This document shows, piece by piece, positions 1 through 64,000 of a stretch of DNA of 64,000 bases (within the stretch, counting starts at the first letter, position 1; every line of letters begins with the position of its first letter). Position numbers and translations under genes: made by a program. The notes beneath the pieces were generated by a model. That model saw only the letters and a program-made list of their open reading frames with translations. It was not told where the DNA came from and made no database searches. The stretch is from an uncultured Methanosarcinaceae archaeon (GTDB lineage Archaea; Halobacteriota; Methanosarcinia; Methanosarcinales; Methanosarcinaceae), in contig CAWHXP010000018.1 in the NCBI GenBank assembly GCA_963833425.1, positions 1 to 64,000 on the forward strand, written 5' to 3'.

Positions 1-411
1 CTTCCCAAGAGACATGATCCGGAAGGTAAAAAAAGCCACAGAAATTGTAGGCCCTACATATATCCATACCCACGCTCCACTTACTACAGGCTGGGGATTC
101 GAAAATTCAAATTCTTGGAAATCGCCAAACTCGCGGTAGAAACCGGTCTATGGCCTATGTATGAGATGGAATTTGGAGAAATAACGCAGGTCAGAAAGAT
201 CAAGGATCCCAGGCCAGTCGAGGAGTACCTGAGAACTCAAAGAAGATTCAAACATCTATTCACCATGGAAGGTGGTAATGAAGAAATCCAGAAAATTCAG
301 GATAATGCAGACTGGAATATAAAACACTATGATCTTAAAGGAAAACTAAGTTTTCACTTTTTTATTCCAGTCGAATACCTTAGCTTTCATTGGTACGTGA
401 ATTTTCCCTAG
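1..411 (+). pseudogene. porB: 3' end of pyruvate:ferredoxin oxidoreductase beta subunit, frameshifted
   Basis: Frame 2 from base 2 reads FPRDMIRKVKKATEIVGPTYIHTHAPLTTGWGF, then shifts near 110 into frame 1 EIAKLAVETGLWPMYE...YLRTQRRFKHL. The C-terminus runs on into apparently non-homologous sequence. Confidence 0.75.
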
Positions 412-506
412 AAACTTTATTAACTGACTGATTTATATTTTATTCTGCTGCGCTTTTGAATTAAAATGTAATTACAGAATTCAAACCATTGTGTTTATAA
501 AAATAA

Positions 507-595
507 GGAGGATTTGTTAAACCTCTATTTTCACGAATAACTTATATATAACTTATAATCATGTGATAAAACTTCGGAGCTTCTCGAAATCCTCT
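507..595. mobile_element. ~90-bp MITE copy
   Basis: Degenerate terminal inverted repeats GGAGGATTTGTTAAACCTC...GCTTCTCGAAATCCTCT; same family as 58432-58528. Confidence 0.7.
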
Positions 596-761
596 AAGAT
601 ACTATATTTTTTTACGTGAATTATCATGAAAAATTTCTTTTAGGCAATGTTATATTCAACGATTTTGAAATATATTCGCTTTAAAATCGGCAAGAGGTAT
701 TGTTTTGAGTTTGATGTGATCTGTAATGATGATCATGTAAATTTTTTCGTTGGTTCTGAAC
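596..761 (+). pseudogene. IS200/IS605 tnpA remnant, left half (split by the integrated element)
   Basis: Translates to STILKYIRFKIGKRYCFEFDVICNDDHVNFFVGSE; nearly identical to the reverse complement of 29499-29660. Confidence 0.85.
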
Positions 762-785
762 CAACATAAATACCTATATTGTTTA
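749..785. repeat. Left junction: 13-bp core plus left terminal inverted repeat
   Basis: GTTGGTTCTGAAC (749-761), CAA, then CATAAATACCTATATTGTTTA (765-785). 749-765 is also a perfect GTTGGTTC-T-GAACCAAC palindrome. Confidence 0.9.
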
Positions 786-811
786 TCTATGATTAATTCC
801 ATCAAGTTAGT

Positions 812-1946
812 ATGGATAATTCAAAGATCTTAAAAGATTACTTAAGGAAGGTTAAGCAGATGGACTTACGGAAGAGACAATTGCACCTGCTGAATATACA
901 CTTATAAAGTTCATAGAATGGTGTGGAGATCGAGAATTAAAGGAATTACTACAGACGATGTTTACGATTATCTGGATTTTATAAATGCCTATACATACAT
1001 CAAAGCTGGTAAGGCAGTTAAGTACTCGCCTGGTACACAACAAAAAATCCGAACGGTTTTAAAAAAATTCTTGACTTTTATAAATCATGAACTCGGAGCC
1101 GTAATAAAATTGCGGACGCTAAAAAATGGGAAAATCCCCGAAGATATTTTGACTCGCGAAGAAATTGAAAAATTAATTGATTCATGTCTAAGTAACAGAG
1201 ATCGGGCTATAGTTGCTACTTTTTATGAAAGCGGAGCTAGAAGGGGCGAATTACTAACAGTTCAACTTAAACATGTGACTTTTGACGAGAATGGGGCAAT
1301 TCTTAATATACAGAAAGGGAAAACAGGAAGTCGCCGCGTGAGACTTGTATTAGCTTCGTCTTACCTTAAACAGTGGATTGACACGCATCCATTAAAGAAT
1401 AATCATGATGCTTACCTATTCTGTTCAACTAATTCTCCTTTTGGAGTCATCACATTTGTAGGACTTGCAGATCAACTACACAAAATAGCAAATAGAGCAG
1501 ATATCCAGCCAAAAAGAGTTTATCCACATGCATTTAGACATGCCCGAGCAACACATTTAGCCGAACAATTACCTGAACAACTTTTAAAAGAATATTTAGG
1601 CTGGACTAAATCAAGTAATATGGCGAGTGTATATGTGCATATGTCAGGTAGAGATGTGGATAATGCTATACTTAAATTGCACGGAATCGAGACTGAAGAA
1701 GCCCCCAAAAAATTTACTGTTAATAAATGCCCACGTTGTAAGGAAATAAATCCAGAAAATGCTTTATTTTGTTTTAAATGTGGACTGCCACTTACGCAGG
1801 AAGTTTCATCCACTGTAGAATCCGTAAAAACCGATTATATGCAATTTGCAGATCTTAACGAAATCCGGGAAATGAAAAATGTGTTAAAACAGGAACTTGA
1901 TGAAATTTCTAAGTTAAAGGAGTTGATGCTCAAAGCAGGAAAATAA
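812..1946 (+). CDS. Tyrosine recombinase/integrase with C-terminal Zn ribbon; two apparent N-terminal frameshifts (long ORF 918-1946)
   Basis: Catalytic motifs SGARRGE, KGKTG, HAFRH, LGW, VYVH; CPRC/CFKC Zn ribbon. ATG 812 gives MDNSKILKDYLRKV, then ADGLTEETI...WCGDRELK in another frame. Confidence 0.9.
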
Positions 1947-1989
1947 CTTTCTCGTAGAGCTTGATCCCAAAACTCAAAATTGCATCTTT

Positions 1990-2680
1990 TGATTTCAAAT
2001 TCCAAATGACTCACAAGCATAGACAGCTCATAACGAAGCTTAAAATGTGGAAGTCGAGCTATTTGATGAATTGCTGAAAGATTTATTTGTGGCAATCCCT
2101 GAACCAAGGCAAACAATAAGAAGGCCAAGCTTGTTAATTCCTGAATCTCTATTCTGTGCCATTCAGAAAGTGTACTCTCAGTTATCCAGCCGTCATCATT
2201 TAGTCTCTTTCAGAATGCAACTGAAAAAGGACAAATAGAACACGCAACCCATTTCAATGCGCCATCAAAACTCTTCAACATCTAAATATTACTCCAATTT
2301 TACAGAAATTGGTCTACGTATCTGCATTACCAGTAGCCGGATTAGCTACTAATTTCGTCGTCGATTCTACGGGATTCAGATCAACAACATTCCTCATATG
2401 CAACGAAATGGAACATGGACAGAGCAAAGAACATAAGTGCCTTAAGGCTTATATGTGTGGGTGTAAAGATCAACACAGTCGCTTCTGTGATCATAATTGA
2501 TGGGATTACAATGACTCCCCACAGTTTAGCCAATTGATTAATCAGGCATCAGAAGGCTTCTCAATGAATGAGATTTCTGCTGACTTAGCTTATTCGTCTC
2601 GCAAAAATTTTGACGCAGCAAATGTATTGGTGTGAGTCATATATCCCTTTTAAAAAAAATGTGACTGGAAGGGCAACTTG
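1990..2680 (+). pseudogene. Degraded DDE transposase (IS5-like) remnant
   Basis: Fragments ESLFCAIQKVYSQLSSR and FVVDSTGF, with multiple stops and frameshifts; boundaries approximate. Confidence 0.6.
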
Positions 2681-2693
2681 TTCTGCTATTTAG

Positions 2694-3374
2694 TCATAAT
2701 CTATAATAGTCCTTAACTGACCGGTAATTAGGGTATAACGAATGCCTCTCCATCCTTAAGAAGATATCCCAAAGAAAGTCTAAAAAATAAGAGGGGACTT
2801 GAGTCTGGCTTAGAGATTGGGTAGGGAATTCATAAGCATGATTTTCGAAATTTTCATAAGAATCTGCACGTTTACCGAGACTGTAAATATCTTCGACATC
2901 ATCGTATAAGGTTTTAAAGCTATTTTTCAAGCACTTATCAAAAAAGTGAATCGAATGGGACAACTGAATACGAAGCTCTTTGGCATGAATAGCATCTATA
3001 CAAGGATATCCTTTAATGATTTGCTCTTCAAGGATTAGATTTAAAGCCTGATCATATCTATTTAATTGTATCTCAGGATAGTGTTTTCGTATATTCCGCA
3101 AAGTTTCTAATTTTTCAATTTTCCATTTATGATATGACCCCGGATCTCGTGGAATTATTTCGATGCAACCTTTTTGTTTTAAACCTTTCAAGTGAGACCT
3201 AATGTTGTTCTCATCTAATAGATTATATTTTTTCTGAATATGTTTTATTATATCTGGCCCTGATACCACATCATTTTTAATGAGAATGTACTTGACAATT
3301 TCGATTTTTGCTTCGTTTTTATTTAAACGCTCGCCTCGGATTCTCCTCTTTTGTTCATTTTCATCTTCATTCAT
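2694..3374 (-). CDS. Winged-HTH protein, putative repressor of the element
   Basis: NIRSHLKGLKQKGCIE wHTH-like segment; divergent from the AbrB/replication operon. Confidence 0.6.
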   Translation of the reverse strand: MNEDENEQKRRIRGERLNKNEAKIEIVKYILIKNDVVSGPDIIKHIQKKYNLLDENNIRSHLKGLKQKGCIEIIPRDPGSYHKWKIEKLETLRNIRKHYPEIQLNRYDQALNLILEEQIIKGYPCIDAIHAKELRIQLSHSIHFFDKCLKNSFKTLYDDVEDIYSLGKRADSYENFENHAYEFPTQSLSQTQVPSYFLDFLWDIFLRMERHSLYPNYRSVKDYYRL

Positions 3375-3537
3375 ATGAAATTACATAAACTGCTGGATCT
3401 TAAGCTTTGTTATTTTACATTTTATAGGGGTACTGGATATAGTTTAGTTCTAATATCCAGGTGATATTCAACCTGAGGAATATCATTTTCAGATATTTAT
3501 ACATGTAATTTCCTAAGTAAGAAATAGTGGTAGTAAA

Positions 3538-3786
3538 ATGTTTAGATTTAAAAATAAAAAAATTCAACAGGTAAGAGGTTCGTTTTTTGTCTCTCTACCT
3601 AGTGAGTGGATCACAAGCAACGAAATGAAAAAAAGTGATCAAGTACGAATCGAACTATTAGAAGACGGAAATTTACAGATTTGCCCGGTCCCTCAGTCCG
3701 ACCAAGGCTCTAAGGGGACCGGAACAACGACAACAACCACCGTTTTAAGGAGATGTGCCGGCTATGGAAAATATGACCCAAAGTAA
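3538..3786 (+). CDS. AbrB/SpoVT-like DNA-binding protein
   Basis: KIQQVRGSFFVSLPSEW...KSDQVRIELLEDGNLQI swapped-hairpin signature. Confidence 0.8.
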   Translation: MFRFKNKKIQQVRGSFFVSLPSEWITSNEMKKSDQVRIELLEDGNLQICPVPQSDQGSKGTGTTTTTTVLRRCAGYGKYDPK

Positions 3787-3925
3787 TTTATTATTTGTGG
3801 AATGGTCAAAGCGTGTAAACTCTCAATATCCTGACATCTTGGAACATATGAGGAAGAGCACTGACCCCCTGGAAAGAGTCATCGCAAAACGAATTATACA
3901 AATTGCAGGTGGCAACAAAGAATGA
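3764..3925 (+). CDS. Small hypothetical protein (53 aa), not in the ORF track
   Basis: MENMTQSNLLFVEWSKRVNSQYPDILEHMRKSTDPLERVIAKRIIQIAGGNKE; AAGGAG upstream; its stop overlaps a downstream ATG (ATGA). Confidence 0.65.
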   Translation: MENMTQSNLLFVEWSKRVNSQYPDILEHMRKSTDPLERVIAKRIIQIAGGNKE

Positions 3926-3959
3926 CTAAAAACCATAATCCGAAAGATTTCAGGAGACC

Positions 3960-4532
3960 ATGAGAGTGGATTTCGATTTTGATAGTGTCAAATTGTCACC
4001 CACTTTTGCGGCTGGAATGATGGTCGAAAAATTGATCACTACCATTCCAATAAGAAAGCCGAATGCATACGAATTTTTTAGGGTTAGAGACGACTCGGAG
4101 TGGACTTTCTCACTGTATCTTCTCGATTTGAATGAAGGGGATGAGGAAAAATATATCGTAGCTCCAGAGCTGATCTCAGACGTAATGGATATTGGAAGGT
4201 TAAAGCCTGTAATGATCTACACTTTGATAACACATACCCACAAAATATTTTTCCTTTCAGATGTCCCACTCCCCGATCAAGACGGTAAAGATAATGGATA
4301 CCACCGAACTCGAAGAGAATCATACGCAATTGGCACGAAAAAATGGGTTCGGATCAAGGCTAACAAGGCTCTAGGTGCTTATGAAATATCCCTAGCAAAA
4401 GGTGAGTTGCCTGAACCTAAATGGCCAAAGGACCCAAAAACAATAAAAGATGCTTTAAATATTGCTTTTAAAAATAAGATTATTGATTCGATAAATCATC
4501 CAGTCTTGAAGCAACTTAGAGGGGAGCAGTGA
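3960..4532 (+). CDS. Hypothetical protein translationally coupled to PolA
   Basis: 190-aa ORF whose stop overlaps the PolA GTG start (GTGA); motif TIPIRKPNAYEFFRVR. The true start may be the out-of-frame ATG at 3922. Confidence 0.8.
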   Translation: MRVDFDFDSVKLSPTFAAGMMVEKLITTIPIRKPNAYEFFRVRDDSEWTFSLYLLDLNEGDEEKYIVAPELISDVMDIGRLKPVMIYTLITHTHKIFFLSDVPLPDQDGKDNGYHRTRRESYAIGTKKWVRIKANKALGAYEISLAKGELPEPKWPKDPKTIKDALNIAFKNKIIDSINHPVLKQLRGEQ

Positions 4533-6283
4533 AAATGCTCCCTATTTTTAAAAATATTTTTGTAATAGACTTCGAATTTATCGCTGATTCGGGAGAGACG
4601 TCGAAACCTGTGTGTATTGTAGCGCACGAAATTATTTCTGGGGAAACTAAAAAAGTATGGTTAGAAGGAAAAAACCCCCTTACCCTTAAACCACCATACC
4701 CTATGGATGAAACTGATTTATTTGTTGCATATTTTAGTTCTGCAGAATGGGGTTGTCATTTAGCTCTAAACTGGCCTTTGCCCATTCACGTAGTTGATTT
4801 GTATCCGGAGTTTAGAAAAATTACAAATGGGCTGCCTGGTGTCTCAAAAAGTCTATTGGGAGCTTGTCAACAATATGGAATCGCAGCCATAGCGGAATCA
4901 GAAAAGGAAAGTACTAGACAAAGGATAATGCAAGGGCCTCCTTATACTGAAAAAGAAAAAAGCTACATTATGGATTATTGCGCGTCTGACGTCATGGAAA
5001 CAGCGAAATTATTCAAAAAAATATCAATGGAGAGCAGTTTTGACATTGGCACAGCACTTTTTCGCGGTAAGTATATGGAAGCAGTAGCAATAATGGAATA
5101 TAATGGAATTCCGATCGACATTGAAACTTTAATAGCTTTAAAGGAAAATTGGACTTTAATTAAGGAGAAATTAATTCAGGAAATAGATCTCTTCTATGGA
5201 GTTTACGAAGGCACTATATTCAAGATTTCTAAGTTTGAGCAGTATTTGAATAAAAATGGGATCTCTTGGCCAAGGACTGAGAAAGGAAATTTAGAAATAA
5301 AAGATGATACTTTCAAGGAAATGGTTGTTTCATATCCGCAACTACAGGGGCTTAAAGATCTTCGGTATATTTTAGGACAATTGAAACTTTCAGAAATTTC
5401 TGTTGGATCTGACAATAGAAATAGATGCTTACTTTCGCCGTTTGCTTCTAAAACTGGAAGAAATCAGCCAAGCACAAGTAAATTCATATTTGGTCCTGCT
5501 GTCTGGCTCAGGAGTCTTATTAAACCTGAAAAAGGCAAAGTGTTAGCTCACATTGATTATTCTCAGCAAGAATTTTGTATAGCAGCTGCTTTGTCGAAAG
5601 ATCCTGAAATGAAAGCAGCCTACGAGTCAGGAGATCCTTATCTAGCGTTTGCAAAACAGGCCAGAGCAGTGCCACAGGAAGCAACAAAATCGACTCATAA
5701 AGCTGCAAGAGATCTTTTTAAAGCTTGTGTATTGGGGGTTCAATATGGTATGGGTCCCGATAGTCTGGCTTTGCGTATAGGCAAATCAACTCCTTACGCC
5801 AAAGAACTACTAAGGCACCACAAGAGAGTTTACCAAAAGTATTGGGCTTGGTGTGATCATGTCCTGGATACCACTCTTCTTTTCAGAAGGATAACTACCT
5901 GTTTTGGGTGGCAAATGCACATCTTTGGCGGAGAGAAGAAAGAAGGAAGAACAATCAAAAATTTCCCTTGTCAAGCTACGGGTGCGGAAATTCTCAGAGT
6001 CGCTTGCATTCTTCTTGTCGACAATAATATCAAACTCATTGCTCCAATCCACGACGCAATTCTAATTGAGTGTGATGAGGAAGAAGCCGATGAGACTATT
6101 TTCCAAGCCCAGAAATTAATGACCAAAGCTTCTTCCATAGTCTTGGGGCCTGGCAATTCCATTAAAACGGAAGCTAATGTCATTAAATACCCCGATAGAT
6201 ATTCTGACCCTAGGGGAGTTGAGACTTGGAATAAGATCCTAAGAATTATACAAGAAATCAAAGCCAAAAATTCTGGTGCTTGA
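4529..6283 (+). CDS. Family A DNA polymerase with 3'-5' exonuclease domain and no 5'-3' nuclease domain
   Basis: ExoI VIDFEF, ExoIII YCASDV, TGRNQPS, motif A DYSQQE, motif B RDLFKACVLGVQYGMG, NFPCQATGAE, motif C IHDA. Confidence 0.93.
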   Translation: MKMLPIFKNIFVIDFEFIADSGETSKPVCIVAHEIISGETKKVWLEGKNPLTLKPPYPMDETDLFVAYFSSAEWGCHLALNWPLPIHVVDLYPEFRKITNGLPGVSKSLLGACQQYGIAAIAESEKESTRQRIMQGPPYTEKEKSYIMDYCASDVMETAKLFKKISMESSFDIGTALFRGKYMEAVAIMEYNGIPIDIETLIALKENWTLIKEKLIQEIDLFYGVYEGTIFKISKFEQYLNKNGISWPRTEKGNLEIKDDTFKEMVVSYPQLQGLKDLRYILGQLKLSEISVGSDNRNRCLLSPFASKTGRNQPSTSKFIFGPAVWLRSLIKPEKGKVLAHIDYSQQEFCIAAALSKDPEMKAAYESGDPYLAFAKQARAVPQEATKSTHKAARDLFKACVLGVQYGMGPDSLALRIGKSTPYAKELLRHHKRVYQKYWAWCDHVLDTTLLFRRITTCFGWQMHIFGGEKKEGRTIKNFPCQATGAEILRVACILLVDNNIKLIAPIHDAILIECDEEEADETIFQAQKLMTKASSIVLGPGNSIKTEANVIKYPDRYSDPRGVETWNKILRIIQEIKAKNSGA

Positions 6284-6285
6284 TA

Positions 6286-6358
6286 AACACAACATAGGAA
6301 TTTATGGCTATTTACATCGGAATCTGTGACTATTTACATCGGAATCTGTGACTATTTA
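6286..6358 (+). repeat. 22-bp tandem iteron-like repeats (putative origin)
   Basis: CTATTTACATCGGAATCTGTGA at 6308-6329 and 6330-6351, a partial copy at 6352-6358 and a degenerate upstream copy; followed by an AT-rich tract at ~6385-6435. Confidence 0.8.
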
Positions 6359-6435
6359 AATAGACATGGATTCTACTCCGTCCTATTAATTATTTTTAGA
6401 TCTTTCTATTATTTAATATTATATAGGTAAATAAT

Positions 6436-6756
6436 ATGATAACTAAGAAAAAACTAAAATGTCATTTTATCCCCAATACTCCACTCTCTTGGATTCAGAA
6501 AGCTTTACTGTTACAAGGTAATGTAAATGCTACAAAATTAGCTTTGTATATCTGGTATGTAAAAGGTTTAAAGCAAACCAAAACGGATCTTGTTATTTCC
6601 AGTTCTACAGCTAATGATATTTTTGGTGTCAATAAAAGATCTTTCACAAGAGCTCTACAAAAATTGGTAGATTTGGGAATGATAACAACATCAATCCGTG
6701 AACGTGGTAAAAGTCCTAGAGTTACAGTAATATGGGAAGATTCTGAGATAGCATGA
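6436..6756 (+). CDS. Winged-HTH protein, possible replication initiator
   Basis: FGVNKRSFTRALQKLVDLGMITT...GKSPRVTV wHTH pattern, directly downstream of the iterons. Confidence 0.65.
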   Translation: MITKKKLKCHFIPNTPLSWIQKALLLQGNVNATKLALYIWYVKGLKQTKTDLVISSSTANDIFGVNKRSFTRALQKLVDLGMITTSIRERGKSPRVTVIWEDSEIA

Positions 6757-7182
6757 GTAATGAAGTTGGAGCAAATCTGTAACATAACTTTTCTTAATAA
6801 ATCTGCTGATCCTATAGGAGCTTCGTCTTGGAGGTTTAGACGATTAATAAGTATGTATGTTTTATAAATTTAATTTTATTTTTTAAATTGGATAAAAACA
6901 TATATAAAATATCTTGAAGCTGGTTACCGTGCAACCAAGGCTAAAGTATGGGGATTCGTTTTGGCCAAACAACGCCTTAATCTGGGACCACCAGGGAGAC
7001 TTTTATAGACTGTTTGACAAATATAGTTACCCTAGTTTAAAAAATGCCTTAAATCGCCCCAAAACCTGTCTTTTATGGCTTCATACTCAAAAGCTCGGCT
7101 ATTTCATACAGAAGAGAACTAATAAAATATTTAACATAAGATCCATATATATTACTTCAAATAAGCAAAAAACGGTGACTAA

Positions 7183-7605
7183 ATGGCTAGACCAACTAAA
7201 ATGACCCCCGATATAATCAATAGAATCGGTGACGGTATATCACTTGGACTTACTTATGCTCTTGCTGCCAATGCAGCCGGAATTACATATCAAACATTAA
7301 ATTTCTGGATGAACAAAGGAAAGAATTCAAAGTCTGGAGAATACTTTGAGTTCTATAAATATATAACTAAATGTAACGCTGATGCCGCGAAAGCTCTCCT
7401 AGAACGCTTAAACAAAGCAGCAGTTGCTGGTAATTGCCAAGTTTGCATGTGGATTTTGGAAAGGCGTTTCAGTGACGACTTCGGCAGGAGAGAATATCGT
7501 AAAATGGACATTGTTTCAGAGAATATAAATGAAAATGTTGAACTAACAATCAAGGAAGGAGATCAAATTAGAAAACAAATTTTAGCGAAGTTTGATCGGG
7601 GTTAA
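7183..7605 (+). CDS. Terminase small subunit-like HTH protein
   Basis: MARPTKMTPD...AANAAGITYQTLNFW...WILERRF..DFGRR resembles phage TerS-type proteins. Confidence 0.65.
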   Translation: MARPTKMTPDIINRIGDGISLGLTYALAANAAGITYQTLNFWMNKGKNSKSGEYFEFYKYITKCNADAAKALLERLNKAAVAGNCQVCMWILERRFSDDFGRREYRKMDIVSENINENVELTIKEGDQIRKQILAKFDRG

Positions 7606-8562
7606 GAAAGTCACGAGTTATCAGTTGATTAAGATTTTTCATCCTAAATTGGTATATTTTTACTAGAATATACTTTCCTTCTGATTTTATTCTGTGGTAT
7701 AATTGCGGTCGGACTACCAAGATCGTCACCATGGATTTTTCCCCAGATTATTCAGGCAGTAACTTTGTGTCCAACCTGCTATTCTCGTGAATTGAACTTT
7801 GAATGTTAACTGCCTGCTTATGCACATATTCTCATTTAACTTTTCTATCTGCTCGTCCTGGTGTGCCGCTGCTCGTCCTTAATGCTCATCTGACCGTAAA
7901 GTGCTTGGATCTAAGCCCAGATGCTCGAGGGTTTCTGTCTTTATCTGCAGAAGGGCACTATCGAATAGTGGAGTACAACACCCCCATCGATAACTGAAAA
8001 TGAAGCAAAAAAGATTAGAATGAAAATTTTAGAAAAGATTAGAATTAGAGATAGGTACATTGAATCATTTATCTAACTGAAATGCTCTTGATAGTTTAGT
8101 TAATTAAGTCGATATTACTCATTTTGCGCAATTTTTTATAAATTGATAAGAACTATATTTAATCAATAAGATGCAATAATTTAATATTTATAAAAATTTT
8201 TATAGTTCTAAAATATTTTAATCCAGAATAAATTTTATTCAAAAACTATTTTTCAGCTCATTAATTTGATATAACGGATTATTTCATATTGTAATTAGCC
8301 GAAAGTGACATCAATGGTATATTGTGCATGCTCACAATGGGGGTGGTAGAAGCTAAGATGCTAAGCATTTTAATCCACGCGGGGGGCAAAGCCGTCACCT
8401 CTTATAAGGTATTGCAGAAGATGATTGATCTGGACTGTCCTTAACTATGTTTCTCTATTATTTTTACAATATCGTTTTTATAAAAGAACTCTAAGTTAAT
8501 ACACGAGTTCGTCATTATTGAAAATAAGTCGCATGCAAAGAACAAAAATAGAGGAGTGAATC

Positions 8563-8988
8563 ATGAAAAAGCTATCCGATAATTTGCAAGAGCTCGCAGG
8601 CCATGTGGCGGATGCAGAAAAGAAAGTCGCGGCCGCCGAACAAGCATCCAAGGAAAAGGTAGAAGCCTCGATCCAGAAATCAAAAGCAGATGCTAAAGCA
8701 AGGCAGGAATCGTTCAAAGCTGACGTCAAAAAGCGCCAGGAAGCGACGGCTATGCATTGGCAAGAACTCCAGGAAGGTTATCATCAGAAGATTCAGCAAA
8801 TCAAGAACAAAATTAAAACCGAAAAAGAGGCTATGGAAGCCAAGCAAGCAACAAGACGGGCGGATGATTCGGAGGCGTATGCCGAGGCTGCCATCAATTT
8901 TGCCATGATGGCAATTGACGAAGCCGAAGTGGCAGTGCTGGAAGCGATTGACGCACGGGTATACGCTGAATCGTTACCTCAAAAGTGA
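8563..8988 (+). CDS. Coiled-coil hypothetical protein
   Basis: 141-aa Ala/Glu/Lys-rich helical ORF with GAGGAG upstream. Confidence 0.8.
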   Translation: MKKLSDNLQELAGHVADAEKKVAAAEQASKEKVEASIQKSKADAKARQESFKADVKKRQEATAMHWQELQEGYHQKIQQIKNKIKTEKEAMEAKQATRRADDSEAYAEAAINFAMMAIDEAEVAVLEAIDARVYAESLPQK

Positions 8989-9225
8989 GGACAGCGTTCA
9001 GATCATTGCGAAAGTTGGAGAGAAGTAGATATCGACCGAATGTCTCGTCAACGATATAATGTCGTATTAAATCGGATACATCTATTCGGAATCTTTCAAT
9101 CTTTGAGGATTGACGCGACACTAGTGCATCGATTCAAAAATTGATCAATATTTGAAGTAAGAATTAATTGATCGATAGTGAATTTATAGCTAGGGTTTAT
9201 GGACATTTTTTGAAATCGAAGCACT

Positions 9226-9333
9226 AGCTAACGCTCAGCATGAGCCATGCGGAACTGAAACCGTGAAACAACCAACAACCTGAAGCAAAAACAGAAAGGC
9301 GTAACCCGCATTGGCTCGATGCGTTTGTTAGGC
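9226..9333 (-). other. Integron attC-like recombination site (solitary)
   Basis: Minus strand GCCTAAC-AAAC-GCATCGAGCCAATGCGG...CCGCATGGCTCATGC-TGAGC-GTTAGCT: R''/L''/L'/R' layout with two unpaired bases on the R'' arm. Confidence 0.75.
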
Positions 9334-9401
9334 CACGATCAAAGGACAAAAATGAAAACTGCAAAACTGATAAAAGACAACCTACTAAGGATAAGAAACA
9401 T

Positions 9402-11232
9402 ATGTTCTACAGTAATGGTAACTACGAAGCGTTCATTCGTCCCCGCAAGCCGCAGGGCGTGGACGGGAAGTCTACCTATCTCATCGGTGGTGGCATCGCC
9501 TCGCTCGCAGCGGCGGGCTTTTTGATCCGCGACGGGCAGATGGACGGAAAACGCATCACCATCTACGAGGCGAGCAATATCGCTGGCGGCTGCCTAGACG
9601 GCATCAAGCACCCAAAGGAGGGCTACCTCTTCCGTGGCGAGCGCGAGATGGAAGACCACTACGAGTGCTTGTGGGATCTGATGCGCTCGATCCCGTCGCT
9701 CGATGTCAAGGACGCCTCGGTCCTTGAAGACTTTTACCGGATCAACAAGGATCACCACAACTACTCTCTGTGTCGGACCACTCACAAGCGCGGGCAGCCT
9801 TTCCCGACCGACGGCAAGATGCTCCTGACCCCCAAGGCGCAGGGCGAGCTGATGAAGCTCTTCTACACCCACCGAAGAGAGCTATTCGACAGGCGGTTCG
9901 AAGAATTCGTGAGCGAGGAGTTCTTCGCCAGCAACTTCTGGGTGTATTGGCTGTCGATGTTCGCCATCGGGCCCTGGCACGGTGCCCTAGAGATGAAGCT
10001 CTACATGAACCGCTTCGTCCAGCACTTCGGTGGGATGGCGGATCTCAGCACCATCAAGTTCACACGCCTCAACCAGTTCGACTCTCTGGTCCTCCCGCTA
10101 GTCAAGTGGCTCGAGCAGCAGGGCGTCATTATTGTGTACGACACGAAGGTCACCAACGTCGTGTTCGATATCACCCCGGAACGCAAGGTCGCTCGCCGGA
10201 TCGAGTGGATCCAGGCCGGAAAGCGCGGAGGACGCGACGTCACCAAGAACGACATCGTCCTCATTACCAACAGCTCTGCGGTCGAAAACACCTCTTGGGG
10301 GGACCACCACACCCCGGCCAAGTGGATTAGGGACATCCAGGAGGGCAGCATCTGGGCGATGTGGCGCAACATCGCCGCCCAGGACCCTGGCCTTCGGTCG
10401 GCCCGACAAGTTCTGTACCCACACTGACAAGAGCAGCTATGAGTCGGCATGTATCATCACCCTCGACGACAAGATTCCGCTCTACATCGAGCGGATCTGC
10501 CAGCGCGACCCGTACAGTTTCGACTGGAGCCCCATCACCGGTGGCTTGGTGACTGTGCGCGATTCCAATTGGCTGCTGTCGTGGAACGTCGAGCGCAAAC
10601 CGCACTTCAGGGACGCGCCGAAGGACCAGCTGATGATTCACGCCTACGGCACGTACAGCCTCGACCGGCCCGGCAACTACGTCAAGAAGGCGATGCGTGA
10701 GTGCACTGGCGAGGAGATCGCCCTGGAATGGCTCTATCACCTGGGGGTGCCTGACGATCAGATCGACCAGCTGGCGGCCAAGTCGGTGATCGTGCATCCG
10801 TGCATGATGCCCTACATCACGGCCTTCTTCTTGCCACGGCGTGACGGCGACCGTCCCAAGGTAGTGCCCGAGGGAGCGGTCAACTTCGGGTTCCTGGGGC
10901 AGCTCGCCGAGAGCCATCCGAGGGATGTCATCTTCACCGTCGAATACTCAGTGCGGACGGCGATGGAGGCGGTCTACACCCTGTTGGACATCGAGCGGGG
11001 CGTGCCGGAGCCGTGGGGCTCGCAGTACGACATTCGTGCGCTGCTCAACTCGGCGATCGTGCTGCGGGATGGCGAGAAGCTAAAGCTGCCCCCTGCGATC
11101 GAGGCGTACCTGGCGAACACCGAAATCGGCGAGCTGCTGAGGGACTACGGGTTCATCGGCGAACTCGGCGACAACGAGCTCACGGTCGCGATACACAAGA
11201 ATCTTCCGCAGGTGACTCAAACGGTCCTCTAG
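9402..11232 (+). pseudogene. Oleate hydratase (MCRA family), single +1 frameshift at ~10389
   Basis: MFYSNGNYEAF, IGGGIASLAAAGFLIRDG, RGEREME, then FGRPDKFC...CMMPYIT...FTVEYSVRTA in another frame; visibly GC-rich. Confidence 0.9.
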
Positions 11233-11249
11233 AGACTAGCGGAGAGACG

Positions 11250-11663
11250 GAATGGACCAGGACTGTTATATGATAATCATTCCATAGACTCTCCCAAAAC
11301 TCCAGAAAAAGCTACACATTGAATGAGGATATCGTGAAGCTGGCCATTTAATTTATTGCTGACTCCAAAAAAGTCGCACCCACCAAACCATTGTTTATGT
11401 ACTTCTGTCCAGGTGCTATGAATGCTCCTCACCACTTTCCTAAGGAGTGGGCAGATAAATACAAAAGTAAGTTCGATGATGGTTGGGACGTTTACCGGGA
11501 GAAAACCTTAGCCCAGCAGAAGAGACTTGGTATAATTCCAAAACAAACCGAACTATCTCGCCATGACCCGGATGTCAAGCCATGGGACCAATGCTCACCT
11601 GAGGAAAAGAAACTCTATGCTCGTATGATGGAAGTCTTTGGTGGGTTCCTGGAACATCTATAA
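11250..11663 (+). pseudogene. Arylsulfatase internal fragment
   Basis: FMYFCPGAMNAPHHFPKEWADKYKSKFDDGWD...YARMMEVFGGFLEH; both termini missing. Confidence 0.75.
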
Positions 11664-11737
11664 CTCATGAAGAAATAGGAAATAGTTAATCTAAACCACA
11701 ATAATAAAAAGAAATATCCAAAAAAGTTGTTGCTCTC

Positions 11738-13352
11738 CTACGATTGATGCATCGTTTTGAACATGTTCCAGATGACGCTAATATCGGTACTTACTCGTTG
11801 GAACGGGTTTGGTTCTTTGGGGATATTCAGCAGTTTGAAGACCGCCATTTGGGCTGTGCGCACCGAATATTCCATCGTGAAGACACAATCGTCTGGCACT
11901 TCAACTAACTGACCGGTGAGGGCAAGGTTGGTTGAGCCTTTCGGAACAACATCAGGTCGGTCAGTAACCTTTCTCTTCAGAAACTGGCTTGTGACGAAAG
12001 GCATCCTGCAGGGTAAGACGTTTGACGAATCCAGAATCTGCTTCACAGGTCGGCGTCGAACCCCAAGTGACGCACCAGCTCCTCCAGAATCTCTCTTCCG
12101 CTGCATTGACCCATTGGTTTGCGGACATAGTCGCCGATTTTGTCGGCGTAGAGACCTAAGCCGTAAAACACGTAAACGCCTGCTGTCTGGTTCTGGTAAT
12201 ACGGCTGATGGTTGAGGATAAAAGCCAGCGACCAGCTGGACTCTGGAAGCGAGGTGATCCCGTTCTTACCGGCTTCTTGCCCGCTGAATTTCTCCATTAA
12301 ATCAAAGAACCGCCGGTCCTTCTGGGTCACCGTGAATGACGTGAATGAAGACTCGTCGATGTGACCGGTGAAGACCGAAGGATCACGAAAGATGTCCTTG
12401 CGCTTTCGGGCGAGAGTCTCCCAAAGTGCCCATTTCCCCTCATGCGTCGGCGACGTGATCAGCTCAGGTGCGGAATCATTCGAACCAAAGGAGGCATTTG
12501 CTACCATCGAGCCCAGCGTAACTATGACAATGTCCTCCGGCCTGACTGCAATCTTCTTTTGCTTTCCGTCCTGGACCATCGTGATCCCGCAGACGGTGAT
12601 TTCGCCATCATTGTCGTTCCCGATGTCTATATCGGTCACTCGGGTCTTCCCCACGTATTGCACACCACGGTCGGTCAACCACTTAATGATCGGGCGCACC
12701 ATCAAATCGTACTGGTTATACCTGGTGTGGTGGAGCAAGTTTTGAGTTGCCATATCCGGGAACAGATGCATGAATCTCAGCAGGTAGCGTCGCATTTCAA
12801 TGGCGCTGTGCCATGGTTCAAAGGCAAAGAGCGTTTTCCACATGTGCCAGAAATTCGTTTCAAAAAAGTGCTCTGAGAAGACGTCGCTGATACGCTTATC
12901 GTTCGACGCACTTTCCAGTTTGGCAGTTAACGCGAGGAGCTCCAACTCGTCTTTCGGATTAAAACCATAAGAGTGGAAGTTCAGAATCTTACAGAGTGAA
13001 AGTTCAGAATCTTACCGTTGGCGACCAGGCGAGCCTTGTTGTTCCAGCGGACGGCATTAGTGAACTCGAGGGTGTCCTGCTTGATCGTTTTCGTCGGGTC
13101 ATCCAGTGAGGGGATGAAAGAAAGCAGATCGTACATGCAGACGTAATTCTCCTCGAACATGCGCTCGCCGCGCATGAAGTAACCTTTTTCAGGAGTGCCA
13201 GCTGAGTCAAGACATCCGCCCGGTAAACTCTCCTCCTCGTAAATGTTGATGTTCGCACCTGAAAAGCCGCCGTCTTTGATCAGGTAGGCAGCAGCAGCCA
13301 GATTTGCGATTCCTGACCCGATCAAGTGTGCCTTGCGTCCTTCATTGTTCAT
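11738..13352 (-). pseudogene. Second oleate hydratase, broken by a 23-bp duplication and a 2-bp insertion
   Basis: IGSGIANLAAAAYLIKDG, RGERMFE, FAFEPWHSAIEMRRY, NQYD, FTMEYSVRTA spread over three ORFs; duplication at 12970-12992/12993-13015; second shift near 12043. Confidence 0.9.
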
Positions 13353-13645
13353 GAACAGTCTCTCATCATATTTTTATTAAGTTAGATATAATTTTAATCC
13401 GATTAGGAAAGTACGCAGTTAAATTGAAAAACATACTGTTGACAAAAAATTATGATAGCCAGGCATGCCGATATCCTGTGAGCTTCAGCTGCTAATGTTG
13501 TCAACGATACTATAAAAAAACTGCAAGCAGTAAAGCAATATCATGTATTCTTATTTCTAATGATTTAGGCTACCATCCTTGGTATTCATAGCCCCGACTC
13601 TTTCACAGCTACGTCTTTATCATCATCAGTCGTTATTGGCTAACT

Positions 13646-14134
13646 TTATTCTTCTGCAAAAGTTGCACGCAGCTTATCTTCTTCTTCCTTTGATAGGTTA
13701 GAAGCAATGAGTTCGAACTTTGTTTGTTTCATAGCTTCTACTACCTTATCTTCAACGGCGTCGCTAGTCATTAGAAACAAAGCTGAAGTGCCTTCAGTTA
13801 CTTTGCTACGAATAGATTTTATGAAATCTTCATCGATTCCAATATGGGTCATGGAACCGGAAATTGCACCTATTGCAGCCCCAGCGACCAAGCCTAATAA
13901 CGGAATGAAAAATATCAAGCCAAATAACATGCCCCAAAAAGCACCACTCAATGCACCTACACCGGTTAAATCAGTCAAATGCTTTGTATTTGGTTTCTTT
14001 TTTCCCACAGGCCAGGTGACTATAGCAGCATCTTGTAGTTCAATCAGTTGTTTCTTACTTAAATTTTCAATTATTTCAAGTTCATTTTCGGCACCTTTAG
14101 CGGTGTCAAACTTAAGAACTGTTAAAGTTGTCAT
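13646..14134 (-). CDS. DUF1269-like membrane protein
   Basis: GALSGAFWGMLFGLIF...GIDEDFIKSIRSKVTEGTSALF glycine-zipper pattern. Confidence 0.8.
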   Translation of the reverse strand: MTTLTVLKFDTAKGAENELEIIENLSKKQLIELQDAAIVTWPVGKKKPNTKHLTDLTGVGALSGAFWGMLFGLIFFIPLLGLVAGAAIGAISGSMTHIGIDEDFIKSIRSKVTEGTSALFLMTSDAVEDKVVEAMKQTKFELIASNLSKEEEDKLRATFAEE

Positions 14135-14399
14135 TACACAATCTCCTCTTCTGCTTCACATTTATTTCTAGGTTGATTTACCGTACCATCCTATGGTATA
14201 GATTTTCTTACTAGATATTATTTAAAAATAATTATACAAAAAATAGTTTCTAAACAATTTTTTCCCTCTACTTGAATATTTTGACATTAAACAATATTTT
14301 TATATTAATTATGTATTAATATATTTTATATACACTGCTCACTTTTTCATTACTCATTTTCCACAAAATATTTTGGAATATACCATAAGGGTTTTGAGT

Positions 14400-14677
14400 C
14401 TTGACATCAAAAAATGACTGATTGCGGGGCAATTTAAGGTATTTTCTCGAATCCAAAAGGTATCAAAGGAAAAATCACTGTGAAAGACTCGTTCATAGTC
14501 GATGTTTACGGATCAGCTAACCAGCCTGTTTGTGCCTTTATGAGCGGCTACTTTGCAGGTTACCTGATAGATTATTTTGGGAAGAATATCAGTGTAAGAG
14601 AGATTAGCTGCAAAGTTACAGGAAAAAACGTATGCAGGCATGCAATTTCATTGGCATTCTCTGACGTATACCAGTGA
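14400..14677 (+). pseudogene. V4R domain fragment
   Basis: PVCAFMSGYFAG...VREISCKVTGKNVCRH; N-terminus degraded. Confidence 0.65.
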
Positions 14678-14959
14678 CTAAAAAGAGATATACCTTGATC
14701 AGATATCAGAATGCCATTTTCGGAGATAATGAACTGCTTGTGACAATGGGAAGAAGGGGGATATCTTAGGTTCATTTTATATTCACATATATCATCCCAA
14801 GCACTTAGAATAATTCCTTACCGTGTCCAGACAGTGGGAGAACTTTTCTAGACAATTGATAATTATAGACATAGCACCCAGAATAATATAGAGAATTGAC
14901 TCGTGAAAATCAGATGTTAATAAAAATCCTTAATAATATTGCATTGTGTCTAGAGGTGA

Positions 14960-15436
14960 TCATAGTTTTCCTGGCATATATGACCTCAATTTCATTAAAG
15001 TTTCTGTTCCATACCTACGTAATTCTTTGATCTCTTTTTGGTATACAAAAGCTGCTGGTACTAACATAAATGGAATGGTTGACGCAGCTTTAGCTCCTTC
15101 TGAAATAGGCAATGTGGCTAAAACATTCGCTCCAGTCGCACCATAAATAGGAACTATAGGAACTAGCATAGCTAAACCAAATGTTCTTCTGAAATGGATG
15201 CCTAATTTTGCAGCCAAGAAACCATTGGACCCTATGAGCAAACCAATACCCACACTAGGCCCTATAGTCTCAAAAAGATTATACGATGGTCCAACATAGA
15301 TCCCAAAATCAATGCCAAACAAGGAAACAAGACCATGGACTTGATCCCTATCATGATTGGAATTCCCTCCAAAACTTGATAAAACTATGCCTATATCCAG
15401 TTGCAGAGGTCCTTTTTCTACTTTTCTTTCACCCAT
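14960..15436 (-). CDS. Hypothetical membrane protein
   Basis: 158-aa hydrophobic, Gly-rich ORF. Confidence 0.5.
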   Translation of the reverse strand: MGERKVEKGPLQLDIGIVLSSFGGNSNHDRDQVHGLVSLFGIDFGIYVGPSYNLFETIGPSVGIGLLIGSNGFLAAKLGIHFRRTFGLAMLVPIVPIYGATGANVLATLPISEGAKAASTIPFMLVPAAFVYQKEIKELRRYGTETLMKLRSYMPGKL

Positions 15437-15585
15437 TATATCATTGATATCTCAAATCCATAATATAGTTTATTGCTATTATGATACTGCTCTATTTAAA
15501 TCTAAAGAGGATTTCGATTTACTTCTAATTTTTTTTCACGAGAATCCTGGTTAAATCTTTTCTGCGAATTTCTGTTTTTTATTAT

Positions 15586-15675
15586 AGAGATTTTCGATAA
15601 ACTTCGATTTCAACAAATTGCGTATATACACTTTATAAACAACCAGCCCAAAATTGGGGTTTATCAAAATCCTCT
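15586..15675. mobile_element. ~90-bp MITE copy inside the integrated element
   Basis: AGAGATTTTCGATAAAC...GTTTATCAAAATCCTCT. Confidence 0.75.
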
Positions 15676-16001
15676 TTGGATGGAACTGTGGAAATTCATC
15701 ACCTATCATAGGTGCTGTGCGTACTTTGATTTTATGATGAAATAATTGGATATCTGTATAGTTTTGGTTAAAAACTTTGAATTATCTAACCATGAGATAG
15801 GTAGGTTTTGTATGAAAACTTCTACATAAGTAAAAACGATAAATCCTATTTTTTGGAATGAAATAAAACAGGAATGGAGAAAAGTCATTTTTACAGAACA
15901 TTTAGTACAAGGTTTTATAATTTTTCTGTAAAATAACAATACCAGCAAGTATTAGGTAAAAAGTTGGAAATTAAACGATTAATCAGATATGGAGTTTACA
16001 G

Positions 16002-16871
16002 ATGACTGAAACTAAAAAATCAGATTTTTGGATAGATCATAAACTACGTGTGATGTTAGCAGAGTATAATTCATTAAGATCAGATATTAAGTCTAAAAGT
16101 GAGTTTCAAAGTCGCCTTTTACAGATCCATATTACTGTCTTAACTACTATTATTGGAGCAATTTTATATAAAAATGCCCAATTATGGCTACTGTTTCTCA
16201 TTCCAATTGAGTCATTACTATTTGGTTCTTGGTATCGAAATTATGCTTCAAGCATTCTAGGAATTGAAACATACATCAGAAAGGAAATTGAATCCAAAGT
16301 CAAGGAAATGCTAGGAGATAGATACCTAATGGGGTGGGAACACGCTAAGATGGTAGACGTTATTCCATATGCAACCTACAGAGAAAATAGTTTCTGGTCA
16401 TTAGTTCAGTTGACTTTTTTGGGACCGTCTATATTAATTTCAAAATTTGCTTTGATTTTGTTAATACAGCGGTTGCTAGTTTATACTGCCTGGGGAGTTA
16501 TCGATGTCTCCATCTTTTTTGTATTTATCCCTTTTTTATTCTGCTTAGGTTGGTTTGTATTATTCCCATCTAGTAAAAGCGGTGAAAAGAAAGAATTTGA
16601 ATCCAAAATAAAGTTTGGTCATTTCTGGCTCTCAATTTTTTTGCTTTTTTGTGGGGTATCTTCTATAGTTATTATAAAAACTTTGATTTCCATAAGAGAG
16701 CAGTTGCTAATTCACAAAGAATGGATGGTTATCCAGCTTTATCTGCTCTTTGTATTTAGTTTTGTTTTAGTGGGTTTAGGTTGGTTCGGATTCTACTCGA
16801 TTAATAATGCTTATGGAAAGATACGCTTTGAATGTAACGAAGAATTAGAGCGCGAATTCCTAAAAAAATAA
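16002..16871 (+). CDS. Multi-pass membrane hypothetical protein
   Basis: 289-aa ORF with several hydrophobic segments; N-terminal AEYNSLRSDI helix; GGAG upstream. Confidence 0.75.
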   Translation: MTETKKSDFWIDHKLRVMLAEYNSLRSDIKSKSEFQSRLLQIHITVLTTIIGAILYKNAQLWLLFLIPIESLLFGSWYRNYASSILGIETYIRKEIESKVKEMLGDRYLMGWEHAKMVDVIPYATYRENSFWSLVQLTFLGPSILISKFALILLIQRLLVYTAWGVIDVSIFFVFIPFLFCLGWFVLFPSSKSGEKKEFESKIKFGHFWLSIFLLFCGVSSIVIIKTLISIREQLLIHKEWMVIQLYLLFVFSFVLVGLGWFGFYSINNAYGKIRFECNEELEREFLKK

Positions 16872-17840
16872 AACTTGATACAATAGGTGCGAAAAAATCT
16901 GCATTTTATACGGCTTCTTGGGGATAAAATAGCTTTTTTGTTAACCAGCTTTATGGCAGATTCTTATTTAGCTAATATGTATTAATAGAAACGTTCAAAA
17001 AGAATAAACCTGGCTTTTATAATGTCATCCATTTCTTTCATGCATTATCTCTATAATTGACTGATTAGTCAGTTACACTGCAATTTTACGTTGTTAGATA
17101 AATTTTTATAGTGCTTTTTTCTTGACTCGTCCCGATGAATTTCAAAAACCAACTTTTAATGCATAAAATACCTTTAGAATTTTATCTAAGTTTGTCTATT
17201 AAACAAGTCTCATAAATAGGATCAAATTCTTCTGACTCAAGAATACTACTCTTGGCATCCAAAAATCTCATCTTTGGTATTTTGAAAATACTTTATAGTA
17301 TAAAAATTATAAAAATATAATTTTATAATTCATCTAAGGCATAATTTTTAATAAGTTAATGATAATTCTATTAACTCTACGATTTAAGTCTCACTGTGAG
17401 CTTCTAATGAGCTCACACATTTATCTAGAACTTTCCTATTCCTCTGTCTAAATACTTTACAACATGCTATTAAGTGACTTTTGGATAGGCTATGGGCTCA
17501 GACATATTCACTTTTGAAGCAAGCTGAATCTCTTTCAAATGCATGGACTAGTTGAAGGATGGTGAAACTTTAATCTAGCATGGCTGATATTAGGGAAAAG
17601 TGAAGATTTCGTTAGTTTTCGCTCACCCGGAGATTAAAATGAAATCTATCCTATAGTTTTACTATAGAAACTGCAACCAAACTTAACCAGTTACATATGG
17701 TCAAGAAGAGATTCATAACTAGTAGATATATTGAATGGGTATATTCTATTTGATGCCCTGCGAAGTACAGAATAAATATAGGATTATTATCTTGATAAAG
17801 AAATATTATTTAATTTTCAAGTAATAATTAAAGAAAGCTG

Positions 17841-17877
17841 TAGACAATACAGGTATTTATGGTAGTTGGTTCTGAAC
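17841..17877. repeat. Right junction: right terminal inverted repeat plus 13-bp core
   Basis: TAGACAATACAGGTATTTATG (17841-17861; 19/21 match to the reverse complement of 765-785), GTA, then GTTGGTTCTGAAC (17865-17877). Confidence 0.9.
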
Positions 17878-18170
17878 TAAACTATTTTTTTACAATAGTG
17901 ATGCAGATTATAAAAAGTACCACAGCAAGAAAATGCTTAAAGAATATTCTGAAATAAAAAACAGCTATGAGGTGATAAACTTTAGAACAAATGAGATTGC
18001 ATTGGAACTGTGGGTGATGGCCCAACTTCCGATGAAATAAAAGCTATTTCAAAATCGGGGAAAGTGGAACGAAAACGAAGCATATTAAGCAAATGAGACT
18101 ATTTCATTTTGAATAATTCCTGAATAGCCAGAGCAAAGGAGCTAGAAAACCTATTGCTTGCAGAGGAATG
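17865..18170 (+). pseudogene. IS200/IS605 tnpA remnant, right half
   Basis: VGSELNYFFTIVMQIIKSTTARK continues the left half exactly; matches the reverse complement of ~29250-29511. Confidence 0.85.
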
Positions 18171-18263
18171 AGGTACCGAAATTTGGAATGAGGATTGTAA
18201 TATTTAGTTTGTGTAATTTACAGTAAAAAGTTGAAAAGGATTTATTATTTCTATAAAAATTAA

Positions 18264-18908
18264 TTATGTAATATCCCCTTCGTCCTCTACATCAAATTCT
18301 TTGTAACTGTCGCTTCCTACCATTGCGGCCGAGATAGAATCAATGCCATCAAGCCATTCCGCAACAATACCATCTGGAAGTTCAGCCATAACATTTTCAG
18401 GCAAGCTTTGCCCTTTGAGCACAAGTGCACCACACTGTGCAGTGTAATCAAGAGCAAGTTCAAGGTTGTCTGAGGCTTCAGCCTCGACTGCTGCTTTTAC
18501 AAGTTCCTCTATATTCGCTCCTTCTTCATAGTCACCCATTAAATAGCATTCAAAGGCGACAAGCGTTCCCATAAGAGAGGTCTGGATCGAGTCAATCATA
18601 AGATCTATATCTTCAGAAATAGGCTCAACCTCGGAAAGTACTATGTCCCTTATTTCCCTCAGAATTTGTAGAGCTTTTTCTCTTAAGAGAACGCCTTTTT
18701 CAAAGCGAGCAGTCACTTTTAGGCAAGCTAGGATGACATCATCAACCATATTGACAAATATGGCGCTTTCCTTTCCGACTTCTTCTTCCGTTTCCTTTAT
18801 CTGGAAACCGCTCTCTTTTGCCCGTCCGAGCCAGTTTTCCCAGCGCTTTTGGGTGTAAAATTCATAGGGGACCTGGTTCATTTCCTGTTCAGGCACTTGT
18901 AACACCAT
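18264..18908 (-). CDS. DUF2150-like conserved archaeal protein
   Basis: FYTQKRWENW...AEWLDGIDSISAAMVGSD; likely start MVLQVP. Confidence 0.75.
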   Translation of the reverse strand: MVLQVPEQEMNQVPYEFYTQKRWENWLGRAKESGFQIKETEEEVGKESAIFVNMVDDVILACLKVTARFEKGVLLREKALQILREIRDIVLSEVEPISEDIDLMIDSIQTSLMGTLVAFECYLMGDYEEGANIEELVKAAVEAEASDNLELALDYTAQCGALVLKGQSLPENVMAELPDGIVAEWLDGIDSISAAMVGSDSYKEFDVEDEGDIT

Positions 18909-18974
18909 TTCAACCTTTTTATGTATTATTAATAAATAATCAATCTTACTATTACTAAATTGTGTCCATTTCAT

Positions 18975-19424
18975 TTACCAGGCTAATTTCACTGTTTTAA
19001 GAGAATAGCCGGTTTCACACTTGGAGTCAAGGCTCTCAAGCACCTCTACAATTTTACATTTATCTCCTTTTGAAAGTCCTTCAGGATGGCATATCGCATA
19101 CACACTGCAATCCTTCTTACCGCATTTTGGAAGCTCATAAATGATTTTTGCTCCGTCAACTGCTTTTCTTGATTCTATTGTAGTCAAGATAGGAGCTCTG
19201 CTCACGTCCACAGCAAGAACCCCGTTATCGTGCAAGAAACATTCATGGATATCGTTGCTTCTTACTCTTTCTACCCTGTACCTACGTCCGGGTTCAAGGT
19301 TAAGACAGGTGTTCTTTAACCGGCATTTTTTGCATTCAGGCATTTCACCTTTAAATATGAATTCCAGTCCTTCCCTTGCAAGCCGTGATCCGATAAGTGT
19401 TATTTTAGTATTGCTCTCTGTCAT
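18975..19424 (-). CDS. UPF0179 family protein
   Basis: ITLIGSRLAREGLEFIF...CKKCRLKNTCLNLEPGRRY Cys-rich archaeal signature. Confidence 0.85.
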   Translation of the reverse strand: MTESNTKITLIGSRLAREGLEFIFKGEMPECKKCRLKNTCLNLEPGRRYRVERVRSNDIHECFLHDNGVLAVDVSRAPILTTIESRKAVDGAKIIYELPKCGKKDCSVYAICHPEGLSKGDKCKIVEVLESLDSKCETGYSLKTVKLAW

Positions 19425-19670
19425 AATACTCTTCCATTTAATTTTTATGGCCTGTGCCAAATTTTGAGGGATCCTGGAGCTTATCCCTAAATAAAAAATC
19501 CAATCATTTGAGATGAGATCTGATTGAAAATAAATGACTATGACTTAATCTAATACACTTTAGAAGGGAATGATTTTCCTTAAGCTTTAGATAGACTCTT
19601 CATTCCAGCCTTAAATTCATGTATTTTAAACATAACTGATTTTCTGCTTCAATTGGGTAAGAACAACTTT

Positions 19671-20741
19671 TCAATTTATGACCCTTGTGATTCTTGCGAC
19701 TTTTTCAGCAGCCGAGGGAGTAAGACCTCTTCCGAGAATTGTGTACCGCTCAGGGCGGATCTTATTTGCATGTAACAGAGCTTCGACTATATATTTGTCT
19801 TCTATCCCCAGTTCTTCTGCATTTATGGGAGCACCTATCTTTTTTAAGGCTACCCTGATTTCCTGCCAGTTACCTCCGTGAAGGTACATCATCATGATTG
19901 TGCCAATGCCACACTGTTCTCCATGGAGCGCAGGTTTAGGGGCTATTCTGTCTAGGGAGTGGCTGAACATATGTTCCGATCCTGAGCAAGGTCTTGAAGA
20001 ACCAGCAATACTCATTGCAACTCCGTTAGAGACCAGAGCTTTTACAACAAGCCTAGCAGAACTCTCATGCTCTGGCTTTATCGAGTCTGCAGATTCTATA
20101 ATTACACGAGCAGCCATACGGGCAAGAGCCGCAGCATATTCTCCAAAGTACTCGTTTTGGAGCCTGCTTGAGAGTTCCCAGTCTAGAACTGCCGTATAAT
20201 TTGAGATTATATCTCCACAACCAGCTGCAAGGAAATTGAATGGAGCTGCTGAAATAATCTTAGTATCCGCGATGACCGCAACCGGGGCCCTCGCTTTTAT
20301 TGAAGTATTTTTTCCATTATCCATAATTGAGGCATGGGAAGAAGCAATACCATCGTGAGAAGCTGCAGTTGGAACACTGATGAAGGGTAAATCTAGCCTT
20401 GTTGCTGCGAGTTTTGCAAGATCTATAGACCTACCACTTCCGACTCCAAGAAGAAAATTCGCTTCTGTTTCAAGAGCTCTTTCTATAACCTTTCCAACTT
20501 CCTCCACAGTAGTTTTACAAGTTATAATTGACTCTGCATTGCTTCCAGTACTTTGGAGTCCATCACAAACTTTCTTGCCTGCAATGTTCCATGTAGTGCT
20601 GCCGGTTACTATTAGTGCATCTCCTGTCAATTTTAGGTCTCTGCATACATAGCCAACATCCTCAATTACCCCGTGTCCGACAAGCACATCTCTGGGAAGC
20701 TGCATCAATTTCGAGCTATTTTTTTTGAGGATCAATTTCAT
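19671..20741 (-). CDS. egsA: NAD(P)-dependent glycerol-1-phosphate dehydrogenase
   Basis: [39 protein letters not shown]. Confidence 0.95.
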
Positions 20742-20881
20742 ACCTACATCAGTATTTATCATAATAAATAACAAACTGAATTTTATAAGTCCGTGTATTG
20801 TTAGAAGTCACAAATCACGAAGGTCGTTTGCTTACTGGGATGTTAATATATATCAATCTTTATTACAGACACCTTAAATCT

Positions 20882-20971
20882 AGAAGATTTCGATAAACCT
20901 CCAATTTTCATGAATTAATACATACAATTTATAAGCATATGACGAAGTTAAAGAATTTATCGATTCTTTCT
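20882..20971. mobile_element. MITE copy
   Basis: AGAAGATTTCGATAAACCTC...GAATTTATCGATTCTTTCT. Confidence 0.7.
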
Positions 20972-21687
20972 AAAACTTGCTGCTCTATAAGACAGATTTT
21001 ATATTTATAGTAGACTACCATTATTTCATGTACTTATCTTAATATGTTAACTTAATTCGTCAATACAATTCTTGATTTACTTGAATCTAGTACACTATTC
21101 AAGATTAATTTTTTTCAAAATCCTTTTATTCAGAACAGAATATGGACCGTTGGTTATTGAAAATCTTGAGGAATATACTTTCTATATTTCCCTCAAATAT
21201 AGAAATGAACCAGTTTTTGAAATTGATTAATAATTAAGAACAAGATGTATAATTAATTTAGCTGTTATTCTATATGATTACTCCACAGCTGTGTGAATAT
21301 AGACTCAAAATTACCTAGATTATAGAATATTTAGATAAACTCCTAAGTTTGATTATATTCTTATAAACAGCATATAAATGATTCGTAAAAAAGATATTTA
21401 TCGATAAACTTCAATTGTAGTAGAATATTGCCACTTTGAATGAGTGACATATAAATTTGTTTAATAAGGTCACATTGTATAGCTTATCAGTATCTATTAT
21501 CTCGACTCAAATAAGGACTGATGAGGGATATAATCTTATATATAAACAAGTTTATTTGTCCAATATTATATAGAATTGCATATTACAGGTTTTCAGATTT
21601 GTCGAGGATCTGGAGATGAAAGTTATATATAGTTTTATTGTTTCTTACTGTCTCTTGTGTTTGTAGGCTTTTACCTATGTATTTTCA

Positions 21688-21766
21688 AGAGTATTTTGAT
21701 AAACTCTTAAGTTTTGTCATATGCATTGAATAATTCGTAAAAGTCCGAGATTTATCGAAATACCCT
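21688..21766. mobile_element. MITE copy (internally deleted)
   Basis: AGAGTATTTTGATAAACTC...GAGATTTATCGAAATACCCT. Confidence 0.6.
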
Positions 21767-22455
21767 TAAAGATTTTCCTACAAATATTTCTCAACTACTA
21801 TGATAAATATGTTCATAAATCCCAATATTTGTTTCATGGTCTTTGTAGTAACTTTAGGCCGTTCTAGCTCTCGATCAAGCCGCAGAAGACTGAGTTGGTA
21901 AAGGATTTCCATCTCCTGTTTGCATGCTTCAAACTATTATGAATTTTTTGAAGACATCATTATTTTGATGCACTTCGAGGGGGTTGTAGCCACTTAAATC
22001 CCCTTATTTGTATTCAGAGAGGAATAAAATTGAAATCTTTCTTTACCTAGTTACCTGTAGTTTTCAATTCTTCGATATTTATCGACTTTCTTTAATCTCT
22101 ACATCCTGCTAGTTAATAAGACGGATGATTCCTCAACTTACATAGGAATAGATACATCAGACTACCATGAAAAATATGTAGTGACTCACTATTTCACTTA
22201 ACTCACTGAAACAGCATTGTTATGTATCCATCGAAATTTATTATCTTCATAGGAATTCTTCATCATTAACACTCGCTTTGAAGACAATATAACATAACCT
22301 GATACTCATCCATGAAAATGCTAATCAAAATTGTTACTTTAGTCTTGAGCTTTCTCCCGCGACCTGGAATAAAATTAGATGATACTGGATATTTGGTATT
22401 AAATCGGAAATAAGGACACATGCATTTTAATTAAGATTAAAAGATACAAATATTA

Positions 22456-23214
22456 ATGGTGGGAATAATTATGGGAAGAAAAGATGATTATGGCATGCGG
22501 GGTGAAGGGGGAGTGGTACAGATAGAAACTCTGGATGAAAGGATAGAAAATGGAAGATATGCTGGGAATGAAGAAAATTCTTATATCGCCAAACCAGAAG
22601 CAAATATCTTTCAACTTGGCAGAAAAAACTCAAAAAAAGACTATTTTATCGGATACATGAACATTCTGTGGCCGTATCTGATTATCATAATCTTTGTATT
22701 TTTCGGATCTTTACTCGCTGGTTATGCTTCAGCAGCGAGTTTCCCTCATATGGCTGATAACTTAATGAAAAATTTTAGTTCACGCTTCGCGCCACTCCGG
22801 ACAATGAGTCCCATTTACATATTGATTACGATCTTCCTTAATAACACCTTTTTAAGCCTGGTTTCCTTGGTACTCGGGATAGCTGTAGGAATTTTTCCTA
22901 TGCTATTTATCGCTTCAAACGGATATTTTGTTGGAATGATCTCGTATTTAGTAGGTCAGCAAAAGGGCTTTATCTTTATTCTTTTTGCTCTTCTCCCTCA
23001 TGGAGTAGTAGAGCTGCCTACGATCTTCATATCTGCAAGCATAGGGCTTCGGCTCGGTCATCATGCATTTCTCTCTCTTATAGGTAGACCGACCGAGGTC
23101 AGAGAAGAAATTAAGAAAGGGCTCATGTTCTACTTCAGCTTTATGGTGCCCCTCCTTTTCGTTGCAGCAATGATTGAAACTTTTGTTACGCCTATAATCA
23201 TAAATTTTATTTAA
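22456..23214 (+). CDS. Stage II sporulation protein M (DUF95)-like membrane protein
   Basis: IFLNN, LLPHGVVELP and AAMIETFVTP motifs. Confidence 0.85.
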   Translation: MVGIIMGRKDDYGMRGEGGVVQIETLDERIENGRYAGNEENSYIAKPEANIFQLGRKNSKKDYFIGYMNILWPYLIIIIFVFFGSLLAGYASAASFPHMADNLMKNFSSRFAPLRTMSPIYILITIFLNNTFLSLVSLVLGIAVGIFPMLFIASNGYFVGMISYLVGQQKGFIFILFALLPHGVVELPTIFISASIGLRLGHHAFLSLIGRPTEVREEIKKGLMFYFSFMVPLLFVAAMIETFVTPIIINFI

Positions 23215-23343
23215 AGAGCCTTGATGGGTCTGGATATCACTGAAAAGGAACAGAGTATTTTTTTCTGGCCTACCCTCTATTATATAAATGATTACTGCTA
23301 TTAGAAAGAGTTTTAATGAGTAAAGCTATAAGGGCATTTCTAG

Positions 23344-23431
23344 AGAGAATTTTTATAAACATATGATTTTCATAAATCAATTATATACACTTATAAGCAT
23401 ATGAAGAAATAGGAGTTTATCGAAATCTTCT
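23344..23431. mobile_element. MITE copy
   Basis: AGAGAATTTTTATAAAC...GAGTTTATCGAAATCTTCT. Confidence 0.65.
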
Positions 23432-23693
23432 TGAGTTATTGATGTAATTTGAAATGCGAGTATAAATATCAGGTTATGGGGCTATAAGAAAGAATTTTAT
23501 GGGTTATTATTTTTGACAGTTCCCGGATACTATCCGCTGTTGATTGAAAATAAATTTCTTCGAACTTCTATTTGACAAATTTCGCATTAATTACTAGAAT
23601 ATGCACGCTGAGAGATTTCCATTAGAGTATTAAATTTGAGAAATGCTCATCGCCATCCATTGGAAAAAATTTCCAAATTTGAGGGCTCCATGC

Positions 23694-24857
23694 ATGATTG
23701 ACAGGAAAGAAATTAAGAAAATTGTCGAAGGTTATTATACATATGCCGATAAAATAAAAATAGGAACTATAGCGTCTCACTCAGGACTCGATATCTGCGA
23801 TGGGGCAGTTGAAGAGGATTTCAGGACCCTTGAAATATGCCAAGCGGGTAGGGAAAAGACCTACAGCAAATATTTTAAATCCCAGAGAGACTCTCACGGA
23901 AAATTAAAAAGGGGAATCATTGACGAGACAATTGTTTTTAGAAAGTATGACGAGATCCTCCTGCCTGAAAATCAAAAAAAAATGGTTGAAGAGAATGTGC
24001 TCTTTGTTCCCAACAGGTCTTTCACCTCTTACTGTAGTATAGATGAGATAGAAAAGAACTTCAGAGTACCTCTTGTAGGAAGCAGAAATCTCCTTCGGAG
24101 CGAAGAACGTAACGAGCTGCGTAGTTATTACTGGATTTTGGAAAAAGCAGGTCTCCCCTTCCCAGAAAAAATAGAGTCTCCTGAGGATATTAACGAGCTA
24201 GTAATAGTGAAGCTTCCACATGCAGTAAAAACACAGGAAAGGGGATTTTTTACCGCTTCTAACTACGGGGAATACCTGGATAAATCCAAAACCCTCATAA
24301 AACAGGGGATCATTAAACGAGAAGCACTTGAAAAAGCTAGAATAGAGAGATACATCATAGGTCCTGTATTTAACCTTGACTTTTTTTACTCTCCAATAGA
24401 GCCTGAAATGAGCAATCTAGAACTTCTTGGCGTTGACTGGCGCTTTGAGACCAGCCTTGATGGACATGTAAGGCTTCCTGCCCCGCAGCAAATTTCCCTG
24501 GTCACGCATCAACTAAACCCTGAATACACGGTATGCGGACACAACTCTGCAACGCTTCGTGAGTCACTTCTCGAAAAGGTATTTGAAATGGGAGAAAAGT
24601 ATGTAATGGCTACCCAGGAAAATTATCCTCCAGGGATTATAGGACCTTTCTGTCTGCAAACCTGCGTGGACAAGGACCTTAATTTCTATATTTACGATGT
24701 AGCCCCAAGAGTAGGAGGTGGAACCAATGTGCACATGTCAGTAGGTCACTCTTATGGAAATTCACTCTGGAGGAGACCGATGAGTACAGGCAGAAGATTA
24801 GCTTTTGAGATCAGGCGCGCCCTGGAACTCGAAAAACTCGATATGATAGTCACATAA
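23694..24857 (+). CDS. PurP-like ATP-grasp ligase (formate-phosphoribosylaminoimidazolecarboxamide ligase family)
   Basis: IASHSGLDI, PNRSF, GPFCLQ, APRVGGGTN, MSTGRRLA. Confidence 0.9.
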   Translation: MIDRKEIKKIVEGYYTYADKIKIGTIASHSGLDICDGAVEEDFRTLEICQAGREKTYSKYFKSQRDSHGKLKRGIIDETIVFRKYDEILLPENQKKMVEENVLFVPNRSFTSYCSIDEIEKNFRVPLVGSRNLLRSEERNELRSYYWILEKAGLPFPEKIESPEDINELVIVKLPHAVKTQERGFFTASNYGEYLDKSKTLIKQGIIKREALEKARIERYIIGPVFNLDFFYSPIEPEMSNLELLGVDWRFETSLDGHVRLPAPQQISLVTHQLNPEYTVCGHNSATLRESLLEKVFEMGEKYVMATQENYPPGIIGPFCLQTCVDKDLNFYIYDVAPRVGGGTNVHMSVGHSYGNSLWRRPMSTGRRLAFEIRRALELEKLDMIVT

Positions 24858-25326
24858 ATTTATAAGGGCTTTCCAGCATTAGTAGATATATAAGTGTGCA
24901 GGATATTATAAACTTTAAGATTATCGCCGAAATCTGCGAAATTGATGTCACGATAAAAAAAATGTAATTACACAATTAGCCCGAGTTTTCGATCCCGAAA
25001 ATTCAGACTCCATCCATGGATCCAAAATGGATTTTCGGTTCATTTTTAAGCCAAAATCCAGCAAAAATCCCGCTTAAAATTATAATTATACTACAGAGGA
25101 TTTTGATGAAACTTCTTAGTTTCATGAGTTATTTATATACAATTTGTAATCATATGACAAAATTTAGGATTTTATCTAAATTCTCTATAAATTGCGGGTC
25201 AGATGATTTTAGGTTTGGATTTGCGGACCCACTAAAAAAACAATGCAAAATTTTTATTGTACATATTTCAGATCAAATAACTGTATTATATTGGATTAGC
25301 TTCATTTTACTGGAGGAAATTACAAC

Positions 25327-26553
25327 TTGAGTCAGCCCTGTGTTAATATCGGCATGGTAGGTCATGTCGACCATGGAAAAACCACGCTTGTTAAAGCCTT
25401 ATCAGGCGTCTGGACAGATACGCATAGTGAAGAAGTAAAACGAGGGATTTCTATCAGGCTGGGGTATGCAGACTCACCCTTTATGAAGTGTCCAAAATGC
25501 CCTGAGCCTTATTGTTACACTGTGGAAAATGTTTGTCTTAACTGCGGAGAAAAGACTGAAGAACATAGGACAGTGTCTTTTGTAGATGCTCCAGGACACG
25601 AAACCCTGATGGCAACCATGCTCTCAGGAGCTGCGATTATGGATGGGGCAGTGCTGGTAATTGCCGCAAATGAAGATTGCCCGCAGCCACAGACAAAGGA
25701 ACACTTGATGGCCCTGGATATAATAGGGATTGAAAATATTGTAATAGTGCAAAATAAGATTGATCTTGTATCCAAAGAACGCCTTGTGGAGCACTACAAT
25801 CAGATAAAGGAGTTTGTCAAGGGAACTGTAGCCGAAAAAGCACCTATAATACCTATCTCTGCCCAACAGAATATCAACATTGATGTCCTGATCGACGCTC
25901 TTAATACCCAAATTCCGACTCCTGTCCACAAAATGGATAGGCCTGCCAGCATGCTGATTGCACGTTCTTTTGACATCAACAAGCCAGGGGCTTCAATCGA
26001 TGAAATCTATGGAGGAGTCATCGGAGGCACATTGACAGATGGCGTACTTCACCCTGGAGACGAACTCGAGATAAGGCCTGGAATTAAAGTTACAACCGAA
26101 GGAAGCACCAGATGGATTCCCATCTTAACAGTTGTTTCATCTATCTACGCAGGCGCAACAAAAGTAGAAGAAGCAACTCCTGGAGGCCTTCTAGCTGTCG
26201 GAACTTATCTTGATCCTACCCTTACAAAAGGCGATTCTTTAACAGGACAGATTGCAGGTGCACCAGGTACACTTCCAGACACTAGGCATCAGTTTGTTAT
26301 GGAGTTACACTTGCTTGAAAGGGTTGTTGGAGTTACAAGAGAAGAAAAAATCAATGAAATTAAGACAAGTGAACCCCTTATGCTCAACATAGGAACCGCA
26401 ACGACTGTAGGAGTAGTCACAAGTGCCAGAAAAAATGAAGCACAAGTAGCTCTTAAGCGCCCGATAAGTGCAGCCATTGGAGCAAGGGTGGCTATTAGCA
26501 GGAGAATTGATTCTCGCTGGCGACTCATTGGGGTAGGGGTAATTAAAAGTTGA
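25327..26553 (+). CDS. eif2g: Translation initiation factor 2 gamma subunit
   Basis: [42 protein letters not shown]. Confidence 0.97.
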
Positions 26554-26915
26554 AAATCATAATTGACACTAACGGGTTCATGGTTCCTATCCAGTTTGGA
26601 GTGGATATTTTTGAAGAACTGAATCGTCTAGGGTTTAACGAATTTTGTGTGCCTGAAGCTGTAATATTCGAGATAGAAAGACTGATGAAGCGAGAAAAAG
26701 GATCTGACAGAACAGCCGCAAAAGTAGCTAGGTCCATGATGAATAGATGCGAGCGAATAGTTGCTACAGGACCTGCAGATGATGTAATTCTAAGGCTAGC
26801 AAAGAATATGGGAGCTGCTGTTCTGACAAATGATATAAAATTGAAGCGCAGGCTTGCAGATTATGGGATACAGACTGTTTCCCTGCGTCAGAAAAACAAA
26901 TTGGACATCGTATAA
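26550..26915 (+). CDS. PIN-domain protein (Fcf1/Utp24-like)
   Basis: IIIDTN...ADDVIL...VLTND; conserved position after eif2g. Confidence 0.88.
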
Positions 26916-26973
26916 AGAAACACCATTTTTTTTCAGGTTATTACAATTGTTTATGCTTAAAGGTGATTAGCAG

Positions 26974-27558
26974 ATGTATAAAATGATGACACTAGTTGAT
27001 ACTGTTCGCATCCCTCCTACCTTGCTTGGGGAAGAAGTGATGTCAACTATTAAAAACGCGTTAAGGGAAAAACTTGAGGGACAAGTCGACAAAAAACTTG
27101 GTTCCCTTGTCGCTATTTGCAAAATCAGCGAAATTGGGGAAGGGCATATCCTAGTAGGAGACGGGGCAGTATACTATGATGTAACGTTCGAAGCAGTTAT
27201 GTTTGTGCCTGAGCTCCAGGAAATAATTGAAGGTGAAGTTGTGGAAACCGTTGGTTTTGGAGTTTTCGTAGGCATGGGACCAATGGACGGGTTGCTTCAC
27301 GTCAGCCAGATTACGGATGATTTTTTTTCATACGATGCCAAGAACGCGAGGCTTATAACAAAAAACGGAAGCAAGTCAATTGCTGAGGGAGATCATGTAA
27401 GAGCCAGGGTTGTTGCAGTAAGCATCAACGAAAGAGAGCCAAAAGAAAGCAAAATCGGACTCACCATGCGTCAAACTGCTCTTGGAAAACTTCAGTGGCT
27501 CGAAGAAGCCAACAAAAAGAAACAGCTTCACGAAGTTCTAAATGAAGGAACTGCATGA
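26974..27558 (+). CDS. rpoE1: RNA polymerase subunit E' (Rpo7)
   Basis: VRIPP, GDGAVYY, GLLHVSQI S1 domain, KIGLTMRQ. Confidence 0.95.
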   Translation: MYKMMTLVDTVRIPPTLLGEEVMSTIKNALREKLEGQVDKKLGSLVAICKISEIGEGHILVGDGAVYYDVTFEAVMFVPELQEIIEGEVVETVGFGVFVGMGPMDGLLHVSQITDDFFSYDAKNARLITKNGSKSIAEGDHVRARVVAVSINEREPKESKIGLTMRQTALGKLQWLEEANKKKQLHEVLNEGTA

Positions 27559-27583
27559 AAAGAAACAAAGAAGAGGCTTTTTA

Positions 27584-27769
27584 ATGGCTGAAAAAGTGTG
27601 TCGTCACTGCATGAGGGTTCTGGAAGGACAAAATTGCCCTATCTGCGGGACTTCAGATCTTGCAGAGGGGTGGAGTGGGCTTGTAATTATTCTGGACGCT
27701 GAGCGCTCAGAAATCGCAAAAAAACTTGGTGTAGATATCCCAGATAGATTTGCCCTGAAGGTGCGCTGA
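27584..27769 (+). CDS. spt4: Transcription elongation factor Spt4 (RpoE2)
   Basis: CRHC..CPIC, WSGLVII, SEIAKKLG, FALKVR. Confidence 0.93.
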   Translation: MAEKVCRHCMRVLEGQNCPICGTSDLAEGWSGLVIILDAERSEIAKKLGVDIPDRFALKVR

Positions 27770-27770
27770 T

Positions 27771-28358
27771 TTGAGTATTCAAATTGAGCTTCCAAAAGAA
27801 CTTCGTCCTCTTATGAAAAAACCCTTCGGTAAACTTTATGCAGGGAATGGCAGCGATACCATAGATAAGTTTGTAGGGGAGCTTGCAAGCTCCACAAAAC
27901 TTATATCCGTAGGGGATGTTACTACCTTCCACTTACTAGAAGCCGGGATTTTTCCTGATATCTGTATTGTGGACAATCGCACCAAAAGGGTACCTGTTGC
28001 CAAATACGTTTCTGCTCGGAATATGGACAACGTCTATGAAGAAGTTTCTGTGAAGAATCCAGCAGGGATTATCACAGACGAATTAATTAAAACCCTTTGT
28101 GAAGCTTTTACCTCCGAAAAACCTATAAGGATTTTCGTAAAAGGAGAGGAAGATCTTGCAACCCTTCCTGTAATCCTGCTGGCTCCCCTTGGAGCTGTGG
28201 TTCTGTATGGACAACCCGATGAAGGCGTCGTTTTTGTGAAGGTCACTGAGGGAAAAAAAAGGGAAATAAGGACTCTATTTGAAAAGCTCATCAGCGAAAA
28301 TCAGAATGAAGAATTGAATAAAATACGGAGAATTTTAGATGGACATAAAGATCCTTAA
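27771..28358 (+). CDS. GTP-dependent dephospho-CoA kinase (DUF359)
   Basis: SVGDVTT, VDNRTKR, NPAGII, GEEDLA, YGQPDEG. Confidence 0.9.
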
Positions 28359-28644
28359 AGACAAAAAAAATGCACTTTTAAACAGAAGGGAACTCGATTT
28401 CGTAGTGAAATATGAAGGTCCGACTCCTTCCAGGAATGATGTAAGGAATAAACTTGCTGCAATATTGAATGCACCCCTTGAAATGCTAATAATCCAGAGA
28501 ATCAAAACAGAATACGGAATGCAGGAAAGTAAGGGCTATGCCAAACTCTACGAAAATGCAAATCGCATGAAAGAAGTAGAACTGGAATATATCCTTAAGA
28601 GAAAACAAGTTCCTGTAGCAGAAGTTGAGGGAAAAGAGGCTTAA
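28339..28644 (+). CDS. rps24e: 30S ribosomal protein S24e
   Basis: [21 protein letters not shown]. Confidence 0.95.
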
Positions 28645-28667
28645 AGCCTTAACAGAGGTGCATAAAC

Positions 28668-28817
28668 ATGTCAGTTAAGAAATACTATAAAGTCCAGGGC
28701 GATTCGGTAACCAGACTCAAACAGTTCTGTCCGAGATGCGGACCAGGTGTATTCCTTGCCGAACACAAAAACCGTCTTGCCTGCGGAAAGTGCGGCTATA
28801 CTGAATTCAAGAAGTAA
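28668..28817 (+). CDS. rps27ae: 30S ribosomal protein S27ae (49 aa, not in the ORF track)
   Basis: [49 protein letters not shown]. Confidence 0.95.
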
Positions 28818-29199
28818 TCTATTTTGAAACTAATCTAAATGAATTATCAATGCTAAAGTATTCTGGATTTATAGTTCCAAAATCGTTTCTACAAATCAGA
28901 AGAACACCAAAAAAAATATTTAAATTAATGAAGTAGTTAATTAAAACAACTGAAAATGACTCCACTTTTGGTAAAGACACAACCAGTTTATTCTCTAAAT
29001 TTTTGAAATTAGGCAGCGCCTTCGATAAATTAATTTATCTGATGAAGAAAATTATGGTACCAAAAAGTTTATAATTTTTATTTCATGCTGTTACCTCCTC
29101 TACCAATTCTCTTGGATCTGCATCCAATGTTCCAAGGTAAGAAATATCTAAATAAAAATTTATTAAGTTTATATTATTTTGCATTAATCAAAATAGATG

Positions 29200-29664
29200 T
29201 GCTGCCCCCATCTCAAAAAACAGAGTATGTTAGCTCTCCACGTTGGATATATAGGAATTGTTCAAAATCAAATACTTCAATTTGCTTAGTATACTTCGTT
29301 TTCGTTCTACTTTCCCCGATTTTGAACATAGCTTTTATTTCATCGGAAGTTGGGCCACCACCCGCAGTTCCAATGTAATCTCATTTGCTCTAAAGTTCAT
29401 CACCTCATAGCTGTTTTTTATCTCAGAATATTCTTTAAAGTATTTTCTTGCTGTGGTACTTTTTATAATCTGCATCACTATTGTAAAAAAATAGTTTAGT
29501 TCCGAACCAACGAAAAAATTTACATGATCATCATTACCGATCACATCAAACTCAAAACAATACCTTTTACCAATTTTAAAGCGAATATATTTCAAAATCG
29601 TTGAATATACCATTGCCTACAAGAAATTTTTCATGATAATTCACGTAAAAAAATATATTATTTT
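29200..29664 (-). pseudogene. IS200/IS605 tnpA remnant, uninterrupted copy containing the empty-site equivalent (29499-29511)
   Basis: FEFDVIGNDDHVNFFVGSELNYFFTIVMQIIKSTTARK; the His-hydrophobic-His motif is degenerate (HVN). Confidence 0.85.
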
Positions 29665-29755
29665 AGAGAATTTAGAGAAGCTTCTAAATTTTGTCCTATG
29701 CTTAGGAATTGTATGTTTGTATCTAGATCGTTAAAATAAAAGTTTATCGAAATTT
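29665..29755. mobile_element. MITE copy abutting the tnpA remnant
   Basis: AGAGAATTTAGAGAAGCTTC...AGTTTATCGAAATT; same arrangement as 507-595. Confidence 0.6.
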
Positions 29756-30426
29756 GATATATTGTCTCGACACTTAGCCACCGTCACTATCAGAGAGGTA
29801 ATCTGATCATAGAATGGATAAAAGGGCTGTTTAATTTCAATATATATCACTCCTGGTTAGATGCAGATGCACCGCCTATGACATGGTGACAAAGATAAGC
29901 TCATTTTACTAATAAGCCAATGATTTTGAGGATTAAACGAACACAAAAAGATTTGAGGGGTCACTTCATTACTTACCTAAAGGACGCTGGATTAGTGACT
30001 TCCACACTCCATAGTGCAAAATATCCAGAACTTCTTTATAGCGATAGTTTGCTACATCAAATAAAGTTATTATCTTAAGTACCACATAACTCCTAGTATA
30101 CAAATAGTAGACTCATTGTGTCATACCATGAGTCGGTTTTCTTTGCCGTATTCAAAGACTTTATTACCTAAAATAATTTTTTTGAGGTTTTTCTGATTTG
30201 CAGAAATAGTTTCGGAACTGAAGATGCTCGAAAATACTGAAGCAATGAATATGTTGATACAGTCAAATTAGTATATTTCGGGAAGGTTATTTCGTTCTAC
30301 TCAACTCTTTTTTGGATATATTTCTCGTATATCTTAACGTGGTATCTCAACTTAATACTGCTTATAATCTTTTGTATTTCAAACTTGAGAGATAATTATA
30401 CAAATTTTCCACCCTATTTTACTACG

Positions 30427-31360
30427 ATGCAACGTGTTATACTCCATGTGGACATGGATTATTTTTTTGCAGCTATAGAGGAGCGGGAAAATCCGGGACT
30501 CCGAGGAAAAGCCTTAGTAGTCTGCATGCTCTCAGGACGAAACGAGCTAAGTGGAGCTGTCAGGCCTGTAACTATGTCGCACGGGAATATGGGATCGTAT
30601 CGTGTATTCCTTGTTCGAAAGCAAAAAAGCTGAATCTTGAAGCTGTTTTCCTGCCTGTTAGGAAGGAGTTTTACACCTCCGTTTCGAACAAGATCATGGA
30701 AATTCTTCGAATTTATGCTGCTATCAGAGAGAATAGAGATGCCTTTGAACAAATAAGCATTGATGAGGCATTCCTGGAAATTACTGAAAAAACAGGTGGG
30801 GACTTTAGTCGTGTCTTTGAAATCGGTATGCAAATCAAAAATGAACTAAAGGAAAAAGAAAAACTGACATGCTCAGTAGGCATCGGACCAAATAAGCTTA
30901 TTGCCAAGATGGCCTCCTCTATAAAAAAACCTGATGGCATTACTGTTGTAAGTCCCAATGAACTTGAGAGTTTCCTATTGCCTCTTAAAGTGGCCAAACT
31001 CTGGAGAATTGGCGAAGTAACTGCAAGAAACTACAGAAAATGGGCATTGTTACTATAAAGGATCTTATCGAGCATGATGTTACACACCTGATTTCCACAT
31101 TCGGAAAAAACCGCTGAATTTGGCTCAAAAGAGCTGCAGCAGGAATCGATGATTCTCCAATAAAAGAGAGAAACGGTTCCGAACAGATAAGTCGGATTTC
31201 AACTTTGCCTAATGATACTCTTGACATTCAGCTTATTTTTCAATCACTATATAAACTAGTTGAATATATGGCCTCCAAACTAGATTCGATGGGCCTCTCT
31301 TTCAGGACTGTAAGCGTTATGGTTATAAATTCAAACTTTCGGATGTATACTAACATCCAA
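30427..31360 (+). pseudogene. dinB: DNA polymerase IV pseudogene (frameshifted, 3'-truncated)
   Basis: LHVDMDYFFAAIE, SIDEAFL, SVGIGPNKLIAKMAS, KKPDG across several frames; stops after VINSNFRMYT. Confidence 0.9.
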
Positions 31361-31377
31361 ACATAATTGTCGGAATG

Positions 31378-31560
31378 TTAATACAACTTCTTTTCATTTT
31401 TCAATTATTCTATGGCTATAGGATAAGCTGGCTTCTTATCAACTGTTATTACTCTGAGCATTTGGTTGTGATTTGAACTCAAAGCTTTCTTAATAAACAT
31501 TTTTCAATTTTTCTATTTAGGATTTTGGTGCAAAAATAATATTTCCGCAATTTGATATCA
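31378..31560 (-). pseudogene. IS6-family transposase remnant
   Basis: Minus strand reads KKALSSNHNQMLRVITVDKKPAYPIAIE. Confidence 0.7.
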
Positions 31561-31721
31561 GAATTTTGCCAGAATGTATCATTTTCCGGGTGATGAGATT
31601 GATTAACTTTCCTAAATGTGAATGTTTATACTGATTTTGTAAAATAGCCAAATTTTTTACAACGGAACTCCTTCATCAATTACTTTGTACTTGGTTACAT
31701 GGATGCTGATACTACTTCTTG

Positions 31722-32225
31722 TTATTGTGTAGTCAAAGTTATACCATTCCACGAAAATCTTATCTTTATTTTTTCAAGAACCGACGTAAAGGATTTCAAA
31801 ACGGACTTGACTTTCGCATTTTGATCTGCTTTTAAGGCTTCTTTGGCAGCTTCATTGTAATCTCTTCTTATTATTAGATCAATTAGCATGGGTAGAACCT
31901 TAGTCAACTTGCCAACATCAGTGACAATCAGAAGATCATCCAAGATCATGATAAACGATTTTTCATTGATCTCATTTGTGTTGGTTAGGATTAGAGCAGG
32001 CTTGTTCGTGGAATTTATTTTTTTTGTAACCTCGCTGTATGTTTGGTCTCATATATTCCAAGGGGCAACGAAGAGATTCTTTCCCATGTTATCACCCCAT
32101 ACCTGTAACTTTGCCAAAATATCTTCTTGGAAATCCTCGGCCATGCCAGTAGGTAAGTAAATACTATAAGCTGGATAACCCAGAGGCAGACTTGTTACTG
32201 GTCCTTCAAAGGTTCTTAACGGCAT
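31722..32225 (-). pseudogene. Hypothetical 167-codon gene with one in-frame TGA, divergent from TPR-CHAT
   Basis: MPLRTFEGPVTSLPLGYPAYSIYLP...WGDNMGKNLFVAPWNI*DQTY..., in frame with ORF 31722-31949; stop at 32049-32051. Confidence 0.7.
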
Positions 32226-32256
32226 AATAATAAATTGTTACTAGCGATATAAATAT

Positions 32257-35200
32257 ATGTACACATGTGAAATTCAATATATGAATAAGCAAATAGGAGG
32301 ACTTGTTGGTAATGTCAACGCTTCAATTGATTCCAAGGAAAAGATAGCTGAGATAGTTGACAAAATTGATTTTGAGCAGAAAGGTGAACTTTTCGATGAA
32401 TTATTGAAAAAAGTTAACTCTATGGATATTGAGAACTCGCTTAATTTATGTGCCCTACTTATCAATTTGGCTGAATCCATCCATGACAATTTTAGGATTC
32501 ACCAAGCTTATTTCAACCGGGAAATGTTTCATTTATCCAAGATCAATTTGGAGAATTCAAAACCGTATCTACAGAATGCTATTGGAGACTTAAAAAAATT
32601 TATAGGCATTTGATCTACCTTGGGAATCGCTAATGATGCCAAAATTTCCCTGAAAATGCCTATAGCTAATGTATTTCTGCTGTTGAGTAGCTCTGAGATG
32701 AGAATGGGGATTATAGCCAAGATGGCAAGAAAATAGGAAGACTTCCAGGAACATTTTCAAAATGCCAGAGATGCTCTTTTAAGGCCGACACCTAAAAGTA
32801 AAGTCTGTACTTTAAAAGGCTAATAAGTCTTTTATTTTGAGAAACTAGGCGACATGTATTCCAAGTTCTGGGCGCCTGAGGATCGCGAGGAACCATTAAG
32901 GAGCTATGATAAAGCATTGAGTTCCCCAGGACTTCAAAAGTCTTCGAATAAGTCCAGCAATTTAAATGCAAGCAAAGGCTACACTTACGTGAGCCTCGGA
33001 AAACTATCTGAAGCCGAAAATAGCTTCAAACTGGCTAAAGATATCGCTTTTTTTTTAGGAGATAAAGAGAAAACTGCAAATAACTATCTTGCGTTGGCCA
33101 ATCTATATGCCAATCATTTAAACAGGTTTGAGGAAGCTCTAAACTCGGCGCAAAAGGTAATAGGTTTGTCTGGAGATCAAATTAAGAAAACAACGGCTCT
33201 TCATATAAGTAGCTCACCCAGTTTGTCCATGGGACGATACAGAGATGCTTTAAAGTATGATATAGATGCTGCAGATCATTACAAACAGTCAAATAGTCCT
33301 AAAGAAGAGGTATTTGCTCTCTCTCAAGTAGCAGCTGTTCTTTCCCTTATGGGGAAACATGAAGAAGCAATGGAACACTTAGAAAGAATTCTGGAATTAT
33401 ATGAGAGCTTGAATGATAAAGGTCAGATGATTGAGATTCTTTGTTCGATCGCCCAGGAAGATATCAATTTAGGAGCTTATGAGAATGCTCTATACAGGAC
33501 GAAAAGAGCGCTTGAGATAGCTGGGAGAGCTAAAGAGCCAGACACTAGAAGCCAGATGCCTTGATCTTGAAGGAGATATATTTATCTTTACAGGTTGCAC
33601 TCGTATAAAAAAGCTGACGAAAGCTACTACAATGCTTTTATCAAGTATATTCAAATAGACAACTTACGAGGTATGATCAGAGTATTATTGAAAAAGGCCT
33701 TTGTTAAACTGTCTCTTTTAGATTTTGAAGCTGCTGAGAGCGATATTAAAGAGGCCATAGCCAAAATAGATTCTAGCAGTCTGAATCAATGCAAAATATC
33801 AAAGCTGAGGCCTATAGACAACTGGTGGACGTTTACTTAGCTCAGAGAAAGGCCCTTATAGACAATGCTAAAGCTACTAAGATTAAGGCAAATGCCGATA
33901 ATGCCAAGGCTAAAAGTACTCAAGCTGAAGCAGCAGCATATAATTGTCTGGTGAACGCTTTGAAGATCTACCACAGCCTTGGCATGAAAAGAAATGAGGC
34001 TTATACATACAGCGATCTATCTCAGCTGAAGAAAGAAGAAGGACAATTTCAGGATGCCATCTACTTTTTAGATAAAGCAAAAAAAATTTATATAGAGGTA
34101 GGTGTTCAAGAAGATATTCTGATGTCTAATAATACCAGGGCACAGATTTGATTGGGCATGGGGGATATTAAAGGATCAAAGAAGATCCTTGAAGAAAATA
34201 TCACACCCAATACCAGCTTGCAATTTTCTAACCCTAGCAACCTAGCTTTGGACTATTATGGACTTGGCGCGGTATTCCAAAGGCTTGGAGATGAAGAATT
34301 AGCTTTGGATCATTTTCTTAAGGCTATAGACATACTAGACTCACTCAGATCGCAGTTTTCCTCAGGAGACCTCAGAATAAGCTTTCAAGGTCAAGAAGCT
34401 ACGCTTTATAGTGCCGTAGTAAGGCTATATTTCATGAAAGGTAATTATGAGAAGGCCTTGGGATTCATAGAAAGGGCAAATTCCAGAGTTCTGCTAGAGC
34501 AGATAGGAACTACAAAGTTGAATGAAGCCAGAAGGATTGGAGAAATCCTTTATAGATAGGGAGAATGAGCTCATGGATGAGCTAAACGCCCTCATCAAAG
34601 AAGGCAGCCACATGGGCAGAGCATATGAGCTGGATATATCGCTAAGAAATTTATGGGATAAAATAGCAGAGGAGTACTCCTCATCTCCAGAGATTCTAGA
34701 ATACATTGCGGTAAGAAGAGGGGATTTCTTAAATTGCGCTGATATCAAGACACTTCTAAAGGAAGATAAATCTGCTATTCTTGAACATTATATCTTGCAA
34801 GATCGAGTTCTCATGTTTCTTATCTCAACTAAATTTGAAAAGTTGAAGGTAGATTTTAAAGAGGTCGATAAAAGCCTTCTTAGAGAACTATGTATGTCAT
34901 TTTCTTCTTCCATGGATGATCTTATACAAAAGATTAAAGAGGGAAGGCTTACGGTCAATGACACATCAGATGTCAGCATCTCAAAGCCAGATAGTATTCT
35001 TCATGAGTTAAGTTTTTATTTGCTTAATCCATTGGTGGAATCACTGAAAGATTTGGAGCATGTGTATATAATCTCACATAGCTTCTTCCATCAGATTCCA
35101 ATTCATTCCATGCCCATAAACGGTAAACGAATGATAGAAAAATTCAGCGTATCTTATTCTCCTAGTGCTTCAGTGTTGAAATATTGCTTTTTCAGGTCGT

Positions 35201-35895
35201 TTAAGAACCTGGGAAGATACTTTGTGTTTAGGTCCCCAGAGAATGACTTGCCCTTTGCTGAACCAGAGAATAAAGCAATATTAGAGATCTTGGGAAGAAT
35301 TCCAATCACGGGCTCAAGGGGCACCGTAAATACTGTAGATATAACAAAGAATTCCGTAATTTTGGATCTTCCAGGGAAGGACATGATCCACTTCTCATGT
35401 CATGCTAAATTCAATGCCGAGGATGCTTTAAAATCAGAAGTGAAGTTATTCAGCAATGAGAAAATTACCGCTAGAGACTTCTTCAAGCTCAATCTATCGG
35501 CTAAGCTGGTATCGCTGAGTGCCTGTGAACCAGCTCGAAGCCAAGAAAAGACTGGGGATGAGATGATAGGGCTAGTGAGATCAATCTTATTTGCTGGTTC
35601 CAACTGTGTTTTGGCTAGTTTATAGAGCGTAGATGACTTAGCCACCTATATCCTAATCACCCAATTTTATAAGAATATGATCAACCAGGGAATGAATGCA
35701 CACACTGCGCTGAGATGTGCACAAATTCGCCTTATGAACCTAACTTCTGGAGATCTTCAGGGGATTTATGATGATCTTTCTAGCCAAGGATATGAAATAC
35801 CAAAGGAATACAGTACCTTGGTTTTAACTCAACCATCCGTAAAGATATTTGATCACGTTTTCTATTGGGTCCCCTTTATTACTATAGGCGTATAG
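32257..35895 (+). pseudogene. TPR-CHAT (caspase-like) protease, fragmented
   Basis: TPR-like fragments; IERANSRVLLE; HQIPIHSM; SYSPSAS; IHFSCH and LSLSACE catalytic dyad; SL*SVDD; YWVPFITIG. Confidence 0.88.
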
Positions 35896-36077
35896 CTTAA
35901 ATAAGTGTCTAGCAGGCTGTTTCGTTGCAAAAATAATATTTACATAGTTTGATACGAACAATTAAACCTAAATTTCAGAATGTAATTCTAAAATATGCAA
36001 TATAAAGATATTAAACCTTTTGAAATTAATTACTATAATATACTGGTCATCAAAAATCAAAACAGATAATAATTTGA

Positions 36078-37193
36078 TTAAAAATTAACTATAAGAGTTT
36101 GCTTGTTGTCTCTTGCCCTTAGTTTAGTAACACCTACACCCACAAGCCTTAATTTTTTGTCTTTAAATTCTTCAATTAGTTCCATTGCTGTATTTTTAAT
36201 TACATGTATATCAGAAGTCCAACCAGGTACAGACTTCGCACGTGTGAAAGTAGAAAAGTTATTTAAACGGACTAGGATAGTTACAGTCTTAAACAGGTAG
36301 TTATTTTTCATTAAGTTCTCATGTACACTATCAGCAAGCTTATCTACACTTTTTGTAATTTTCTCTTGGTCGTCTGTATCTTCATCAAAAGTTATATGCC
36401 TGCTTATGGACTTTACGCCTTCTCTCTCTTCAACCTCTTCAAAATCAATACCATTGGCTCTTTGCTTCATTTGAATGCCCATTTTACCGAACTTTTCAGA
36501 AAGCACCTGAACTCTAAAGTTAGCAAGTTCTTCTACCTTGTTGATTTCCATCTCTTTTAGTGCTTCAGTTGTTTTTTTACCAATGTAAGGAATTACAGAT
36601 ACTGATAGTGGGAAAAGGAAGTCTCTGACATTTTCAGGCCTAACAACTGTTAACCCATTGGGTTTCTGAAAGCCAGATGCTATTTTGGATACCAGTTTAT
36701 TTGGACCAATACCAACAGAACATGTAATTCCTTCTTGTTGCTTAATTTCATCTTTAATCTTATGTGCGCAAAGAATAGCATCGTCAAAATTACTGATATT
36801 AAATGGCACAAGGTAGGCTTCATCTATGCTTAATTGTTCAAATTTTTCAGAAAATCCTCGCAAAATCGACATAACGTTAGATGATGCCCTTTTATACAAC
36901 TCCATATTCACAGGCAAAAAAATGCAATCTGGACACAATTTATGGGCCTTGCCTACAGGCATTGCGGAATGTACTCCATATTTCCTTGCCTCGTATGAAC
37001 ATGAGCTTACAACGCCCCTCCTAAGTGTTGGATCAAATCCCATAACAACACATAGAGCTTTCCCTCTCAAATCAGTGTGCTCCTTTACTTCCACTGATGC
37101 AAAAAAACTATCCATGTCAACGTGCAAGACTATCCGCCTTTCATGGTTATCTGTTTCAGAATTTGGGGCAGACATCATTGTAAGATGGTTCAA
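36078..37193 (-). CDS. dinB: DNA polymerase IV (Y family), intact
   Basis: HVDMDSFFASVE, SYEARKYGV, SIDEAYL, little-finger domain ending LRLVGVGV. Confidence 0.95.
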   Translation of the reverse strand: MNHLTMMSAPNSETDNHERRIVLHVDMDSFFASVEVKEHTDLRGKALCVVMGFDPTLRRGVVSSCSYEARKYGVHSAMPVGKAHKLCPDCIFLPVNMELYKRASSNVMSILRGFSEKFEQLSIDEAYLVPFNISNFDDAILCAHKIKDEIKQQEGITCSVGIGPNKLVSKIASGFQKPNGLTVVRPENVRDFLFPLSVSVIPYIGKKTTEALKEMEINKVEELANFRVQVLSEKFGKMGIQMKQRANGIDFEEVEEREGVKSISRHITFDEDTDDQEKITKSVDKLADSVHENLMKNNYLFKTVTILVRLNNFSTFTRAKSVPGWTSDIHVIKNTAMELIEEFKDKKLRLVGVGVTKLRARDNKQTLIVNF

Positions 37194-38029
37194 ACAACTA
37201 ATAAAATTTGCGAAAAATAGGGTGTCCTTATATAGAAGATTGTAGGAGAGATAATTGAAATACGGAATCTAGTAGGCTGAAATTTACTTTTCTGAGTGCA
37301 TTAGAAGCTCATTATTAGAAGAACCGAATTAGTACATTGTTCGTAGTTTTCTCCTTTTATTGTACACTATTACAAAACCCAGAACATTTTTCGATAAACC
37401 TTGAATAAGTTCCATCATTTTAGTATCTCCAACACTAAGGTAACTGTTTTTACTTGCCTACCCACACTTTCAGGGTATATGTTTTATACGTGCTAGCTCA
37501 TATAACAGGCAATTTTTAATGTGATTATCAAAATGTGGTTTATATTTTACGTGAATGATCTAAACCAGGTAGATAGCTTCAATTGCCATATTGATCACCC
37601 ATAATTTGAACGTTCTGGTAAAAAAAAGACTTTATTTCAACATCAGATTACCCCTTCACAATTAGGGAAGTTAGACGTCCGTATATCTGGAAATGTTACA
37701 TAAAGATAAGAATTATAGCTCAAACCATGACAAATAGGATATGGCAACTTTTTGCGTTTAAGTTAATAGTTTAATTAATAAAATATAGTTTATTTACTTT
37801 TTCTTCAAAGAGTAGTAAAGTTGAATAAAATATAAACGATTAAATTATATATCATTATTTATACATATGAAAGAATAAAAATTACTATCTAACACTTTCA
37901 AGAACTCACCTAGAGTTTACGAAAATGGAAGGTTATGGTGTGATTCTTAGAATATCTAGAACCTATAAAGCAACATCAATACAACTTTTACTCGCATACT
38001 GACACATAAAGATGTGATATGATTACTTA

Positions 38030-39033
38030 TATTCAACTTCTAAATGAGATTTCATGTACTTTTTTTATTAGTTTGGACTATATTGCTCCATTTGCTCCAT
38101 ATTTTATTAACAGATTGATAAAAAATGGCTTATTCTCAGCCCATCCATTGAGTTTTTTTTCCGCATTTCTCAGAGAGCCGGGCGTACAATCTATTGAACG
38201 AGTCGTCATTATACCTAAGTGTATCTTCCTTTGCTTGCCATTGTTCATCTGTTTCACAGCATTTCAAGGTATTTATCTGAAATATTTCTGAGAACGAAGA
38301 GATAACCCTCCTCTCTGGTTATAAGTTGTTTTTCGAACTGCGCCCTACGTACTGGGTTCATTCCTTTCTGTGGAGCCCTGTTTCGGAACTTGGTATAATC
38401 ATTAACTGCAGTAGAAGCTTCTGGTGTCAAAAATGTACAGAATTGAACTCCTGTTTTAGTTCTTTTCAATTTCAGTGTCGTAATTCCTGTTTCAGGGTCG
38501 CAATTCCCCTTGAAATCGCTTATTCTCAAATTACATATGTCTGCGGCGGCTAATCCACTTGAAACACCAATGAGAACAATAGCTTTTCTTAGCACGTCAG
38601 CGACTTTGAGCACGTCACGAATACAATCTTTCGAAATTTGTTTCATGTTCTCCTTCTTAGGCTCAGCACCATTGTTACCTTGTAACTTTGGAACTTCTAC
38701 ATAGAAAGCTTTGTAAAAACTGACTACACAATTCATATAGTTCCTGATTGAAGTAGGCACAAAATTGTTTTCCAAGTATTTCCTGAAACCACGTAATCGA
38801 GTAAGAATTTTACGCCTTCTCATAACTAATTGTTTTGAAGCTTCGTTCTCTGCTTCAGTCAATAATTCATCAGATGTTAAGCCAGTAAATTTAACATATT
38901 GATTGAAACCGATTAGGTAGTTATTCACAGTCATAGGTTTCTTTCGAATAATGTCTACCATTGCATTATAACAGGGTCGTTCTTCAAATCTAAATAATTT
39001 ACCATCTAATCTACTTTTTATACATTCTAACAA
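38030..39033 (-). pseudogene. Tyrosine integrase, C-terminally degraded
   Basis: SSGLAAADICNL, LKRTKTGV, TFLTPEA; frameshift near 38254 and no recognisable HxxR/Y region. Confidence 0.75.
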
Positions 39034-40790
39034 ATATATACGTTTGGGAGTTAGTGTAAGTTATCTTCTGAAAAGAAATAGTCAAAAAAGTCTTTTTGAC
39101 TATTGAATCTAAATTTTTTTGCCATTATAGCCAATTTTAATGTGGAATCTGCCAGAAGCAATATCATTGAATTTGCCCAAAATGCCATTCAGCTTATAAT
39201 CGTTAAGAGTTATTAGGATCTCTGTCATAATCAAAAATTATATTAGTCACTTAAAATGCAAGATTTAAACAGTAAATTTTTAGTTTTTGGTGGAGAAGAT
39301 TGTTTCCAATGCACTGGTTGACATTTTCATCTAATAATTCATTTTGAAAAATTTACTCGATATCTAATCTAACTAGCATATAGATAAGCAATAATGATAT
39401 ATTATATAAAACTCAACACATAAATTTAATAAATGAATTTTTTAAGTAGCGCTTAACTAATTATAGACAGACTACCAGTTTTGGGATCAGGTCATTAATG
39501 TGGGAGCGCATCGAAGATATTGATGATAGTTAATTATTTTAGTGGGCAATAAATTTATTTTTATTCATAATTTATTGAAAACAATGGACATTAAACTCTA
39601 GTCTATTTTATTCAAAGATTAATAATATACTCATTATTCAGATTTAATTATTTTCTCCCTTTTAAACGATGATGCTCAACATAACTGTAGCTTTCTTCAA
39701 TAAATATATGCTTAATTATATATATGACTAACTTTTCTCAAGAATACCATTATTTTAGCAATATGGCAATAGCTAAAAAGCAAACATGATATCCTTCAAA
39801 AAACAAGCACAAAAAGTGGGACATATCTCCTACCTCACTTTTTTGACTTTGATTTTCATCATTACCTTGAAAGGAAGGTTTTCAGAGTTCTGTTTTTTAA
39901 AACCATCTATAAACCTAATAAGCGAATTACCTTCTAAGGCTTAAATATGACTTTGATCATGGATATTGAATTGATCCTTTAACCAATACGACTGGCCAAA
40001 TAGATTAAATGATCTAAATTGTCAAAAACGGTAAACAAATCTTGTGTTCAGGCACTCATAAACTTTTTCCCATTGCTATCATTTTCATGTATATAAGTTG
40101 AAAAATAACAATAATGTTTCGATAGAGACGATAATGGAATATTAGCTATATAAAAATTTGATGATATCAGAATAAATGTAATGTTTTTACCTGTGAATTA
40201 ACAAGTAATTTTTTGAATTCCTATTTATGTCCTTTCCATATCTGCATCTATATTTTATAATTGGAAATGAATGTGACATGAAAACGTTTTACTCATAAAA
40301 AGACTGATAAAATAGATTCAGACTTCATTCCACAAATTGAACTTAATAACATGAGTCAACTATCAAGAATTTTCCCAAAATATCATAGAATTCCGTTAAT
40401 ACTTTTGGCTTCTCAAAAAATAATTATAAAAACTGAAGTTCAAGCTGTTCTTTCCTTTGAAATGTTTAATCCAAATGATGTACTTAGAGATCTTTTTCCT
40501 AAAATGTTAATCCAAATGATGTACTTATAGATATTTTTGGAAAGTATTGTATACCAATTCTATAAGAAATTTATTTGGGGAAACCAGTAGATCAGATGGC
40601 AAACGATTCCATATTCAAACTGTTGACTTAAAAAAAGATTATCAATTATTCACCCGCCCAAAATAAATTTATTAATATTTTATTTAGTTGTAAAAAATGT
40701 GTAATTGCTAACCCATTCAAAAATATAAATAAAATCATTAACCAATAATTTAAGAAACCGAGTTTGAAAAAATTTGTCCATGATAGATTA

Positions 40791-40832
40791 AATTAGATGA
40801 TATGATGCTTTAATTAGATGATATGATGCTTT
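40791..40832 (+). repeat. Perfect 21-bp tandem duplication
   Basis: AATTAGATGATATGATGCTTT x2. Confidence 0.9.
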
Positions 40833-41363
40833 TTCTCAAGTTTAACAGTTAAGAAGTTTATTTTATTTAATTTGAATTATTACAAAAATTTAATAAATCA
40901 AGTGAGCATACTTAATATAGATACTTTATTATTTTTTGGGTTTTGGATTGACTGAAGTCATCTAATTTGGGAAATAAGTATAATTTTCAGCTATCCCAGA
41001 AGATATTAAAAGTTTCTAAATCGAGACAAATTTGCAATCCAATTTAATCCGTTTAATGTGGATACTGAATTGGTATAGAGGAGGGACAGTAGAGAAAAAC
41101 TAGTAACACTAAAAATCGGCTAGTTGGTGCTCAAAAATTCATATATTACAAAGTAGGCATCAAAAAAATATAATTTGCTAGCTATGAAAGGATCAGAGGG
41201 TCCTTATTTAAGTCCTAGTAAAACAAGGAATTGCCAAAACTAATTTAAATAAGACCTGAAAAATGGGAATCCTTTGAAGATTAACCAGATCCTTGAACAT
41301 GAGATTGAAATCTAAAATAAAACAATTTTTTCAAAGCTGTAAGCTGATTTAGGAGTTGAATAT

Positions 41364-41480
41364 ATGACTGAAAAAAAGAAAGCTGAACCAGAGAAAGAAG
41401 AAGAAGCTAAAGTAGAACCCATACATCCCTCTGAAAAAAGGGGAGGGAAAAAGAAGTCCATTCTAGACACTTGTAAGTAA
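41364..41480 (+). CDS. Small charged protein (38 aa)
   Basis: AGGAG upstream; MTEKKKAEPEKEEEAKVEPIHPSEKRGGKKKSILDTCK. Confidence 0.5.
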   Translation: MTEKKKAEPEKEEEAKVEPIHPSEKRGGKKKSILDTCK

Positions 41481-41639
41481 ATAGGTTTCTATTTTGATAG
41501 TGGGGATGGGATGTAATCAACCCAGAAGAAAATGAGCATATCCTTGTTTGGAAAATATATAGAGACTCATATGCGTATGGTATTTAGCAACTCATCTCAC
41601 ATTCTGATAGTCAAACCGAGTATTCATGATTTAAATTAC

Positions 41640-41730
41640 AGAGGATTTCGATAAACCTCTAAATTTTGTCATATGCTACAAATTAGTATGTATATGACTC
41701 ATGAAAATTAAAGGTTTCTCAAAATCCTCT
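41640..41730. mobile_element. MITE copy
   Basis: AGAGGATTTCGATAAACCT...AGGTTTCTCAAAATCCTCT. Confidence 0.8.
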
Positions 41731-42697
41731 AACAGTAAACTAATGAATCAATTCTTTTTTGAAAATCAATTTTTGTAAGTCTGGAAGAGACCTTTTCTTT
41801 CTCTCTGAGTCGTACAAGAGAAAGTAGTTAACACATCGTCTCTACATAAAACAGAGCTTAAAAGTATTTCTTTACTCTGCCAAGGTACGTCTACTATTTT
41901 TAAGGTTTTCAGCCAAGTAATTGCATAAGGATTGATCATTGAATTAAGAAAGACGTTTAGTTTTCTATAACACCACTCTTCAAAATACACACTATATAAA
42001 TAAGATTTTTATAAAAATGAGCCGTCCTATAGAGATCAATTTTGGTGTCTTAGAAGGATTTGATTATTAGTTTGCCTGAAGCAAACATCAATGTCCTATT
42101 TCTAAAATTATGTTAATATCTATGAACAATCCCACTTCCTGCATGTCATAAGAACTCCACTTATTTCTTCAATATGCTAGTGAATTTTAAATTGATTTAA
42201 CTTCGTAAATATTTTACGGCTAAAAATACTGTCATTGGCCATTTTTACTAAGATCCAATGAGTCAATTTCAGTGAGCTGATTTTAATTAACTATCATCTA
42301 TTGATCATGTTTTATTTCCCATCAGGTGATACTCAGGAGTGTCTATTGAATCAAAAAAGAGTTAACTATGTGATAGAGTGGGGAGGAAGAAAAATGTTAA
42401 AAGTAAACCAAACCTTTCTACTAAAATGTTATTAAACTATGCGATTGGGAAAACAGCAAATTCTAAATTATCTTGATGAAATTTATGAAAATTATTAAAA
42501 CAATTTTTGACGAAAATAGAAGGTTTTATTCCAAATGTATTTTATGCTGTCAAGCTAATTTTATCTTTACAAACTATATTCTTATATGGGGAGCACAAAG
42601 TGAAATTTTATCCAAATTATAGATAGGAAAGCAAATAAACAAACTGATGAATTAACAGCTAAATATGTATAAAAATCGAGAAGCTTAAAAAATTAAA

Positions 42698-42782
42698 CGA
42701 CGAGAGGGGGATTCGAACCCCCGAGATGTGGAACATCACGGGATTAGCAATCCCGCGCCATACCGGGCTTGGCTATCTCGTC
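42698..42782 (-). tRNA. tRNA-Ser(GCU)
   Basis: GACGAGA acceptor stem, CGGGA-TTGCTAA-TCCCG anticodon arm, long variable arm, GGTTCGAATCC; CCA not encoded. Confidence 0.97.
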
Positions 42783-42917
42783 ACTGAGATGATTTGAAAA
42801 TGTGTTTTTGAAACGCAGTTTATATATTTAATTCTTTCTAGAGAGGTAATTCTTATAAACAATTTTCTCCACTGTATATAAATTATATAATTAAAACTGG
42901 CTGTAAAAAATTTCAAG

Positions 42918-43232
42918 TGATGAGCACGCCTCAAGTCGTTGAATCTTGGAGACTCCAGGAGACTGGATTCTCTTCTCCACCCCGTGCCCCCGTAAGCGAC
43001 AGTTGCCCACAGTGAGTCTGCTCCCTTCCGGGCCTCGACCGATTTCCGCAGTTAGGGTATGAAGATCTGTTTTCCAGCAAATCCGCATACCTGCACCATC
43101 CAAACAGGACGAAGCTTCTCAGTTGAGACTCCAGGCTGGAATTTCTTCGACGCATCTTCCCTCGGTTTCGTCCCCCGCGTATCGACGATTTCGGGTTACA
43201 GGTAACGCCGGGCTACCCGGACTAGCTCATCA
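42918..43232 (-). ncRNA. ffs: Archaeal SRP (7S) RNA
   Basis: Terminal helix TGATGAGC/GCTCATCA; Alu motif CCTGTAACCCG; helix 8 GGCCCGGAAGGGAGCA; lies upstream of tRNA-Ser. Confidence 0.92.
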
Positions 43233-43929
43233 GCTATACAAAGACACTTGTAATTTATAAAACTATCCCCACTGATATTCATTTTTTTGGCAAAACGATC
43301 AAAAAGACAAAAATTGCGTTCTAAAAAAGGAAAAAATGTAATTTAAAGCCTCTTTAACCTAATTTTACAATTGAGTAAAATGATTACCCTTTTGTTTGTG
43401 TTATTTGATCCGAGGGATACAAACGCAATGCATAGAACACTCACTTCGATATTTTACAAATAAATATGCGTTCCTATAAGATTGACTCTTGGAGTTCAAT
43501 TTTTTTATGAAAGACTTAATTTTTGTGAGATCTTTAACAGGCATTGATAGGCTTTATAGGCTCTAAATCCGCTGACGATCTTAGGAGAAAGGAATTTGGC
43601 AGATGCCTAATCAGAAAGAAATTAGCTCCACAGTACATTTTTAAAAATTCCATGAGATAGTAGTTTATAGAAATTTGAAAATTTTAGAGAGTAACATGGA
43701 AAAAATTATATAGGATATTCTGAACAATTGATATTCTGTTTGTGATCTGAAGAAACATATCTAAATTTGGACCGGATAAATAGATCTCTTCCTAGAACTA
43801 GATCTAGATTTGGTAGGCATGGATAAGCAGAGATCATATTAATTGACAAGTTGCATAACATTTAGTTAGTGACTTTAAAAAACAATAAACACTACTTTCG
43901 GATCGAGTGAATGGAGTAACTTTTTGACT

Positions 43930-44420
43930 TCTGATATTTTTGACACTTATTGTTAGATGAAAAGCAGACTCTAAAAAACCTATAATATTTTTTGAGTCAA
44001 TACTTTTCAACAAAAAAAGTTTTCTGAGACATACTGAAGCTGAAGTAATTATTACGCTCAAAATCTTGTTTTACAACAACTTCGTGGTCGTTCAGAATCT
44101 GAACTTGAGAAACAATATATTGATCGAATTTCTTCAGCATTTTTTTGGATTTCTTGAGTACATGAAAGACAGTATCACAGTTTATTGATTTAGAAAAATT
44201 ATTATTGATAACTGCAACTAAAAGGAAAATCGGGAGACCGTTTAAAAGCCAATTTGATTATTTTATTTTGAAAATAAAAAATAGAAGGATTCAGGAAGCT
44301 ACTTTTATTCATTCAAATTCTGGATATGCAAAAGTGAATAGATTTCTAGAAAATAAAACAAAAATAAGGTCAAATATAATGTTTAATGAGAAAGGTTCGG
44401 ACAGGATTCTCGATAAAAAA
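43930..44420 (+). pseudogene. IS5-family transposase remnant
   Basis: LKIKNRRIQEATFIHSNSGYAK; homologous to 57040-57825; boundaries approximate. Confidence 0.65.
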
Positions 44421-44569
44421 GTTAGATATGTATCGGAATCCTCTGTTATTTATTAATTGTATTTTTTATTTTCATGATACTTGGCAAATAATAGCTATAT
44501 AGGATTCTGTATTAATCAACTAGCCGATATATTTGCAATCTGGGTGGCTATTTTTTTCAAGAATATACT

Positions 44570-45931
44570 TTAGTTCGTCAATGACTGAATTGGAGCCGGA
44601 ATCCTCCCCCCACGCTTTATGAAAATTTCCGAACTGAAATTGCTTACAGGCATAATAGGTGCATGTCCAAGCAACCCTCCAAATTCAACCGAGTCCCCAA
44701 CTCCTTTTCCAGGAGCCGGGATAATCCTAACTGCAGTGGTTTTTCTATTAATTACCCCTATCGCCATTTCATCAGCTATTATTGCAGAAAGAGTGGAGGT
44801 AGGCGTATCTCCAGGCACTGCGATCATATCCAGGCCGACTGAGCAGATGCTTGTCATGGCTTCTAGTTTTTCGAGGGTGAGAGCTCCAGCTTCTACAGCT
44901 TCTATCATGCCAGCGTCCTCACTTACAGGAATGAAAGCCCCACTTAGACCCCCTATGGAAGAAGATGCCATTGCCCCTCCTTTTTTCACTGCATCGTTTA
45001 GAAGAGCAAGTGCTGCAGTCGTTCCATGGGTCCCACAGCGTTCAAGTCCCATTGCTTCTAGAATGGCGGCAACGCTATCCCCTATAGTAGGCGTTGGAGC
45101 CAGGGAAAGATCAAGAATTCCGAAGTCAACTCCAATCCTGCGAGAAACCTCTCTTCCGACCATTTCACCCATGCGGGTTATTTTAAAAGCTGTTTTTTTA
45201 ATAGTCTCCGAGATCTCTGTGAGATTCGGGGTTTCAAGTTCCCGAATGGCAGCGTTCACAACGCCTGGTCCGCTTACACCCACATTAATAACACACTCAG
45301 GTTCACCAATCCCATGGAAGGCGCCGGCCATGAAAGGATTATCTTCCGGGGCATTGGCAAAGATCACAAGTTTTGCACATCCAATTCCATCCCTATCAGC
45401 AGTCATTTCTGCAGTTTTTTTGATGATATTACCCATCAAACCAATAGCATCCATATTAATTCCAGCTCTTGTGGTAGCAACATTTACTGACGAGCAAACT
45501 TTTTCAGTGCTTGCAAGAGATTCGGGGATAGAATTAATGAGTTTCAGATCTCCAGGAGTTGTGCCTTTGTGGACAAGAGCACTAAAACCTCCTATAAAGT
45601 CCACTTCTACTTCCTTTGCAGCTTCATCCATCGTTTTTGCAACGGAAACAAAATCTGGAGCTTTACAACTTTCGGCCACTATGGCTATCGGAGTTACAGA
45701 AATTCTTTTGTTGATTATTGGAATTCCATAGAGGCTCTGAATTTCATTAACCGTATGGACAAGCTCCTTTGCACGGGCAGTAATTTTTTCATATATGTTC
45801 TCATTGAAAACTTCAATATCAGGATCGCTACAATCTCTAAGACTGATTCCTAGCGTCACTGTCCTGATATCTAGGTGCTCCATTCTGACCATCCGAATTG
45901 TTTCCATAATTTCATAAGGGTTTATATGCAT
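44570..45931 (-). CDS. DUF711/UPF0210 (PFL-like) protein
   Basis: [43 protein letters not shown]. Confidence 0.92.
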
Positions 45932-45953
45932 GCAAATCCTCCTGATTTACTCA

Positions 45954-46232
45954 TTAGACCCTGTGCATGAAATGAAAAACGTCTTCATGCTGCACCTTGA
46001 CCTCAACTCCCATTTTCTTTCCCCCGTTATCCATAGCTTCCTGAAAAGCTGCAAGGTCAAAATTCTGCTTCGGGGCTTCTGCAAGCATGATCATGGTGAA
46101 AATGCCTTGCATAATGGTCTGACTGATATCAACAATATTCACATTGAAACTGGCCATTACTGTAGTGATCCTAGCAACTATTCCTACACAGTCGCTGCCT
46201 ATAACCGTAATAATGAAACGACTCGATGACAT
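45954..46232 (-). CDS. ACT domain protein (UPF0237)
   Basis: ITVIGSDCVGIVA, NIVDISQT, QHEDVFHFMHR; usual partner of DUF711. Confidence 0.9.
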   Translation of the reverse strand: MSSSRFIITVIGSDCVGIVARITTVMASFNVNIVDISQTIMQGIFTMIMLAEAPKQNFDLAAFQEAMDNGGKKMGVEVKVQHEDVFHFMHRV

Positions 46233-46429
46233 TGTATGTCTCCTTTTGTTTGGAATTTTTCTTCCAAGTTGATGCCCAGCTACAAACTGAGATATTTTAT
46301 TAAGTTTAAAGACCTGATGACTAATAAAATAAACTATTGATAATTATTCAAATATTTTTATTTCTAGTTTGAAACTAAAGCTGTAAAAGTAGGAATTTAT
46401 GTTTATTGTATGAATTCAAGAAACCCTAT

Positions 46430-46750
46430 AGAGAAGTTGAAAAATGCACACAGAAAAAGAGTGCTTGAAAAGAAGAAACGAGATCTGACACTTTACAAGA
46501 TGCTCATAATTGATGAAATTGACTACTTACAATTTGGATAGGACGAATTTTCACGGTCTTTTTCAGCTGATATCCAGACGTTATTTAAGAAGTGCATCAA
46601 TGATTTACCTAAAACAAGTCATCTGAAGTATCAAGAAAATATTAAGAACTATGTAATGGGAGCTAGTGTACTTGATATGCTACTCAATCGTTGTGTATAA
46701 CAATTAACACCATGGAGAAGCATTATATGTAAAAGTTAAGGAAAAAACAG
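46430..46750 (+). pseudogene. IS21 IstB-like ATPase remnant
   Basis: MLIIDEI, FQLISRRY and ASVLDMLL fragments with frameshifts. Confidence 0.65.
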
Positions 46751-48464
46751 AGAATCAAAAATGTAACCCTTATCAGTAATTTCGAGTGAATTCATGAAAT
46801 ATTGGATAGAATTTAGATCCTATGTTCAGCATATGTGTACAGATATATGAATTGTTAGTCTATTTGCTCACCATCATTCTTTGAAGGTCAGATTAATTTT
46901 TGATCTACTGTCATATTGAGAAATCAGATGGTATTTTTGTGCAACCTATGAAAAGCGAATTGTACCAAAAGGTAGATAAATTTAAACCTAACACAGTTGG
47001 GAAAATTAAATCGATTTTTAGATTATTTTCGATGCCTTTTATTCAAGCATAAAGAACCTCAAAGCTATCAGTAAAAAAATGACATTTTTTAATGGGATTG
47101 AAATCAAGTCTTTTGGTGAATCCTTATAGTAAGAAATATATGCTTCTCTAAGCATTTGAAATCCCTAATGATGGAATTGTTGTTTATCTGAAAGTTTGTA
47201 GATTTAAAAATATTTATGATAATTTTGAAAAATTAAACGTGAAATACTGAATCAAAAATATGTTGGCTATGCTTGAATCCATGAGAAAAAATACTAGCAA
47301 CAAGTCTTGGAGAAATGAATAAATCATATAGAAATAAAACATTTATGTAATGTGGAAAAGTGGCAAGCAAGGGAAAAAGAGTTCTATCGAGCACATTTAA
47401 GATTCTAATAGAGAGCTTTTCTAAAGCTGGAGTTATAAAGGATCAAAACTGGAATTTATTAGTTTGAAATTAATATTAAAGTTTCTAAATTGGTAACAAC
47501 TGAATATATTGCTGACCAAAATACAACTAAATCAAATTTATATTAAAGTATAATATAGTTAAAGATAATTATGATTCAAAAGATACACGAAAAATAGAGT
47601 TTGTGTCTATATCGTAAGTATATGCAGTTTTTGTTACCACTCTAGCCGATTTATTAACTTACTTGTCTTTTTAATGCTTTTAAATGACATTCTTCGGTAC
47701 TTATAGAAGTGATTTCGGAACTGAAGAGACTTGAAATACTGGAAGAAACTCTGCAATTTCAATAATATTATTTTTACAGGGAAAGTAGCTTGAACATATT
47801 CTAAATACAAACAATTATCTGGGCTTTTCAGTTTTTGAACTTTATTTACGTATGTTGATTCTGCTCATAGAGAACTAATATCACAATCCTGAACATACAA
47901 CCGTGAGATACTGTGAAAAGCCCTAATGTGAAGAAATTTCGGAGGGAAAAGAAAGCGAATGGTTAAAGCGCAGTACTTTGCTTTATTATTTCAAGAACCT
48001 TTCGTCAAAAAAAGAAACATATATATATTGCTAAATAGGTACTAATTTACTTACTTCCCCTAGCGGTGTCCCTCTCAATCCATATAAATGGAGCGAAATC
48101 GTGAGTAAGATAGCCGTAATATATATGTTAACTGCACTTTGATAGTGCCCTTGACAATTAATTTAATCTAAATAGTTAGTATCTCCAATTTTTTGGGAAA
48201 ATGTAAAGAAGTTTTTAAGGTTACGATTTCCTATAACTCGTGTGCTCGATTTACATCTAGATCAAATAAATTTAGTTGAAAATTTCCTTAATTGTGATAA
48301 TTTCTAAAAATTGCCCTTGATACCCAGTTTATCCAGCTTGCAAGTTTTTTGACTATTTCTCAAAAAAGATCCACATAAATAATTCGGAAAATGATCAGAG
48401 AAAATTATTACAGAATTATACTTTGGATAGAGTTATATTTTTATTCATTTATAGAGTGATCAAA

Positions 48465-49514
48465 ATGTGTGGAATAATAGGATTTATAGATAGAACAAAG
48501 TCCAAAATTGACGGGTCGAGCATAAAAGCCGCCCTCAGTCTCATGAACGAAAGAGGCAGTGGAGACGGGGCTGGCTATGCTGCATACGGAATTTATCCAG
48601 AGTATGCAAACTATTATGCCCTTCATGTTTTCTTTGACAACCTAGCTGAACCAAAACAGAAAGTTGATGAACTTCTCCAGCAATGGGGAGAAATCGTTCA
48701 CCAGGAGGAGATCCCGAACACCCCACAGATGGGCATAAGAAAAGTCCATATTCCCTGGAGATACTTTTTCAAACCCTCCGAAAACTTCAACGGAAAAATG
48801 ACTTCCGAAAAAGACGTTGTTACATACATAGTCATGCGAGTAAACGCCAATATAAACGGAGCCACAATCTTTTCCTCGGGGAAAAATATGGGAGTCTTCA
48901 AGGCTTCAGGCTGGCCAGAGGATGTAGCAAACTTTTATAGAATTGAGACTTATAAGGGATATATCTGGCTGGCCCATAACCGTTATCCTACCAACTCTCC
49001 TGGCTGGTGGGGAGGAGCACATCCATTCAACCTACTTAATTGGTCAGTAGTACATAATGGGGAAATCACATCATATGGCACAAATCAGCGCTACGTCGAA
49101 GGCTTTGGATACAAATGCACTCTGTTTACTGACACCGAGGTTGTAGCTTACCTATTCGACCTACTCGGAAGGCAGCATGAGCTTCCACATGAGATGGTTG
49201 TTCGAGCTCTTGCTCCGCCATTCTGGGATGACATAGACCATATGCCCGCAAAGGAGGCCGAACTAAACAAGGCAATTCGCCTTACCTATGGATCCGCTCT
49301 TATGAATGGACCCTTTGCAATCGTAGTCGGAACTGATGATGGTATTGTTGGTTTTACTGATAGAATCAAACTGCGACCCCTAGTTGTTGGTGAAAATGGG
49401 AACAGACTATATATCTCCAGTGAAGAAGCTGCAATAAGGGGCCTTGACCCCGAAGTTAAAAATGTTTACACTCCCAGGGCAGGAGAGCCCATAATAGGGA
49501 GGTTTATCGAATGA
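48465..49514 (+). CDS. Glutamate synthase, class II glutamine amidotransferase subunit
   Basis: N-terminal MCGIIG, HNRYPTN, AHPF, HNGEI, DTE, DRIKLRP. Confidence 0.93.
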   Translation: MCGIIGFIDRTKSKIDGSSIKAALSLMNERGSGDGAGYAAYGIYPEYANYYALHVFFDNLAEPKQKVDELLQQWGEIVHQEEIPNTPQMGIRKVHIPWRYFFKPSENFNGKMTSEKDVVTYIVMRVNANINGATIFSSGKNMGVFKASGWPEDVANFYRIETYKGYIWLAHNRYPTNSPGWWGGAHPFNLLNWSVVHNGEITSYGTNQRYVEGFGYKCTLFTDTEVVAYLFDLLGRQHELPHEMVVRALAPPFWDDIDHMPAKEAELNKAIRLTYGSALMNGPFAIVVGTDDGIVGFTDRIKLRPLVVGENGNRLYISSEEAAIRGLDPEVKNVYTPRAGEPIIGRFIE

Positions 49515-51022
49515 CTCTTGGAAGTGTACCACCTAAATTTAAGGTCGGAATTGACCGAGACCAGTGCATGGACTGTGGGCGCTGCATTGAAAACTGTTCC
49601 TATGAAGTATACCATAGGGAAAGCGACAAAATCCTGATACAATCCAGGAAATGTACGGCCTGTCTCCGTTGTGTTGCTATGTGTCCAAGGGATGCGATAA
49701 CCATTACTGAAAAACCAGTGGACTACCGCAGTCACCCTGTCTGGACAAGAGAGGTGAGGGAAGACATAATAAACCAGGCTCGTAGTGGTAAAATCATCCT
49801 TTCAGGAATGGGAAACGCCAGAGATCTACCAATTATCTATGATCGCCTTCTTCTTGATGCCTGTCAAGTCACAAATCCAAGCATCGATCCTCTGAGAGAA
49901 CCAATGGAACTCAGAACCTACATCGGAAAAAAACCATCAAAACTCAAATTAAGAAAAACTACGATTGGTGATGTAGAACTGAAAACAAAACTTGCTCCAA
50001 ATCTCAAGTTGGACACACCAATTATGATTGGGCACATGAGTTTTGGAGCTATCAGCCTGAACTCTCATCTCAGCATGGCAAAGGCAGTAACAGAAACTGG
50101 AACTTATATGGGGACTGGGGAAGGTGGGCTTCATAAGGCTCTCTATCCATACCAAGATCGTCTGATTGTTCAGGTTGCTTCAGGTCGTTTCGGTGTGAAC
50201 ATTGATTACCTTGAAAGAGGTGCTGCTATTGAAATAAAGATCGGGCAGGGAGCAAAGCCGGGTATAGGAGGACATCTACCTGGAGAAAAAGTTAACGGTG
50301 AAGTATCAAGAACTCGCATGATTCCTTTTGGTAGTGATGCAATCAGCCCGGCTCCACACCATGATATTTACAGTATCGAAGATCTCGTTCAGCTTATAAG
50401 AGGCCTGAAAGAAGCAACCGAATGGAAAAAACCTGTCTTCGTAAAGATTGCAGCTGTGCACAACGTGGCATCTATTGCTGCAGGTATTGCTCGTTCTTCC
50501 GCAGACGCAGTGGTAATTGACGGATTCCGGGGTGGTACCGGCGCAGCTCCGAAAGTCTTCAGAGACAATGTAGGAATTCCCATTGAAGTTGCAATTGCAA
50601 GTGTTGACCAGAAACTTAGGGACCAAGGTGTCAGAAACGAGATCTCAGTTATTGGAAGTGGTGGAATAAGGAGCAGCGCTGATCTTGCCAAGTCAATTGC
50701 GCTTGGTGCAGATGCTGTCTATATCGGAACTGCTGCCCTTATTTCTCTTGGCTGTAGAGTCTGCGGCAATTGCTACAGAAATCTCTGTCCCTGGGGAATT
50801 GCTACCCAACAACCGGATTTAATGAACAGGATTGATCCAGAGATGGGAGCAGTTCAGGTTGCAAATCTGATCAAAGGGTGGACTTTGGAACTCAGCGAGC
50901 TTATGGGAGCTGCAGGAATCAACAGTATAGAAAGTCTGCGTGGTAACAGGGACCGTCTGCGTGGATACATGTTAGATGAAGGAATGCTTAAAGTGTTGGA
51001 TGTACTTCCTGCAGGGGCATGA
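49511..51022 (+). CDS. Glutamate synthase FMN-binding subunit with N-terminal 2x[4Fe-4S]
   Basis: MSFGAIS, TGEGG, QVASGRFG, EIKIGQGAKPGIGGHLPGEK, CPWGIATQ. Confidence 0.95.
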   Translation: MTLGSVPPKFKVGIDRDQCMDCGRCIENCSYEVYHRESDKILIQSRKCTACLRCVAMCPRDAITITEKPVDYRSHPVWTREVREDIINQARSGKIILSGMGNARDLPIIYDRLLLDACQVTNPSIDPLREPMELRTYIGKKPSKLKLRKTTIGDVELKTKLAPNLKLDTPIMIGHMSFGAISLNSHLSMAKAVTETGTYMGTGEGGLHKALYPYQDRLIVQVASGRFGVNIDYLERGAAIEIKIGQGAKPGIGGHLPGEKVNGEVSRTRMIPFGSDAISPAPHHDIYSIEDLVQLIRGLKEATEWKKPVFVKIAAVHNVASIAAGIARSSADAVVIDGFRGGTGAAPKVFRDNVGIPIEVAIASVDQKLRDQGVRNEISVIGSGGIRSSADLAKSIALGADAVYIGTAALISLGCRVCGNCYRNLCPWGIATQQPDLMNRIDPEMGAVQVANLIKGWTLELSELMGAAGINSIESLRGNRDRLRGYMLDEGMLKVLDVLPAGA

Positions 51023-51771
51023 TTGAAATGAAGACAATAAGAATCGATGCAAAGGGCATGCATTACACTCCACTTAACCAAAAAATAAGGGCTACAGTTG
51101 CTGACGGAGCAGGAGAGATTATCCTTGACAACGTTCTAGGACAACGTTTTATTGGAACTGGTTTAAAGAGTAATGTTCTGATCATAATAAACGGAGTCCC
51201 AGGAGGGGACTTAGGAATGTTCATGAGCGGGCCGATTTGTATTATAAATGGGAATGCGGAGCATGCTCCAGGAAACACGATGGATAGCGGTATGCTTGTA
51301 ATCCATGGGAGCGCAGGAGACGCGGTATCTCACAGTATGCGGGGAGGTAAAGTTTTCATAAGAGATAATATTGGATACCGGGGCGGCATTCACATGAAAC
51401 AGTATAAAGAGGAAACCAGGCCTATACTTGTTGTTGGAGGCACAGCTCACTCCTTTCTTGGAGAATATATGGCAGGAGGCCTTGTGCTTGTGCTTGGTAT
51501 AGGCAAGGAAAAATCCATTACTGACAGGGGTATCGGAAGTGGGATCCACGGTGGAGAGATTATTATCCGCGGAGAAGTGGACGACTATCTTCTTGGCGTA
51601 GGTGCCAAGAAATTTCAGTTTAATGAGAGCGACCTCGAACGCATTGCTCCGGTGATTAAGAATTTCTGCGAATACTTCAAGCTTGATCCCGCAGAGTTTC
51701 TGGACACTAACTACACGAGGATCGCACCTGCAAGCAGCCGTCCTTTTGCAAACAAATACGTTTGGGAGTGA
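51019..51771 (+). CDS. Glutamate synthase GXGXG-domain subunit
   Basis: GQRFIG, GNTM, GEYMAGG beta-helix repeats. Confidence 0.9.
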   Translation: MIEMKTIRIDAKGMHYTPLNQKIRATVADGAGEIILDNVLGQRFIGTGLKSNVLIIINGVPGGDLGMFMSGPICIINGNAEHAPGNTMDSGMLVIHGSAGDAVSHSMRGGKVFIRDNIGYRGGIHMKQYKEETRPILVVGGTAHSFLGEYMAGGLVLVLGIGKEKSITDRGIGSGIHGGEIIIRGEVDDYLLGVGAKKFQFNESDLERIAPVIKNFCEYFKLDPAEFLDTNYTRIAPASSRPFANKYVWE

Positions 51772-51777
51772 TCATAA

Positions 51778-52812
51778 ATGGCAGAAAAGAAATCAATAAG
51801 TAAGAATTACCTTGACCTTAAATCAAGAGTATGGGACGAAGAAATTTGCTCTGGTTGTGGAGCCTGCATTGCAGTCTGCCCTGCTGATGCCTTGTACTTC
51901 GAAATCGGCACCAATTCCCTCCATCCACAGAGCAATAATTACTGTAAATCAGCTGTTGATGATGTACCCTGTGGAGCCTGCTACGAAGTCTGCCCCAGAG
52001 TCGATGAAAAGCATTTAGGTCTTCTTGGGGACTACCTGGAAATTACTGCTGGGAAAGCAGAATTTGATATCCCTAAAAAGCAGAGTGGAGGTGCTGTTAC
52101 GGCCCTTCTTGCAAATGCTCTGGATATAGGTCTTTTAGATGCTGTGGTTACGGTTACTGAAGACCTTTGGACTCTTAAGCCTCACTCGACGATAATCACC
52201 AGAAGTGAAGCCCTAATTGCCAAGGCTGGCAGCCGTTACAACTGGTGGGTCCCGCTAATCTCTTCCCTCAAGGAAGCGGTCGTAAAGAAGAAATATAGGA
52301 ATATTGCAGTTGTCGGAGTCCCCTGCGTAGTCCAGGCAGTTCGCAAAATGCTTGAAACAGACAACCAGCTTGTGGATCCTTATAAGAAATCTATTCGTTT
52401 TGTGCTGGGGCTTTTCTGCACAGAAAGTTTCGACTACGATAAACTAATTGTAGACAAGCTGAAAAGCGAGTACGCACTAGAGCCTATGAAAGTTTGCCGT
52501 ATTGATGTAAAGGGCAAACTTGAAATCACTTGTAATGATGGGACTCAGTACGTAATTCCTCTTGCAGATCTCCAAGAAACCGTCCGCCTTGGCTGTGGTG
52601 TCTGCACAGACTTTACTGCCATCAAAGCTGATATTTCAGCTGGATCTGTTGGAAGTCCAGAGGGTTACACAACAATTATCGTCCGTACTCTTGTAGGACA
52701 GCACATCCTCGACAGCGCGGTTGCCAACAAGAAGTTGACCATAGGTGGCGAAGTCGACATTGGGGCAATCGAAAAGCTTGCAAAGAAGAAGCTTAAAAGG
52801 AAACCTGCATAA
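51778..52812 (+). CDS. FrhB-like F420-binding subunit with ferredoxin domain
   Basis: CSGCGACIAVCP, QSGGAVT, VGVPC, GLFCTESF, ADISAGSVGSP. Confidence 0.9.
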   Translation: MAEKKSISKNYLDLKSRVWDEEICSGCGACIAVCPADALYFEIGTNSLHPQSNNYCKSAVDDVPCGACYEVCPRVDEKHLGLLGDYLEITAGKAEFDIPKKQSGGAVTALLANALDIGLLDAVVTVTEDLWTLKPHSTIITRSEALIAKAGSRYNWWVPLISSLKEAVVKKKYRNIAVVGVPCVVQAVRKMLETDNQLVDPYKKSIRFVLGLFCTESFDYDKLIVDKLKSEYALEPMKVCRIDVKGKLEITCNDGTQYVIPLADLQETVRLGCGVCTDFTAIKADISAGSVGSPEGYTTIIVRTLVGQHILDSAVANKKLTIGGEVDIGAIEKLAKKKLKRKPA

Positions 52813-53051
52813 ATTAACATAGTAAAGTAGAAAAGTGAAGCTCCCAGCTTAATCTTTACCTTCTCTTTTTTAATAAGCATGTTTGAGAATTATTCAACCA
52901 AATTTATCAAACCATGTTTTGAACACGAATTAAACTACGTCTTATTTTTTCCCAGATTGAATAGTTACTATAAGTTTTAATTGTTTTTTTCTTGTTGGGA
53001 GCTCTATAACTCCCTTAATTTTGTCATATGCTAATAAATAGTGTATAAATG

Positions 53052-54051
53052 AGCTCTGTAGAAATCCTCAATTTGATGCCAATTACATCTATAATTTTTT
53101 TATCTATTTGTGTATTATTAATTTAATTTTAATCTCTTTCAATTGATAACGGAATTTCCTTGCCCTCAGTGTTTCTCCTAATTTTCTTTTAACTACATAA
53201 AATATTGTCTCCACGATATTTCTTTGATTATATTTAATTCTGTCAAAGACCAGGTTCAACTGTTTTCTATATTTTCCTATTATTTTCTCCCTTTTTCTCC
53301 CTCTTACAGGTATAATTGAATCTGCTTTGATTTCTTCTCTAATTATAGAATATATTTTTTCGGAATCGTATCCTTTTATCCATTACATAACAATCAGACT
53401 TTCTAATCTTATTTGATTGCCTTATCAGAGCATTTGCATGTTTGATTTCATGGTCTGTTTTTTGACTAATTTTCCATCCCAATATTATCTTTTTACTTGT
53501 GTCCACTGACATTGAAGTTCTCAGGAAGCTTCTTCGAAGCTTCCCTGTTCTTCTGGAATAATAACAACTTGCATATGAACTCGTAAATCCTGTTGCATCA
53601 ATCGCTGCAACAGAGACATTTTCTCCATATGAGTAAAACAGCTTTAGAATCCTTGACAGAAGAAGGTTAAACAGAGAGGAAGGAATCCTAGTTACAAACT
53701 TTTGAAGGGTAGTGAAATGTGGAATTTTATCAAGAGCAAGTTTTTCTTTTATATCGCTCATAAGGTCAATAAGTTCTACAAAATCTCGATAGTCTGTACT
53801 AATACTCTTTCAATAAAACCAGTGAAAGAAGCTGATGCTGAGTATAAACGTGTTTTGAATACTTGCAGGAATAAAGCTTCAGTCTCGAAGACTGAACAGT
53901 TTCAAGACTAGTACCAACAAATTTAATGTACTTATTAAACTTCAATATTGAATGTTCCTTCATTTTTAGCGAAAAAATAAGAAGAATATTATAACTGAAT
54001 AGTTATAATACCATGGTTTAAAAGTTCAATTTAGAGCATTTCTACAGAGCC
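53052..54051 (-). mobile_element. IS5-like insertion sequence (1000 bp, frameshifted transposase) inserted into a MITE
   Basis: IRs AGCTCTGTAGAAATCCTC (53052-53069) and GAGCATTTCTACAGAGCC (54034-54051); TSD TATAAATG at 53044-53051 and 54052-54059; KIPHFTTLQKF, AIDATGF. Confidence 0.9.
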
Positions 54052-54296
54052 TATAAATGACTATTGAAAATCAGAGACTCATCTAAATCTTCCGATATAT
54101 GCTTTTTTCTTTCTTACGTATATTAATAGCTTTTTTCAGGCGAAAGGTCAAATTTATGGCCAAAGAAAGTTTTTCTTTTTTCGAATTTAGAATTCGACAA
54201 TTGAATTATATACACATTATTATTTATATACTTCTCAGAGAATATAGCTACAGAGGATATAGCTGAAGAAAAACAATAATTTAGAAGGATATTTAC

Positions 54297-55292
54297 ATGA
54301 AAAGCGAGCCAATTACGCCGAAATTGAAAGCTTTCCTCATTTCTATAGGCGCAGTTTCCATAGATTTCTCCCTCATTCCAAGAGCTCGAGAGTCCACTGC
54401 TGGTCCAGGGGCAGGCACCAATTCAATTTTCTTCAAGTCAGGAGAAAAAAGAGTAAGACTCAGCATAAACAATGATTCTCCGCTTTCCATTCTAAATGTA
54501 GAAGATGATGAAAATGCTGCGATTTTCTATGAGGGAAAAGAGCTTGCTCGAGGAAAACTTGAGTTTGCTCCTTCTCACTGCCCTGAGCAAGCATTCATAA
54601 CCCTTTGCGAAAGGTGTATATTTGACTGTAAATACTGCCCTGTACCAAAGTTACAGGGGCATGTTAAGAATGAGGACGAGGTATTAAGCATAGTGGACGA
54701 GGTTTATAACACAAGAAATCTAAAAGCTATATCACTAACCTCAGGAATTGAAACGTCGGTTGAAGGAGAAGTCGATCGTGTACTCAAACTGCTTCCTACA
54801 CTCAAAAAGTATAATGTCCCTATCGGGGTTTCTGTATACCCTACAGGAGACTGCTCCAGAAAATTCTATGAAGCAGGTGTTTCTGAAGTCAAGTACAATG
54901 TTGAAACGATGGATCGTGAAATCTTCAAAAAAGTTTGTGGGGATCTCATACTTGATGATATCTTGAACAACCTCAAAGAAGCTGTAGAGGTTTTTGGAAA
55001 AAATAAGGTTTTCAGTAACTTTATAATCGGACTTGGAGAGAACGATACTTCTGTCATGGAAGGTATCGAAAGCCTTGCAAAAATGGGAGTTATTCCTATC
55101 CTGCGACCAGTAAACCCGCATCCTCTTAGAGTTGGAGACTGTTTTACTGAGCGGCCTTCTGCAGAGCGACTTTTAAGGCTTGCAAAAATCGAAGCCAAAA
55201 TCCTCAAGAAACATGGACTCAATCCGAAACTTGCAAGGACTATGTGCTTGAAATGCACAGGTTGTGATCTCGTTCCTTTTGTTGACCTCTAA
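54297..55292 (+). CDS. Radical SAM protein
   Basis: CIFDCKYC motif; ISLTSG, YNVET, IIGLGE. Confidence 0.9.
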   Translation: MKSEPITPKLKAFLISIGAVSIDFSLIPRARESTAGPGAGTNSIFFKSGEKRVRLSINNDSPLSILNVEDDENAAIFYEGKELARGKLEFAPSHCPEQAFITLCERCIFDCKYCPVPKLQGHVKNEDEVLSIVDEVYNTRNLKAISLTSGIETSVEGEVDRVLKLLPTLKKYNVPIGVSVYPTGDCSRKFYEAGVSEVKYNVETMDREIFKKVCGDLILDDILNNLKEAVEVFGKNKVFSNFIIGLGENDTSVMEGIESLAKMGVIPILRPVNPHPLRVGDCFTERPSAERLLRLAKIEAKILKKHGLNPKLARTMCLKCTGCDLVPFVDL

Positions 55293-55539
55293 TTAAGCCT
55301 GAAAGTACATGAAATTATGTTCCTCAAGTACTACTAGTACTCTTATCATAATTGAGAAATTTTTACGAATTTTTTATACATTAATCAACTGAATAGGTCC
55401 CAATAACAACGATCCCCTTCCTTTGAATTTCTCCTTTTTGATATATATTCCATCTTCTACATCTCGTAATTTACAATCCTATGCTTTATTATTGTGACAA
55501 TTTTCCTTATCAGTGCAATAATTGCCTTTGAATGTCCGA

Positions 55540-55850
55540 TTATTTCTTCTTACGATTAAAAAACCATCTTAGTCGCTATTTTTCTTTCTCGCTTAGTTTG
55601 AGTAATCTGTATTAGAATTTGCCTTGCTTCCGTTGATTTTACTTGTTATGATCCCACAGTTATAAAATTTATGTTAATATTTGCATACATCTTGGACTAA
55701 TCCAAGCCAAAAAGCAGGCTGATATCTAAAAAAATTATTGAAATCGCCTAGTTCAGCAATTGAAGTTACTGCACTAATTTTTCCAATACCAGGAAAATAA
55801 ATTGAAACTAATAAACTTTCAATAAAGAGAAAATCCAAATGGTAATAAAG
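55540..55850 (-). pseudogene. IS110-family transposase remnant
   Basis: PGIGKISAVTSIAELGDF...WLGLV. Confidence 0.65.
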
Positions 55851-55872
55851 AATCTCTGCAATTATAGATTCA

Positions 55873-56388
55873 ATGACACTTTTATCCAGCACTGAACTTA
55901 GAAAACTTATACGTGCAAATCCTCCTTTGCTTGAAAATGCAATTGATATCGAAACACAGATTCAGCCTAATGGGCTTGAACTTACCCTAAAAGAGATAAA
56001 AGCAATAAACGGTCCAGGAGCCTTAGATTTTGATAATACCGGAAGAAAACTCCCAGATTCAAAAACTATTGAATTCCGCAGCGATGGCTGGATTCATATA
56101 CCAGAAGGGATTTACAAAATACTTTTCAATGAGGTTTTAAATATTCCCATGAATTTAGCTGCGATAGCAAAGCCTCGATCAAGCCTTATTCGTTGCGGGG
56201 CTACTCTTGAAACCGCTGTGTGGGATGCGGGATACAGAGGACGCAGTGAATCAATGCTTGTAGTTTATAATCATTCAGGCTTCAGGGTGAAGAGGAATGC
56301 TCGAATTATACAGCTTCTATTCTATACTTTAGAAAAAGAAGTAGAAAAAGGATACTCAGGCATATACCAGGACGAGAACACAAAATGA
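55873..56388 (+). CDS. Trimeric dUTPase (dUTPase/dCTP deaminase family)
   Basis: QIQPNGLELT, PRSSLIRCG, AVWDAGYRG, YSGIYQ. Confidence 0.88.
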   Translation: MTLLSSTELRKLIRANPPLLENAIDIETQIQPNGLELTLKEIKAINGPGALDFDNTGRKLPDSKTIEFRSDGWIHIPEGIYKILFNEVLNIPMNLAAIAKPRSSLIRCGATLETAVWDAGYRGRSESMLVVYNHSGFRVKRNARIIQLLFYTLEKEVEKGYSGIYQDENTK

Positions 56389-57039
56389 GCTTTTAGGAAT
56401 AAAACTCATTTTGCTTACTTTGCAAAGACAAGCTTATGTAGAGTAAAAAATAAAGCGTAAAATCCAGCATCCAAAGAATTATTGCCAAAGTAGATATATT
56501 TCTATAAGCCCGTACTTCATAAAGGTTCATTTTTCCATAATCTGCGCCTGCATTTATTTACATATGTAGTGAAAAAGCCTCCAGATGCCCTTTAAAGTAC
56601 ATAATCTAGAATATAGTTAGAACAGAATTTAAGTAAATCAATTCTCTTGACGATGTATTACAACCTCTCAAGAATATATAAATACAAAGATCAATGGTTA
56701 ATTAATAGACATATTTATAAAATTTGGAGTATGATAGTCAACAAGAATTCGTTAAATCAGTCACAAGACAATAGAAGCTGTAACTTGTGAAACATTCATG
56801 CGTACCATCTCAAAAACTAAACATTGGAGAGCTTATCCGATCGAATGAAAAAAATATAACTATTCAGCCTCGGCAAAAAAAAATATCAATAGCCATCTTT
56901 ACTAAGATTCAATAAGCAAATTAAGATGAGCTTATTTCCGTTAATTATCAACTATTAATAATGTATTTTATTTTCCTATCAGTAATCAGAATTATCTAAT
57001 GCATCAAAATAGATTATTCCAACTAATTTGGGTAGGCTG

Positions 57040-57825
57040 AATAGTTAGTTTCATCATAATCATTTTATTGTCCTTCAAAGTATCCCCTATCCCTGTAAAC
57101 TATTTCATTCTTTTTTAATAAATTCGTCTGAAAATCATTAAGCTATGTAGTTGTTGTTTTGAATCTTCTGATAAGCTCATAATCCCTGTCTATTTTTCTA
57201 TGAATTTTATATCCAAAGTGTGACTTAATGATTTTTTTTTTACTTATGCTCAATCGATTTTTATTTTGTTTTGCTTTATTTTCCCGAGGTTTATCCACTT
57301 TTGCATGGCTAAGATCTAACTGGATAAAGGTAGCATTCCTAATAATTCCCGTTTTTATTTTCAAATCAAGGTAATCAAGTTGTTTTTGCAACTGTCTCTA
57401 TATTCCTTTTTCCTTACAGTTATCAATATTTTTTCCTCAAAATGAATGCCTATGGTACTATCTGGTATCTACCCAGGGAAACCAAGAAATATTCTGAAAA
57501 AAATTAAATCAATACATTGTTTTTCAAGTTTAAATCAGAAAGACCACACAATTGTTATAAAAAAATCATTTTGAACTTAATGATTACTTCAGCTTTAGAG
57601 CTGCCTAAGTAACTGTTTTGCTAGAATATATGGACTCAACAAATGATACGAACAGATTTCCAATCAATTAAGAAACCAATTCCTGTAATTTTGTTTTTAA
57701 TTAACTGAAGAAGTTTGTATTTCTCTTTAAGAGCAAAATCAATAAAATTTTCCATGAGTAAAAATTATTTTTGGTAGATTTAAATTATATAGTACTGAAA
57801 TGCACAGGAATTCATCGAAATTCTC
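57040..57825 (-). pseudogene. IS5-family element remnant
   Basis: LKIKTGIIRNATFI, SHFGYKIH, DYELIRRFKTTT; its end sequence TTCATCGAAATTCTC resembles the MITE TIR. Confidence 0.75.
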
Positions 57826-58066
57826 ACAAATTAATTACATTTCTAAAAATCGATTTTCAAAAGATGTTTAACACGCTTAAGTCACTCAAAATTCTATAAT
57901 TATGGAAACAATAAAAAATGCCCCGAAATTCCCTTTTCACCCTTATTTTCTGTGCTTTCCGTATTTTTACCCCTAAGTTAGAGTTATTAAAGGATTATAT
58001 AAATGCATTCTACTCATGTTATAAAGTATGATTTTTATTTTAGGGACTATAATTTAAAATGAGGTA

Positions 58067-58252
58067 GCGTTCTCATCACAAAAAAAGATGAGTTTTAGAA
58101 GATATTCAATAGATTCACTTTGTTTTAGTGGGGAAAGTGGTACTAAATTATTTTTGATTTATGAATTTCGAACTTCTCTTTCGATCTCTTAACTGTGGAG
58201 TAGTATTCTGTGAGGTGCTGCTTGCCAATGGGTTTTAAAGAGATGAGAACGC
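58067..58252. repeat. 186-bp segment bounded by an 11-bp perfect inverted repeat (possible second MITE type)
   Basis: GCGTTCTCATC (58067-58077) and GATGAGAACGC (58242-58252). Confidence 0.4.
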
Positions 58253-58431
58253 AATTTATACTACGCAGTCATTATAATATAATATTTTAAACATTTAATA
58301 TTGTTGTACCATTCTCTCGTTAATATACCTAGCTAATCTAATTTACGTGTATAGTGTTGTATCATCATATTAGTTATAGATTTAAAACTCTAGAGATATC
58401 AAGGCACAGTAATCAAATCAGACAACTTTAA

Positions 58432-58528
58432 TATAGAGGATTTCGATAAACCTCACTTTTTAGTAGGTAGTTTATAAATAGTATATAAATAACTCGTGAA
58501 AATCAGAGGTTTATCGAAATCCTCTATA
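58432..58528. mobile_element. Best-preserved MITE copy, 23-bp perfect inverted repeat
   Basis: TATAGAGGATTTCGATAAACCTC / GAGGTTTATCGAAATCCTCTATA. Confidence 0.9.
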
Positions 58529-58899
58529 ATTAATCTTGTTCCATTCAAAAAAGATTCTCAGCTAATAAATTTTGGTAGGTAAATATTTTGCAAGCTGAAA
58601 AGATTGCTAATAGACTCTTTGCGAATAATTTTAAACCTTTATGAAACTTTCTAAAAATTGAAAAACAGATGATATTGACCTGATTCACGAAAAATTATAT
58701 AAATATATATCAGTCAAAAAGCAGGCTGGAAATAAGGAGATACAAATCAATGGAATCCATAATACATTTAACAGTAGTCTAAAAGTGCTAAAGATAGATA
58801 TACAATAATTTTATTATGGGAATTTTATATTCACAAAAGCTACATTTTGAAAAAAAAGCTGTAGAAAACTTTATATCTCATTTCTTTTTTTAAGTAATC

Positions 58900-60084
58900 A
58901 TGATACTACATGTTCCTCATATTCTTCTTCCAAATAATAACTTGGAAAAATGGGCAGTAATTGCTTGTGATCAACATACTCAGGATATAGAATACTGGAA
59001 AAGGGTTGAGGAATTTGTCGGGAACGAGCCTTCAACTTTTAATCTTATTTGTCCGGAAATATATCTTCCTCTTGATGATGAAAGATTGAATAAAATTCAT
59101 AAAGCTAGTCAGGATTATAAAAAAATTCTTGTTGATCATGGATCCTGTTTTATTCTAGTAAAGCGTTCCGTTTCCAGCGGAGAAAGAACTGGCCTTGTAG
59201 TTGCAATTGATTTGGATGAATATGAATTTGATGGATCTAATTCATTTATCCGACCAACTGAAGGAACAATTAAAGAAAGGCTTCCTGCAAGAATCAAGAT
59301 CAGAGAAAACGCTGAGTTAGAGCTTTCCCACATTTTAGTATTATATAATGATCCAGATTTTTCAGTTATTCCCAAAGATACAAAAGATACTATTTATGAA
59401 GCCAATAAAATTTATGATTTTGATCTAATGGAAAAAGGTGGCCATATAGTCGGCTATAAGATATGCGACGAAAAAATAATTAAAGAAATTTCCTATAAAG
59501 TTAATAATTTTGGAATGTTTCTTGTTGGTGATGGAAATCACAGCCTTGCTGCAGCAAAAAATTTTTGGGAAAAAATAAAAGGAATTGTCTCTAACCTCCA
59601 TCCTGCAAGATACGCATTAGTAGAACTTGTTAATATCTATGATCCAGGTCTTTCATTTGAACCAATTCACAGGGTTGTAATGGGAATTAAGCCTGATGAA
59701 CTACTAAAAAAATTCAATGCGAGGATTATAGAATCTCCAACCTGTCACACATACGATAATTCTTCAGTTGATAGCCATTCAATTGGATATATTACAAAAA
59801 ACAAATTTGGTAGGCTTATTTTAAATACCATAGGTTGTGATCTGGAGGTTGAAATTCTTGATGCGGTAATTGATAATTGCTCTATTGAATATGAGCATGA
59901 TCCTGAAATTGTGGAAAAGATTGGGAAAAAACAAGGTAATATTGGTTTCTTCCTACCACCCTTAAAAAAGAGCGAATTTTTTTCTCTTATAATAAAGAAA
60001 GGGATCCTTCCGAGAAAATCATTTTCGATTGGAAAGGAAAATGAGAAAAGATATTATGTAGAGGCTAGAAAAATAATTTTATAA
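58900..60084 (+). CDS. DUF1015 family protein
   Basis: KWAVIACDQ, IRPTEGT, VGDGNHSLAAAK, FEPIHR, LPRKSFSIG. Confidence 0.85.
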   Translation: MILHVPHILLPNNNLEKWAVIACDQHTQDIEYWKRVEEFVGNEPSTFNLICPEIYLPLDDERLNKIHKASQDYKKILVDHGSCFILVKRSVSSGERTGLVVAIDLDEYEFDGSNSFIRPTEGTIKERLPARIKIRENAELELSHILVLYNDPDFSVIPKDTKDTIYEANKIYDFDLMEKGGHIVGYKICDEKIIKEISYKVNNFGMFLVGDGNHSLAAAKNFWEKIKGIVSNLHPARYALVELVNIYDPGLSFEPIHRVVMGIKPDELLKKFNARIIESPTCHTYDNSSVDSHSIGYITKNKFGRLILNTIGCDLEVEILDAVIDNCSIEYEHDPEIVEKIGKKQGNIGFFLPPLKKSEFFSLIIKKGILPRKSFSIGKENEKRYYVEARKIIL

Positions 60085-60929
60085 TTGATCCCACAACTTT
60101 TTTCAAAAATCAATTCAATAATTTTATCCAATATTTTATCTCCACTTAATATAGTTTCACCAATTTATCATCCTTAGTATAATGGATCCAAGAATTCTAT
60201 TTGATATAGTCAACTCACGAATTAATTACACTTTTTATTTCAGTAGAATATCCAATAGCATGCTGAGGGATGGGAACTCCCCCAAGAAACACTATTAATT
60301 AATGGATTTATTTTTTAGACTACTTTTGTACTATAAAACAAAATTATAGATGATTCAAATTTACCTCTAATTTTTTTTCATGGGAATCCAGTTCAGAATC
60401 TTTCTCTAATTAATGTATTTACGTAGTTATCTACTTATTTATTTGAGATATTCTTCTTTGGTACATTATTCCTCGATTTTAAAGATAGTTTCGCTATCTG
60501 TAAGAATATCCCTCTTTTTAAATGTTATCATTTAGTAGAAATTATAACACAAAAACAGTACACAAAATCTTCAAATTCACTCTTGAACAGTGATGACAAT
60601 AATTTTTCCTGCTTTGAAGATCTTTTCAATTACTGCATACAGCTTCACTTTTTCTCTTTTTGAGCCAATAATCTTCTAGATTTATCACTAATTTCCCGAT
60701 AATGCTCTTTTCTATTTTTTTCATTGTTGCATTAGAACATTTTGATTTTACTCCAGAGCATTCTTCGTCCATATAAACCACTACATTTTTTCTGATAAAT
60801 CTACCTAATTAATAAAGTAATATACTAGTTATTGAATTTCTGATTGGATCATAATCACTTTCATTATGCTATGAAATTTACACCCTAAGTGACGTACCAC
60901 CTGAATATCACCCTTTTTTTGTCAAGGTT

Positions 60930-61400
60930 AGATCTTTACTTCGCCTTATTTTTGATTTATTTTCTTGATTGCCAGCTTTTGCATGCCCCATATCTGAATG
61001 AATAAAGGTAGTATCTTGAAGCATTATCTGTTTTATTTTCAAACTAAGGCAATTAAATTCACTTTGCAACTGCTGTTATATTTTTTCGTCTTTGCAGTTA
61101 TCAATAATATTTTAATGGATTCCCATTTTGGTACTGTCGAGTGTGTACTCAGGAAAACCAAGAAATTTCCTAAAAGAAATTCGATCAATGCATTGTTTAT
61201 CAAGGTCAAGGTCGGAAAGATACTTAACACTACTGTAAAATAAGCATTTTAAAAATAATTATTATTTCAGCTTCGGATCTTTCTCAGAAAATTGTTTGTT
61301 AAAATATAGCGACTCAAATAAAATACGAAAAAATTTAGATCAATTAAGGAATAAATTTCAGCAAGCATGTATCCACCTGACTGAGAGAGTGTGGATCCTT
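60930..61400 (-). pseudogene. IS5-family transposase remnant
   Basis: Reverse complement is homologous to 57040-57825 (IDRISFRKFLGFPEY-like segment). Confidence 0.65.
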
Positions 61401-62661
61401 ACTTAAGATCAGAACCGTTAAAAATATTTAGTTAAAGATTTAACATAATAGATTTTAATTAGTTATAATTAGTTGCATTGGAATATATGTTTATTACAAA
61501 AAATATTTATAAATAGATCACATTCTTTCAAATTCATCGCAGATTATTGGAATATTTCATAAATTTAGCTGACTCGTAATCTTAATATCAAAATAGCAGC
61601 TAAAAATGAATACAAGATGCTACAGGGACTTGACTGTATCACAAGAAAATGCAATGAATTGAGATGCTTTTCCTTGACATGAAGTAAGAACGCGAAAATA
61701 AAAGTATTCCAAATATTAGATATATATTGTAAAATACATGTATACATATAAAGGATTGGACAAACTTGGGTCAGCTAGAACCAAAACAGAATGCTTAAAA
61801 AACATCTAATAATTTAAAGAAATGTTATTGATGATCCCAGCATCTGTAATCCTTGCAGGTAAGCCAAATGTAGGATCGGAAAATAAATTTTGGAAATGAT
61901 TGGATTCTTTTTAAAATTTTGCAGGCAAGATGTTGCCATAGGGAAATTTTTCTCCAGGCAAAAGACTTTATAGACTTGGTCAGGAGAATTACAAGAATTA
62001 TTTGTGAAGTTTTGAGCGCAGAAGAATTGGTGAGGAGGGCAAAGTAAACCAAATAGTAAAAAACTTATGTCGAATCAAAAACGGAGTCCAAATCCACGCA
62101 GAAATAGAAAATCGAAAGGAGAAAATTTAGAAAAATTATTGCAGTGGAAATCAAGGGGTGTTTTTTTTTAGAAGAAAATATTTCTCAAAAAATAAAGAAT
62201 AGGAACAAGAGGGAATCTGAATTAAAATTTCAGAGGATTTTGATGAACACCTAAATTTGGTCATATGCTATAAATTGCATATAAGAATATGAGAAAATTA
62301 AAATTTACTTAGTAAAAAAAATTAAACCGTTTTTGCAACTCAATACAGGACTTTCTGAACAAAATGAAAAAAATTATGGGTGCTACAGTCATTATTTCAG
62401 GAGCATCTGCCGTAGCAACTTACAAAAATGTATCGAAATTACTCAAGCAAAAATCGATCGTTTCACTACGCTTTGTAAAGACGGTATGGACTAGGAAGTA
62501 TTTCCAGAATGTCTGTTTGGCAAAGCGCCTAAACTAACGACTATCATCAATTTCTCAGGACATATATTGAAGTGGTAATATATTATATCGCAAGACGCAG
62601 AAATGAAAAAGAAGTTTACAAGACCAGTTACAGAGGATTTCTGTAGCCCGTCTTTTGAAGT

Positions 62662-64000
<1,339 letters not shown>

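Follow-up and report, generated by a model that had tools for sequence, protein, structure and literature searches.

A Methanosarcinaceae mobile element of 17 kb that probably integrates into an IS200 transposase gene

Introduction

Integrated elements of the kind considered here are usually found in tRNA genes. In the SSV-type ("suicidal") archaeal integrases, the att site lies within the int open reading frame, and the gene is split upon integration. Xer-type enzymes are used by IMEX elements and by Helicobacter TnPZ/XerT, and the tyrosine recombinases of Tn916 and CTnDOT, elements that lack a perfect flanking direct repeat, act at several insertion sites with variable central ("coupling") bases. 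A non-suicidal integrase has been described for the archaeal pleolipovirus SNJ2, in which a tyrosine integrase gene adjoins one end, a 14-bp direct repeat was experimentally shown to be the att core, the target is the 3' end of a tRNA gene, and elements of this type integrate and excise as a circle (as reported in PMC5861418). In the XerA/dif system, the site has its half-sites in inverted orientation on either side of a short centre, with an 11-6-11 layout for dif (according to PMC8371274). Casposons, as presented in PMC4779613, have terminal inverted repeats, a direct repeat of similar length to the one described below and their own DNA polymerase, and they show site-preferring insertion in Methanosarcina relatives; their integrase is of the Cas1 family (casposase), their polymerase of family B, and their direct repeat is a duplication. 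Among the bacterial phage satellites, PICIs and others carry an integrase, regulators, their own replication module, iterons and a small-terminase homologue. Before a 2025 preprint (10.1101/2025.02.15.638363), and by its account, only pSSVx and pSSVi, linked to spindle-shaped viruses, had been described as archaeal satellites.

Here we describe a 17-kb mobile element of a methane-producing Methanosarcinaceae archaeon, located in a stretch of 64,000 nucleotides (the window). As in SNJ2, a tyrosine integrase gene adjoins one end and a short direct repeat (13 bp instead of 14) is the putative att core, with a circular form predicted from the sequence, but the landing site is within tnpA of an IS200-family element, and the Xer-like integrase carries a zinc ribbon at its C terminus. 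The site resembles dif in having inverted half-sites and a short centre (about 8-7-8, as we infer it, against 11-6-11); unlike Xer/dif, the enzyme is encoded by the element, the arms reach up to 27 bp, and dif is not the target. The element shares with casposons the terminal inverted repeats, the direct repeat, the self-encoded polymerase and the site preference within Methanosarcina relatives, whereas its polymerase belongs to family A (PF00476), its integrase is a tyrosine recombinase, and its 13-mer is read as an att core. Unlike in Tn916 and CTnDOT, the flanking 13-mers are identical, and most insertions of the family share one gene position. The gene set is like that of PICIs, from which the archaeal host and the family A polymerase set this putative satellite apart. 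The boundaries of the element are ordinary in mechanism, and its landing site is unusual, given that such elements normally land in tRNA genes.

Results

An insertion within an IS200 transposase gene

The 13-mer GTTGGTTCTGAAC is found at 749-761 and again at 17865-17877 (both on the plus strand), which the original prediction had taken as the exact boundaries of an element splitting an IS200-like remnant. Such a repeat is not rare by itself, since the window contains 247 exact 13-mer direct-repeat pairs; its position, not its mere repetition, is the deciding evidence for insertion. When the flanks were searched against the window by BLAST, the left one (518-761) aligned with 29746-29499 (87%) and the right one (17865-18130) with 29511-29244 (92%), so that both homologies meet on an uninterrupted, degenerate paralogue of the target IS (29244-29746, minus strand) and overlap there by exactly the 13-mer. 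Relative to the IS query, the right flank begins exactly at q202, the first base of the core, and the left flank matches up to q217. The paralogue represents an empty site with a single core, GTTGGTTCgGAAC at 29499-29511, that differs from GTTGGTTCTGAAC at 1 of 13 positions. Both boundaries and split target were therefore as predicted, down to the one core mismatch. Bases 762-17864 plus one copy of the 13-mer are likely to constitute an integrated mobile element.

The interrupted gene could be identified from its paralogue, whose ORF (29335-29613, minus strand) matches the IS200 transposase family Y1_Tnp (PF01797; E=1.2e-5, 25.9 bits, cut-off 23), and from a related intact copy of this IS (L008:18125-18511; E=1.2e-24), i.e., it is a Y1 (HUH) transposase gene of the IS200/IS605 type. 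By tblastn with the intact TnpA of L008, the left half of the tnpA remnant (518-748, plus strand) encodes ...CFEFDVICND-DHVNFFV as far as the core, while the right half occupies 17878-18130 (plus strand). In the target tnpA, the motif DHVH(L/F)FV directly precedes the core, and the integration point corresponds to codons V-G-(A/S)-E, immediately past the HUH motif; in the window, the left copy (putative attL), GTT-GGTTCTG-AAC, covers V-G-S-E plus one base, and the right copy would be attR.

Terminal inverted repeats and circle junction

Just inside the cores, the inverted repeats anticipated in the original prediction were found at 765-785 and 17841-17861, with 19 of 21 positions identical, whereas the best 21-nt inverted match in 3000 random 40-mer pairs from the window did not exceed 15/21. 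Ungapped extension brings them to 759-785 and 17841-17867 (23/27; both annotated on the plus strand), where the pairing reaches the AAC of the core on the left and its GTT on the right. The left repeat seems to overlap a TATA-like sequence, TTTATCTA, 24 nt ahead of the int start. A scripted reconstruction of the circle junction reproduced the predicted symmetry, with the best dyad centre at core position 7 (24/35 pairs; runner-up centre, 20), so the attP of a circular form would be a quasi-palindrome centred on that base.

Integrase

The gene at 812-1946 (plus strand) codes for an Xer-like tyrosine integrase (PF00589, E=1e-21) with a CxxC...CxxC zinc ribbon at its C terminus, and is the sole recombinase that Pfam detected among the 24 ORFs of positions 1-20774. 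R108, K135, H204, R207, W229 and Y239 are invariant across 14 aligned integrases, the window copy included, and can be read as the R-K-H-R-(H/W)-Y catalytic set of tyrosine recombinases. The closest solved structures are XerA of P. abyssi (4a8e, E=1.3e-13), XerH and XerD; the protein was not assigned to the XerA equivalog, since its score of 103 bits misses the NCBIfam cut-off of 220 (NF040815). Integration of the SSV type was also discarded, because the core ends 51 nt before the start codon at 812 and int lies whole within the element.

Compared to six relatives, the window copy has suffered two 1-base deletions, near 850 and 945, and is not an intact full-length gene: the longest ORF (918-1946) gives 342 aa instead of 378 aa. 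These deletions are either real decay or sequencing errors. Its activity is doubtful because the first ca. 45 codons are out of frame, and with ca. 9.6 kb of extra cargo besides, this copy may have lost its independent mobility.

Related elements and their targets

Our scan comprised 41 loci, and we studied the left junctions of the 12 that had upstream sequence and an integrase identity of at least 72%. All 12 keep the left terminal repeat, at a constant distance from int. With the window included, AAC is present in 13/13 junctions and GTT is located exactly 7 bases upstream in 12 (L008 has GTA), while the seven central bases (N7) come in 8 different sequences. Half of the relatives (L001-L004, L010 and L012) share with the window an IS200-like tnpA as left flank, interrupted at an identical base (end q217), and a seventh, L005, retains only ca. 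40 nt of it; the remaining five (L006-L009 and L011) have non-IS200 left flanks that still show GT(T)-N7-AAC. Four insertions (L002, L003, L010 and L012) are within one genome, each with a unique upstream flank. The original prediction of a dead IS instead of a tRNA as target was right about the gene, but IS200 tnpA appears to be a recurrent landing site of this family and not an accidental dead target.

GTT-N7-AAC was present at seven intact empty sites. The empty IS copies carry another N7 than the occupied ones in two of three genomes, namely GGTTCTG (occupied) versus GGTTCGG (empty) in the window and GTTGCTG versus GGAGCTG and GGTGTTG in the MAG of L001, L005 and L008, which weakly fits a need for overlap identity. 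N7 varies even among elements with 87 to 92% identical integrases and identical terminal repeats, and it tracks the IS variant of the host, not the lineage of the element, a pattern that a strictly homology-dependent integrase does not predict without extra steps. The comparison proposed originally, in which a constant 13-mer would indicate att and a variable one a target-site duplication, gave a mixed answer that falls outside this dichotomy: the terminal repeat and the GTT-N7-AAC frame do not change, 6 to 7 of the 12 share the position in the target gene, and the central 7 bases are variable. As only the left junctions of the relatives are visible, N7 variation alone is no argument for a target-site duplication.

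Both ends are visible only in the window element. Allowing up to 4 mismatches, the 21-nt right repeat was not found beyond the window in any of the 41 loci, and a search with each locus's own repeat and 13-mer gave no convincing right end in 11 loci, 6 of them with the full 10 kb downstream. The assemblies of L002, L003 and L010 stop 1.2 to 1.8 kb past int. In L001, the element seems to stop short of a nif operon that is also present in L020, and in place of an IS200 right half there is an inverted fragment of the IS left end at that point.

Gene content

Downstream of int, the element codes for a winged-helix regulator with a LexA-type DNA-binding domain (2694-3374, minus strand), of which only the N-terminal ca. 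170 aa are common to the homologues of 358 to 413 aa in the relatives; the genes that follow, up to 7605, are on the plus strand. They are a small DNA-binding protein of AbrB/MazE fold (3538-3786; PF04014, E=2.3e-6), a conserved 190-aa protein of unknown function (3960-4532; 54% identity to its L001 homologue) with no family match in the profile scans, and a 584-aa family A DNA polymerase (4529-6283; PF00476, 8e-28; phrog_17, 3e-50). Three tandem 22-bp iterons (6292-6357), of which L001 has two copies, are a candidate replication origin; the stretch 6286-6306, entering the first iteron, matches the terminal repeat at 17/21 positions. Next come a 106-aa protein (6436-6756; 92% identity to that of L001) with weak similarity to DnaD-like or replication-initiator proteins (phrog_186, E=0.0016) and a 140-aa small-terminase-like protein (7183-7605). 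The match to phrog_4102 (E=4.9e-25) and the gene order of Methanobacterium virus PhiF3 are the basis of the latter assignment; in this virus, the matching ORF8 (25.6%, E=3e-8) directly precedes a putative large terminase and the portal. About 9.6 kb (7620-17220) is cargo not present in the short relative L001, with a high-GC block (50 to 64%) at 9400-13350 that contains two broken, oppositely oriented oleate hydratase (MCRA) genes; the cargo also includes a DUF1269 gene (13646-14134, minus strand) and ORFs of unknown function. A non-coding block close to the right end (17225-17491, plus strand) is conserved in L001 (78%) and L019 (88%).

No capsid gene was found in the element, with no structural PHROG match among the 19 ORFs scanned, and neither large terminase nor portal was detected by Pfam or PHROGs. 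The gene set, i.e., integrase, regulators, replication module and small-terminase homologue in the absence of virion structural genes, corresponds to that of PICIs, and the element has the appearance of a satellite of archaeal head-tailed viruses.

Discussion

The best explanation for the whole, to which we give roughly three chances in four, is that the Xer-like integrase of the element inserted it into IS200 tnpA by conservative site-specific recombination. Two integrase half-sites in inverted orientation (roughly TnTTnGTT) would have GTT and AAC as their innermost bases, and the central 7 bases of GTT-N7-AAC would be the overlap region for strand exchange. The left and right terminal repeats, of 21 to 27 bp, would act as the P' and P arms, which in the circular form would flank one 13-mer as a quasi-palindromic attP. 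The 13-mer is probably the att core of the tyrosine integrase and not a duplication made by repair synthesis. Of the two options left by the original prediction, att core or a casposon-like arrangement made by a tyrosine recombinase, we favor the former because the only recombinase found among the 24 ORFs is a tyrosine integrase adjoining the left end, its closest solved structure is XerA, the reconstructed attP is quasi-palindromic around core position 7, and relatives reuse one tnpA position; the casposon-like side is less well supported.

A casposon- or transposon-like insertion would imply that the target was cut at staggered positions 13 bases apart, that the inverted-repeat termini were joined to it and that gap repair then copied the 13-mer into a true target-site duplication, with the palindromic GTT-N7-AAC as the preference of a symmetric transposase complex. 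The layout alone, with terminal inverted repeats and a direct repeat at the flanks, is indeed of this type, and a self-encoded polymerase, variable 13-mers next to constant termini and the palindromic target consensus point in the same direction. However, in the element ORFs that we compared with Pfam, PHROGs, NCBIfam and PADLOC, neither Cas1 nor a DDE or any other transposase turned up (some ORFs lack assignment), and together with the family A polymerase this led us to reject identification as a casposon. Besides, the inverted repeat continues into the direct repeat (AAC/GTT), and the first element base past the 13-mer varies (C/T/A), which is unusual for transposon tips. Tyrosine recombinases, as described in PMC8371274, make no duplications. 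We consider this origin highly improbable. Even harder to believe is that nothing was inserted here, and that an assembly join or homologous recombination between IS200 copies was accompanied by a coincidental 13-mer and inverted repeats. The abundance of 13-mer pairs, the related assemblies that break within elements and the IS-associated rearrangement on the right side of L001 would fit, but the two IS halves complement each other exactly, with their 13-base overlap on the paralogue, the 19/21 repeat beats all 3000 random trials, and the same junction sequence recurs at 12 independent loci from other assemblies.

The same integrase might also act like the enzymes of Tn916 or CTnDOT, as a "tyrosine transposase" with flexible targets for which the GTT/AAC half-sites suffice with any central 7 bases; the element would adopt the N7 of its target, and the 13-bp identity would come from mismatch resolution, not from prior identity of attP and attB. 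The 8 different N7 sequences in 13 junctions, their tracking of the host IS variant or flank instead of the repeat variant of the element, and the 5 of 12 relatives outside IS200 speak for it. On the other hand, exchange by tyrosine recombinases across unlike overlaps should leave differing central bases at the two ends of each daughter, but the two 13-mers in the window are identical; 6 to 7 of the 12 relatives share one base position of one gene, and in two of three genomes the N7 of empty IS copies is not that of occupied ones. This mode appears unlikely.

Under site-specific recombination by the integrase, IS200 tnpA would serve as a conserved, multi-copy and dispensable attB, so that several copies of the element can occupy one genome. 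Tentatively, and as one possibility only, these might be the first PICI-like satellites whose helpers are head-tailed viruses of archaea, a Methanosarcinaceae family of ca. 7 to 17 kb with a replication module and a small-terminase homologue that would divert the packaging of the helper, in which the HUH-proximal codons of IS200 tnpA would be the multi-copy attB and the 7-base overlap of attP would be retuned to the IS variant of each host.

Boundaries of the element and its target

The 13-mer GTTGGTTCTGAAC was found at both 749-761 and 17865-17877. Exact 13-mer direct repeats form 247 pairs across the window, so a repeated 13-mer is unremarkable in itself, and it is the position of this one that gives it meaning. 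BLAST of the flanks against the window aligned the left one (518-761) to 29746-29499 (87%) and the right one (17865-18130) to 29511-29244 (92%). The two alignments meet on an uninterrupted, degenerate IS200-like copy (29244-29746, minus strand) and overlap by exactly the 13-mer, which reads GTTGGTTCgGAAC in this paralogue; the flanks are therefore two halves of one sequence, separated by a net insertion of 17,116 bp. Just inside the direct repeats, positions 765-785 and 17841-17861 are complementary at 19/21 bases, and ungapped extension brings the inverted repeat to 759-785 versus 17841-17867 (23/27). In 3000 random 40-mer pairs from the window, the best 21-nt match did not exceed 15/21. The exact ends and terminal inverted repeats of the original prediction are thus confirmed.

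Judging from sequence similarity, the split target is an IS200-family element. The ORF of the paralogue matches Pfam Y1_Tnp (E=1.2e-5), as does a copy of this IS that is intact in L008, one of the related loci (E=1.2e-24); the IS unit is ~630 bp long, and its end regions outside tnpA are also conserved. With the intact transposase as a tblastn query, the break falls directly after ...DGDHVH(L/F)FVGAE, so that the 13-mer corresponds to the codons V-G-(A/S)-E plus one base, immediately downstream of the HUH motif. The target had been described as a dead IS, and stop codons are indeed present in the window copies. A third IS200-like fragment (41640-41729; left part, 74% over 91 bases) lies ~1 kb from a tRNA-Ser gene (42697-42783). 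A tRNA target was rejected, as this single tRNA gene of the window is far from the element and none was found in the 20 related loci searched.

Next to the element lie archaeal housekeeping genes (DUF2150, UPF0179, glycerol-1-phosphate-dehydrogenase-like Fe-ADH, eIF2-gamma, S24e and Rpo7-like), with the F420-dehydrogenase beta subunit, archaeal glutamate synthase and aEF1-alpha farther along the window. Named relatives of the integrase come from Methanosarcina (75% to M. vacuolata), and the closest loci belong to metagenome-assembled Methanosarcinaceae genomes.

Junctions in related elements

A scan of a genome collection with the integrase alignment recovered 41 loci. Left junctions were compared in the 12 loci (L001 to L012) with an integrase at least 72% identical and upstream sequence present; L023, which starts inside the integrase gene (int), and 28 more distant loci were left out of these counts. 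The left terminal repeat is found in all 12 relatives at the same distance from int, with the consensus (A)ACATAAA(T/A)A(C/A)CT(A/G)TATTGTTTATCTA and more divergence in L008, L009 and L011. In six of them (L001, L002, L003, L004, L010 and L012), the left flank comes from the IS200-like tnpA that is split in the window; it is interrupted at an identical base and matches the IS query through position 217, three bases beyond the core. The right flank of the window starts exactly at query position 202, i.e., the first core base. L005 retains ~40 nt of the IS, and the flanks of L006 to L009 and L011 are other than IS200. Seven empty IS sites were also seen. Two further loci, L030 and L031, contain orphan IS200 right halves, which on direct reading proved not to be element junctions.

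One genome contains four of the insertions (L002, L003, L010 and L012). The DNA upstream of each is unique, and identity between the elements over the compared part is 96-99.5%, which indicates separate and fairly recent insertion events. L004 equals L003 over 2876 bases, and both may be the same copy.

Right ends of relatives were found neither by pattern search over all 41 loci, nor with each locus's own repeat and 13-mer in the 10 kb downstream, nor by repeat finding in L001 (a short relative lacking the window's cargo) or direct reading of L001, L006, L008 and L019, so that the two-ended architecture is described here from the window only. The L001 element apparently ends before a nif operon, the upstream region of which is common to L020, and on its right side carries part of the IS left end in inverted orientation instead of the IS right half, indicating a rearrangement. 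In two different genomes, an integrase element lies directly upstream of the same nifH-nifI-nifD-like operon (L001:17205-21011 and L020:7240-10925). Comparison of each with the window integrase puts the identity between their integrases at only ~51%. The pattern suggests that integration or recombination has another hot spot upstream of this operon.

Anatomy of the core

All 13 left junctions, that of the window included, read GT(T)-N7-AAC, where N7 stands for the central seven bases: AAC is present in 13/13 and GTT in 12/13, with GTA in L008. N7 is GGTTCTG in the window, GTTGCTG in L001 and L005, and GGAGCTG in L002, L003, L004, L010 and L012; outside IS200 it is TAAAGTA (L006), TATCGTA (L007), GGTGTTA (L008), TCGAAGT (L009) and TTCAGCT (L011). 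Four of the five non-IS flanks also have GTT, which therefore reflects target choice, not common ancestry of the flanks. A constant 13-mer in related elements had been proposed as the mark of a site-specific att core; the constant termini and the GT(T)/AAC frame are there, but the 13-mer as a whole is not constant, since N7 varies.

The variation in N7 tracks the host IS variant and not the element lineage. Window and L001 have identical 21-nt repeats and different N7, and L005, L006 and L010 have another repeat variant in common with three different N7. Empty IS copies differ from occupied ones in N7 in two of three genomes, small numbers that hint that overlap identity matters.

A scripted reconstruction of the circular junction placed the best symmetry centre at core position 7 (24/35 pairs; runner-up, 20), in agreement with the symmetric junction expected for the circle. 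Read from the dyad centre, the site is TATGgTaGTT-[GGTTCTG]-AACcAaCATA, a layout that recurs in the empty IS sites as TTTTTGTT-[N7]-AACCAAAG. By our reading, the four half-sites would have roughly TnTTnGTT in common. TTnGTT-N7-AACnAA occurs twice in the window (left junction and empty paralogue) versus 0.19 expected, a count that is descriptive only, as the pattern was derived from these sites.

Mode of integration

The usual substrate of a tyrosine recombinase consists of inverted half-sites flanking a centre of 6-8 bases. In the available text of PMC8371274, dif is laid out as 11-6-11 with cleavage at the spacer edges, and the SNJ2 core, shown experimentally, has 14 bp (PMC5861418, available text). 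Of the two readings in the original prediction, an att core and a casposon-like layout of terminal inverted repeats and target-site duplication, the first is the better, and we take the 13-mer to be such a core. The integrase, the probable responsible enzyme, would bring the corresponding site in IS200 tnpA together with a quasi-palindromic attP, in which one 13-mer lies between the right and the left repeat. Strands would be exchanged at either border of N7, the likely cleavage positions next to the putative half-site motif, leaving one core per junction. Since N7 follows the IS variant, a strictly homology-dependent enzyme needs an extra step; one possibility would be occasional exchange across unlike overlaps followed by replication, by which the element would acquire the N7 of its target.

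A heterology-tolerant use of the same integrase, as in Tn916, would account for the variable N7 directly, but it predicts unlike centres at the two ends, and the ends in the window show no such difference. Both the perfect identity of the window pair and the variability of the 13-mers would follow from a true target-site duplication. However, such a duplication requires an enzyme for which the search was negative (four libraries gave no match to a Cas1 or DDE family), and it fits poorly with an inverted repeat that enters the direct repeat and with a variable first element base. With no Cas1 match in these libraries and a polymerase of family A, the element is not a casposon. That the whole arrangement is a coincidence or a misassembly is unlikely, given that the halves are exactly complementary and the junction recurs in other assemblies.

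With the 13-mer as att core, the element would work like classical archaeal integrase elements, although not of the SSV type because its att site is outside int. The mechanism is of a known kind; the new parts are the target and the satellite-like make-up. Archaeal integrases are reported to target mostly tRNA genes, along with a few other genes or intergenic sites, and insertion sequences are absent from the targets named in the available text of PMC8371274. Searches of the open-access literature found no report of an integrase using IS200 tnpA as attB, nor of elements of this kind in Methanosarcina.

Integrase gene

Homologues of the window integrase have 378 aa. Compared with six relatives, the window gene has two 1-base deletions, near 850 and 945, which disperse the first ~45 codons over two other frames; they may be either real decay or sequencing error. 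The catalytic part is intact, with R108, K135, H204, R207, W229 and Y239 invariant in 14 aligned sequences. A C-terminal CxxC...CxxC zinc ribbon (1725-1793, residues 270-292 of the 342-aa ORF), its four cysteines invariant or nearly so in 14 homologues, precedes a coiled-coil-like tail. A review of archaeal tyrosine recombinases (PMC8371274) does not contain the word "zinc" in its available text. The closest solved structures are XerA, XerH and XerD, but the protein is not a XerA equivalog (103 bits versus a cut-off of 220). The left repeat appears to overlap a TATA-like sequence, TTTATCTA, which lies 24 nt ahead of the int start; by binding there, the integrase could also control int.

Gene content and cargo

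From the left end, the tyrosine integrase (PF00589, E=1e-21; C-terminal zinc ribbon) is followed by a winged-helix regulator on the opposite strand, an AbrB/MazE-fold protein (third from the left), a conserved 190-aa protein with no assigned function and a family A DNA polymerase (584 aa). Three tandem 22-bp repeats (6292-6357) separate the polymerase gene from the next ORF, a small protein with weak DnaD-like similarity, after which comes a small-terminase-like protein of 140 aa (7183-7605; phrog_4102, E=4.9e-25). Tandem 22-bp repeats are also present in L001:15218-15261, and in the window 6286-6306, which enters the first repeat, agrees with the terminal inverted repeat at 17/21 bases; these repeats may be a replication origin or extra sites for the end-binding protein. 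Longer relatives (L005:13270-18412 and L012:13276-15804) have a fuller replication module between the regulators and the small-terminase-like gene; it comprises a DnaG-type zinc-ribbon/Toprim primase and a family A polymerase that includes a 3'-5' exonuclease domain, along with large unknown proteins.

The right 9.6 kb are cargo missing from L001, and they include a block with a GC content of 50-64% versus ~35% in the surroundings. This high-GC block includes two broken oleate hydratase (MCRA) genes in opposite orientation (9402-13352), one of them broken at a 23-bp tandem duplication (12970-13015); they look like cargo from high-GC organisms, since decaying. A 289-aa cargo protein matched only unnamed clusters in the ESM Atlas, and PADLOC on 12 ORFs gave weak coiled-coil-type matches for 8563-8988 only. 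Near the right end, a non-coding block of ~260 bp (17225-17491; L001:16609-16828; L019:18866-19123) is 78-88% conserved and carries a conserved hairpin; one of the two other loci has a quite different integrase. Rfam over 1-31000 (E up to 0.1) gave no match, this block included, and consensus folding of the three sequences showed covariation too low to judge. A CHAT-like sequence is found beside the conserved block in L019, and at 32854-35625 of the window a TPR-repeat protein lies near a CHAT-domain (caspase-like protease) protein; the two may be a defence or signalling pair.

A satellite-like element in Methanosarcinaceae

The gene set is similar to that of bacterial phage-inducible chromosomal islands (PICIs). 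The small-terminase-like protein has a sole match in the phage collection, ORF8 of Methanobacterium virus PhiF3 (25.6%, E=3e-8), which immediately precedes putative large terminase and portal genes, the usual place of the small terminase. Scanning 19 element ORFs gave no match to a capsid, portal, large terminase or tail family, the element as a whole had no megablast match in phage and plasmid collections, and a PDB profile search with the small-terminase-like alignment returned nothing meaningful. The protein's family is very large and tightly conserved, with 654 database clusters, the best 120 of which are all at least 67% identical. Its conservation far exceeds that of the other element genes; some clusters are auto-labelled "transposase" or "abortive infection protein." According to the available text of a 2025 preprint (10.1101/2025.02.15.638363), only pSSVx and pSSVi had been described before as archaeal satellites.

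If the satellite reading is true, the PICI life style would extend to archaea. An attB inside another mobile element is conserved through that element's own protein motif, and an IS200 offers it in many copies that can be broken at no cost to the host, which explains why a single genome can contain at least four copies of one element. For the integrase core site, GTT-N7-AAC provides a model that is concrete and testable, and an integrase with such a site could become a genetic tool in methanogens.

Follow-up and report, generated by a model that had tools for sequence, protein, structure and literature searches.

Small-terminase islands of Methanosarcinaceae as possible PICI-like satellites of head-tailed viruses

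Tailed-phage satellites shape how bacteria exchange genes, defend themselves and cause disease. In the accessible text of de Sousa et al. 2023 (PMC10085698), a PICI is defined by an integrase, regulation and replication modules and a small terminase, followed by accessory genes; the stretch between int and the last core gene has a median of 9.5 kb, and bacterial genomes hold at most five of them, usually one or two. Among published archaeal satellites we found only ones that exploit spindle-shaped viruses (Zhou et al., bioRxiv 10.1101/2025.02.15.638363). As the available portion of that preprint describes them, pSSVx/pSSVi and the SRCE elements are parasites of spindle-shaped viruses that carry an ATPase and/or a capsid protein. 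Like the island we report here, they are archaeal plasmid-like replicons whose virion or packaging module is incomplete, and they need a helper virus, as the island may; unlike it, none is described there with a terminase subunit or a link to head-tailed viruses. Archaeal cryptic integrated elements (Krupovic et al. 2019, PMC6563490) resemble the island in size (median 17 kb), integrase, varied replication proteins and short att repeats. One of them, NitKor-E1, has terminase genes without other head-tail genes, in its case TerS and TerL as against TerS alone here. The accessible part of that paper reports no signature gene for such elements, whereas in the island family TerS is a conserved signature gene. 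We found no PICI-like archaeal element in the literature searched, in which coverage of subscription journals is incomplete.

The island lies in the genome of a peat Methanosarcina (assembly 80% complete), within the window, the whole 64-kb stretch of DNA analysed. By the available description of PICIs and SaPIs, it shares with them the module order, the placement of accessory genes after terS and the lack of other structural or lysis genes. Its core measures about 7 kb, and like PICIs it integrates site-specifically with short direct repeats. It differs in its archaeal host and in a replicon built on a family A polymerase and iterons in place of a Pri-Rep primase-helicase; its regulators are no homologues of AlpA, Stl or MerR, and no capsid-morphogenesis gene was found. 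Its target is also a dispersed host repeat, and its family reaches dozens of copies per genome. Since the island has its own integrase, its own DNA polymerase and a viral small terminase, yet no capsid genes, we read it as a PICI-like satellite of a head-tailed archaeal virus, with a probability of about one half.

Boundaries and integration site

The initial annotation placed the element at 812..7605, which proves too small: a pair of 13-bp repeats and the empty sites in relatives set the integrated unit at 762-17864 (17.1 kb). The left copy of this exact direct repeat, GTTGGTTCTGAAC, is the attL core (749..761, + strand) and the right copy is the attR core (17865..17877, + strand); these are the only two exact copies within the window. 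The attL core lies at the end of a dispersed host repeat of about 330 bp, the remainder of which follows the attR core, and the island is inserted inside that repeat. Sequence homology to four relatives stops at 764-768, at the left edge of the island, and comparison with related genomes reveals an empty integration site in two of them. As read from the sequences, the left inner end (762..776) and the right inner end (17850-17864) form an imperfect inverted repeat, and these end motifs recur in the element copy of a sister genome. The right end (17200..17864) is non-coding, conserved and common to the element family, with copies elsewhere in this genome (C3, 91%; C8, 80%; C21, 86%; C5, 83%); the C3 and C8 matches stop at window position 17867, and those of C21 and C5 continue into the host repeat. 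The exact direct repeats, the empty sites in relatives and the conserved ends together identify a mobile unit. Peat metagenome contigs include one weak empty-site joint; among the contig joints listed there is no circle joint, and likewise no sign of excision or particles.

Integrase, regulators and replicon

An intact gene for a tyrosine integrase of 342 aa opens the island (918..1946, + strand; PF00589, Phage_integrase, 1e-21; phrog_1, 3.5e-34), its product ending in a zinc ribbon (Zn_Ribbon_1, 2.8e-4). With the exact repeats and the empty sites, this PF00589 gene gives the island the integrase at one end and the site-specific integration typical of PICIs. Two ORFs of 63 aa follow (2047..2500, + strand), without family match and conserved in other element copies. 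The leftward gene at 2694..3374 (- strand) encodes a wHTH protein of 226 aa with an N-terminal winged helix (phrog_1077, 1.7e-3; LexA_DNA_bind, 9e-4, below cut-off). By its position it is a candidate master repressor, and the same slot in sister elements holds a divergent gene for 231-399 aa. Facing it is the gene for an AbrB/MazE-type (SpoVT-AbrB fold) DNA-binding protein of 82 aa (3538..3786, + strand; PF04014, 2.3e-6). The divergent intergenic region (3375..3537) contains a 21-nt inverted repeat (3366-3386 / 3503-3523, 81% complementary) that could act as an operator. The two genes are placed like the regulation module of a PICI, and neither belongs to the AlpA, Stl or MerR families.

Two genes without family match come next on the + strand: orf56 (3755..3925), conserved in element copies, and orf190 (3960..4532), the first gene of the replicon, for which an Atlas search gave no lead. 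orf190 invariably lies upstream of the polymerase gene, and on C5 a partner 44% identical to it sits beside a 55% PolA copy. The family A DNA polymerase (4529..6283, + strand; 584 aa; PF00476, 8e-28; phrog_17, 3e-50; best PDB match 8jrb, 3.9e-16) has a 3'-5' exonuclease as its N-terminal region; its gene is intact and the conserved polymerase motifs are seen by eye. Czernecki et al. 2023 (PMC10201439) describe a CHEAP PolA cluster from Proteobacteria and Methanomicrobia that is related to polymerases of staphylococcal mobile elements, namely CCPol of SCCmec. A PolA in a methanogen mobile element fits that picture; the accessible portion of the paper mentions neither 'integrase' nor 'satellite' and gives no element context for CHEAP PolA. 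Behind the polymerase gene a repeat search finds iterons, three tandem 22-nt repeats (6292..6357), which from their position are a candidate replication origin. The small winged-helix protein encoded by orf106 (6436..6756, + strand) has only weak matches to replication-initiator or DnaD-like PHROGs (1.6e-3 to 2.8e-2); it accompanies PolA in further element copies and is a candidate iteron-binding initiator.

The gene order given in the initial annotation (integrase, leftward wHTH, divergent AbrB, replication genes, terS, cargo) is present as stated in ORF profile scans. The replication genes it named are there, in the form of a PolA polymerase cassette and not of a primase-replicase, so that the replication module characteristic of PICIs is supplied by a different enzyme, the family A polymerase with its iterons. 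As for the origin that it placed before terS, a candidate exists at the iterons, and 6843-7182 is instead a conserved non-coding leader.

The small terminase homologue and its leader

The gene at 7183..7605 (+ strand) encodes a small terminase (TerS) homologue of 140 aa (phrog_4102, 4.9e-25), and phrog_4102 is matched by 42 of 42 diverse relatives. A profile search of the PDB finds Sf6 gp1 (E 0.013, residues 2-112). The AF2 model (pLDDT 80) has helices at 9-48, the HTH region, and at 53-100. In the structure comparison with VIA it aligns with Sf6 TerS (3hef_A) over 104 residues at Z 9.2 and rmsd 5.5, the second-best Z being 5.5; in Foldseek the best five matches are all Sf6 TerS, yet at an E of just 0.09. 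Predicted as a four-copy oligomer, the protein scores 0.42 against 0.01 for the best of three controls, a score that is reached by 20 of 30 proteins solved as same-chain pairs and by 1 of 23 solved as single chains, and that may reflect the model's memory of solved TerS rings. The oligomer runs have at least 74% of contacts in common, with a partner pLDDT of at least 70 and the interface on helices 59-105. Overall the architecture is that of Sf6 gp1, with an N-terminal HTH, central oligomerisation helices and a predicted oligomer.

Relatives of the gene occupy the terminase position in viruses. In the Methanobacterium virus PhiF3 the homologue, ORF8, immediately precedes the putative terL and portal genes; terL immediately follows the homologue in 8 of the 10 IMG/VR loci with neighbours scanned; and one Methanosarcina contig carries TerS and then TerL. 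The terS-before-terL arrangement is found in the relatives L050, L146, L147, L148 and L149, and terL is absent beside the copy in the island. The nearest viral TerS found is just 43% identical. Seven intact copies give a median dN/dS of 0.18 (21 pairs). No transposase family is matched by the protein, though some sources label its relatives 'transposase'. Because the HMM match, the Sf6 TerS fold and viral homologues directly upstream of terL agree, we conclude that the 140-aa protein is, as judged from profiles and predicted structure, a genuine homologue of viral small terminases. The TerS-like call of the initial annotation is borne out: it had named a plain HTH fold, with homologues never beside terL, as the contrary outcome, and we find a TerS-like fold with terL neighbours.

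An N-terminal HTH and an oligomerisation helix could also suit a regulator or an excision factor, and in VIA the N-terminal domain by itself is similar to numerous HTH regulators (Z 4-5.5 with SANT, Myb and Tc3 domains). The main rival explanation makes the island an integrative plasmid that needs no virus, a cryptic integrated element that excises and replicates with its PolA replicon. Vesicles, cell fusion or natural uptake, for example, would spread it, and its TerS-like protein would be a DNA-binding factor recruited for the element's own use in recombination directionality, in partition or compaction, or in regulation. Cryptic elements with an integrase and a replicase are, by the available accounts (PMC6563490; PMC4158269), the commonest integrated elements of archaea. 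We nevertheless consider this explanation unlikely. The likeness to viral TerS spans the whole protein, oligomerisation helices included, and an oligomer is predicted; close members of the family are terminase subunits of real viruses; and terS keeps the position that it has in PICIs, constantly after the replicon and before the cargo, across elements with unrelated integrases and replicons.

The leader of terS (6843..7182, + strand) is a non-coding region of about 340 nt that is conserved in nine copies with different replicons (72% mean column identity in their alignment). It has no consistent ORF, no conserved RNA fold and no Rfam match, and is a candidate late promoter and/or pac region. 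The part repeated through the genome runs from about 6862 to 7740 and starts sharply at 6862-6874. In the sister copy of the element on C21, the DNA is 94% identical and the TerS protein 68%. Intact solitary TerS copies occur among host genes, and IS240 transposases lie near several copies. All this would fit a small cassette of TerS and leader that moves or persists on its own, with the int-PolA element simply harbouring one copy. Recombination or IS6/IS240 elements might shuffle the cassette, or the host might retain it as an antiviral decoy that leads viral terminase astray. We regard such a cassette as improbable: no terminal repeats or target duplications were found flanking the 6862-7740 unit, 36 of the 78 related TerS loci are partial, as expected of remnants of decayed elements, and low-copy genomes hold TerS within complete elements or adjoining terL.

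The element family, the search for a helper, and the cargo

The layout of integrase, divergent gene, replicase and TerS occurs in this genome, in other Methanosarcina and in another genus (L145). The order integrase, regulator, replicon, TerS thereby extends over three Methanosarcinaceae genera, in elements whose integrases and replicases are unrelated. The replicase modules of sister elements are PrimPol, DUF927-Cch, D5-like primase or PolA. TerS has 44 matches in this genome, which merge to about 31 loci with only seven full-length open frames, and 12-54 matches in each of five sister genomes; in this genome and its sisters alike, many copies are decayed or solitary. Upstream sequence of at least 9 kb is available for 49 related loci, and 28 of them have neither an integrase nor a known replicase of the query set used; at 27 of these 28 the big upstream ORFs are mostly ordinary host genes, and only four loci have a replicase or helicase. 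Our tentative reading is that Methanosarcinaceae hold a whole family of PICI-like satellites of head-tailed viruses, small integrative replicons whose sole viral gene is TerS, and that these multiplied in a peat clade by way of the host repeat. In such a family the integrase, regulator and replicon would be swapped freely and TerS kept, with a cargo that includes metal-resistance genes; one peat clade would hold dozens of copies per genome, the dispersed host repeat serving as their attB.

PHROG scans of the island ORFs (918-16871) give no match to head, portal, large-terminase or tail families, which upholds the lack of capsid, portal, large terminase and tail genes reported in the initial annotation. 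Neither these scans nor genome searches reveal the hallmarks of a head-tailed provirus (large terminase, portal, HK97-fold capsid), and no TerL, portal or MCP lies within 10 kb of any of the 78 related TerS loci. These results bear on a third explanation, a decayed head-tailed provirus that lost its structural genes. In its favour, TerS is a hallmark of viruses, and pseudogenes are numerous among the copies in the genome. Against this, the two att repeats match exactly, the genes for integrase, polymerase and TerS are intact, a TerL, portal or capsid fragment accompanies none of the 78 loci and is found nowhere in the genome searched, and the identical compact layout recurs in diverged elements, so that we hold this origin to be very improbable.

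For the satellite reading a helper is needed, and the helper provirus suggested elsewhere in the genome was not found when the 80%-complete assembly was searched with PF03237, PF04860, phrog_38, phrog_2, phrog_12, phrog_10 and the PhiF3 proteins. TerL is present in 11 of 59 Methanosarcina genomes by phrog_38 and in 10 of 59 by phrog_2, which shows that head-tailed viruses or proviruses exist in the genus. Just one of the six TerS-rich genomes has TerL, and the gene beside it is outside this TerS family. Family scans of the island ORFs, among which orf56, orf190, the 2047-2500 ORFs and several cargo ORFs carry no assigned function, recognise no gene for capsid size, capsid morphogenesis or helper interference. 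The earlier satellite proposal stands in its layout without structural genes, which fits the PICI definition, and lacks a helper, excision, encapsidation and a capsid-remodelling gene, none of which was found. The missing helper and the amplification of TerS to about 31 loci both weaken the satellite reading; the absence of helper and further hijacking genes from genome and island scans, the very high copy number of TerS and its many solitary copies speak for the integrative plasmid.

As a PICI-like satellite, the element would remain integrated under its own repressor until a head-tailed Methanosarcina virus infects or is induced, whereupon the integrase would excise it. It would then replicate from the iterons with its own polymerase. 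A TerS ring would bind a pac site on the element DNA, for which the conserved leader or terS itself is the likeliest place, and recruit the large terminase of the helper, such that element DNA fills the helper capsids instead of viral DNA. If this is true, these would be the first Caudoviricetes satellites known in Archaea; terminase hijacking would have arisen in both prokaryotic domains, and terminase piracy across domains would be convergent or ancient. Such satellites would also give access to the head-tailed viruses, so far almost unknown, of Methanosarcina, a major producer of methane in peat. Whatever the mechanism, the exact att site in a dispersed repeat and a single gene family that accounts for 30-50 loci per genome can be used in annotating Methanosarcina genomes.

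Downstream of terS, which sits in mid-island, lie about 9.5 kb of variable cargo (7740..17200). It includes a coiled-coil ORF (8563-8988), two frameshifted oleate hydratase genes (9402-11232, + strand, 59-63% G+C; 11738-13352, - strand), a gene for a DUF1269 protein (13646-14134, - strand) and two further ORFs (14960-15436, - strand; 16002-16871, + strand). If the elements are satellites, they would be a route that moves metal-resistance and bacterial-derived genes between methanogens. The cargo is missing from the related element in one sister genome and is found at a different site in a second, with 95-97% identity. In the C21 copy, the cargo includes ArsR, an ACR3-type transporter, a CDF transporter and a disulphide reductase.

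Extent and integration site of the island

The window covers the opening 64 kb of contig C18 in a source assembly of 4.07 Mb (21 contigs, 80% complete, about 36% G+C). Around the island lie genes of archaeal, methanogen-like character (aIF2-gamma, glycerol-1-phosphate dehydrogenase, RpoE', EF-1-alpha and an FpoF/FrhB-like protein). The island opens with an integrase (918-1946), followed by two 63-aa ORFs with no assigned function (2047-2500), a leftward gene for a 226-aa protein with a weak winged-helix match (2694-3374), and an AbrB/MazE-type gene divergent from it (3538-3786). Two ORFs, orf56 and orf190, separate the AbrB/MazE-type gene from a 584-aa family A DNA polymerase (PolA, 4529-6283); for orf190, the Atlas comparison gives no usable lead (scores 0.89). 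Three tandem 22-nt repeats (6292-6357) and a 106-aa winged-helix protein (6436-6756) precede the 140-aa small terminase homologue (TerS, 7183-7605), whose match to phrog_4102, a PHROG family of small terminases, has an E-value of 4.9e-25. The ORFs and family matches across 918-7605 bear out the gene order described in the initial annotation, as well as the absence of capsid, portal, large terminase and tail genes, with 0 matches to such families among the scanned island ORFs. PolA has distant matches in phage and plasmid collections (23-30% identity) and no match in IMG/VR. In its accessible text, Czernecki et al. 2023 (PMC10201439) report a PolA cluster common to Proteobacteria and Methanomicrobia, without element context.

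Repeat searches inside the window alone do not reveal att sites, and we set the boundaries by comparison with five sister genomes. In two of them, window 1-768 runs straight into window 17866 onward; in two more, points 768 and 17866 are adjacent, beside an inverted block. An exact 13-bp direct repeat, GTTGGTTCTGAAC, is found at both junctions (749-761 and 17865-17877), and these are its two sole exact copies within the 64-kb window. The inner ends of the island are imperfect inverted repeats of one another. Together, the empty sites in relatives and the 13-bp repeats delimit an integrated unit of about 17.1 kb, 762-17864, for which the originally proposed extent, 812-7605, is too small. One peat metagenome contig from one sequencing run joins 764 to 17893, a weak case in which the shorter side has 27 letters. 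No circle junction of the island appears among the best 15 of 20 metagenome-contig joints, on short contigs that represent shares of at most 0.10 of the sequencing runs.

The integration target is the end of a ~330-bp intergenic sequence present in dozens of copies across the genome, 65-88% identical. The copy interrupted by the island is split into window 518-768 and 17865-17950, and a complete copy (29425-29746) is inverted relative to it. Integrases of the same type are found at the same position in other copies of the target repeat, two of them on contig C8 of the same assembly and five in one sister genome. The repeat thus serves as attB for this integrase type, and its dispersal accounts for how the element could have multiplied. 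The block between the two target copies (about 18.2-29.7 kb) has the opposite orientation in two sister genomes. Rfam gives no match at E up to 0.1 for window 1-18500, which covers the terS leader and the interrupted copy of the target repeat.

Contigs C1 (1-6698) and C6 (1-2992) repeat the start of the window at 98.5-99% identity. The repeated stretches (window 1-6721 and 1-2991) include the host flank; we take the two contigs as alternative assemblies of one locus and do not count them as extra copies of the element. The second half of the PolA gene on C1 is just 85% identical to the window and carries a stop; such divergence suggests strain heterogeneity or within-element recombination in the sampled population.

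Identity of the small terminase

The 140-aa protein is a bona fide small terminase, according to four independent kinds of evidence: profiles, fold, oligomerisation and viral context. Pfam has no significant match for it. In profile searches, phrog_4102 is matched by all 42 members of a diverse TerS alignment and two further TerS PHROGs by 27 of the 42, and a PDB profile search reaches Sf6 gp1 over nearly the full length (E 0.013). The AlphaFold model (pLDDT 80) resembles Sf6 TerS with Z 9.2 (rmsd 5.5, 104 residues) versus Z 5.5 for the next match; Foldseek also ranks Sf6 chains at the top, though with a weak E (0.09). The four-copy oligomer prediction scores 0.42 versus 0.01 for the best of three controls, which may reflect memory of solved terminase rings. 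Of 30 solved homomers, 20 reach the score mark that TerS passes, against 1 of 23 solved monomers. The oligomer runs have at least 74% of their contacts in common, with pLDDT of at least 70 and an interface formed by helices 59-105.

As to viral context, the phage collection yields a single TerS match, Methanobacterium virus PhiF3 ORF8, whose gene lies immediately 5' of a putative large terminase and portal. An IMG/VR scan with the single TerS query gives no match; using the TerS alignment as the query (A1), we find 15 loci with a TerS relative at 29-43% identity. The large terminase (TerL) is immediately downstream in eight of the ten loci scanned for neighbours (with an 88-aa ORF between in one); in the remaining two, it is 6 kb off in one and missing in the other. 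The five loci beyond these ten have, by ORF layout, the same overlapping 413-aa ORF. In one Methanosarcina genome (L050), the TerS relative overlaps the terL gene. The initial annotation held that an ordinary transposase or regulator HTH fold, with homologues never beside terL in viruses, would refute the satellite reading. Profiles, fold, oligomer and viral context all indicate otherwise: the fold resembles that of Sf6 TerS, and terL adjoins most of the viral relatives scanned.

The seven intact TerS copies in the same genome have a median dN/dS of 0.18 over 21 pairs, most with saturated dS; for the two pairs whose dS is near 0.23, the ratio is 0.24-0.25. By these ratios, the intact copies evolve under purifying selection.

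The element family and the satellite reading

The genome holds 44 TerS matches, merged to about 31 loci, with 7 full-length open frames. Loci with intact surroundings keep one layout and differ in their modules. In one variant, an integrase of a second type (403-405 aa, about 29% identical) and a divergent 263-273-aa gene are followed by a PrimPol with a 387-aa or 595-aa partner and then by TerS; one of these, on contig C5, adjoins kaiC fragments. Another element carries a CAAX protease and a Cu/Zn superoxide dismutase upstream of TerS, and yet another a DUF927-Cch-type primase-helicase. TerS is matched in 20 of the 59 genomes of the genus, with 12-54 matches in six and 1-3 (36-40% identity) in 14; genus-level kin and the related loci point to Methanosarcina of peat, bog and fen as the host group. 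Order-wide, the family is found in 14 of the 151 genomes sampled, which represent 5 of 23 genera. Among low-copy genomes, loci in other Methanosarcina read integrase, divergent gene, primase-helicase, TerS (L048); integrase, divergent gene, prim-pol, PolA, TerS (L051); primase, TerS (L151); and integrase, then TerS further on (L150). In another genus, L145 reads integrase, 231-aa gene, primase, TerS.

Four loci in other Methanosarcinaceae genera (L146-L149) combine TerS and TerL with a RecA/UvsX-like recombinase, a large primase and a ParB-methyltransferase fusion. The neighbouring ORFs that were scanned match neither portal nor capsid families; these loci look like NitKor-E1 of Thaumarchaeota, as terminase-only islands. 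L152 is the same by gene layout. A further TerS locus (L123), on a contig of 1.19 Mb, belongs to a genome that carries the label of an alphaproteobacterial MAG, yet its statistics equal those of the Methanosarcinaceae locus L124; the bacterial label probably stems from an error in binning or labelling, not from transfer.

ORFs upstream of terS are unlike between copies, and orf96 (6914-7204) matches itself alone, so we treat this stretch as non-coding. The conserved 340-nt leader, in which we find no consensus RNA structure (-0.19 kcal/mol), is, as a guess, a candidate helper-responsive late promoter and/or pac site. The unit that recurs across the genome is 6862-7740 (leader, terS and about 135 bp), with sharp left starts, and in the sister copy of the element on contig C21 TerS is 68% identical versus 94% for the rest in DNA. 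TerS is thus swapped as a module, and many copies are remnants or solitary.

As described in the accessible text of the survey by de Sousa et al. 2023 (PMC10085698), which covers bacteria only, the core of a phage-inducible chromosomal island (PICI) consists of integrase, regulator, primase-replicase, a capsid-morphogenesis gene and small terminase; accessory genes follow terS, and further structural genes are missing. In the present element, the att site is defined, the integrase is intact and the replicon self-contained; TerS is under purifying selection and is followed by cargo, and structural genes are missing. We assign a probability of about one half to a PICI-like satellite. By analogy with PICIs, the leftward wHTH protein would repress the element until a helper virus lifts repression; the element would then excise and replicate from iterons with its own polymerase, and TerS would bind a pac site and recruit the helper's TerL. 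The satellite proposal of the initial annotation is partly supported: the layout (with wider boundaries), the genuine TerS and the lack of structural genes favour it, and the missing helper and the many solitary or partial TerS copies count against it.

The helper provirus whose search had been suggested is not found in the same genome, where PF03237, PF04860, phrog_38, phrog_2, phrog_12, phrog_10 and the PhiF3 terminase, portal and protease give nothing credible (a single phrog_38 match has 15.6 bits); because the assembly is 80% complete, this does not establish its absence. A CRISPR array scan of the genome returns only tandem coding-type repeats. TerL is found in 11 (phrog_38) or 10 (phrog_2) of the 59 genomes of the genus, and in one of the six TerS-rich genomes, where its neighbour is outside this TerS family. 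The missing helper would fit the main rival reading, an integrative plasmid independent of viruses, in which the TerS-like protein would work for the element's own ends; with a bona fide TerS whose viral relatives adjoin terL, we regard this rival as somewhat unlikely. None of 78 related loci in public genomes has a TerL, portal or capsid match within 10 kb, and these counts, together with those in the same genome, speak against a decayed provirus, to which we give very little credence.

The 78 TerS copies divide into 42 apparently intact and 36 partial. Integrase is found in 13 of the 49 loci with at least 9 kb upstream, replicase in 17, both in 9 and neither in 28, as counted with a limited query set. 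In 27 of these 28, most of the large ORFs upstream are host genes of an ordinary kind, and a replicase or helicase is found in just four (DUF5906 in two, PolA in one, UvrD in one). The high share of loci with neither gene weakens the case for a satellite. A TerS cassette that is autonomous or domesticated would agree with such loci and less so with the low-copy genomes, where TerS lies inside complete elements or beside terL; we hold it to be improbable.

For archaea, Zhou et al. (bioRxiv 10.1101/2025.02.15.638363), as far as the accessible text goes, name pSSVi and pSSVx as the sole satellites known before and add the SRCE elements of spindle-shaped viruses. A fusellovirus-related integrated satellite is proposed by Makarova et al. 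2014 (PMC4158269), and Krupovic et al. 2019 (PMC6563490) describe cryptic integrated elements, including one thaumarchaeal element with TerS plus TerL, both again in the portions accessible. No TerS-only integrative elements or PICI-like satellites in archaea are described in the literature covered, many subscription papers and supplements being outside it.

Right end and cargo

The last ~660 bp of the island (17200-17864) are non-coding and recur at the right ends of other copies, of which those on contigs C3 and C8 stop exactly at 17867. A compact related element in a sister genome (L053) has an integrase 90% identical and a PolA-to-TerS region 83% identical in DNA. In L053, a segment like window 17268-17491 follows within about 100 bp after terS and the host nitrogenase genes begin about 1 kb after terS; the comparison gives no fixed boundary for its right end. 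A non-coding segment of ~220 nt with a short palindrome is 78% conserved between window 17290-17500 and L053 11290-11510, just after terS, and may act as an arm-site region for the integrase or as a packaging signal.

About 9.5 kb of cargo between terS and the right end include a coiled-coil ORF, two frameshifted oleate hydratase genes, a DUF1269 protein and unassigned ORFs. The oleate hydratase genes are convergent (9402-11232 on the plus strand, 11738-13352 on the minus strand). The first is clearly foreign; at 59-63% G+C in a 36% genome, it was acquired recently from a high-G+C organism. Away from this site, the pair occurs in a sister genome with 96% identity; in a sister genome other than that of L053, window 8230-17865 recurs at a different site, with 95-97% identity and the same right boundary. 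The cargo is variable: on the C21 copy it consists of ArsR, transporters of the ACR3 and CDF types, a low-molecular-weight phosphatase and a disulphide reductase. Four cargo segments are multi-copy in all five sister genomes, 75-90% identical: 13632-14188 (the DUF1269 gene), 14466-14892 (non-coding), 14932-15506 (a 158-aa ORF) and 11262-11656 (the region of a 90-aa ORF). Behind terS in L145 is a TIR-domain protein (14802-15368 of that locus; PF13676, 1.8e-8), which hints at defence genes on some of these elements, a trait of bacterial satellites too.

Follow-up and report, generated by a model that had tools for sequence, protein, structure and literature searches.

The interval 749-17880 of the window, the whole 64,000-nt stretch of an uncultured Methanosarcinaceae archaeon analysed here, is an integrated mobile element of 17.1 kb bounded by 16-nt direct repeats. 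It probably belongs to a mostly bacterial family of tyrosine-integrase elements replicated by a trio of a 190-aa protein (p190), a family A DNA polymerase (PolA), and a winged-helix (wHTH) protein, and may be a PICI- or VEIME-like satellite. The island contains the PolA operon, an integrase, and a gene for a terminase small subunit (TerS), without a capsid, portal, or large terminase gene (Table 1).

Table 1. Coordinates of the integrated element, its parts, and the unoccupied target copy in the window. Loci in the comparison set are designated L plus a number.
Feature	Position	Strand	Basis or remark
attL core, 16-nt direct repeat GTTGGTTCTGAACCAA	749..764		outer flank runs on in both unoccupied target copies
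Inner arm beside attL	765..785		inverted repeat of 17841-17861
Tyrosine recombinase/integrase with C-terminal zinc ribbon	918..1946	+	PF00589, E 1e-21; zinc-ribbon matches
Putative wHTH regulator, 226 aa, divergently transcribed	2694..3374	-	weak LexA_DNA_bind match, E 9.3e-4, under cut-off
AbrB/MazE-type DNA-binding protein, 82 aa, first gene of operon	3538..3786	+	PF04014, E 2.3e-6
53/56-aa protein	3755..3925	+	56 aa from GTG; 53 aa from ATG at 3764
p190, 190 aa, conserved polymerase partner	3960..4532	+	directly upstream of PolA; PolA start overlaps p190 stop
Family A DNA polymerase, 3'-5' exonuclease domain, without 5'-3' exonuclease domain	4529..6283	+	
Three tandem 22-nt iterons, putative origin	6292..6357		directly past PolA stop
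p106, winged-helix protein, 106 aa, putative iteron-binding initiator	6436..6756	+	directly downstream of PolA
96-aa protein, overlaps TerS start	6914..7204	+	ORF call; kept in L001
TerS homologue	7183..7605	+	phrog_4102, E 4.9e-25
Extra 9.6-kb segment, absent from minimal relative L001	7608..17231		blastn, Pfam, GC profile
DUF1269 gene in 9.6-kb segment	13646-14134	-	Pfam
Conserved non-coding right end	17232..17864		blastn to L001, L003, L014, L076; alignments
attR core GTTGGTTCTGAACTAA	17865..17880		16-nt direct repeat partner of 749-764
Unoccupied paralogous target copy	29377..29746	-	inside IS200-like Y1 transposase gene 29335-29613(-)

The pair of att cores had a chance expectation of 0 in 100 shuffles, and there are two unoccupied target copies, one at locus L004 and the other in the window itself, in each of which the core lies between the outer flanks of attL and attR. 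The copy at 29.5 kb, located by blastn and checked in a three-way alignment, is 65% identical to L072:14742-15128, a stretch that matches PF01797 (E 1.2e-24). The integration target of the element is an IS200-like transposase gene. Next to the cores, the inner arms form an inverted pair of 27 nt that is 85% complementary; being mutually inverted, both arms would flank the core in an excised attP.

Within these borders, the integrase matches phrog_1 (E 3.5e-34) and, under the curated cut-off, the XerA-like NF040815 (E 1.9e-29), with copies 86-92% identical in L001, L072, and L008. Relatives of the divergent regulator are 358-406 aa long; its N-terminal ~170 aa alone align with the homologues in L001, L072, and L008, and no trace of the relatives' C-terminal part was found within the window. 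Homologues of the AbrB/MazE-type gene are equally placed in L001, L008, and L072, and the 53/56-aa protein, kept in L001, L072, L008, and L006, had no family match in Pfam, PHROGs, or NCBIfam. Pfam scans of the island (13 proteins, 6 island ORFs within a set of 38, and 22 small ORFs) gave no primase, helicase, Cas1, or PolB domain, and neither Pfam nor PHROGs detected a large terminase, portal, or major capsid protein in the island. What the first-pass annotation observed is borne out. It had described an operon of AbrB, 53-aa, 190-aa, and polymerase genes with PolA motifs and a 3'-5' exonuclease, on which ORF calls, Pfam, and alignment agree; iterons and a wHTH gene after PolA, both present; a bounded element with a tyrosine recombinase, for which the direct repeats, the two unoccupied targets, and the PF00589 match speak; the lack of primase, helicase, and Cas1; and an intact polymerase ORF amid decaying cargo.

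The PolA ORF reads as 584 aa from a GTG overlapping the TGA of p190 or, alternatively, as 582 aa from an ATG at 4535. It matches PF00476 (E 8.3e-28) and phrog_17 (E 2.9e-50), and its profile matches the Taq, Klenow, and Bst structures (E 1e-15 to 1e-24). Residue conservation was read from an alignment of 12 family members, in which D14 and E16 are nearly invariant and E73, Y150, and D154 invariant; we take D14/E16, E73, and Y150/D154 to be Exo I-III of a DEDDy 3'-5' exonuclease. Polymerase residues D343, R394/K398/Y406, and H508/D509 are invariant in the 12 sequences, G407 is invariant or nearly so, and L402, four residues past K398, is invariant. By presumed correspondence with Pol I, D343 marks motif A, R394/K398/Y406/G407 motif B, and H508/D509 motif C. 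Seven of the 17 archaeal PolA genes, window counted, are split or truncated, either as dead copies, perhaps, or through errors in long-read assembly.

Judged by its sequence, the window polymerase fits the published description of the CHEAP subfamily, cluster #15 of Czernecki et al. 2023, which that paper places nearest CcPol (PMC10201439). The reference enzyme of the subfamily is from Ideonella dechloratans, and its thumb is described as bent back onto a C-terminal helix. The enzyme is ~580 aa long with complete 3'-5' exonuclease and polymerase motifs, and has Leu (L402) rather than the Phe of Pol I at position B3 of motif B, as the paper gives for CHEAP (PMC10201439). Proteobacteria and Methanomicrobia are among the hosts, where it occurs alongside the host replicase, the range being wider here than in the paper (PMC10201439), and some family members are auto-annotated as 'thermostable'. 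In the paper, CHEAP enzymes are termed cellular, with Pol I not replaced and 'no known partners' (PMC10201439). The enzymes described here instead belong to integrase elements, where a p190 gene lies almost universally upstream of them and a wHTH gene downstream.

p190 itself had no match in Pfam, PHROGs, NCBIfam, or PADLOC; its family comprises 5793 representative clusters at E<=1e-3, and 0 of 40 members matched Pfam. The best PDB fold matches of its AF2 model (pLDDT 92.8) were to the gp32 core, the top one weak (E 0.07, probability 0.33, TM 0.31). Seven BFVD models matched at E<=1e-3 (TM 0.24-0.47 overall), and several lower-ranked ones are named ssDNA-binding proteins, these SSB matches also being weak (E 1e-4 to 1e-2, TM 0.3-0.47). 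A profile search of PDB sequences returned nothing, and the ESM Atlas gave sub-threshold leads alone. On this weak fold assignment, p190 is possibly an OB-like ssDNA-binding protein. Synteny and gene overlap suggest that it may bind PolA. The most conserved motif of p190 is at its extreme C-terminus; in published PolA-SSB pairs, the SSB's C-terminal extension docks on the polymerase (PMC10061031).

Iteron arrays are equally placed in six of the eight archaeal relatives checked, with element-specific sequences; at three of four bacterial loci checked, none was seen in the corresponding position. The AF2 model of p106 (pLDDT 86.5) retrieved generic wHTH folds, and 7 of 36 members of its family have MarR_2 matches in Pfam. 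In PHROGs, p106 weakly matched families of DnaD-like proteins and of replication initiation (E 1.6e-3 to 9.8e-3).

For comparison, 78 related loci were assembled, 16 archaeal and 62 bacterial. p190 lies directly upstream of PolA at 67 of the 73 loci with enough flank (14/16 archaeal, 53/57 bacterial), and the p106 gene directly downstream at 63 of 70 (13/15 archaeal, 50/55 bacterial). A member of the tyrosine integrase cluster is near PolA at 49/78 loci and a serine recombinase at 4/78. Chosen subsets of neighbour proteins (20 + 54 + 55 scanned with Pfam, 115 with PHROGs) contained no primase or replicative helicase domain; exceptions among the scanned neighbours were a type I restriction HsdR (L013) and DnaA/IstB-like AAA+ proteins (L005, L026). 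Packaging or capsid genes were found at 2 of 26 loci in PHROG scans. Two bacterial members are satellite-like: L027 encodes a major head protein and TerS, and L013 a head maturation protease. The polymerase family also occurs in Planctomycetota, Acidobacteriota, Bacillota, and Bacteroidota, and one MAG holds four polymerase loci and another three, many broken. The element family is large and mostly bacterial. In the polymerase tree, whose root is one long-branch sequence, the archaeal PolAs that are intact, 10 in number, group together in a single clade within the bacterial sequences, and the family appears to be of non-archaeal origin, with a crossing from bacteria into methanogens.

Homologues recur with the 190-aa gene, the wHTH gene, and an integrase, as the first-pass annotation had envisaged, and in the subsets scanned they sit in compact elements rather than in complete proviruses with primase-helicase genes. 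Its attribution to an archaeal class of elements fails on the bacterial distribution. Its suggestion of a PolA-based self-synthesising class holds insofar as the polymerase is part of the replication module of an integrase element and has a conserved 190-aa partner; the TerS gene makes a PICI- or VEIME-like satellite life style at least as likely as a self-synthesising one of the casposon or pipolin type. We read the system as a PolA/p190/wHTH replicon without a helicase, borne by integrase elements, that has passed into methanogens and there carries TerS. The CHEAP polymerase, the PolA-SSB priming precedent, and PolA in marine phage satellites are already in print.

The TerS match is full length, pairing residues 1-126 of 140 with profile positions 9-139 of 166. 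Its sole match in the phage collection is ORF8 of Methanobacterium virus PhiF3 (25.6% identical), which lies immediately upstream of the genes for the PhiF3 large terminase and portal. By tblastn, 8 of the 16 archaeal loci have TerS or pieces of it, and the TerS cluster consists of 7 loci and the window. The gene is limited to the Methanosarcinaceae clade and a few bacterial loci, so the satellite life style is not generalisable to the family. Both the TerS gene and the extension of the island to 17880 had been overlooked before. In L001, TerS directly abuts the conserved right end (blastn); that element runs from 6178 to ~13362, ends ~300 bp past TerS, and is followed by the nif operon. The right end of the window copy contains a conserved palindrome (17396-17416) and the inner arm at 17841-17861, and no ORF of at least 33 aa lies inside it. 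The basic Methanosarcinaceae element is ~7 kb long.

The nearest mechanistic precedent is the PolA-SSB primases (CcPol-MP) that SCC-like elements carry in Bacillota, reportedly described by Bebel in 2020. In both systems an integrative element encodes a family A polymerase and, beside it, a small beta-rich protein without detectable family, whose conserved C-terminal tail is the likely docking piece, and the pair would provide priming and elongation; priming by a polymerase and a small partner has its precedent in the Bacillota elements (Rice 2023, PMC10061031). Those pairs are ordered Pol, SSB, helicase (17/17 helicase-linked), their recombinases are mostly of the large serine type, and their hosts are all Bacillota (PMC10061031). 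Here, the partner gene comes first, its product has ~190 aa and is not a minimal OB barrel, the recombinase is of the tyrosine type, and the hosts span many bacterial phyla and methanogens. A co-operonic helicase (COG3378 or DUF927), a CcPol-MP trait, was found neither in the window island nor among the relatives' scanned neighbours.

With PICIs/SaPIs and VEIMEs, the window element shares a terminal integrase, a divergently transcribed regulator, a replication module of its own that includes an origin, and TerS, and is att-flanked, within 7-17 kb, and without capsid or lysis genes. Replication of known PICIs relies on a primase and a helicase; the window element has p190, PolA, iterons, and p106. 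In Eppley 2022, COG0749 PolA is tabulated in 117 marine VEIMEs, of which 78 fall in module 6 and make up 40% of that module, which also includes TerS; the likeness of the VEIME polymerase is at the level of COG0749 (PMC9618062). The literature searched gave no satellite of an archaeal head-tailed virus, and the archaeal satellites found in print are associated with spindle viruses (10.1101/2025.02.15.638363). Like pipolins and casposons, the element supplies its own replicative polymerase, and it shares the tyrosine recombinase and direct-repeat att sites of the former; it differs from both in having a family A rather than a family B polymerase and in the presence of TerS. Identity with pipolins is ruled out by that family A polymerase, which is not piPolB. 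Casposons are excluded by the lack of Cas1 and PolB domains in the island ORFs scanned and by ends that are direct repeats rather than terminal inverted repeats with target duplication.

An autonomous, integrative plasmid-like element, a helper-free PolA counterpart of pipolins whose TerS-like protein would be an HTH regulator, a cofactor of excision, or a relic, is a possible but not a probable account. Pipolins likewise have a polymerase of their own together with a tyrosine recombinase and att direct repeats, most loci have the integrase/p190/PolA/p106 core without TerS, the TerS cluster and the two loci with packaging or capsid genes are both few, and no helper virus was found. Against this stand the full-length TerS profile match, the canonical place of its PhiF3 homologue before the large terminase, the retention of TerS beside the conserved non-coding right end in several elements, and a search of plasmid records, none of which had the polymerase at E<=1e-30. 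That the island was left behind when a head-tailed provirus lost all but its integrase, replication genes, and first packaging gene is very improbable: integrase, regulators, replication genes, and TerS do follow the order of temperate tailed viruses, and decayed DNA lies right behind TerS in the window copy, but the compact layout is repeated in independent loci, the right end and its att-proximal arm are kept after TerS in L001, L003, L014, and L076, and L001 passes into nif genes so soon after TerS. Large terminase, portal, and capsid genes were found in none of 54 Pfam-scanned and 43 PHROG-scanned proteins of archaeal loci, and in the phage collection the polymerase reaches at best 28.7% identity (1137 records, all <60%). 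A basic element of this size without capsid genes disfavours a deleted provirus, and a complete head-tailed provirus is ruled out by the absence of large terminase, portal, and major capsid genes from the island and the scanned archaeal relatives.

A cellular auxiliary enzyme for repair or back-up, merely caught within a variable genomic island, would accord with the cellular status given to CHEAP, with Pol I not replaced and no partners known, in Czernecki et al. 2023 (PMC10201439). We give this little credence, as the polymerase has p190 and p106 as near-constant neighbours and usually an integrase nearby, lies within att-bounded DNA with unoccupied sites elsewhere, occurs in several copies per genome, many broken, and adjoins iterons. 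The polymerase also matches the PADLOC DRT-associated model RTasPolA (E 5.9e-30), and satellites frequently bear defence genes (PMC9618062). An anti-virus defence system based on a PolA-like enzyme is nevertheless extremely unlikely: the RTasPolA score (102.6 bits) is about that of the generic Pfam PolA model (97.8 bits), no adjacent gene encodes a reverse transcriptase, among the remaining 14 island proteins there was no defence-model match save one weak coiled-coil match, and the exonuclease and polymerase motifs are of the replicative type.

Under the favoured reading of a trio-replicated element and possible satellite, the integrase would excise the element as a circle, p106 would bind the iterons, and PolA and p190 would copy the element, with p190 holding single-stranded DNA as an OB-like partner. 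Priming might come from the PolA-p190 pair (as in CcPol-MP), a transcript, or the host primase. TerS would recognise the resulting multimers, which would be packaged into the capsids of a helper head-tailed archaeal virus, and the element would then be a satellite of the PICI or VEIME kind. We infer both the primase activity and the behaviour as a satellite; no helper virus was identified, PhiF3 alone supplying a TerS match in the phage collection. Given its packaging gene, the element is possibly a parasite of archaeal viruses. A bolder combination, which we regard as rather doubtful in its entirety, would have p190 join the CHEAP-type PolA in a primase-polymerase of two subunits that, with an iteron-binding wHTH protein alone and without helicase or primase, replicates the whole element class; one lineage would have passed from bacteria to methanogens, gained an archaeal-virus TerS, and, inserting in IS200-like transposase genes, become the first satellite of PICI type known from head-tailed archaeal viruses.

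The extra segment between TerS and the right end contains a coiled-coil ORF (8563-8988), two broken MCRA genes, a V4R fragment, and ORFs without assignment, besides the DUF1269 gene. The MCRA/oleate-hydratase pieces, at 9402-11232(+) and 11738-13352(-), have a GC content of 48-61% compared with ~35% around them, and window positions 11864-17865 are 94.8% identical to L060. We propose that a basic ~7-kb element gained 9.6 kb of foreign, decaying DNA, which now separates TerS from the right end. Upstream of TerS, the 96-aa protein has a frameshifted homologue in L001.

An identical 16-nt sequence at 749-764 and 17865-17880 (0 expected by chance, 100 shuffles) forms the two cores, attL and attR, that bound the island. 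In a related genome (locus L004), both outer flanks were joined across a single core, and a second, paralogous target copy in the window (29377-29746) was uninterrupted, the attL outer flank matching one side of its 16-nt core (29496-29511) and the attR outer flank the other. Inverted arms of ~21 nt lie inside both cores (765-785 and 17841-17861), and would flank the core in an excised circle, as in the attP of tyrosine recombinases. Based on the repeats, the unoccupied target copies, and the arms, the island therefore spans 17.1 kb, and its integration and excision by a tyrosine recombinase at an IS200-like target are well supported. The element sits within the coding sequence of an IS200-like Y1 transposase gene; at the second target copy, a 92-aa ORF at 29335-29613 shares 65% identity with L072:14742-15128 in another genome, itself containing PF01797. 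Given the second uninterrupted transposase copy, the element uses a multi-copy insertion-sequence gene as its target, and this could account for several element copies per genome; four loci encoding the family A polymerase (PolA) were found in one metagenome-assembled genome (MAG) and three in another. ORFs at 2047-2500 were considered as transposase fragments, a reading dropped because they had no Pfam match.

The window is from a methanogenic archaeon, its genes including those for aIF2-gamma, a subunit of RNA polymerase resembling Rpb7, ribosomal protein S24e, enzymes dependent on F420, and DUFs specific to archaea; Methanosarcinaceae were its nearest relatives in the genome collection. The first-pass annotation had described an operon of AbrB, 53-aa, 190-aa, and PolA genes followed by repeats and a winged-helix (wHTH) gene, within a bounded element carrying a tyrosine recombinase, with an intact polymerase among decaying cargo and no primase, helicase, or Cas1. 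All of these features were present where it had placed them, the 53-aa ORF extending to 56 aa from an alternative start; the core repeats and two uninterrupted target copies agree with a bounded element, two broken genes in the 7608-17231 segment with decaying cargo, and no primase, helicase, or Cas1 was found in the island ORFs scanned for domains. The GTG start of PolA overlaps the TGA of the p190 gene, with an ATG two codons on, and its exonuclease and polymerase residues were invariant or near-invariant in an alignment of 12 family members. A PADLOC match of PolA to RTasPolA was dismissed as generic PolA similarity.

Features of the island and the window around it
Feature	Coordinates	Match or content
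Tyrosine recombinase	918-1946	
AbrB/MazE-type protein	3538-3786	PF04014, E 2.3e-6
Small ORF	3755-3925	56 aa from GTG; 53 aa from ATG at 3764
p190, 190-aa ORF	3960-4532	No match in Pfam, PHROGs, NCBIfam, or PADLOC
PolA, family A polymerase	4529-6283	PF00476, E 8.3e-28; phrog_17, E 2.9e-50
Three tandem 22-nt repeats	6292-6357	
p106, winged-helix gene, 106 aa	6436-6756	
TerS, terminase small subunit homologue, 140 aa	7183-7605	phrog_4102, E 4.9e-25, nearly full length
Segment between TerS and right end	7608-17231	Coiled-coil ORF, two broken high-GC MCRA/oleate hydratase genes, DUF1269 gene, V4R fragment, unknown ORFs
Archaeal SRP RNA	42918-43232	

A pattern scan of one genome per species recovered 78 loci with a polymerase relative, 16 archaeal (Methanosarcina and other Methanosarcinaceae, Methanolobus, Methanosalsum, Methanoregula, and Methanoperedens) and 62 bacterial (Planctomycetota, Pseudomonadota, Acidobacteriota, Myxococcota, Bacillota, Bacteroidota, Verrucomicrobiota, and others). 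Neighbors were called with profile HMMs built from our own alignments, counting only loci with enough flank. p190 was directly upstream of PolA at 67/73 loci (archaeal 14/16, bacterial 53/57), four of the six loci lacking it having a 5'-truncated PolA, and a p106 homologue was directly downstream at 63/70 (archaeal 13/15, bacterial 50/55). Within the flanks examined, a tyrosine integrase cluster member was found at 49/78 loci and a serine recombinase at 4/78, many loci with neither being short contigs. Thus the recurrence of the polymerase with the 190-aa gene, the wHTH gene, and an integrase, a check proposed in the first-pass annotation, was borne out, and we hold it highly likely that PolA belongs to a conserved replication module of mobile elements. 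The typical bacterial element is ~5-7 kb, with an AlpA/HTH_17 excisionase-like gene, p190, PolA, p106, integrase, and a few unknown genes. In a Methylophilales locus (L074 2259-9940), ArdC, a Sak single-strand annealing protein, and a YqaJ exonuclease were encoded upstream of p190, PolA, p106, and the integrase. Split or truncated PolA genes made up 7/17 archaeal copies, the window included, a count that assembly errors in long-read MAGs could inflate; one intact copy is that of Methanolobus sp. ZRKC3 (L006). No close relative of p190 or PolA was present in the isolated-phage collection, and PolA had no plasmid match at E<=1e-30.

A word-indexed search with p190 returned only 14 close relatives, a count that is too low since tblastn on the loci and a profile search reveal a large family. 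Against 1.84 billion representatives, the profile matched 5793 at E<=1e-3, 4290 at <=1e-10, and 1936 at <=1e-30, so that p190 represents a family of thousands of clusters without annotation; the 150 matches listed were stand-alone proteins of 187-339 aa, and 0/40 members matched Pfam. Conservation was strongest at W129, P153, F170, and a motif at the C-terminal end, with no conserved acidic residue in p190. Its AF2 model was confident (pLDDT 92.8) and beta-rich. The p190 profile found nothing among PDB sequences and the fold nothing significant in the PDB, where the top matches were the OB-fold cores of the T4/RB69 SSB gp32 (E 0.07-0.2). Predicted viral structures gave seven matches at E<=1e-3 with TM 0.24-0.46 (five at 0.37-0.46), several lower-ranked ones being named ssDNA-binding proteins. 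A search of the ESM Atlas with p190 peaked at a score of 0.89, with recognition under the guide value, and yielded nothing usable. With moderate confidence, p190 is interpreted as a probable ssDNA-binding accessory subunit. The p106 protein is a winged helix whose fold matches include the N-terminal iteron-binding domains of RepA_N plasmid initiators (4pql, 4pt7, and 5kbj), scoring no better than generic regulators. Tandem 21-24-nt repeats occurred between the PolA stop and p106 in 6 of the 8 archaeal loci checked (L001, L002, L005, L006, L008, and L054); none were found at that site in L003, L007, or 3/4 bacterial loci checked. Iteron sequences are element-specific, as they would be if the p106 of every element recognized its own repeats.

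No primase or replicative helicase was detected among neighbor proteins scanned in selected subsets (three sets of 20, 54, and 55 against Pfam and one of 115 against PHROGs), the exceptions being HsdR of a type I restriction system in L013 and DnaA/IstB-like AAA+ proteins in two archaeal elements. The latter ATPases, encoded downstream of PolA (L005 13295-14173 and L026 7829-8698), match phrog_5484 (E 5.8e-12 and 1.1e-10) and are possible helicase loaders in some lineages. Judging by the conserved synteny, replication would involve p106 at the iterons and PolA-p190 as the synthetic core. Primers could come from the PolA-p190 pair itself, a transcript, or the host primase, and unwinding either from strand displacement, p190 coating the strand that is released, or from host MCM recruited by p106. 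PolA-SSB primases (CcPol-MP type) of Bacillota elements, described in Rice 2023 (PMC10061031), are always accompanied by a helicase and in most cases by large serine recombinases, and the small OB-fold partner in such pairs often docks via a C-terminal extension. Priming by PolA-p190 appears doubtful; if it occurs, the PolA-SSB primase idea would reach beyond Bacillota into many phyla and archaea, without a helicase. The overall picture of element, module, and mechanism we consider somewhat favored.

The first-pass annotation had overlooked the TerS gene. Its sole match in 50,697 phage records was ORF8 of Methanobacterium virus PhiF3 (25.6% identity), located immediately upstream of that virus's large terminase and portal genes, and TerS or fragments of it were found by tblastn at 8/16 archaeal loci, all Methanosarcinaceae. 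In one of these (L001), the order is integrase, PolA, p106, p96 (a 96-aa ORF), and TerS, then a conserved non-coding right end of ~300 bp; because a nitrogenase operon follows, this element is ~7.2 kb. In the window, 9.6 kb is inserted between TerS and the conserved right end, most of it (11864-17865) sharing 94.8% identity with L060 DNA, and L008 carries different cargo between p106 and TerS. GC content of the window is ~35%, but 48-61% at 9-13 kb, where the two broken MCRA (oleate hydratase) genes lie in opposite orientation (9402-13352); this region looks like foreign, probably bacterial, DNA decaying in the island. A palindrome at 17396-17416 (core CTTCTAATGAGCTCA) in the non-coding right end (17232-17864) is common to L001, L003, L014, and L076 and could be a packaging or regulatory site. 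No ORF surrounds it, and an RNA gene was not supported, as RNAalifold found no covariation in the conserved right end (term +0.5; compensatory changes in 3/38 pairs).

Few viruses of methanogens are known. In the Methanosarcinaceae lineage only, TerS may mediate packaging by a helper virus, and we regard a satellite lifestyle as an even prospect; should that prove true of these elements, they would open methanogens to the study of virus-satellite biology. Capsid-related genes were found in two bacterial loci, L027 (major head protein and TerS) and L013 (head maturation protease). The Planctomycetaceae locus L027 (7218-15425) encodes an integrase, p190, PolA, an excisionase-like gene, major head protein, and TerS, by gene content the layout of a putative capsid-forming satellite on the same p190-PolA replication module. 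As tabulated by Eppley et al. 2022 (PMC9618062), COG0749 occurs in 117 marine phage satellites, 78 of them in module 6, where TerS is also found. No prior description of an archaeal TerS-bearing PolA element was found in the accessible literature searched, including PMC4158269 and PMC13573593, which excluded subscription-only papers.

In a quick maximum-likelihood tree of 56 PolAs of at least 520 aa, omitting 22 loci with shorter or split genes, the 10 archaeal PolAs formed one clade (SH-aLRT 99), placed among unresolved bacterial lineages when rooted on L078, a single long branch. This topology would fit one bacteria-to-archaea transfer, with later spread among methanogens. Archaeal replication relies on polymerases of families B and D. 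If a family A replicon does work in methanogens, an archaeal cell would be running a replication system of bacterial type. Czernecki et al. 2023 (PMC10201439) define PolA cluster #15, 'CHEAPs', which are reported in Proteobacteria and some Methanomicrobia, carry Leu at motif B3, retain every exonuclease and polymerase motif, and are closest to CcPols of staphylococcal elements; the authors' reference enzyme, from Ideonella dechloratans (WP_151124575), was shown to have both polymerase and exonuclease activity. The window enzyme shares these features, compared with that description rather than with the Ideonella reference sequence. The same paper describes CHEAPs as cellular, with 'no known partners'. 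Their appearance here as the replicase of mobile elements, with two fixed partners, changes the reading of the subfamily. Regarding whether the module was already described, the polymerase had published counterparts; for the p190-PolA-wHTH trio and its integrase-element link, no description was found in the accessible literature searched, subscription-only papers excluded.

The window has a gene for a DinB/Dpo4-type (IMS family) polymerase as well as a partial gene of that type (30696-31058 and 36078-37193), and duplicated DinB genes adjoin PolA elements in L004 (13535-15821) and L014 (15950-18061). At 32854-35625, consecutive TPR genes that look fragmented precede a CHAT-domain protease gene. 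A MITE-like dispersed repeat of ~95 bp (76-84% identity) occurs at several places in the window, including 15578-15675 and 58435-58533, and in related genomes (L001 685-777, L014 3213-3307, and L072 8209-8295).
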